DNA of 32,000 nt, from assembly GCA_002794465.1 (NCBI GenBank), contig MTSL01000150.1, positions 119,448-151,447 of the forward strand, written 5' to 3'. The notes beneath the pieces were generated by a model. It was not told the DNA's origin. It saw nothing but the letters and a program-made list of their open reading frames with translations, and searched no databases. Origin of the DNA: Paramicrosporidium saccamoebae KSL3 (Eukaryota; Fungi; Cryptomycota). Of the stretch, positions 1 to 32,000 are shown one piece after another (within the stretch, counting starts at the first letter, position 1; the number at the start of each line of letters is the position of its first letter). Position numbers and translations under genes: made by a program.

Positions 1-978
1 ATTGTCGCTACTATTTCTGTTTCGCGAAATCCATCATCAATATTCAATTTTGTGTCTAATGGACCGGAAGAATCTTCCAAAAGAACCCTCCCGGGTGCTT
101 GCTCGCCTCCTCAAGCCGTGTATCACAAGCAATCCTCTTCCCATAGCAATTTCCAAAGGGGCGATGAGCCGCGACTACCCCCGCCTGTGGCATCCAACAT
201 GATGGTAAGACCATACGCCAGACAGCCCCTCCCTGCATTTCCGGCAACCTTTAATGCCGCAAAATCTAGAGAGCCATCGGGACGAGCGAAATGGTTTGCT
301 AGAGCTAGACAGTTTTATTCTTTATCCCAAATCGCCACAGTGAAAACCGTACCACCAGTTGGATTTGCTCAATGGCACTATTACGGAGTGTTAGCCCCTC
401 TCAAGGGTAGGTTTGCTAGATTATCCATCGCCGATTCTAGTATGGGTGGCCACATTTCCCATAACCGAATTGTATTTTCAGATGGTTGCCAGGCCGGCGC
501 TAGATGGAAGAAGACCTTTATGAATCGCTGGAAAAATAGTGATATTGATGAAACCACTTTGGGGGCTGAGAAAGTTAGAGACTGGTATCCCCTCAAGGAG
601 GACGGCCTTATTGTTGCTCTTCAGGAGGATGGCGATAGTGGTAGTGATCACCAGCTGCTTATGGCATCCCATGGCAGGCCTCCACTAGGAGCAGTTCTTC
701 TCCGACCTGAAGGAGATCGGCTAGTGTTTGTGGCTCGTACTTCTGATGATAAGGTTACGCCCGTAAAGATTCAGGATGGTGATGTTGTTATTGTTGGGGC
801 ACTTTTGAGTATATCAAGACTGGAATCAGGTGATCTCGTGCTAAGCACTTTGAGCACGCCAGATACGATCCCTGAAACGGTCTATGACTCTGCAAAGGAA
901 CCTTCGCTTTGCTTTGCTGCCGTCATTGCGGTTAGCCAACAATTATCTAAATGGAATGAGCTTCTGCCAAGCTACTAA
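1..978 (+). CDS. Hypothetical protein, 5'-truncated by the window edge
   Basis: Frame 1 is open from base 1 (att gtc gct act...) to TAA at 976-978, giving at least 325 codons. The track's GTG start at 52 is internal. No family recognised. Confidence 0.6.
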   Translation: MVATISVSRNPSSIFNFVSNGPEESSKRTLPGACSPPQAVYHKQSSSHSNFQRGDEPRLPPPVASNMMVRPYARQPLPAFPATFNAAKSREPSGRAKWFARARQFYSLSQIATVKTVPPVGFAQWHYYGVLAPLKGRFARLSIADSSMGGHISHNRIVFSDGCQAGARWKKTFMNRWKNSDIDETTLGAEKVRDWYPLKEDGLIVALQEDGDSGSDHQLLMASHGRPPLGAVLLRPEGDRLVFVARTSDDKVTPVKIQDGDVVIVGALLSISRLESGDLVLSTLSTPDTIPETVYDSAKEPSLCFAAVIAVSQQLSKWNELLPSY

Positions 979-1003
979 CTTTAATGTGCGGATGCTTTGA
1001 ACA

Positions 1004-1510
1004 TCATGTTGCTCTCAGGATTAAATCCTCAACCGTAAGCTTGGGAGGAGGAGTAAAAACCGCAGATGCAGTGTATGTGGTGCAATAGCCGTTACATATT
1101 CGACAAAGGGCACTTGCCAGATTCAATTCGAAAATCTCGTACAGAGTGAATTGGTCGAGCGTTCTAAGGCATTTGTTACACTGCAACTGTCTAGTGGCAC
1201 ACAACTGCATCACTTCTGCCTCAATAACAAATTTGAATTGTCCATCCAGGGATCATACAAGATTTGACGATTGAGGGAGTTGTATTAAAGACCATATTAA
1301 ACAGCATTTGTTTGTTATTGGCAAGCCCGATCCATATAGCGACCCCACAATCCATCCCTGTCATCTTAAGGATAGCTGCCCATAAAGGATCCACAAGCTC
1401 CACTACAACCAATTCACTCATCAACAGGCTCTTTATTGGAAATTTGAGCCGCGGGTCTATACTCTTAACCTGTGTAAACCCTCTCCCTGGTCCATATATA
1501 TGATGGCATA
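1004..1510 (-). pseudogene. Possible degenerate or interrupted CDS with two CxxC pairs
   Basis: Two minus-strand frames abut near 1221-1250: GPGRGFTQVKSIDPRLKF...QICY* and SLDGQFKFVIEAEVMQLC...CNKC...CRIC...LRAT*. The upstream frame has no ATG before the repeat element that starts at 1511. Confidence 0.25.
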
Positions 1511-1752
1511 TGTCGCGTAGTAGGGGATAAATAGTATGGACTGTCAGCGGGAAAGGGGGGTCTGTTTATTGCTAATCCTAGAATGGTATGAATACACATC
1601 TCACTATCCCCAAATGTTCAGCAAAGCGATCCATTCTAGCACACAAATACCCAATTAATCAACCCTCTATGTCACATGGCCAACTAATCAATCCCTTGCC
1701 TCTACGTCACGTAGCCAACTAATCAATCCTCTGCCTCTGCCTCTACGTCACA
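1511..1752 (-). mobile_element. Solo-LTR-like dispersed element, copy A (rearranged)
   Basis: Plus strand begins TGTCGCGTAGTAGGGGATAA and ends TCTACGTCACA, matching the termini of copies B and C. AATAAA lies on the minus strand at 1565-1570. Flanks are cata/tata. Confidence 0.7.
1651..1752. repeat. Three imperfect tandem units (29-38 bp) of an element terminus
   Basis: Units start at 1651, 1680 and 1715; each reads CCAAYTAATCAA...CTAYGTCAC. Confidence 0.85.
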
Positions 1753-1834
1753 TATACATGGACCAGGAATATAGTCTCTCTCACAGGCCATTATTTACAT
1801 TGTATTCATCTCTTTGAGTCAATATTTACAAAGT

Positions 1835-2716
1835 CTACGCGGCGAAAAAGGCGGGCCTTAGCAGGGATCGGACCTGTTCCAGCAACACGAGAGTTAACAC
1901 GGTATGCGGGCCGATCCGCACAAAATGCGGCACCAATCCTCTCCATAATGCCCCTACTCCTTCGACCCTCACCGTCTTTACGGCACAATTCACCAGTCCC
2001 GAATAAAGTTCCCCTTTTTGGTTGTAGAGTCGCGTCATTACCACATCAAAAGGATTCATAATCAGACAGGCGACTACGCCACTGCACATTGCTGCACCCA
2101 ACTGGACGGACATGCCGTCGATAAAGCCGAGAGTGAGAAGACGCGTCTTGAATCCGTCATAGGAGGCGAGTTGGGCAGCACTGCCGGCTGTAGTGCGCAA
2201 AACGGAGGCTGAGATACCGCGATAAAACCCCCGTACTCCCTCGTGGATGTAAATAGAGCGGATGGCAGGGAATATGCCCGTATAGCCGTGCTGATAGCCG
2301 GTTTGAAAGTGCGGCGAGTAGGACTGAAGTCGTGTTTTGATTAGGTTAAAGGGCGTCCCGATCATGGCAGCCACTCCCCCCGCTCCGGCACCGGCCATTG
2401 CATTGCAAAGTAGTGCATTGTTTGAGAGTGTCCGTTGAAAGAGCAGCCGGGTTGGCTCATATACCATGAAACGAGTACCATTCATTAGGATCTGATAAAT
2501 GTAGGCGGGGAGCAGGCCACGCTGCAATCCCGCAAGTCCCTCTAGTTGCCAGACCCGTGTCAGGCTAATCCGGCCCCCACCACCCATGCCCAACTCATTG
2601 TTCAGCTGCCGGCGGGTCTTTAGCATATCAAAGGGATTGGTGACAGTTACAGCACCGCATGCCGCAATCGATCCCGAGACAAACTGCAATCCCATCAGAG
2701 CGACATTGTCACTCAT
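1835..2716 (-). CDS. OAC1: Mitochondrial oxaloacetate/sulfate carrier (SLC25 family), 293 aa
   Basis: Three carrier signature repeats (TNPFDMLKTR, GTPFNLIKTR, MNPFDVVMTR) and GLQRGLLPAYIYQ resemble yeast Oac1. The likely ATG is 2716 (MSDNVAL), not 2863. Confidence 0.9.
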   Translation of the reverse strand: MSDNVALMGLQFVSGSIAACGAVTVTNPFDMLKTRRQLNNELGMGGGGRISLTRVWQLEGLAGLQRGLLPAYIYQILMNGTRFMVYEPTRLLFQRTLSNNALLCNAMAGAGAGGVAAMIGTPFNLIKTRLQSYSPHFQTGYQHGYTGIFPAIRSIYIHEGVRGFYRGISASVLRTTAGSAAQLASYDGFKTRLLTLGFIDGMSVQLGAAMCSGVVACLIMNPFDVVMTRLYNQKGELYSGLVNCAVKTVRVEGVGALWRGLVPHFVRIGPHTVLTLVLLEQVRSLLRPAFFAA

Positions 2717-2748
2717 GTGACGGACGTAACGAAAATTGTTTATTGTTA

Positions 2749-3324
2749 ATGGATGCGCTGATTGGGGAGCGGGACAAGATTGAGGATGAAATTGCCCGTC
2801 TGGAGGAGAAACTGCTGCAGGTGGGAGGAAGGGGGTGGTTGATGGTGTAGAGGAGGGACGCATCCGGGTTTCGGGATGACATGGACATGGTAGAGTCGCT
2901 GAAGCGGATCCTGGTGGCGCTGCGAAACGAACATTGTCTCATTATGGAGACTTTGGACCATGCCATTTCGGCAATCGACGCTCCCGAGCGGGTTGGACGA
3001 CGACAGAGCTTTCCTCCGGTGCACGGTCCGTTGGAGTCTTTGGTCAAGAAGGTGCAGGTGGCCGTGTCCTCGGAGAACACGGACTCGATTCTGGTTGGAC
3101 ACATTGTACCATGTCTTGGCCGTTTATTAATGCTGTAGACGCCAGAGAAGAATTATGGTCCGGCAGACATGTCCATGTCGACATACAAATATCTATGTAA
3201 ATATAATCTGCTCCACGAGTCATCGCCACGATCACCGCTCGCACCAATGCGTACTCAGCGTGCTCTCCCTCCCCCATACAAGATCCTTGATGACGAACTA
3301 ATAAAGCGGATGCCCAAGTTGTAA
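2749..3324 (+). CDS. Small coiled-coil protein, 170 aa, with Nas2/PSMD9-like N-terminus; exons 2749-2820, 2851-3105, 3139-3324
   Basis: GT-AG introns 2821-2850 (30 nt) and 3106-3138 (33 nt) join three frames with no stop. The N-terminus (DALIGERDKIEDEI...DASGFRDDMD...LRNEHCLIM) resembles the Nas2_N domain as I recall it. Confidence 0.6.
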
Positions 3325-3462
3325 TGCAATTGCATGATTTCTATATTTGGCAGAATGGGGGATGCTGGCTGAAAGAGGAAAGAGTTGAGCAGTCGATTAG
3401 ATACAGAGTAATAATCCACCCCCGCCGAGGGCAAGAGTGATCCATCCACCCTAGCGGAGAGG

Positions 3463-4625
3463 ATGACGTTTCTCAAAAAGGTTTTTGGTCACAGCGACCG
3501 ACGGACCAAGGAGACCAACGACTCGTCCAGCTCATTGACAAGTGGCTCGCAGCCGCGGGGTCCGTCCAGCACCACATCAAGTCCATTGCCCGAGAAGCTC
3601 TTTACTACGGCCGTGGACGCAGTGGTTGCGACACCTCGTCCACAATTCCGCTTTGAAGACTTTGAGGTGACCCGTACATTGGGCACAGGGTCCTTTGGAC
3701 GCGTCTGTCTGGCCCTACACCGTCCCACTCAGCAATTCTATGCAATGAAAAAGTTACGCAAGTCGGATGTATTGCGACTGAAGCAGGTGGAACATACCAA
3801 TAACGAACGTTTCTTGCTGTCACAAGTGGAGCATCCGTTTATTGTCAAAATGGTGTGCACCTTCCAGGACGAACGGCATCTGTACATTATTTTGGAGTAT
3901 GTGTGTGGAGGTGAATTGTTCAGTTTGCTGCGGAAAGTGCGGGTAGGACAATGGGTGGTTGGTCATGTTTGTAGACACTGCCGCCGTTTGTAGCGCAATT
4001 CTATGCAGCAGAAGTGGTGTTGGCCATCCAATATCTGCATGAACGCAACATTGTGTACCGCGATCTGAAGCCGGAGAATATCCTAATGACTCGTGAGGGT
4101 CACGTCCGATTGACAGACTTTGGCTTTGCCAAAATTGTGCCCGAGACGACATGGACATTGTGTGGCACGCCAGACTATCTGGCGCCAGAGATTGTCATGT
4201 CGCGTGGCTATGGAAAGGCGGTGGATTGGTACGCAGTAGGGGTGCTGATCTACGAAATGCTCATTGGCGCTCCGCCATTCTACCACGAGAATCAGATGAA
4301 ACTGTATGAGAACATTGTGCAGCAGGCAGCAAGGTTCCCTGCCGGCTTTGATCCAGTGGCCCGGAGTCTGATTGAGGGACTGTTGGAGAAGAATCCAGGA
4401 AAGCGGTTGGGAGTCCTAGTGGGCGGGGCAGAAGAAATTAAGCGTCATCCATGGTTCCGTGATGTCAAATGGGAATTGCTGTATCAGCTACGGATCAAGG
4501 CCCCGTATCGTCCCAAGGTGGCCCATGACGGTGACACGAGCAATTTCGACGAATATCCGGCTGAAATAGCTGAAACTGATCCGGTTGACTCGAAAATGTT
4601 TGAGGGTTTGTTTACCGGTTTTTAA
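3463..4625 (+). CDS. pka1: cAMP-dependent protein kinase catalytic subunit, 376 aa; exons 3463-3942, 3975-4625
   Basis: Motifs GTGSFG, YAMK, YRDLKPEN, DFG, TLCGTPDYLAPE and a C-terminal FTGF (FxxF). A 32-nt intron at 3943-3974 restores LRKVR|TLPPFVAQFYAAEV. Confidence 0.95.
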
Positions 4626-4831
4626 TTGTACGATTTAATAAACGGGCATTTGTAGTGTGATGAGTAGTGAGGTGAATAGGGAAGTGAGTAGTAAGGTGAG
4701 TAGTGAGGTGGGTGGGAAAGTGAGTCGGGAAATGAGTAGAGAGGCGAGTAGGGAAATGAGTAGAGAGGTGAGTAGGGAAGTAGGGAAGTGAGTAGGGAGA
4801 CTAAAAGCAAGAGTAAGAGCGAGACTAACAT
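4622..4831 (-). CDS. Possible 69-aa peptide with hydrophobic N-terminus and YSP/YSF repeats
   Basis: ATG at 4831 gives MLVSLLLLLLVSLLTSLLPYSPLYSFPYSP...; the stop overlaps the PKA stop in TTAA (4622-4625). It may be an artefact of the underlying 12-bp repeat. Confidence 0.25.
   Translation of the reverse strand: MLVSLLLLLLVSLLTSLLPYSPLYSFPYSPLYSFPDSLSHPPHYSPYYSLPYSPHYSSHYKCPFIKSYN
4652..4800. repeat. Degenerate purine-rich tandem repeat, ~12-bp period (GTGAGTAGGGAA-like)
   Basis: gtgagtag/atgagtag recurs with gggaa, tgag or agag spacers. Confidence 0.8.
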
Positions 4832-4843
4832 TGGAAGCAAGTA

Positions 4844-4888
4844 AAATGTCTAATCGTTAAATGTCTAGTCGTTAAATGTTCAGTCGTG
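4844..4888. repeat. Three 15-bp tandem units
   Basis: aaatgtctaatcgtt / aaatgtctagtcgtt / aaatgttcagtcgtg. Confidence 0.8.
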
Positions 4889-5030
4889 AAAGGCTCAGTA
4901 ATGTGTTCAGTCGCGACATTTTTTGTCATGAAACAAGAGTTACGGGGTACTCGTAATCACGAAATAGCTCAAGTGTGTGACCATGGCATGGTAGGTCGCT
5001 CCTCAATCATACGCACCCATAATTATGGCG

Positions 5031-5807
5031 TTATGGGGAAAAGGAGGGAATGTACACTGTCATTACATTAGGTTGATCGGGTAAAGAAACTGAGATAATC
5101 AGCGTCTGATCAGGAATGATGGAACATAGTAATGTCGCACCGGGTAGATAGCCCAGCACTCCCAACGTGCGACCCAACAGTTTGATTGGCACAGAGATGG
5201 AAATAAGTCGTTGTCGATCGTCCAATCCTCCCTGTACCACCCGCACACCCGAATAACGCAATCGACAGGTCAAAAGCGCCGTCTCCACACTTGTCACTAC
5301 GGTTCCTGCGGCATTTGCGGCCACCTCCACTGTGCCTTCCAGACTAACCACACGTCGAATCCCAAGCGGCAAATGAAAGGTAATGTGGGGACGGGCCACT
5401 GTAGGCTCACTGACAGACTCAGTGGGGGTTATGGACAATTCATGCAACACTGAACCAGGAATTCCCACCCTCTCCCCACCAACAATCTGCAGGGTACGGG
5501 ACAAAACTGTCATAGTTCCACTCGACTGGGTCTCCACTGCCCGCAACACGGACAACAAGGCAGCAGTTTCCACTTCAAAACAAATATCGCCAATAACCAT
5601 GCTGATACCCAGTTGAATTCCGGTGAAACTTGTCCAAGAGGTCAGTTGCAGGGAGGCTGCGGTGGGTCGTTGCAGCATCCGCACTGAATTTGAGCTAAAC
5701 GCCATACACACAGTGCGACCTGTGCGCTCCAGACACTGCATCACCCGACGCAGTTGATGGGTCGACGGGTCGAATCGTATCAATGCCTCCTCATGCGGGG
5801 CGAGCAT
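5031..5807 (-). CDS. HUS1: 9-1-1 checkpoint clamp subunit, Hus1-like, 258 aa
   Basis: VLHELSITP...EPTVARPHITFHLP, VAANAAGTVVTSVETALL and the terminal TVYIPSF align by eye with Hus1 (VTHDIPI..EPVVPDPDVSIYLP, EANLDGELNLKIETELV, QYFIPAL). Likely ATG is 5807. Confidence 0.75.
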   Translation of the reverse strand: MLAPHEEALIRFDPSTHQLRRVMQCLERTGRTVCMAFSSNSVRMLQRPTAASLQLTSWTSFTGIQLGISMVIGDICFEVETAALLSVLRAVETQSSGTMTVLSRTLQIVGGERVGIPGSVLHELSITPTESVSEPTVARPHITFHLPLGIRRVVSLEGTVEVAANAAGTVVTSVETALLTCRLRYSGVRVVQGGLDDRQRLISISVPIKLLGRTLGVLGYLPGATLLCSIIPDQTLIISVSLPDQPNVMTVYIPSFSP

Positions 5808-5819
5808 TGTGACCGGGGC

Positions 5820-6113
5820 ATGGAGGGGATTCTGCTCTTTGGTCGGTCGACCAACCGCACTGTGGATGCTGTGGATGTAGAGACGCCCTCTACCCCTTCT
5901 CGCATGAAGATAAAAGAAAAACAACAGAAACTGGGAAAGAGACTAAGCAGGATATTGGCAGTGTCAGGAGAGACTATACTGAAAGAGGCAAAAATGTTCC
6001 TATCGCCCACTCCTGCTGATCTTGTAATCAAACCAGTCAAAAGGCGACGGGGGCACAAGACTAGATCCCAGCGTCGCACCCGAAAAGAGCGACAAAGCTG
6101 TGTTCGTAGATAA
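5820..6113 (+). CDS. Hypothetical small basic protein, up to 97 aa
   Basis: K/R-rich ORF divergent from HUS1; the ATG could be 5820 or a downstream in-frame ATG. No family recognised. Confidence 0.3.
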   Translation: MEGILLFGRSTNRTVDAVDVETPSTPSRMKIKEKQQKLGKRLSRILAVSGETILKEAKMFLSPTPADLVIKPVKRRRGHKTRSQRRTRKERQSCVRR

Positions 6114-6595
6114 AAGACCAGAAAGGTCTTGATCCGTGCAAAGCTTGTATTAGTGCAAGGTTTGTAATAGCGTAAAGTTTGTAAAGACCCATTATCTGTT
6201 TAATAGATGGCATCATATTCTATGATTAGTGTGTGATAGTTTCCTACATATCATGCCTAATGTTAATGTGATGATTTCTCACATAACACACCTAACATAT
6301 TAATAGGATGGTTTTTCACATCTTACCTAGCATTCCTCTCACCTCTCCCCCTATTTACATACATCTAACACCTCCCCCCACACTAGCCCCCCGCCCAACA
6401 TACATCTCACATCTTTATTATATAAACGACAGCAAATCCGGACGGAGAGTCATAAAACGAAACAATCCAAACGTTCAATAGAAATATGCATACACGGGGG
6501 GACACGACCCAAACTGCCGCTACCGGATCGGATCGGACTGTCGTCGAAAACCTCGAAGCGGTGCACCTTCTGTTCTGCGTGTTCAAGTCACTAAA

Positions 6596-8087
6596 TCAAA
6601 AGGTACCTGGGGGAATGTCAACAATCAGTGAATCTACCACCGACGGGGTGGAGCTGCGAGAGGAGGCGGGATCAGAAAGGACGGGCAACGGCGCAGAAAG
6701 CGAAATGGCAGGTCGTAATCGAGCGGAGGGACATTCCAGGCCAAGATGATGACGGAGGTTCAGGGCTCCCAGGACCAGAACTAAACCCACAGCCGTGGCC
6801 CCCAAAGCCGCAAAGAACAGACCACAGGAGCCATAAGAGGCGTCGGTAGAGATGATGGGAGCAACTGCCAGTGGGATCAAAGTGACGGCTAAATTACAGG
6901 CTGAGGTGAGAATGCCATAGGCGGTGGAATGACGCGCATGTCGCACAACCGCAGGCACACAGGCCCAGAAACACAGCAACGTGGAATATGCAAAGCCCAG
7001 GACACTCAATGCCAAAAAAGCCACCACCTTTTGCGATCCCATCCCCAACATGGCATGACCTACTGCAAACGCCACGGCCCCACACATAATCAGACTGATG
7101 CGTTTCCCATGTCTGTCCACATATATTCCCAACAATGGCACCAGCACCATGGCCAACGTGTCGGGAATGGACATGGCCAAATTGGCATCCACCAAGTTGC
7201 CTCCAAAGTAGCGCGTCTGCAGATAATCCGACGCCACATTGTTATAAGGAATCATGCAGCCCTACCAATGAAACACCAAGAGGCAAATGTACATAGAAGA
7301 GGAAACAAATGGTGGCAAGAACCCAGAATCCATGATCAAAGTCGGAATTGGCAGCACGTCGACGAGAGGAGGACTGTTTGTGGATGTGCTCATGGTCGGA
7401 ATGAAAGTGATGATAGCAACGATCCACAACAATGGTGGCCACAGTACAGCACAGACTAAGAAGACAGCTGAAAAACCCCACCCAAAAGGCAGCAGGCACG
7501 GACCAATGCTCTGCCACTATTGGCGACAAGATGTTGTTGACTACGGTGCCTACTCGAGCAATGCTCAGATTCAATCCAATGGCCAAGGCCAACTCCTTTC
7601 CAGCAAACCACTGCGTCACCAGTCGGGACTGCGCTACCGCCAGCGATTCGCCGCCCACACCAAACAGCATACGTCCACCCACCATCAATCCAAAGTTGCC
7701 CGACTGCAATCCACATGCCACCAGGAATTGGCCCGCCGCCACCAGAAACGACAACAGCAACAGAATGGCGCGACTCCCCAGGCGGTCCAGCAGACGTCCC
7801 ACAAAGAAGGGCAACACCACATTGGGCACCGAGTAGAGGGAGTAGAGCAGACTGAGTCGGTCTTGAAAAAGCACCTCGTCTCCCGGCGGCGCCAATAGTC
7901 CCCGCAATGGTCGATTCAACGCGGATGGATTGTCAAACGCATAATAATTGCCAAACATGATCCAGCATGACAGGAACAGCACCACCCAGCGAATCCGACT
8001 ATGGTATTCCGGATGGGGAGTGGGCGGCTTGGAGTCGGTTGACCAGACGGGCGTCGCCTCGCCCGTTTCGAGCCAGTCGGGGGGCAT
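6596..8087 (-). CDS. MFS transporter, MFSD1-like, 486 aa; exons 8087-7293, 7261-6596
   Basis: Motifs GNYYAFDNPSAL, GRLLDRLG and GRMLFGVGGESL, with multiple TM helices. A 31-nt intron at 7262-7292 joins FLFY|GCMIPYNN. Confidence 0.9.
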
Positions 8088-8223
8088 AATTAGGGGGGAC
8101 GCGATGGATGACGGTGGATGGTGGTGTGCGTGGTGGAGTTGTAAGCACGACTCGAACGTACGTGCAAACTTTGCCTCGACCAGGGCATATTGAATTCGGA
8201 CAAATAAATAACCCGCCTTTGCA

Positions 8224-9660
8224 TTAATGGTCCTTTCCATAGGGAGTGGACCTATGCACCACATTGGCGCTGCGCATTGCATCAAAGGGGGGTGGGTTGG
8301 ATTGCAATACGCGCAAAATCTGCAATCTTCCCGTCAAGGAACCTCGTTGTACCGCTCGTTGCAGAGCTGTTGTCCCCAACACGGGCATTCGTGATGGCAT
8401 AACAACTGGTCCCCCTACCATCACTCTCGGACGTAGACTCAACGAATCCACTGAACGGAATTCATCGGGATCTAAGAGACGGACACGGTCATCGGCAGGG
8501 TCGTCTCGGAAATGGTCGGTGCTACTCCGAAGGGCCTTGTATACTGTTGGTCGACGTAGAATCTGGTCTGCTGTCCCACTCAGTCCCTCCACCGTCTCCT
8601 TCGACATGCTCAATTGCATTGTTCCCGAGTTAATGACGAGCGTCTGGGTCCCAAACCGTCCCGACTGGAATAAAATCGGATCTCTTAATCCCTCCAATCG
8701 ATCTGTTGTCGGCGGCGGTTCCATCCAGTGTTCCAACCACTCTTTAACATCTTCCCCCACCAAAGGTAGTTTGGCTGCCATACCTGAAAGATCTTCGAGA
8801 AGTGTACTGCTACGTCGACGGAGATCTACAATCTCAGGTCCGGCCAGCGGATCGCAGATGGAGTGTTTGCTGACCGTCCGATGAATGACACTGTTCCGAC
8901 GAAAGTAATAAACCTCGTCATAAGTATTGTTCACACTCGTATTGCTTGCATTAGCAATTCCATCCACTGTGGGAGAGGAGGCCCGAGAGGGAGTTGCTGA
9001 TACATCCCGACTAGGGGGCTCAGATGTCCGCCGGTTCCGAAAGTAACCTGAGGGTACGGCGGTCCGCAATGGAGTTGGAATATGTTCAGCCAGATTCTTG
9101 ATGGCTTCTATGGACATTTGATGGACAGTCAGGGGTAAGTCTTCACGGAAAAAATCTGCGAGTCGCTGTTCAATCTCCAGTTGGAGATGGTTTCGAATAG
9201 ATGGCACCGAATCAAAGGTCGAGTTTACCTGGACACTCTCCAATGGAGCATTTTTAAAGGACACTGTCACTCCCCGTGCCAAAGACACTATTAAAACAAA
9301 GATTCCTCGCAGTTTCATCTTGCTAATCTGCAATTCGAGGGGCACAATGAGCGGAGCATCCGCCACCCCCGAATTCGACCCACTGTTTAGCGGGTTTGCC
9401 TGCACCTTTGTCTGCAACACTACTCGCGCATCCCCTCCATAGGTGAGCTTGAAAATGCCCCGAAACCGGTCCTCCGACAATTCCCCAATTTCCAAAATCT
9501 CCAGTTCCGGCGGCTGTGTTCCCAGGTGCAATGAACGCACCCGAATGACGTCACAAATGTTTGACGGCTTGCTGCCACGGTTCAAGGCCGTCTCCAGCTC
9601 TCCCCGTGCACGCTCCACCACCACGGGGTCAAAGTCGGGCCAGTTGAAGCAAAACGCCAT
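8224..9660 (-). CDS. MDM34: ERMES complex subunit Mdm34 (SMP domain), 478 aa
   Basis: The N-terminus MAFCFNW...LGTQPPELEILEIGELSEDRFRGIFKLTYGGDA...QANPL is the fungal Mdm34 signature. Confidence 0.92.
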   Translation of the reverse strand: MAFCFNWPDFDPVVVERARGELETALNRGSKPSNICDVIRVRSLHLGTQPPELEILEIGELSEDRFRGIFKLTYGGDARVVLQTKVQANPLNSGSNSGVADAPLIVPLELQISKMKLRGIFVLIVSLARGVTVSFKNAPLESVQVNSTFDSVPSIRNHLQLEIEQRLADFFREDLPLTVHQMSIEAIKNLAEHIPTPLRTAVPSGYFRNRRTSEPPSRDVSATPSRASSPTVDGIANASNTSVNNTYDEVYYFRRNSVIHRTVSKHSICDPLAGPEIVDLRRRSSTLLEDLSGMAAKLPLVGEDVKEWLEHWMEPPPTTDRLEGLRDPILFQSGRFGTQTLVINSGTMQLSMSKETVEGLSGTADQILRRPTVYKALRSSTDHFRDDPADDRVRLLDPDEFRSVDSLSLRPRVMVGGPVVMPSRMPVLGTTALQRAVQRGSLTGRLQILRVLQSNPPPFDAMRSANVVHRSTPYGKDH

Positions 9661-9950
9661 GACCCTGGATGTGTTGTCAGTGTGACGTTAGTGTGTCAGT
9701 GTATTCATGTGTGTTAATGTGATGGTGTGCCAGTGAGATCATCTTGAACAATAGAATGGAGGGTCAATTATAGTAGGCCCAATTACATGATTCGAGTCTA
9801 TCAGCCATTAGAATATGGGCCACTGAATTATAAATTATTATATCACGAGGTGGAGGACTAGAAATCACAGTATATAAAGTCAACCTGTTATTCTATAACA
9901 ACTGCCATGTTGGAGGATATACTACTGATCATTTCTATGGCCAACCCCGG

Positions 9951-10388
9951 ATGCCGTCGTTCGTGTGTGATGCGTGTCAGGAGACCCTGAAGAAGCCAAA
10001 GTTGGATATGCACGCCCAGCGGTGCAGACAGGCCTCTTTCTCCTGCATCGACTGTTACAAAAGCTTCAAGGGTGTCGACTATCGGCAGCATTTCTCCTGC
10101 ATCACCGAGGTGGAAAAGTATGAAAAGAAAAAGCTGCCGGTCCCCGTAAAGATGGTTCAACCGCCTACTGTTATCGAGTCACCTGTCAAGACACAAACAC
10201 AACCGGATATCCGCACCAGTCTTGCTGAGCTGCTCCAAGACAACTCTCTCTCTATATCCAGCATCAAAAAAGTGTTAAAAAAGTCGCCATATTCATTCTC
10301 TAAAAAGGCTATTAAGAAGCATTTAGAAAAGAGCCTGGTCCTATCTGTCAAAAAAGGAAAGATCCAAGCTAGTTATACGCTTGAATAG
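9951..10388 (+). CDS. LYAR-type C2HC zinc-finger nucleolar protein, 145 aa
   Basis: MPSFVCDACQETLKKPKLDMHAQRC...SCIDCYKSF...YRQHFSCITEVEKYE matches the zf-LYAR pattern. Confidence 0.85.
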   Translation: MPSFVCDACQETLKKPKLDMHAQRCRQASFSCIDCYKSFKGVDYRQHFSCITEVEKYEKKKLPVPVKMVQPPTVIESPVKTQTQPDIRTSLAELLQDNSLSISSIKKVLKKSPYSFSKKAIKKHLEKSLVLSVKKGKIQASYTLE

Positions 10389-10493
10389 ATAAAAATCTTC
10401 CCTCTCCATGCTCTGAGATTTGTACTAGAGACCACTCCTGGTCCGTAGATCGTATAGCATATATTATAGACTAGACATTTTCTTTCGTGCATA

Positions 10494-10700
10494 TATCGCG
10501 TAGTGGGTATAATACCACGGCCCAGTTTAGGTGAGAAGAGAATTTATTCAGTCAATCCAACGACCCATTTATAGTCTCACAAATAACATAATCCTCAAAT
10601 GGTAAAGATCTCATTATTCTTGATCGATTGTTCTGGTTATCCCTTCTCCAAACTAGGAAACCATTCTCAAGTACCCAACTAATCAGTCTTCTACGTCACA
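10494..10700 (-). mobile_element. Solo-LTR-like dispersed element, copy B (207 bp)
   Basis: Shares exact 23-, 20- and 18-nt blocks (10678-10700, 10637-10656, 10588-10605) with copy C in reverse complement. On the minus strand TATAAAT lies at 10567-10573 and AATAAA at 10543-10548. Confidence 0.8.
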
Positions 10701-10799
10701 CATATGTGCTCTTGCAGAGACCACACTCTCTTACTACGCCTATCACCCACACGGACGACTCATTACCCTCTCGTATGTGCGCTAACTTTTCAGATAATA

Positions 10800-11774
10800 C
10801 TAGGATTGCGGTTTATTATCCGATTTTCCCACAGATCGGACCAGTGACCAGAGAGTCTGTTCGTGGGCAGGGATTAAAGGTGCCAAGATGGCATTATCCG
10901 TATGGGTTACTCCACCAATTGTGATGCTGATAAAGGCCACTGCCCCAACAGCCGGATCAATTTCTTGCAAATCCTGAAAACCAAACGGATGTGCCACCCG
11001 AACCCAATTGACTTTGAGTCCGACAGCTGCTAGGGTGGCCCTACCCTGTTCCACCAATACGTCGGCCCGAAACATGTCTCCCAGATAGGCGGAAATCATG
11101 GTACGCAAGGCACGATATACTGCGGCCACGATGTCTCGTTGTGAAATGCTGAGACGGAGGAGTCGGGCATCAAAGGCAGCACCATCATCAGCCCGCACGG
11201 TTGGGATGGAAATGACGTCAATTGGATATTGTAAATCATCAATCATGCGTTGTAATACCCGGGTACGTACAAGGTCTTTCTGACCCAGATAGACTCGGGT
11301 GGGTGTGACCAGGTTTAGTAGTTTTGCCAACATGGTGCATTCGCCTTCCAAAATGTCCGTATTGACATAGTCAAAGGGCACAATGTCCGACTGCAGATAG
11401 ACGCGCGCCCCGTGCTGGGAGCCGTGTTTGAACAACTCCTGCACGGGGGGCAACAGCACTACATCCACCAACCCACACTCTTGCAGTCGCTCAAGATCCT
11501 CAGCGGGATGTCGGGGGAACATTTGGTACTCCTCCAACGTGGCAAATTGGCCCTCGTTGGTGGCGAGACTGACGACAACAACGTCACATTGTTGACGCGC
11601 CAAGGTCACTACACATGAGGGAAAGGGACTGAGAGTACAAAGAGAGTAATGGCCCTCATGAATATTGCCTTTGGTGGACACCAAACCAATGATTGTCCCT
11701 ACCCGACAATGCTCCAAACGCCATTTTCGGTATTCGCCGCTGTGATGGAACACTAACAGGCTCTTCGGCGCCAT
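10800..11774 (-). CDS. panC: Pantoate--beta-alanine ligase (pantothenate synthetase)-like, with probable in-frame 30-nt intron 11609-11638
   Basis: Motifs GLVSTKGNIHEGHYSL (HIGH-like), VVVVSLATNEGQF, FPRHPAEDL and YLGQKD. Removing gtactc...gtgtag deletes a 10-aa insertion and restores HYSLLTLARQQCD. Confidence 0.85.
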   Translation of the reverse strand: MAPKSLLVFHHSGEYRKWRLEHCRVGTIIGLVSTKGNIHEGHYSLCTLSPFPSCVVTLARQQCDVVVVSLATNEGQFATLEEYQMFPRHPAEDLERLQECGLVDVVLLPPVQELFKHGSQHGARVYLQSDIVPFDYVNTDILEGECTMLAKLLNLVTPTRVYLGQKDLVRTRVLQRMIDDLQYPIDVISIPTVRADDGAAFDARLLRLSISQRDIVAAVYRALRTMISAYLGDMFRADVLVEQGRATLAAVGLKVNWVRVAHPFGFQDLQEIDPAVGAVAFISITIGGVTHTDNAILAPLIPAHEQTLWSLVRSVGKSDNKPQS

Positions 11775-12251
11775 CGGTCCAGTTGGATATTATTTGCAAA
11801 ATATTTATCCGTCGAGTCAGTCCAATTGATCCAGTAGAGCTATTATAACGCAATCTGTGTATTTATTCTTTCGTGGCAGTAGAGATCCTGTCAAGCAGTA
11901 TCCGTTCCCCATTAGCGGCCTAAACGCAGATGGCGATCCACAATCCGGTGTGTCAAAGGTGGTAGTCTATATGTCATAATGAAATAATTCGCTTATCAAC
12001 AGATCATTTATCTCTGATTTGCTGATATAATGTACTCTTTCATAATCGCTGATTGATCCAACAAAACCATTGTTATTTACAATTCCTGCTCATTGGCCAG
12101 TGGGTAGACTGGATTGTCATATGAACCTTTCTCAATCCCTCATCCTCATCGCTCACGTCCCTTACTACCACGTCTATCAGGCTCACCTTTATTGGCAAAA
12201 TTGACTTGAGAACAATCTTTGCTTAAATCCCTCCCTTCTACCTCCACCCAA

Positions 12252-13439
12252 TTATACAATCGCCGGCACAGATTGTCCCATGGGCGGTTGGGAGGGTCCC
12301 TCAATGGTCTGGTGACGAAGATGATCCCCCAGAATGCCAATGATGGCTGAGCCGGTGGCGTGGCGCAGTGGCACCGACGCCTGGCCCGAACATTGCGACT
12401 CGTAGGCAGGCGGCATTGATAATGTGCGAGGGATTTCAGTTGCAACTGTGTGACTGGGGGGAAGACGGGGCTCCATGGGAGGCGGCGGAACGGGCCATGC
12501 CATAAAGGCCCGGGTAAAGCGACGCTCATCCTCCACCAAATTAATATTCTTCAGCTTCAATGCCATGTCATTGGCATAATTTTCATTCATCACAGCACAG
12601 CGTCGTTCCAACTCGATCAATCCAAGAATGTAACTAAGCGCCTCCCGACTACGCTGCACCTCCTGTTGCTGCAGTCGTCCCATAATACGCGGCAACTCTT
12701 GGCTGTACAATTTGCTCTGCAAATTCTTCAATGCCTCCTCCTGCAGACGAAAGGTCTGCCGTGCTCCTGCAAACCGTTCCTCCGCCGCCCGTGCCTTGAC
12801 TTGCAACCGCTCCCATTGCGGAGTGTTTTCCGGCGCCGAGGAGAGGGCCGTACGATGTGCCGTAACGTCCTTGTTGCTCTGATCAAACTTTTTGCGTGCC
12901 TTCTTCAAAGCAATCGCAGCGTCATGCAGATCCTTGGTGAGGAGAGAGCCCTGTTCCACCAGTTGCATCCGTCCTCCCACCATATCCCGAATCGACGCGC
13001 TCAGTGGCTCCAGCAATTGGTGCTGCAGCGACTCTGCAAATGCTGTCTACAAACATCAGATTATTGCAACGACGGTACATGGGACTTGGCCACCTGGGAG
13101 GTGTCATCGATGATTTCATAGAATGTACTCCACAGACTCCTAGAATGGATGAGCATGACTGCCAATGTACGTTTTGGTAATATCCTCATTGGGTATTCCC
13201 GAGTCAACACGTTTCTTGCCCCAGAACCAAAACCCGCTGGATTCTTGCAAAGGCGTAAGGGAGACGGACTTGCACAGCTTTCCTACTAATCACAACATTG
13301 TCGTGGCGATACTGAGCGATTTCGCATATTCCTCCTCAATGGCCAAACGTTTCTTGATGAATTGCGCCAATTGCTGACATCGGGCGATGCTGTCGGCCGT
13401 GTACTGTGCCGCCCCGTCGAATGCGCCCTGCTGCTCCAT
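12252..13439 (-). CDS. F-BAR (FCH) domain protein, ~364 aa; exons 13439-13313, 13282-13171, 13139-13079, 13046-12252; 3' end uncertain
   Basis: The spliced N-terminus contains [22 protein letters not shown] (FCH motif), followed by coiled coil and a Pro-rich tail. Introns of 30, 31 and 32 nt keep the frame. Confidence 0.8.
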
Positions 13440-13477
13440 TCCGTGTAAACAAGCCCATCCACCTTATGATTGGCCAC

Positions 13478-14471
13478 ATGGCCGACACGCAGGAAGACAG
13501 CTTCTTTGCCACCGTCCGGACTGAGGGCTACTTTGACGTCCAATTGGACACGGTGCAGCGTTTCCTGGCAGGGAGAGAGGGTCCCGTTGTGTTGGTCACT
13601 TCGGGCGGAACCATTGTGCCCTTGGAGCGCCAAATGGTCCGCTTCCTGGACAACTTTTCCGCCGGAACCCGGGGCGCCATCAGTGCCGAGTACCATCTGC
13701 ACCACACTCATCTGAAGATGGTTCCTACAGAACGACGTCTCTGTCATCTTTCTGCATCGACAATACAGTCTGCAGCCCTTTGCTCGTCACTACCGACACG
13801 CCGACGAATTGGTCCTGGACATGTTCCATGTACCCGAAGGAGATGATCTGTGTGTAAAGGAAGAGTTTGTCTCCCAAGTTGCACAGGATGTCCGCAATAA
13901 CCACCATGTATTTTGTTAGATGGGCTGAATTGTAGTATCGGCATGAGCGGAAGATGCTGGTTTCGGTGCATTTCTACACTGTCGCTGACTATTTGTACCT
14001 CCTGCAACGGATTGGACAGATGCTTGCGCCGTTGGGACGGAATGCCATGTTGTATCTGGCTGCCGCCGTCTCAGACTTTTATCTCCCCGAATCGCAACTT
14101 GTAAGTTTCTGATGGTGCGTGTCATTATGCAGAGCGATCATAAGATCCAGAGTGATGAGGGAACCTTGACCTTGAGACTCGAACCCGTGCCCAAGGTCAT
14201 CCGACCACTTGTCAAAATATGGTGTCCCGATGCATTCATAGTCTCCTTCAAGCTGGAAACTGACGCCGCTCTCCTCATGGACAAGGCACGTGCTGCCCTG
14301 CAACGCTACCAACACCACTGTGTGTTGGCCAATGTGCTAACCGAGCGAAGACATCATATCACAATTGTGCGTCGTGCCGATCCGGATATTGAAATACGTT
14401 CCGAAAACGGCGAGATTGAACAGATTCTTATTGATCGACTCTTGACTTTATTTGCTCAACATCGGCAATAA
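13478..14471 (+). CDS. PPCS: Phosphopantothenate--cysteine ligase, 301 aa; exons 13478-13689, 13718-13907, 13936-14100, 14133-14471
   Basis: Motifs [51 protein letters not shown] and VSFKLETD. Introns are 28, 28 and 32 nt. Confidence 0.92.
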
Positions 14472-14536
14472 AGATGTAAGAATGCGGGATATTCATTCTC
14501 ATACTCTCACACTCTCTTACTCTCATAATCTACAGT

Positions 14537-15472
14537 TTATTGTGGAGGATATGCATAGTATTGTTGTTGAGGGTTCGTAGAACCAGTAGAGCCCATCGGA
14601 TTCATCGAACCCATACCACTCATACTACCCATACCACTCATACTACCCACAACACTCATACTACCAACACCACTCATACTACCCATAGTATTTCCATAAT
14701 ACATGGCGGCGGGAACATTGGATGGATACATCATCTGGGCTTGGAGATGTAGGGGGGCTTGTTGTGCTTGTTGTTGCATCTGTAGCTGCATCTGTAATGC
14801 AAACTGACTGGGTGCCAGTGGCACTACTCCACTCTCGGCCAGCGCCTTTCTCGTCTGTGTGGCCAACAGTCGTTCTGCTGCCGAGCCGTGTCGTTCTCCA
14901 CGTCCATCCTTCTTGAACGCATAATTTACTGTCACAGGTCGATTGCACAGATATTGGCCGTTCATGGAGGAGATTGCCGAATCGGCTGCCTCAAACGAGT
15001 CATAGGATACAAACCCAAACCCCCTACTTACACCCGTCGCCTCGTCTCGGGCCACCTTGGGCGTCTGTATCAGTGTTCCAAACAGGATAAACGTCTCAAA
15101 TAATAGCTTTTCGTCAGCATCCGGCGCAAGGTTACCCACAAATAGGTTGGCTCCCACGTCCAAACTTCGCTTGTCAGTGCTCGACTTGTTGATTCGGATG
15201 GGCTTGGAGAAGAGACGCACACCGTTCATAACCTTTACCGCATACTCTGCGTCATCTTCCGTCTGGAATTCACAGAATCCATAGCCAAGGTGCTGTTGTG
15301 TAACGCGGTCACGGGGAATATGGACGTGCACCACCGGACCCGCCTGTACCATCATCTCCCACAGCAACGGCTCCGTCACCTTTTCGTCCAAATTTCCAAC
15401 ATAGATGGTGGCCTCTTGGTTACGAGTGGTCGCCTGAGGCTTACTCATCGTCATGGCACCCACGGTAGCCAT
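14537..15472 (-). CDS. SF3B4: Splicing factor 3B subunit 4 (Hsh49/SAP49), two RRMs
   Basis: [34 protein letters not shown] and [21 protein letters not shown]. Start is at 15472 (alternatives 15454, 15448). Confidence 0.95.
14594..14683. repeat. 18-bp coding tandem repeat (GSMSGM-like, five units) in the SF3B4 tail
   Basis: Translates [30 protein letters not shown]. Confidence 0.85.
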
Positions 15473-15653
15473 CTTTGCACTGGAAACGAAATTAATTATT
15501 TTACCTAAAAGAGCATTAATGTTATGGATTGTCTGGAACTGCAATGGTCCATTGTCCATGGATAATGTCATGAAATCGGTCAGTGATATCGGACTGTAAT
15601 GTTCTACTATTCTCCAGTAAATACCAAAACAACAAAATAGTTTTGTAAATTTA

Positions 15654-16625
15654 ATGGAAAAGTGGAACCGACAGGTGTCTCCACAGGAACGGGCCGGAGC
15701 CATCTCCAAGCTCCAGCGGTTCCTTTTGGGTTTGGTGGGCGATGGTCCGGATGCTGTCACGCGTGCAACGGATTTGGCCAACAAATTTGAACAGCACGTC
15801 TTCACCTCCACCACCACCCGGGACGAATACCTCAAGGTGATAATCCAGCGCATGCAGCAAGTGCAACGTCGTCATTCCTCCGACGAGTTGGAGGGACTTG
15901 AACTGAGTGAACACGACCAAATGGTGGTGCAGCAGAAGATGGTCCGTCTACGGTCAGCCCTGCCCATGATGGAACGACTGCTGGCGCGGTGCTCAGGATT
16001 GGATGCCGAAATGGTCAAAGTCTATGTTGGACTGCGGGACAAGGTGCAGAAACAGCTCGAACTGCTACCAAGGAGGGTTTTTCTGTTGTCCGTTGTGGCA
16101 GCAACAACGTTGGTCGATCAGGTGCAGCATTACACCAACGAAATTGCTGCCATTCTCAGTGAACAACGAAAAGCCCCCAAGGAAATTGTGGAAGAAGAGG
16201 AATGCGAACGTAACCTCATCAGTTGGATCAATTCTAAGCGTTTTCAGATGGACGAGCCAATTTCCAGTCGGCGCACCTGCAGTGTGAGTCGCACCCAGGT
16301 AGATCTACGAAATATTAATGTCAAGGTGACGAAAGTAATGTTAACTACTGAGATGCGGTCGATACAGCGACGTCATCCCGATCTATTGATGCGGCTCGAA
16401 CAATGTCCCTGGGGCTATTCTTTGCATTGTCGCATTCGTGATGAATCTTTGGGTATTGAATTGCCGGCTGACTATCCGTCGGAGCGTTTCCACCTCACCT
16501 CCCTCCATGGCACTTCTACTGCCAATTTTGTGGCTACCATTGAGGATGGCGGATTGCACATCTTTCCTCCCGTCTCTCTCACCACCCTTCTAAATGTATA
16601 TATCGCCCAAATAGACAAGGATTAA
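15654..16625 (+). CDS. MED15: Mediator subunit 15-like (N-terminal KIX), 323 aa
   Basis: The KIX-like [10 protein letters not shown]...[19 protein letters not shown] is at the N-terminus. C-terminal IELPADYP resembles the Med15 VPADYP motif. Confidence 0.7.
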
Positions 16626-16631
16626 GAATAA

Positions 16632-17078
16632 ATGTATTTAATGGAATCGGTTGAATTGGCAGAAGAGTTGACCAAGAGACTGGGAGTGCTCATTTGTGAC
16701 TTTAAAGACGACGGTGCTAGCCAGCCGCAATTAGAGACGACACTTCACGAATACGTTGCACTGCTGGCCAAGCTTTCTAAAATAGAAGACCGCACTCCCA
16801 TCCCCCTAGCCTTGCTTCAACACATAGATTCAGGCAGACATCCCGACTCGTATTTACAGCAACGACTGGTTGCAGTGCAGGAAGAGTCAAAACGCGCCCA
16901 TGGAAAGGATGTAGTGCTAATGCAGTTTCGGGAGGAGCTGCGTGCAACCCTAGCAGAGGATGCCCAAGGTGAATTTAAAGCGGTGCTCCAGACAATGGAA
17001 AGGAAACCAAAGCTGGTAAAACTTTCCATGCCCACTCATCTCATTCCTGGGGATGAGGAAGAGATTATTGACATTTGA
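16632..17078 (+). CDS. MED10: Mediator subunit 10-like, 148 aa (145 aa from ATG 16641)
   Basis: LGVLICDF and IPLALLQHIDSGRHPDSY...GK...QFREEL parallel Med10 LGIIVSDF and VPLEVFEYIDQGRNPQLY...GK...KFKSLL. Confidence 0.8.
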   Translation: MYLMESVELAEELTKRLGVLICDFKDDGASQPQLETTLHEYVALLAKLSKIEDRTPIPLALLQHIDSGRHPDSYLQQRLVAVQEESKRAHGKDVVLMQFREELRATLAEDAQGEFKAVLQTMERKPKLVKLSMPTHLIPGDEEEIIDI

Positions 17079-17201
17079 GTCTCAACAATGGAATGGGGAT
17101 CTCTGACAACTGGCATTGAAATTCTGATATCAGGATCCAAGCCCACGCATACCGAATTCCGATAGATTTAGACTGTCAATGGTTCTTAACAAATTGTACA
17201 T

Positions 17202-18158
17202 TTACTTTTCCACACTGGCCTCTCCTATGTATTGGGGGACTGCGACAACGACTGTGATGTCATCCTCCTTTCCGCCCAGCCTATTCAATCCATTCCGTGT
17301 GGCTTCTACACTAAACGGTGATTGATAATCGTCCTTCTCGCTCATTCTCCTTGCCTCAAGCGCCAACCGCTTTGCCATCTCCATCGGCTCGCCTCCCATC
17401 GCAACTAATCGAGTTACATCCTCCTCAAAAAGATTATCCCAGAGACCGTCAGTGGCAAGGATCAGTATGTCGCCCGTCTCCACTGCACAGCCGTGGGGGG
17501 CAGACATGTGCGAGCAGTCAGAAACATTGCCATCAGGGGCCAAGGTTAGCTGATATGGCGCATTAAAGCGATGTTGTTGGGCGCGGCTTTGGAGTATTAC
17601 CTCCCGACCACGGAGGAGTAAGAAACCAGAGTCGCCCAGATTGGCAGTTTCGAGGGTTCCGCTACTCCGATCGAGGCAGGCCACGCAAATTGTGCTACTC
17701 CCAAATGGTTGCTCCTTGCCGCTGTGATATCCTCCAACCAATCTCCAGAAGGCTTGCCTGATGAGGGTTGTAGGCGAGATGAACGCCAATGGGCTTTCTC
17801 CCCTCCGGAACCACCCCGACGTCCCTGTAATGATGGCTTCCAAATGGCGCATCAGCGACCTCGAAAACTTTGACGGGTCTACCCCCTTTGCACGCCATCC
17901 TCCCACTCCATCTGCCACCGCAACCACACTTTGAAACTGATTCTCCACCACTGCAAATGAATCCTCGCCACAGCATTCCAGCCGGGCTTCTCGTTTTGCA
18001 TCCAGTGGCCCCTTCGGGGCGCAGTATGCTCCACAGCGCAAGGTCCAGCCCGTTTGGTTGTTTGGCTTGGAACTGTAAAAGAATGCCGCAGCGAGAGCAG
18101 GTCCCCCATACCTTATTGGCCGTAAAAATATGAGACGCTGGAATATGGTCATGCTCAT
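17202..18158 (-). CDS. PTC7: PP2C-family phosphatase, Ptc7-like, 318 aa
   Basis: Motifs GEDSF, VADGVGGW, GSSTICV, ANLGDSGF, QQHRFNAPYQL, ATDGLWDN and GGKEDDITVV; the N-terminus looks like a mitochondrial targeting peptide. Confidence 0.9.
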   Translation of the reverse strand: MSMTIFQRLIFLRPIRYGGPALAAAFFYSSKPNNQTGWTLRCGAYCAPKGPLDAKREARLECCGEDSFAVVENQFQSVVAVADGVGGWRAKGVDPSKFSRSLMRHLEAIITGTSGWFRRGESPLAFISPTTLIRQAFWRLVGGYHSGKEQPFGSSTICVACLDRSSGTLETANLGDSGFLLLRGREVILQSRAQQHRFNAPYQLTLAPDGNVSDCSHMSAPHGCAVETGDILILATDGLWDNLFEEDVTRLVAMGGEPMEMAKRLALEARRMSEKDDYQSPFSVEATRNGLNRLGGKEDDITVVVAVPQYIGEASVEK

Positions 18159-18190
18159 GCAATGCGAATTTAATAATATACCGTTTACTA

Positions 18191-19770
18191 TTAAATTCCA
18201 TAACCGGCAATCACAGCAGAAATGTCGGCGGCTAATTTGGCTGCATCTTCTGCTGTGGTGGCTTCTGAAAAGATGCGCACAACATCCTCAGTGCCAGATG
18301 GACGCGCAAACGCCCTCCCCCCACGGACGCATGCGGTTATTCTATCAATCTCTGTCTGCAATCCGGCTGGTTCTGTGATGGAGCGATCAGCGTCAGTTGT
18401 TTTCAATTTTGTTCGATCCTTCACCACGGTCTTTATCAAGCAGGAGGGACGATCCTTGTAGAGTGCCGCCCAATCCTTCAGAGATTGCTTGGTAATCTTT
18501 AACATGGCCTCTACCAATAGCATATCTGCGATCCCGTCGCCCACCAGTTGATTTGCCAGCCGACTTACAGCCAACAAAAGCTCAGAATGTTCGTTCCTTG
18601 TGGTGCGGAGGGTTTTAGTGGCGTTTTCAGAAAACAAGACTGTCCCGTGTCCATTCGCCTCAAAGTAGATTCCAATATCAAACCCAGAAGCCGCCTTGTG
18701 GAGATGCTTGACACCAGTGGGTGTGCATACTATCGGGATGCCGAGCGTCTTTTCGATAAATTCAGTGGATCCGCCGTTCGCGTAGGCCGTCTGCACCACT
18801 CCCATAGTGATAGAATCGGCCAGACCGGATTTTTGTAACAATTTTTTGATTGCCATTGCAATGAGCGCACTCATCCTGTCCCCATCAATCAGCTGGAATG
18901 TCCCAGCATCGGTGAATGTAAAGTAAACAAGCCGATCAGCATCGCCATCCAAGGAGGCAAAGTGTGTCACGGCGTCTGGTTTATAGTCTCCGTGTGGCGG
19001 ACAGTTCCCCGTCTTGACATAATCAGCACCGCAGTTGTGGTTCAATTCTGCCTCTCCACCATTGACCACAATCAGTTCATATCCCGTCTTTGCCATCTTC
19101 TTCTTTAGCTTTTGCACTTTCAAGGCGCCCACCCCGTTTGCGCAGTCTACTACTATTTTCACCTTGTTATGCACTCCCACAACCGGCTGGAATGCCGATG
19201 CCAAGCCCACGATATAATCGTCTTCCAGCTGGCTGACCGTGTGTGGTTCACGATTGAGTCTGGCTACTGCAGTGTGTAGTTCTGGTGTCGTCACGACCCC
19301 AATCTCCACCACCTCTCCTCCCAATTTCCTAACGCCCTTCATGACCATCTCTCTTAATGCAGGGCCACTTGGTCGAGTGTCCATACCCACCACCACAGAG
19401 CATTTTCCTATTGCTCCAAAGTGTTTCGCCAGCTCAGTCTCCAACTCATCCATTGGACAGTTGGCAACGACTTCGGCAACGTGCTCCCAAGAGGAGGGTA
19501 GCATCTCACCTGTAGGAGCGACAAGCTTCACACCATTGTCTGGAAGGGCATTGTGCGAGGCTGTGAGCATAATCCCGATAAATTGTCCATCATAGTGACT
19601 ACTCAGCGCTGCCGCTAGCATTCCGACACGATACGCTACTGGAAGCATTACCTCCGCTCTACAGTCTAGTAAACCCAAGATTCATACCTCATGCGGAAGC
19701 CAGCAGTTCCGTAGAGGTATTTTACTCCTCTCGGTATCTCTAGATCCATATCCTTGGTTGTAGCAGGCAT
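18191..19770 (-). CDS. PGM3: Phosphoacetylglucosamine mutase, 516 aa; exons 19770-19688, 19658-18191
   Basis: YGTAGFR in exon 1, then TASHN, DGDADR, YFEANGHG and RPSGTED. The intron at 19659-19687 is 29 nt. Confidence 0.95.
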
Positions 19771-20105
19771 TGTCGTTACCAAACAGCTAACACGGCCGTT
19801 TAAACTCGTGCTACGAATGTTACTAAATTTGGAACGGCTTGATTCGGCTGATTGGCTGGTGCTTTGCAGAAAATGCGGGGCTGCGAGGCTGCGGAGACGA
19901 GCCCAAGAATTAAAACAGATGAGTGTATTTGTTGTGTGATGGGGGTATGGCCACAATGTCAATATAAATTGGAGACAGAGGGCCGTTTGTCATCAACTGA
20001 CTTTTATGGACTTGCCGGTATGGTGTCCAAGCATTGGGGAGCCAATCTTTTCCTCTCTCTACTCTGACTCTCGGCTCTGGATCTTCTGTTCATATTTGGA
20101 CAAAT

Positions 20106-20154
20106 ACCCAGCGCCCAGCGCCTAGCCCCTAGCACCCAGTACCCAGTACCCAGC
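20106..20154. repeat. Seven imperfect 7-bp tandem units (NCCYAGY)
   Basis: acccagc gcccagc gcctagc ccctagc acccagt acccagt acccagc. Confidence 0.85.
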
Positions 20155-20246
20155 TGAATATATCCCACCAACTCGCATATCTATGGCAATTCCCCCACTA
20201 TGTAATGCATCACGAATTAGACACTCCAAAAATCACAATACATTTA

Positions 20247-21612
20247 TTAAAAAAAATTCGCAAAGATGGGAATCTGCGGCTTCCTCAATTCTAAAATACC
20301 ACCCAGCTCTGGTTCACAGCATCCAACAAAGCAAGACTCTCCATCGGGACTGTAACTGACGCCAGATGTTTCGCCGAAAAAATCAACAGTTGAAGAATAT
20401 CGGAAATCACGGGCTACATTGTAGAAAGAGACAAAATCGCTCTCCTCCATGACAGTAAGACTATCGCCAGTGGGAGAGAAGCACACCTGCCGAACGGCAG
20501 CCATCCGTGATCCCAGCACATGCAATGTCTCAGATTTCCTGATGTCAAATATGCGACAGGTGTGATCCTCGTTACCCGAGGCAAGCAGGCTTCCTGAGGG
20601 ATCCCAGTCCAACGAAAAGGAAAAGCCAATATGACCAGACAATACCTGTACTGACTGTTCTGTCCTGACATCAACAATATCTACATTGATTGAATCGCTG
20701 GCAACGGCCATAACCCTTCCATCTGGAGACATCTTTGCCGCATTTATGGCAACATCTCTCCTGATGAGGGGGATGACCTTGTCACTCTCTGCGTCATACA
20801 TGCGTACATACGAGTCATTGGAGGAGACTAGAAACCTCTCTACAGATGAGCCAAGTAGCGGCTGGTACCAGGAAATGCATCATGATATGGTGTTATGTGA
20901 TTCGTAATGCCGTTCTCATCATTGGTCATCCTTCGAATATGAAAAGTGTCCTCTCCCTCCTCCAATTCTTCCCCCTTAAATACCGAACTGCGCATGATCA
21001 ACTCTCCATAGAATCCGCCCGCAATAATCAACTCAGGTGTGGCACAGAGCGTACTAATGCGACTATGTGCCCCCACCAACTGTCTAAAATTGATTCTTCG
21101 CCCATCTTCATTTGCAGTGGGATTCCACACCATCACTCCCCCACCATCTACCGCATTAGCCGGCTCACCAAGTTACAAGTATAATAAACACTGGACAGCG
21201 TTGGGGCGCTGACCAAGTGCCTCAACTGGAAATGCTGTGTTGAGCAAGGAGTTCTATTCCGGTATGAAAATGCATATATCGGCGGCTCCTCTGCTTCAGT
21301 CTCTTGCAAGTCCTCTCCAATGTATATGGGAGGCTCACGACGCATCTCCAGGTGAGCATACTCTCGCATCCGTTGCAACCGGTAGTCGGCGCGCGTCATG
21401 CGGGCACTCTCCCAAGGAATTCCTTGAATGTCCATTCCCAGACGGTTGGAGGGCGTGGCACGGGATGATATTGGAGGCTAGGGAATGAGATGTTTAGGTG
21501 ACAATGGGGACCATACCACGGGCGGAGAACCTACTCTAGAGTCGTCCAATATCAGTAATGTTTCATCTATAATCAGCCAATATGATAGAGTACCGTCGGG
21601 AAATTCATCCAT
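20247..21612 (-). CDS. WD40 repeat protein of the S. pombe C2A9.03-like family; introns 21148-21176 and 20840-20868; start uncertain (21612 via extra introns, or 21435)
   Basis: DIQGIPW and QHFQLRHLV N-terminal motifs, then VSSNDSYVRMYD, GHIGFSFSLDWDPSG and LASGNEDHTCRIFDIR. Two 29-nt introns keep the frame. Confidence 0.85.
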
Positions 21613-21659
21613 AAAGTATATTCGGCAATAATCCAGATGCGCAGCTCAGGGGCTGGACG

Positions 21660-23560
21660 ATGCAGCAGCAAGGTGGACTGGTGCCGTCCGGACGGGTCGT
21701 CTATGACGGCAAGCGGATGCGCAAAGCAATTACGCGGCGCACCATTGACCATTGCGCATCTATTATGCGCTATCTCGAAGACAGTGTGGGCGTCACGGGA
21801 CGAGGGGTTTTGCACAAGAGACTCTATGCCAGTTTGCAGGCTACACCCGACCACATAATAAATGTACGTCGTCTGTCTGTGTCGTAACTAAGATTAGTTA
21901 TTACCACCGCTGGCGTACCCGGAGAATCCAATTAATGCCGTGACCACAAAGTTTGTTCACTTGTCCCTCAACAAGCAACGGTGTCCCATTAATGCTGTTC
22001 GGGTAGGAGCATGTCCATTATTACTAATGTTTCTAGTGGACGCCAGATGGAAGGAGACTGCTGACGGGAACTTCTACGGGCGAATTCACCCTGTGGAATG
22101 GCATGACATTTAACTTTGAGACTATCCTGCAGGCGCATGACTCGGCAATCCGGGCAATGAGCTGGAGCCACAATGGCAACTTTCTCGCCACCGGCGATCA
22201 TGGCGGTGTCATAAAGATTTGGCAACCTTCCATGAACAATCTCAAAATCCTACCCGGACACAAGGAGCCCGTGCGGCAGGTGACCTTTTCCCCTAACGAT
22301 GCCAAATTTGCCTCTTGCTCTGATGACGGAACAGTAAAGATTTGGGATTTTGGCGAGATGCTTGAGGAACGCACACTGACGGGCCACGGATGGGATGTAA
22401 AGACGATCCATTGGCATCCATTCAAGGCCTTGCTCGCCTCGGGCAGCAAGGACAATCTCGTAAAATTATGGGACCCCAAAAGCGGAAGTAATATTGCCAC
22501 CGTGCACGGCCACAAGAACACAATTTTGGATGTCAAATGGAACAGAAATGGAAATTGGCTACTCACCTCCAGCAAGGACCAAATTGTCAAACTCTTTGAT
22601 ATCCGAACGCTGAAGGAGATTCAGACTTATAGAGCGCACAAGAAGGAAGTCAACGCGGTGGCTTGGCATCCAGTACATGAAACGCTCTTTGCCAGTGGCG
22701 GTGCGGAGGGAGCAATTTACTTTCATCTCGATAACCAAGAGGAGCCGGTTGGGGCCTTGGAGGGAGCACATGATGGAATTGTGTGGACTCTGGATTGGCA
22801 TCCGCTTGGACATGTCCTCACATCCGGTTCAGCGGACTGTTCGGCTCGTTTCTGGAGCAGACATCGGCCAGGAGACACTGTGCAAGACAAATTTACTCTT
22901 GGAAAGCAGGCTGCAGAGGCGTTGGGCATTATGGAGCCGACCATCAACCAACAACAGGAGGAGGATGATGAAGCACTCCCTGGACTGGGTTCAGATCGAC
23001 GACCAGGTCCACCGCGTCCACCGTCCTCAGGTGGGAGTCGAGCCATGCCGCATCCCACATGGCGGCCCCCTCCCAATATGAGACCGTTTTCGGTTCCATC
23101 GGGAATGCCACCCATGCCGCCCGGAATGCCGCCCATGCCTCCGGGAATGATGCGTCCTCCTCCAGGCATGTTTCCCGGAATGCGGCCAGGCTATGATAGG
23201 GACATGTCTCGTCGCCATCCCTCTAATGCCGATTCCAGATACAGTCAGCATGACTCGCATAATCCGCCGCCGCATAACCCACCACCGCATGATTCTCGCC
23301 ATCAATCGCATGATTCCAGATATCCGTCCCATGACCCAAGATATCCTCCGCCGCATGATTCAAGATATCCTCCGTCGCACGATTCGAGATATCCCCCGCC
23401 ACCTGATCCAAGATATCCTCCACCACACGACCCAAGATATCCCCCTCCCCATGACTCAAGGCATCCACCGCCTCCGCACGATCCAAGATATCCTCCACCG
23501 CCCCCACCAGACCATCGGTATTCACAACATCCGCCTAGTCATCATCGGCGGAGACACTAA
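21660..23560 (+). CDS. WDR33: Pre-mRNA 3'-end processing factor WDR33/Pfs2, 610 aa; exons 21660-21863, 21898-22002, 22037-23560
   Basis: Motifs [36 protein letters not shown] and [12 protein letters not shown]. Both introns are 34 nt. Confidence 0.95.
23231..23530. repeat. Coding tandem repeat, ~11 units of D(S/P)R(Y/H)PPPH (~24 bp)
   Basis: Seen in the WDR33 C-terminus; codons vary synonymously between units. Confidence 0.9.
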
Positions 23561-23643
23561 GTCCTTAGTACATAATCACTCTTTTATAGAGACTCTTTGT
23601 AAAATGTACAATGTCCAAATATGGCATTTAGAAATGTTTGGGT

Positions 23644-24106
23644 ATGGAGGACGTTAGTCTTGAGAATGATGCTGCTGGTCGCACCAGAAATGTTACGGGC
23701 ACGCTTCGTCAACAAAATGATAGGGAAGTGCGATCCGTTCGGTTTGGTAGGCTGTAGGGCCGCTTGTAATCCTGTAGGTCCGCGAGAAGACGCACTGCTC
23801 TCCATTGCCATGCTCTGTGTCTCCATTCTCCTTACCCACCTTCCCATCTATCTAATGGCACCGTCTGCCTGGCGCGTTTACATCTCCTCCAACCAGTACC
23901 TGGTGGGTGGGCTGCTCTACATGTGGTTAACAGGCTACATGATCATCTCCTTTGTCATTTACCACCAATTCGAACGAACCGAACGATATCCCGCCGATGA
24001 TTACTACATAATGTCTGAGGGAAGCGGTGCAGCCATGCCCGAGCTGTTGGTGTTACCGGATGGACGGCTCGCCGTAGGCGCATGTATAGGTACTATCAAG
24101 ACGTAA
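23644..24106 (+). CDS. Hypothetical two-TM membrane protein, ~143 aa; exons 23644-23746, 23778-24106; may extend further 3'
   Basis: ATG 23644 (MEDVSLEN) plus a 31-nt GT-AG intron at 23747-23777 joins the hydrophobic frame (LLSIAMLCVSILL; LVGGLLYMWLTGYMIISFVIY). Confidence 0.55.
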
Positions 24107-24130
24107 CACAATACAGTCATCATTGGTCCA

Positions 24131-24350
24131 TTTGCGGCATATCGTGAGAGATCCCATTATGTGTGGTGTGCAAGCAGGGCTGTTTATTCAACGAGAGTAC
24201 TGCCTACGTGTCGGCTGTAGGTAACAGTTAATGATTGGTAAAAGGGCTGCAGGACTGTCAATCACCCACATTACGGATATTGCAAAATGTGCATATATCC
24301 TTGGGTTGTTTGCGGCATATCGCAAGAGATCTCATTGTGTGCAGTGTAGA
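24131..24350. repeat. 42-bp imperfect direct repeat (24131-24172 and 24309-24350)
   Basis: 34 of 42 positions are identical; copies are 178 bp apart. Confidence 0.8.
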
Positions 24351-24359
24351 CATAATTGT

Positions 24360-25502
24360 TTATTTGCGGTAATACGTTGCGAGAAAGGCTGCCTTTTCAC
24401 GCAAAGAGAGACTTACACTGCGGACATGTAATAGGAGCGACATTATGTCAGAAGTTTTAGAGTTGAATGTTTCATCCTCAGGAGTCGGCACATGTCCGTT
24501 GCTGTAGATGGAGGTGGAGCAGATCCATTTAACATTCATCACATTATACCACTGTCGGCAATGAGTTGCAAAAAATTTTAGCATATCAATGCTGCCAGTG
24601 AGCGCCAAGGTGGGCATGAAGGAGCCACTACTCATCAGATACTTCATCCCGACAATATGGATCCGTTGATTCTTTGGCAGATGCGACAAGTCGGCAGTGA
24701 ATGGGAGCAGCGCCCTTCCGTTGCTAGTGGTTCCCTACAAATTACGTGGTTACTTTCAGTGGGTACTTCAGGAAAGACCACTACCGGTCCATGGGCTGAT
24801 TCCACAAACTTGGAAAGCTCGGTGGCATGGCCGTGCTCCACAGCTCCGGGATTTACATGATTGAAGAATGCAAACCATCGAGAGCACGCCGTCACCTTTC
24901 CTGTCTCGGCATTGGTGGTGGTAAAGGTTGGCGAATATCTACGTCTGTCAACCAACAAACTACAAGTCTACTTCATGCAGAGGTAGATGATATCAACAGG
25001 CGATTGACTGTTGCAGATTACTATATCGCCCGAATGAACGTCCTCTTCGCCTGATGCACCCCGCTTCGCCAACGTTAATGACAACTCCTCACTGGGTCGG
25101 AATGTCATGCGTTTGCAGGGAATCGAAATGTAGCCCAGTGTGAACAGCACCAATCGTCCGAAAACGTTGTCTATGATTCGGAGAATTGAGAATCCCAACC
25201 TGGGAGCTACAAGCTGATAGTCAGAATGGAATTGTAGCTACCATGACCATTTGCACAAGTACTAGCGAGACGAGCCAGTTGGCAATCAGGGCAACGAGAA
25301 TTGGCAACCGGAAAGATGCCAGACCGAGTCCTACAATCTGGTAGACACCATCAACAATGGTTCGCTCTCGCGAGGCCTACACATAATTTATATGCTTATC
25401 CAGTATACAGTGACGGGAAGGAATGGATGTATTCCCGTAGAAGGGTCCTAAACATGAGCGTCCATAACGTGTTCATACCCGCCAAGTCGTAAACTTTTCC
25501 AT
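24360..25502 (-). CDS. LOA1: Lysophosphatidic acid acyltransferase Loa1/Vps66-like; five short introns
   Basis: The spliced N-terminus MEKFTTWR|DPSTGIHPFLP matches the yeast Loa1/Vps66 start. Also IVICNSQSPVD and PVVVFPE|GTTSNGR, the latter across a 32-nt intron. Confidence 0.88.
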
Positions 25503-25523
25503 AATCAATTTCCCGTAAACTGC

Positions 25524-27227
25524 ATGATACCGGAGCCTTTTGATGCGAGTCTGTTCCTTGAGCTGCTGTTTTCTGGAGGCACGCTAGAAGAGCAGCTCGC
25601 TAAATTAAAGGAGCTTAACAAGAAGGTATTTTAACGGACAGTGCTGATGGATAGGCTGTATTTATAGTTCCGGGTCGGGAGTCGAGCTGGATGGAGGATG
25701 CAGCCACATTGGCAGCTCATTTCAAGGACACTTGCTTCCTAGTCACATCAGTTGATGAGGAAAACGTGCAGAAGGTCGTCTCACTTGCTGGCCGACTCGG
25801 TCTTGTAAGCGAGTACGCAATGTTTGCATGTCGGAGATTGTAGGTCCAAGGTCGTGTTATGGGATGCTTGCACAGTGGATGATCCTGAGAAATTGGATCA
25901 GTTTCCCGAGCTCTCAAATGTGCCAAAGAATGAGTATCCTGTAGAGTCCACGTTTTCCATTGACACTGATAATCTCGACGCTCGAGTTGTTGTGCTTGAT
26001 GCAAGTCATTTACCGGGAGACAGTCACGTCAGACCAGCCTCGAGTGTGGATTCTTTCATGGTTTCCTCGTAACAGTACTCAGAAAGTGCTCATCGTTAGA
26101 CCTGACATTAGCCCCTGGCGTGATACATTGCTAGCTAAACTGCGTGATCCTGCCGCCGCTCCCATCGTCAAAGAAATCAAAAAGTACGGCTACGCAACCT
26201 TGCTATATCTCTAGACTGCTGAAATTCTTGGGACTGAACAACATTTCTACAGAGAATAAATCCAGGACAGTGCAGAGATTCTTTGAGGATATTCGCAGCA
26301 TGTTGGATGTCAATCCTGCTTGGATCGGTATTGAAAAGGACGAGCTGGACGGTTCAGTAGATGTGATGGAAAAGTATATTTTCAGCAAGTGCTTCAGTAT
26401 GGTCTATCAGCCGGCCGATTTGGACGATGCTGTGCAGGACCGTCTCTTTGTGGAAAAGATTGAGCATCTTAAGGGAGTCGTTTCCTTTTCTTCTCTGTGC
26501 TCTGAGGCCGTTGGGGAGCCCACTTTGGAAGCCTACAAGGACCCGATTGCGGCGTTGGAGCTGACGGGACAAGTCGAGTCTCCCTACGAAAAGCTCGATT
26601 GCTTGCTTTCGTTTGTGAAAGGAATCGCTTCAAGCAATAACGAGGCCAGCTCCGATCTGTTGATTCCCATCATTGTTTGGATCATAATAGAGCAGATTCC
26701 ACACAATCTCATTTCCAATGTCCGATATATCCAACGGTACAGGGACCATTCACGACTCTCTGGCGAAGCAGCATTCTGTCTCACAAATATTGTACTCGCA
26801 CAACGTCCACCAATGTGTTTAGATTGCTGCGATTACAACGATTGAAAAGTTGCATTCTGAGCAGGTCAGCTCGACCACTCCCATCTACAGTATGCTGGCG
26901 TCACAGGATGCCCTGTCCAAGGAACCAAAGCCACTGTCTGACGTGGCCAGCACGTTTATGAATACCATTGGCTTTGTTCCGCGGGCCATTGGCAGCGCAG
27001 TGGTTGACACGTTCCGCTCCAGGAGCAGCAGAGCCTCATCGGCCGCGGCATCTAAGGAAGTTTCCGCAGGAGCCTCGCCTGCCACAGAACCTGCCAATTT
27101 TGCGGCTTTACATCCTGAAATTAGACGATTGCGCGAAAAGGTTCTTGCCACTGACGATATTCGTAGTCTATCGCTGGGTGAAATCCAGCAGATCATTCAA
27201 GATTATCGCAACTTGCTACGCTCATAA
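25524..27227 (+). CDS. VPS9-domain Rab5-family GEF, 516 aa; exons 25524-25625, 25655-25812, 25844-26068, 26100-26183, 26215-26791, 26823-27227
   Basis: Helical bundle LAKLRDPAAAPIVKEIK, plus SPYEKLDCL, SSDLLIPIIVWII and LSGEAAFCLTNI|IAAI. Introns of 29, 31, 31, 31 and 31 nt all keep the frame. Confidence 0.88.
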
Positions 27228-27236
27228 AGCACTTTA

Positions 27237-28523
27237 TTATTGTCTCACGTGTTTTTTTGTTCGACTCAAATTTCTTCCCTGATTATGATCCATTTTGCGT
27301 GGTAATTCCATGGAGAATGGCATGAAGCTATTCCGATAGTTATCAGTTTCGGGGAGAATGTTTGGCATCGTAATCGGCACGCTCCTGAATCTTTTTCCCG
27401 GTTGTAATACTGTCCCTTTGTGATGAAGATCTTCTGGAACAGAAAGTCTATTCCAATCCACAGGTTCCTGTCTAAGAGGCAACATAGGGTCAACTTTCGT
27501 TTCAATGATTTTAGGGACATTGGACAGGTCTTCTTGGCGAGGAACTTTTCGAGAGCCGAAACTCGTTTTTTCATTCATAGAGCCATCAGACGATTTTGCT
27601 TTCTTGCGTGAAGATGATGAACCCGCGGATAGCCTTTCCCGGCTCCTCTTTTCCTCTTTGAAATTTGAAACTGACGATTCATACAAACCATTCGTACTGT
27701 ATCTGCCTGAATCCAAACGGATGTCTCCACCACGGGCTGCATCTTTAGCGTGTATGTTGCCGATTTCAAGCTGCCACATCCCTCTTATAAGAGCATCATG
27801 CAAAACATCAATCTCATCGGGCGACCCAATTGTCGTCGTCGTTGTTGTAGCAGTAGTAAAGGGCTTGTTGGGGGAGCGTTTGCTTAAATGCTCAGGAGCA
27901 GCACTCCGATAATGCGGCCCTGGAGATGTCACGAGCGACTCGGATGAGCTTGACGCTTTATTGGATCCAGCGTCCCATTTTTCTTCAAAAGACTTCCACC
28001 AGGAAGGCCCTGATGATGCTCTGCTCCGCGACTCTTCTTTCGTTCCGTTATCAGGATCCTTTGTCTCGCTAGCAGTCTTCTCTACTTTGTTCCCATTCCT
28101 TCTTGGTATGTCCTCAAACCAAAATACGTGCTCAGAGGAGCTCCCATGGTCAAAACTGTGTCCGCCAGAAGTCGAGTCCTTTAATTCCTCCCCACGTGCC
28201 TTGAGTGTTTTACGGATATTGCTTAATGAGTCTGCGTTATCATAAAAAGATCGCCCCTCGATATCCGAGATTTGTTCCCGGGTAATCATTCTTTTATAGA
28301 AGCTCAATGGTAGTTGTGTTAAATCGTTTTCGGTACACTCGCCGAATTGGATTCTGTCGAGAGTGACACCAGGAGGGAGAAGGTCTTGCATACTCGCAAT
28401 CGTGCTGATACGTTTTCCATTGGCAAAAAGAGCTACCTTACCCTGCAGCTGGTTAATGTATAGGATGCCATGGCATGGCACGAGGCATAGCGCCAGACCG
28501 AGCAGCAAGAAAAAATGATCCAT
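27237..28523 (-). CDS. Secreted orphan-family protein P1, 428 aa
   Basis: Intronless ORF with signal peptide-like MDHFFLLLGLALCLVPCHG, core RIQFGECTENDLTQLPLSFYK and a low-complexity S/T/K/E tail. Confidence 0.85.
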   Translation of the reverse strand: MDHFFLLLGLALCLVPCHGILYINQLQGKVALFANGKRISTIASMQDLLPPGVTLDRIQFGECTENDLTQLPLSFYKRMITREQISDIEGRSFYDNADSLSNIRKTLKARGEELKDSTSGGHSFDHGSSSEHVFWFEDIPRRNGNKVEKTASETKDPDNGTKEESRSRASSGPSWWKSFEEKWDAGSNKASSSSESLVTSPGPHYRSAAPEHLSKRSPNKPFTTATTTTTTIGSPDEIDVLHDALIRGMWQLEIGNIHAKDAARGGDIRLDSGRYSTNGLYESSVSNFKEEKRSRERLSAGSSSSRKKAKSSDGSMNEKTSFGSRKVPRQEDLSNVPKIIETKVDPMLPLRQEPVDWNRLSVPEDLHHKGTVLQPGKRFRSVPITMPNILPETDNYRNSFMPFSMELPRKMDHNQGRNLSRTKKHVRQ

Positions 28524-29127
28524 GACCCCCGGGGCTCATAAATTGCACACTTATTGACTCTGCAACCTGACATTGTGGCTACAGCTGGAAATGCCAGTTG
28601 TAGCTTTTATAATCAAATTAAAGCGTATATTTCTAGGGATGCTGGGTTTTAAAAGTCGAGTTGCGATTAGATCCATTTATCACATCGGCCGTCACTATCG
28701 CCGGATAGGCCAGACATGGTGGAGGTAGCAAGTTAGAAGCTTCAGCAGAGGCTCGTGGCTCTATTTCAGTAGTGAAATGTGCATTTAAGCCTATCCACTA
28801 CGACATATGCTTGCAGCATACTGCTCACTCTACCACACAACAGTTTCGCCTGTGGCAAAAGAAATACTCTACCTGAACAATTTTAGTTGGTCTTGGATTC
28901 GAGATTGGGTCTACGTTGAAATGCACTATCAGTGTCTGTCTTTTCACTTTTACGCCAATCAATTGATAAATCGCCTCGCCAAATATACATGATACTCTGT
29001 ATCAACGCAAATGGAGGACTATACTACGTCTTATCTAGTCACTTACCGTGTTTTATTCGCCGTGTGCTACCTCTTTGAATCAGTGACTGAACATCTATCT
29101 TTATGGAATTGACCAGACATTATCCGT

Positions 29128-29880
29128 CTACATTTCAAGCTCGAATTGCATATCTTCTCCTAAAGACGGACGCCTGCTTCCAAGCTTTCTGGGACTGTAA
29201 TGGGATGGTGCTGTGTGGGCAGTAGTGTACCTTCGATTCACATCTCCGACAGGATTGTAAGCTCCAAGGGAAGCGCTGGCTGAGCCGAAATTACCCCCAA
29301 CATTTACTTCGGGCCATAAAAAGGTCGTTGTTTGCTGGACAGGAGATGGAATATTTGTCGTTGACTCTTCTAAAGGCGACATGCGACGCTTGCTAACAGG
29401 ATTTGTATCCTTCCCCTGGAACCCATTATTCTCTCGATTCTGCTTAGTTTTATGTGGCACCAGGTGAGACTTTGGAAACTTGGCCCTTTTTTCTTGGCTG
29501 CCGTCCCGAACTGGGTGTTCAATTGGTCTTTTTGGAGCTTCTTTCAGGCCGCGATCGAGAAATTCCATCTCTACGAGTTCTCTCACGCCCGCAGCATTGG
29601 GGCTTTTCATTAGAAACATGCATTTCAATTGCTGAATCTGGCCATCGCTAGCGGATTTAAAAAAGTCTTTGGGCAGCCAAAGCAGTTCATTAACAGTGGC
29701 GAGTGCAAAGTCAATCTTGCCCAGGGCTAAACCAGGCGGCACAAAGTTTTGAAAGTCTTCGACGGTAGCCATGGCTTCGGTCAGGTCAAACATTCTTGTC
29801 TCCATACGCCCCAAATTATTCAGTACCTGGCCCATTAATAAAGCCGATGCTATCGAAAAGTAGCCAAAGACAGCAAGCAT
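29128..29880 (-). CDS. Secreted orphan-family protein P2, 250 aa from ATG 29880 (in-frame ATGs also at 29904 and 29922)
   Basis: Short hydrophobic N-terminus MLAVFGYFSIASALL, core KIDFALATVNELLWLPKDFFK and a low-complexity tail. Confidence 0.8.
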   Translation of the reverse strand: MLAVFGYFSIASALLMGQVLNNLGRMETRMFDLTEAMATVEDFQNFVPPGLALGKIDFALATVNELLWLPKDFFKSASDGQIQQLKCMFLMKSPNAAGVRELVEMEFLDRGLKEAPKRPIEHPVRDGSQEKRAKFPKSHLVPHKTKQNRENNGFQGKDTNPVSKRRMSPLEESTTNIPSPVQQTTTFLWPEVNVGGNFGSASASLGAYNPVGDVNRRYTTAHTAPSHYSPRKLGSRRPSLGEDMQFELEM

Positions 29881-30099
29881 TGTGCCTGCCTGAACTGTCA
29901 ACATTTTTGAGAACCCTGGCATGTGCTTCCCGGGCCCTTTGGATGATAGGTTGACAGCTTTCAAACTGCCCGACTCTCATTGGTCGGTAGCAAGTCAACG
30001 GTCGGCAAGATTGTAAAAGTGGATGGTTGATAAAAATATAAAAATGGACGGGTGGCCATAATATACAAGGTAGATGATCGGTTGATGATGATGAAAAAA

Positions 30100-30181
30100 G
30101 TGGGCGATTGATAATACAAAGCTTGGATGGTTGATAGTGGCAAAAAGAGTGTGCGATTGATAATGCAAAACTTGGACGGTT
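30100..30181. repeat. 33-bp direct repeat, 49-bp period
   Basis: gtgggcgattgataatacaaagcttggatggtt (30100-30132) versus gtgtgcgattgataatgcaaaacttggacggtt (30149-30181): 4 mismatches. Confidence 0.85.
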
Positions 30182-30401
30182 TGTGACGTAGAAGACTGAT
30201 TAGTATGTCTTTTGGAAATAGTTCTCTAGTTTGGAGAAGGGATAATCAGAACAATCGATGAAGGATAATGAGATCTATATCTTACCATTTGAGGATTATT
30301 ACTATGCAACTCGGGAGACTATAAAAGGGCTATTGGATTAAAAATGAGCGGGTTCTCTTCCCGCTTGAAAAAGTCCGTAGTATTATCCCCACTACGCGAC
30401 A
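30182..30401 (+). mobile_element. Solo-LTR-like dispersed element, copy C (220 bp) with 4-bp TSD GGTT
   Basis: Termini TGTGACGTAG...CTACGCGACA form an 8/10 inverted repeat. GGTT lies at 30178-30181 and 30402-30405, and TATAAAAG at 30320-30327. Confidence 0.85.
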
Positions 30402-30527
30402 GGTTGATACTATAAAGATTGACGAATGAAAACACAAAAAATGGACAAAGGATCAGGACAGAGCTTTTAGTCACCTGCGATCACGCTATAGAAAAGGGCA
30501 TGCAATGTTTTTATACAAAACGAATGG

Positions 30528-31115
30528 CTACTTTGTCCCAAGAAAGTCAAATATCAACACATTATCGCCTGTTGTACTGGGATCGTCCGATGTCGAAAAG
30601 CCAGTTGCAAGAAACGTGTCCAACGGTTGTACATGTCGGCCCCCGGTGACACTGTCAGAAGGAGGAGAGCTGCCGGTAGAGGGGCTACTAGAGGATCGTT
30701 CTTGACGTCTTCGCGGCTGCAGCTGCGCATGTCGAATGTTAACAGCCTTCGGGTTGTTGGGCTCAGGGGCACAAGTCTTTGCAATTCGCAAAATTGCTTT
30801 AATATGCTCTGACCTCGAAGCGTGGATTCCTGCCATAGCCCAAATTTGCACCAGCTGTTCGTCAGTCGCATAGTCTTTAAAAAACTTTATCGGCAGTTGC
30901 TTCAAATCACTTTTAGTGGCACCGGCAAAATCAATCCGACCAGGTTGTAGGTAGAGGTTCATCTTGTGTAGCCATTCTCGTACGGAGCAGTCATCAAAGG
31001 CGTTGTCTAAATTAAGCACCGTCCTTTTGCCCTCTTCGTCGACGAGGTAGAGGACAGCCGAGACACGGAGGACTAAACCAAGAAGGAGCGCAATCCACAG
31101 CGTAGGCCAAAGCAT
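30528..31115 (-). CDS. Secreted orphan-family protein P3, 195 aa
   Basis: Signal peptide-like MLWPTLWIALLLGLVLRVSA, core RIDFAGATKSDLKQLPIKFFK and a Ser/Pro-rich tail. Confidence 0.82.
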   Translation of the reverse strand: MLWPTLWIALLLGLVLRVSAVLYLVDEEGKRTVLNLDNAFDDCSVREWLHKMNLYLQPGRIDFAGATKSDLKQLPIKFFKDYATDEQLVQIWAMAGIHASRSEHIKAILRIAKTCAPEPNNPKAVNIRHAQLQPRRRQERSSSSPSTGSSPPSDSVTGGRHVQPLDTFLATGFSTSDDPSTTGDNVLIFDFLGTK

Positions 31116-31446
31116 AGACCGTCCCGCGGGCGGGCTGGTCATATAAGGGGAGATTACATATTTCACGTGACCTTTGCAAATTTCTCAACACTTTATCTAG
31201 TCAGCTAGTTGATCTTGTGATACTATATTTCTCCTGATTGATGACTATTTAACACTGCATGGTCAGTACACAAGTAATGCAACAGGCCGAAATTAAGCCC
31301 TTTTACAGGAGGACGAATGGCTCCAGGGCGATACTAGACCCTTCCAAATATATATACTCTCTCATAACTACACATATTTATGCAAATAGCACTGTCATCT
31401 CGACACATTTGGTCCGCCGGACACCCCCTGTCAGGCCTCATATCAA

Positions 31447-31770
31447 ATGGTAAGTACCTTCCCACACATCCCTACACCCACCAATCCCCCTTCCATCCAT
31501 CCCGCCGATACTAAATTTGTAGCCGAAACAGATCCAGGATATCAAAGAGTTCTTGGCCTTGGTGAACAGCAAGGACACCAAATGTACATTCTCGTCCGTT
31601 GACTAACGCATGTAGCCATCAAGATTAAGCGCAACAAGGACAACGTCAAGTTCAAGGCGCGCACTCCCCGTTTCCTGGTCACCTTGGTGGTGAAGGATAC
31701 CGAGAAGGCTGAGAAGATTATCAAGCTCCTCCCGCCGACCCTGAAGCCCACTTATATCAAGTCTGCTTGA
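31447..31770 (+). CDS. RPL38: 60S ribosomal protein L38 (eL38), 72 aa; exons 31447-31449, 31523-31583, 31616-31770
   Basis: The spliced product is [12 protein letters not shown]...[33 protein letters not shown]. Introns are 73 and 32 nt. It is absent from the ORF track. Confidence 0.93.
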
Positions 31771-31807
31771 ACACTGTTCTGATACATAATAAAGCGCTTT
31801 ATTCGGA

Positions 31808-32000
31808 TTAGGCGGTAGTGGTTTGGGCGGAACGAAGTTTAAGAGTCGTCTTCTTGGCAGTCTTTTTTTGTTCGACCTGAGCAATATTGGTGGAACGATC
31901 CACGCCAGAGACACCATCTCGGAAACGTGTCCGGAAGAGCACATTTGCGTTTGCAAACATGCCCTCTTTTAGAGAGACGACAATGAACTGTGATCCCCTA
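31808..32000 (-). CDS. SMC2: Condensin subunit SMC2, C-terminal fragment (gene continues beyond the window)
   Basis: The minus frame reads [32 protein letters not shown], the Smc2 terminal motif, and ends at TAA 31810-31808. Confidence 0.88.

Follow-up and report, generated by a model that had tools for sequence, protein, structure and literature searches.

Short insertion elements with 4-bp target-site duplications in Paramicrosporidium saccamoebae, possibly solo LTRs of a gypsy-type retrotransposon

Paramicrosporidium saccamoebae, a parasite of amoebae with a tiny genome, hosts a family of mobile elements that has transposed, and the four loci described here, A to D, are real insertions of this one family. 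The DNA under study is a 32-kb stretch of contig MTSL01000150.1 (the window), which together with its flank makes up 46.7 kb of contiguous sequence, that is about 0.6% of the 7.3-Mb genome; A, B and C lie inside the window and D outside it. The copies are 166-254 bp in length, non-coding, and fall into two subfamilies. Their insertion proceeded in each case through an integrase-type (DDE) reaction with a 4-bp staggered cut of the target, which accounts for the 4-bp target-site duplications around the constant 5'-TGTGA...CGACA-3' ends. As to the nature of the elements, we give roughly an even chance to their being solo LTRs of a Ty3/gypsy-like LTR retrotransposon. The family is an ordinary kind of element, though an unreported one.

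B and C can be aligned end to end over 218 columns, with an identity of 75.7% when gaps are counted (BLASTN, E = 6e-40) and of 84% when only aligned bases are, and they have in common exact blocks of 23, 20 and 18 nt, just as the first-pass annotation of this DNA had reported. The coordinates and strands that it had assigned to A, B and C are confirmed (Table 1). It had also described the three copies as homologous end to end, a description that holds over the full length of B and C and, in A, over the core only (1511-1676), the rest of this copy consisting of extra 5' units. Specifically, three collinear blocks of A can be aligned to B and C (5', 33 nt; middle, 37 nt; 3', 46 nt), with about 81% identity in each (BLASTN), and the family HMM recognizes A with E = 2e-42, B with E = 8.5e-43 and C with E = 1.2e-46. 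Each extra unit of A starts with (T)GTGACGTAGAGG and has GATTGATTAGTTGG inside, the 5' motif being matched in these units at 1699-1711 and 1740-1752. The newly found fourth locus, D, is composed of a complete copy (D1) followed directly by the 3'-terminal 77 nt of a second copy (D2), within one GGTG duplication; the D1/D2 junction reads ...GGCA/TGTG..., with nothing in between. Subfamily I comprises A, D1 and D2, which are without the TATAAA block, and subfamily II comprises B and C, in which this block measures 42 nt.

Table 1. Positions of the element copies, their flanking duplications and the interrupted host array (window coordinates, except for D)
Feature	Position	Strand	Description and basis
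Copy A, core	1511..1676	-	Subfamily I; runs TGTGACATAG...CTACGCGACA; HMM, collinear BLASTN blocks, alignment
Copy A, two extra 5' units in tandem	1677-1710 and 1711-1752	-	35-42-nt 5' terminal unit; repeat search, partial nhmmer matches
A, upstream flank	1753..1756	-	TATA (element sense); tata/TGTGACG...GCGACA/tatg, 3/4 match
A, downstream flank	1507..1510	-	TATG (element sense)
Copy B	10494..10700	-	Subfamily II; runs TGTGACGTAG...CTACGCGATA; BLASTN against C, HMM
B, target-site duplication, upstream copy	10701..10704	-	TATG
B, target-site duplication, downstream copy	10490..10493	-	TATG
Copy C	30182..30401	+	Subfamily II; runs TGTGACGTAG...CTACGCGACA; BLASTN, HMM
C, target-site duplication, upstream copy	30178..30181	+	GGTT
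C, target-site duplication, downstream copy	30402..30405	+	GGTT
Units 1 and 2 of the host array (49-nt tandem units)	30080..30177	+	Repeat search, unit alignments
Copy D	L018 19743-19996		Fourth locus, 7 kb left of the window

The general form of the element is TGTGACGTAG...CTACGCGA(C/T)A. A, C and D have TGTG...ACA ends, and B, by one substitution, ends in ...ATA. The two termini make up an inverted repeat, TGTGACGTAG / TGTCGCGTAG, that matches at 8 of 10 positions; past 10 nt their similarity stops (matches at 8-9 of the first 14 positions), and both of them conform to TGTNR (TGTGA and TGTCG). At these ends a register scan indicates 4 bp as the best duplication length, three loci being perfect (B, TATG/TATG; C, GGTT/GGTT; D, GGTG/GGTG) and one matching at 3/4 (A, TATA/TATG), with a chance of 0.0046 per site for a 4/4 match. 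A 5-bp register was rejected in favor of 4 bp, as it fits B and D only, by means of a coincidental A. The duplicated sequences differ from one locus to another. Moreover, comparison of the flanks of the copies returned just chance matches of 9-10 nt, and hence neither larger boundaries nor a shared nested target; since the flanks have no common homology, the boundaries at TGTG...ACA are sharp. The terminal motifs are confined to the elements across the window, where 5 matches to the 5' motif and 3 to the 3' motif were observed (expected, 0.87 and 0.10, respectively), counts that no shuffle equalled.

The site occupied by C is a host array of 49-nt tandem units. In particular, unit 3 of this array begins at 30178 with GGTT, is split by C and continues at 30406, and the junction between units 1 and 2, TTGGAT/GGTTGATAG, is intact and has GGTT only once, serving as a paralogous empty site. 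B (207 nt) occupies the panC/zf-LYAR spacer. In the window this spacer measures 400 nt, which is 211 nt more than in a related species (189 nt), and no match to the element was found in the orthologous spacer of that species. Locating the empty site of B to the base in the relative was considered and dropped, the spacer being too diverged, so that the length gap and the absence of the element are all that can be said of it. A search for the relative's orthologs with a concatenated query of six proteins from the window and its flank gave no match. Because C splits the tandem array and B is missing from the relative's orthologous spacer, the family is a transposed one. The first-pass annotation had read the copies as a mobile family, and this reading is borne out by the TG..CA ends, the short imperfect terminal inverted repeat (TIR), the 4-bp duplications, the paralogous empty site and the absence of B in the relative.

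Signals resembling a promoter and a polyadenylation site are unevenly distributed among the copies. TATAAA(A/T)G occurs in B and C only, in the block that A lacks, and AATAAA in A and B, with ATTAAA in C and AATGAA and AGTGAA in D; in subfamily II, TATAAA is located about 20 nt upstream of AATAAA/ATTAAA and in the same orientation. These motifs had been reported earlier among the features that define LTRs: they do stand where they were reported, and they fail as a family definition, TATA being limited to B and C and AATAAA absent in D. Rfam gave 0 matches, no tRNA genes or tRNA-like sequence were found in the window, RNAalifold predicted only a 6-bp 3' hairpin devoid of compensatory changes, and folding z-scores were inconsistent, ranging from -2.4 to +1.65, with no consistent hairpin stability. 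A family of structured ncRNA genes was rejected on the absence of Rfam matches and covariation and on the inconsistent z-scores. SINEs are recognized by a pol III promoter or a head related to tRNA, 5S or 7SL RNA, an A-rich or simple-repeat 3' tail and duplications of variable length; this class was also discarded, as the elements have no tRNA-like sequence, Rfam match or tail, and show constant ...CGACA ends and a fixed 4-bp duplication.

Genes cover 76% of the genome, and all four loci are found 50-126 nt away from a stop codon, three of them oriented like the upstream gene. The elements take up 28% of a spacer of 856 bp (A), 50% of one of 411 bp (B) and 35% of one of 623 bp (C). The earlier proposal that they explain much of three of the unusually large intergenic gaps in this region was overstated on these shares, and spacers of similar size in the window (788, 598, 582 and 477 bp) are element-free. 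One copy is included in a 2569-aa gene model, which apparently corresponds to fused tandem paralogs. D was also considered as an introner, its duplication and ends giving GT...AG, and rejected, as it lies past the natural stop of a tandem paralog; the reading frames around it are all closed, so that D is not an intron in coding sequence. A lineage-specific 428-aa protein adjoins the elements, and a protein search for its paralogs elsewhere in the genome gave only itself.

Within the 46.7 kb of this genome, no paired copies, PBS, PPT, gag/pol, RT, integrase or transposase were found. The interval from A to B holds ordinary host genes, and none of the 108 short stop-to-stop ORFs in unannotated spacers was recognizable by eye as a pol remnant. 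The 5' end motif hit 12 loci in a metagenome scan, all attributable to chance according to the family HMM; the 3' end motif hit 5 loci in a scan of GTDB genomes, likewise all chance, the pattern alone being matched, and 0 loci in IMG/VR.

On the solo-LTR reading, integration of a complete element would have been followed by LTR-LTR recombination, which would have deleted the internal gag-pol region and left a single LTR with the original duplications on either side. The variable-number 5' units, with TGACGTAG and GATTGATTAG, might represent U3 enhancer-type repeats, and the TATAAA and AATAAA of subfamily II might be the promoter and polyadenylation signals of the LTR. D would look like a 5' LTR joined to the remnant of a 3' LTR after an internal deletion, and insertions so close to stop codons may have survived because this is the least harmful place in a largely genic genome. 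The Wicker et al. 2007 classification is said to define LTRs by TG..CA ends and a 4-6-bp duplication. The solo LTRs of Ty3/gypsy elements (Metaviridae), such as yeast Ty3 sigma and those of the insect gypsy group, with 4-bp duplications, are similar to the copies described here in their TG..CA/TGTNR termini, their short imperfect TIR, their duplication length, their size of at most a few hundred bp, their non-coding nature and dispersed intergenic location, and in orientation-specific TATA and poly(A)-like signals, which are present here in one subfamily only. The great majority of Gypsy LTRs typically have TGTNR termini (PMC2836005). The copies differ from those solo LTRs in that no full-length partner, PBS, PPT or pol accompanies them in 46.7 kb, in that their promoter and poly(A) motifs are not shared by the whole family and in that they have no association with tRNA genes, of which the window is devoid; in addition, they are shorter than most fungal LTRs. 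Several points count against the solo-LTR reading, namely the lack of TATAAA in subfamily I together with the poor conservation of AATAAA, the size of the elements, at the small end of the LTR range, the fact that the duplications of A and D take in the very termini and are also compatible with slippage in any element, the resemblance of two of the four targets (G/TATA and A/TATG/C) to the Ginger2 target RTATAY, and the genome paper, in which repeats amount to 0.53%, most of them simple or low-complexity, and transposons go unmentioned (PMC5701793). Of the retroelement family inferred in the first-pass annotation, the dispersed mobile family stands, and the retroelement origin is plausible and unproven, given 46.7 kb with no full element.

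That annotation had named Ginger-type DNA transposons as the alternative, which was the correct choice. According to this explanation, which we regard as possible, if rather doubtful, the copies would be miniature non-autonomous cut-and-paste elements, and the enzyme moving them an integrase-like DDE transposase (Ginger2-like or of a related superfamily) that recognizes TGT..ACA ends and generates 4-bp duplications. Ginger2 relatives are present in fungi and protists, and TGTNR termini are found in Ginger as well (PMC2836005); the small, non-coding elements (166-254 bp), with their 8/10 TIR and 4-bp duplications, are in line with such an origin, and the repeated 5' subterminal units of A might be transposase-binding repeats. 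Nevertheless, the published TIRs of Ginger1 and Ginger2 extend over 40-270 bp (PMC2836005), a misfit to the 10 bp observed here, the elements display no hairpin-forming tendency, and no transposase lies within the 46.7 kb. The targets point both ways: Bao, Kapitonov and Jurka 2010 give CCGG/CCGT for Ginger1 and RTATAY for Ginger2 (PMC2836005), and, among the four targets available, none is CCGG/CCGT, the TAT(A/G) of A (G-TATA) and B (A-TATG-C) is close to RTATAY, and the GGTT of C and GGTG of D are foreign to both. The likeness to Ginger1, Ginger2/TDD and their non-autonomous derivatives thus lies in termini, duplication length and two of four targets, and the difference in TIR length and in the other two targets. 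A gypsy-type LTR is favored over a Ginger-type miniature transposon because of the combination of TG..CA/TGTNR ends, 4-bp duplication, short TIR, asymmetry and lack of a hairpin.

TRIMs are LTR-internal-LTR units provided with PBS and PPT, with LTR-like repeats of 100-250 bp, TG..CA ends and short duplications. A derivation from retroelements other than by classical solo-LTR formation, that is, TRIM-like LTRs or fragments moved in trans, or products of LTR-LTR tandems, would agree with the LTR-like ends and 4-bp duplication, with a very small size that is usual for TRIM LTRs, and with the copy and partial copy joined in D within one duplication; it is very unlikely, however, as no PBS- or PPT-bearing internal domain separates D1 from D2, and A, B and C are single units bordered directly by their duplications. 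Scarcely credible is an immobile host module, either a 3'-end or terminator cassette or a set of small structured RNA genes, spread by segmental duplication or gene conversion: the distance of 50-126 nt from stop codons, the prevailing sense orientation and the AATAAA of A and B are what such a module would offer, whereas the duplications are unlike between loci, the flanks are non-homologous, C breaks into a tandem array, and there is no Rfam family, tRNA, conserved structure or covariation, or consistent folding z-score.

A literature search retrieved no description of transposons in P. saccamoebae. A genuinely transposed family with its duplications intact means that this reduced parasite genome hosted integrase-driven transposition after the split from its close relative. 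This is not a new kind of biology; the family offers a way to mark insertion polymorphism and to trace the autonomous element, and it calls for caution, in that spacer-length statistics and gene models in this genome are affected. We consider it improbable that the copies belong to an active family that targets 3' ends, or that they are a miniature-transposon family of Ginger2 type, the first one in the Rozellomycota/Microsporidia lineage. In the former case, the family would be still or recently active and would prefer sites just downstream of stop codons, rather than merely survive there, and sense copies would provide the host gene upstream of them with signals for polyadenylation or termination. 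If either were true, transposon and host would still be interacting in a reduced parasite genome that has been regarded as almost devoid of transposons.

Four loci in and beside the window carry copies of one short element family: A, B and C, which were recovered at the positions and on the strands assigned by the first-pass annotation, and D, found ~7 kb left of the window when the 10-kb flanks were fetched and scanned with a family HMM. The host, Paramicrosporidium saccamoebae, lives as a parasite in the nuclei of amoebae. Its genome (MTSL00000000) comprises 7.3 Mb with 47% GC and a gene space of 76% (PMC5701793). A literature search found no published account of transposons in this species. 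The analysis covered 46.7 kb of its DNA (window plus flanks), gene coordinates are those of the existing annotation, and record positions (MTSL01000150.1, GCA_002794465.1) equal 119447 plus the window position.

Element copies and tandem or direct repeats (L018 is the sequence reaching left beyond the window)
Feature	Coordinates	Strand	Description	Context
Element A	1511-1752	-	Core 1511-1676 plus two extra 5' units	82 nt past stop of mitochondrial-carrier gene 1835-2863 (-), in sense; convergent 856-bp spacer
Element B	10494-10700	-	207 nt; BLASTN match to C	99 nt past panC stop (10800-11774, -), in sense; convergent 411-bp spacer
Element C	30182-30401	+	BLASTN match to B	126 nt from stop of 204-aa gene 30528-31142 (-), antisense; 623-bp spacer
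Locus D	L018 19743-19996 (-); record 112315-112568	window's +	Family HMM	50 nt past stop of paralog ORF, in sense
49-nt tandem array	30080-30177, resuming ~30406 after C		Units 1 and 2 80% identical	
12-nt tandem repeat	4640-4783		GTAGTGAGGTGA-like, ~12 units	Directly after kinase ORF
24-nt coding repeat, in frame	23324-23491		PPPHD(S/P)RY tail	575-aa WD40 protein (21660-23560, +)
9-nt coding repeat, in frame	14593-14687		C-terminal tail	RRM protein (14537-15559, -)
51-nt direct repeat	24119-24169 and 24297-24347		78% identity, 178 nt apart	

B and C align over their full length (BLASTN, E = 6e-40), their identity being 84% for the aligned bases and 76% when gaps are counted too, and they do share the exact 23-, 20- and 18-nt blocks reported for them. 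The end-to-end homology claimed for all three copies holds for this pair, whereas BLASTN matches A to them only over three collinear blocks, one at either end and one in between. Ahead of its core, A has the 35-42-nt 5' terminal unit twice more in tandem, making three such units against one or two in other copies, and lacks the 42-nt block bearing the TATAAA of B and C. Locus D consists of a complete copy (D1) followed directly by the 3' 77 nt of a second one (D2). Two subfamilies are thereby formed, I (A, D1, D2) and II (B, C), with identities of 81-88% within and 75-78% between them. Within the window the terminal motifs are confined to A, B and C, in a number above that of every shuffle; scans of public collections for the family returned chance matches only.

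Several observations point to transposition. Homology stops sharply at TGTGACGTAG...CTACGCGA(C/T)A, and the sequences flanking the four loci have nothing in common. The 4-nt flanks read TATA/TATG at A, TATG/TATG at B, GGTT/GGTT at C and GGTG/GGTG at D, where they enclose D1 and D2 together; among the alternative registers and lengths scanned, 4 bp stands out as the duplication length, and a 4/4 match arises at random sites in the window at a rate of 0.0046. C is located within the 49-nt host array, in which the junction of units 1 and 2 reads TTGGAT directly followed by GGTTGATAG and that of units 2 and 3 TTGGAC-GGTT-[C]-GGTT-GATAC, with the sequence past C still aligning to an array unit. The array thus supplies a paralogous empty site, which reveals the duplicated GGTT. 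In a relative from JGI metagenomes (coding-sequence nucleotide identity ~83%), the panC/zf-LYAR spacer measures 189 nt versus 400 nt here, a difference of 211 nt where B has 207; no element match was found in that spacer, whose divergence prevents an empty site from being defined base by base. As 15 of the 16 base pairs in the duplications have stayed identical despite a divergence of 12-25% between copies, the insertions are younger than the split of their source lineages, implying that several source copies would have been active in the not-too-distant past.

The ends of the element, 5'-TGTGA and, from the opposite end, 5'-TGTCG, both match the pattern TGTNR. The terminal inverted repeat is just 10 nt long (8/10 matching), the element is asymmetric outside it, and folding stability is inconsistent among copies (z-scores -2.4 to +1.65), features which together fit an LTR better than a miniature inverted-repeat transposon. 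LTRs are classically recognised by TG..CA ends and a 4-6-bp duplication, and it is in its ends, inverted repeat and duplication that the family has the features of LTRs and resembles gypsy-type LTRs and solo LTRs. Judged from these signatures, the chances that the copies are gypsy-type-like solo LTRs are about even. The promoter and poly(A) argument previously advanced for LTRs is weak, as TATAAA is confined to B and C within the family, and AATAAA is unconserved. If the copies are solo LTRs, the variable 5' repeat number would be U3-type variation, and D would represent an internally deleted element, with an LTR and a 3' LTR remnant inside one duplication; local tandem duplication would explain both equally well.

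A non-autonomous DNA transposon is a possible but doubtful source: two of the four targets (TATA, TATG) resemble the RTATAY preference of Ginger2, but published Ginger inverted repeats span 40-270 bp (PMC2836005), so that with 10 nt the family fails on length to qualify as Ginger specifically. A TRIM-like miniature or other retro-derivative is improbable, and a non-mobile module or RNA gene highly so; against an RNA gene speak the absence of an Rfam match, the absence of a tRNA by ARAGORN and the RNAalifold prediction, a single 6-bp hairpin that lacks covariation.

At each of the four loci the nearest gene end is a 3' end, a sample too small to tell targeting from selection; the next gene start is 277 nt away from C. 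The share of the spacer taken up by the element is 28% at A, 50% at B and 35% at C; since spacers of 788, 598, 582 and 477 bp in the window are element-free, the proposal that the elements explain a large part of the wide gaps is right only in part.

The host DNA beside the elements has peculiarities of its own. A gene model of 2569 aa spans D. Upstream of D, the ORF at L018 20047-21003 has its C-terminal domain and stop in common with window ORF 52-978 (41% identity, E = 1e-56), so that the model seems to fuse tandem paralogs, D lying in the spacer that separates them. A is flanked (1757-1771 and 1482-1500) by a 15-nt inverted repeat, CCTGGTCCATGTATA / TATATATGGACCAGG (14/15); the 8-mer GGACCAGG occurs four times in the window (one site 10437-10444), three of them no more than 60 nt from A or B; and GGATCAGG is found ~49 nt downstream of C. 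These motifs may reflect chance (flank BLAST E-values at least 0.1) or a preferred-target feature. The 49-nt array precedes the start of gene 28883-29904 (-) by ~180-280 bp, and each unit carries GATTGATAAT, resembling GATTGATTAG, a motif in the 5' repeat units of the element itself. Tandem genes 27237-28523 (-), 28883-29904 (-) and 30528-31142 (-) share an N-terminal motif of ~45 aa, LxPG..L.RI.F...T..DL.QLP..F(F/Y)K, which follows a hydrophobic N-terminus resembling a signal peptide (E = 6e-08 and 8e-07 in pairwise comparisons). None of the three proteins matches Pfam, and the 428-aa member, the one searched, matched only itself among 5.8 billion proteins. They are predicted to form a lineage-specific tandem family, between two members of which C sits.

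Elsewhere, the annotated 2.2-kb "spacer" 2864-5030 holds, without a gene call, adjacent ORFs 3463-3993 (+) and 4014-4625 (+), which lie in different frames and between them span the whole of a protein-kinase domain (Pfam Pkinase, positions 1-98 with E = 1e-20 and 108-263 with E = 8e-44). The stretch 3463-4625 is either a gene missing from the annotation, with a short intron, a frameshift or an error of assembly, or a pseudogene. GC skew is strong (+0.29) in the kilobase around the 12-nt repeat. The 51-nt repeat, unrelated to the element family, occupies the convergent spacer between genes 23621-24106 (+) and 24360-25108 (-). Beyond the window, in the sequence reaching right (L017), 2.2 kb at 777-2950 (window-equivalent 35574-37747) have no gene call; a 243-aa ORF there (1527-2258, +) is, judged by eye, a candidate methylenetetrahydrofolate dehydrogenase/cyclohydrolase, which suggests that more gene models are missing. 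The element family is of practical value for genome annotation, and of modest interest for the genome-reduction biology of Rozellomycota and Microsporidia.
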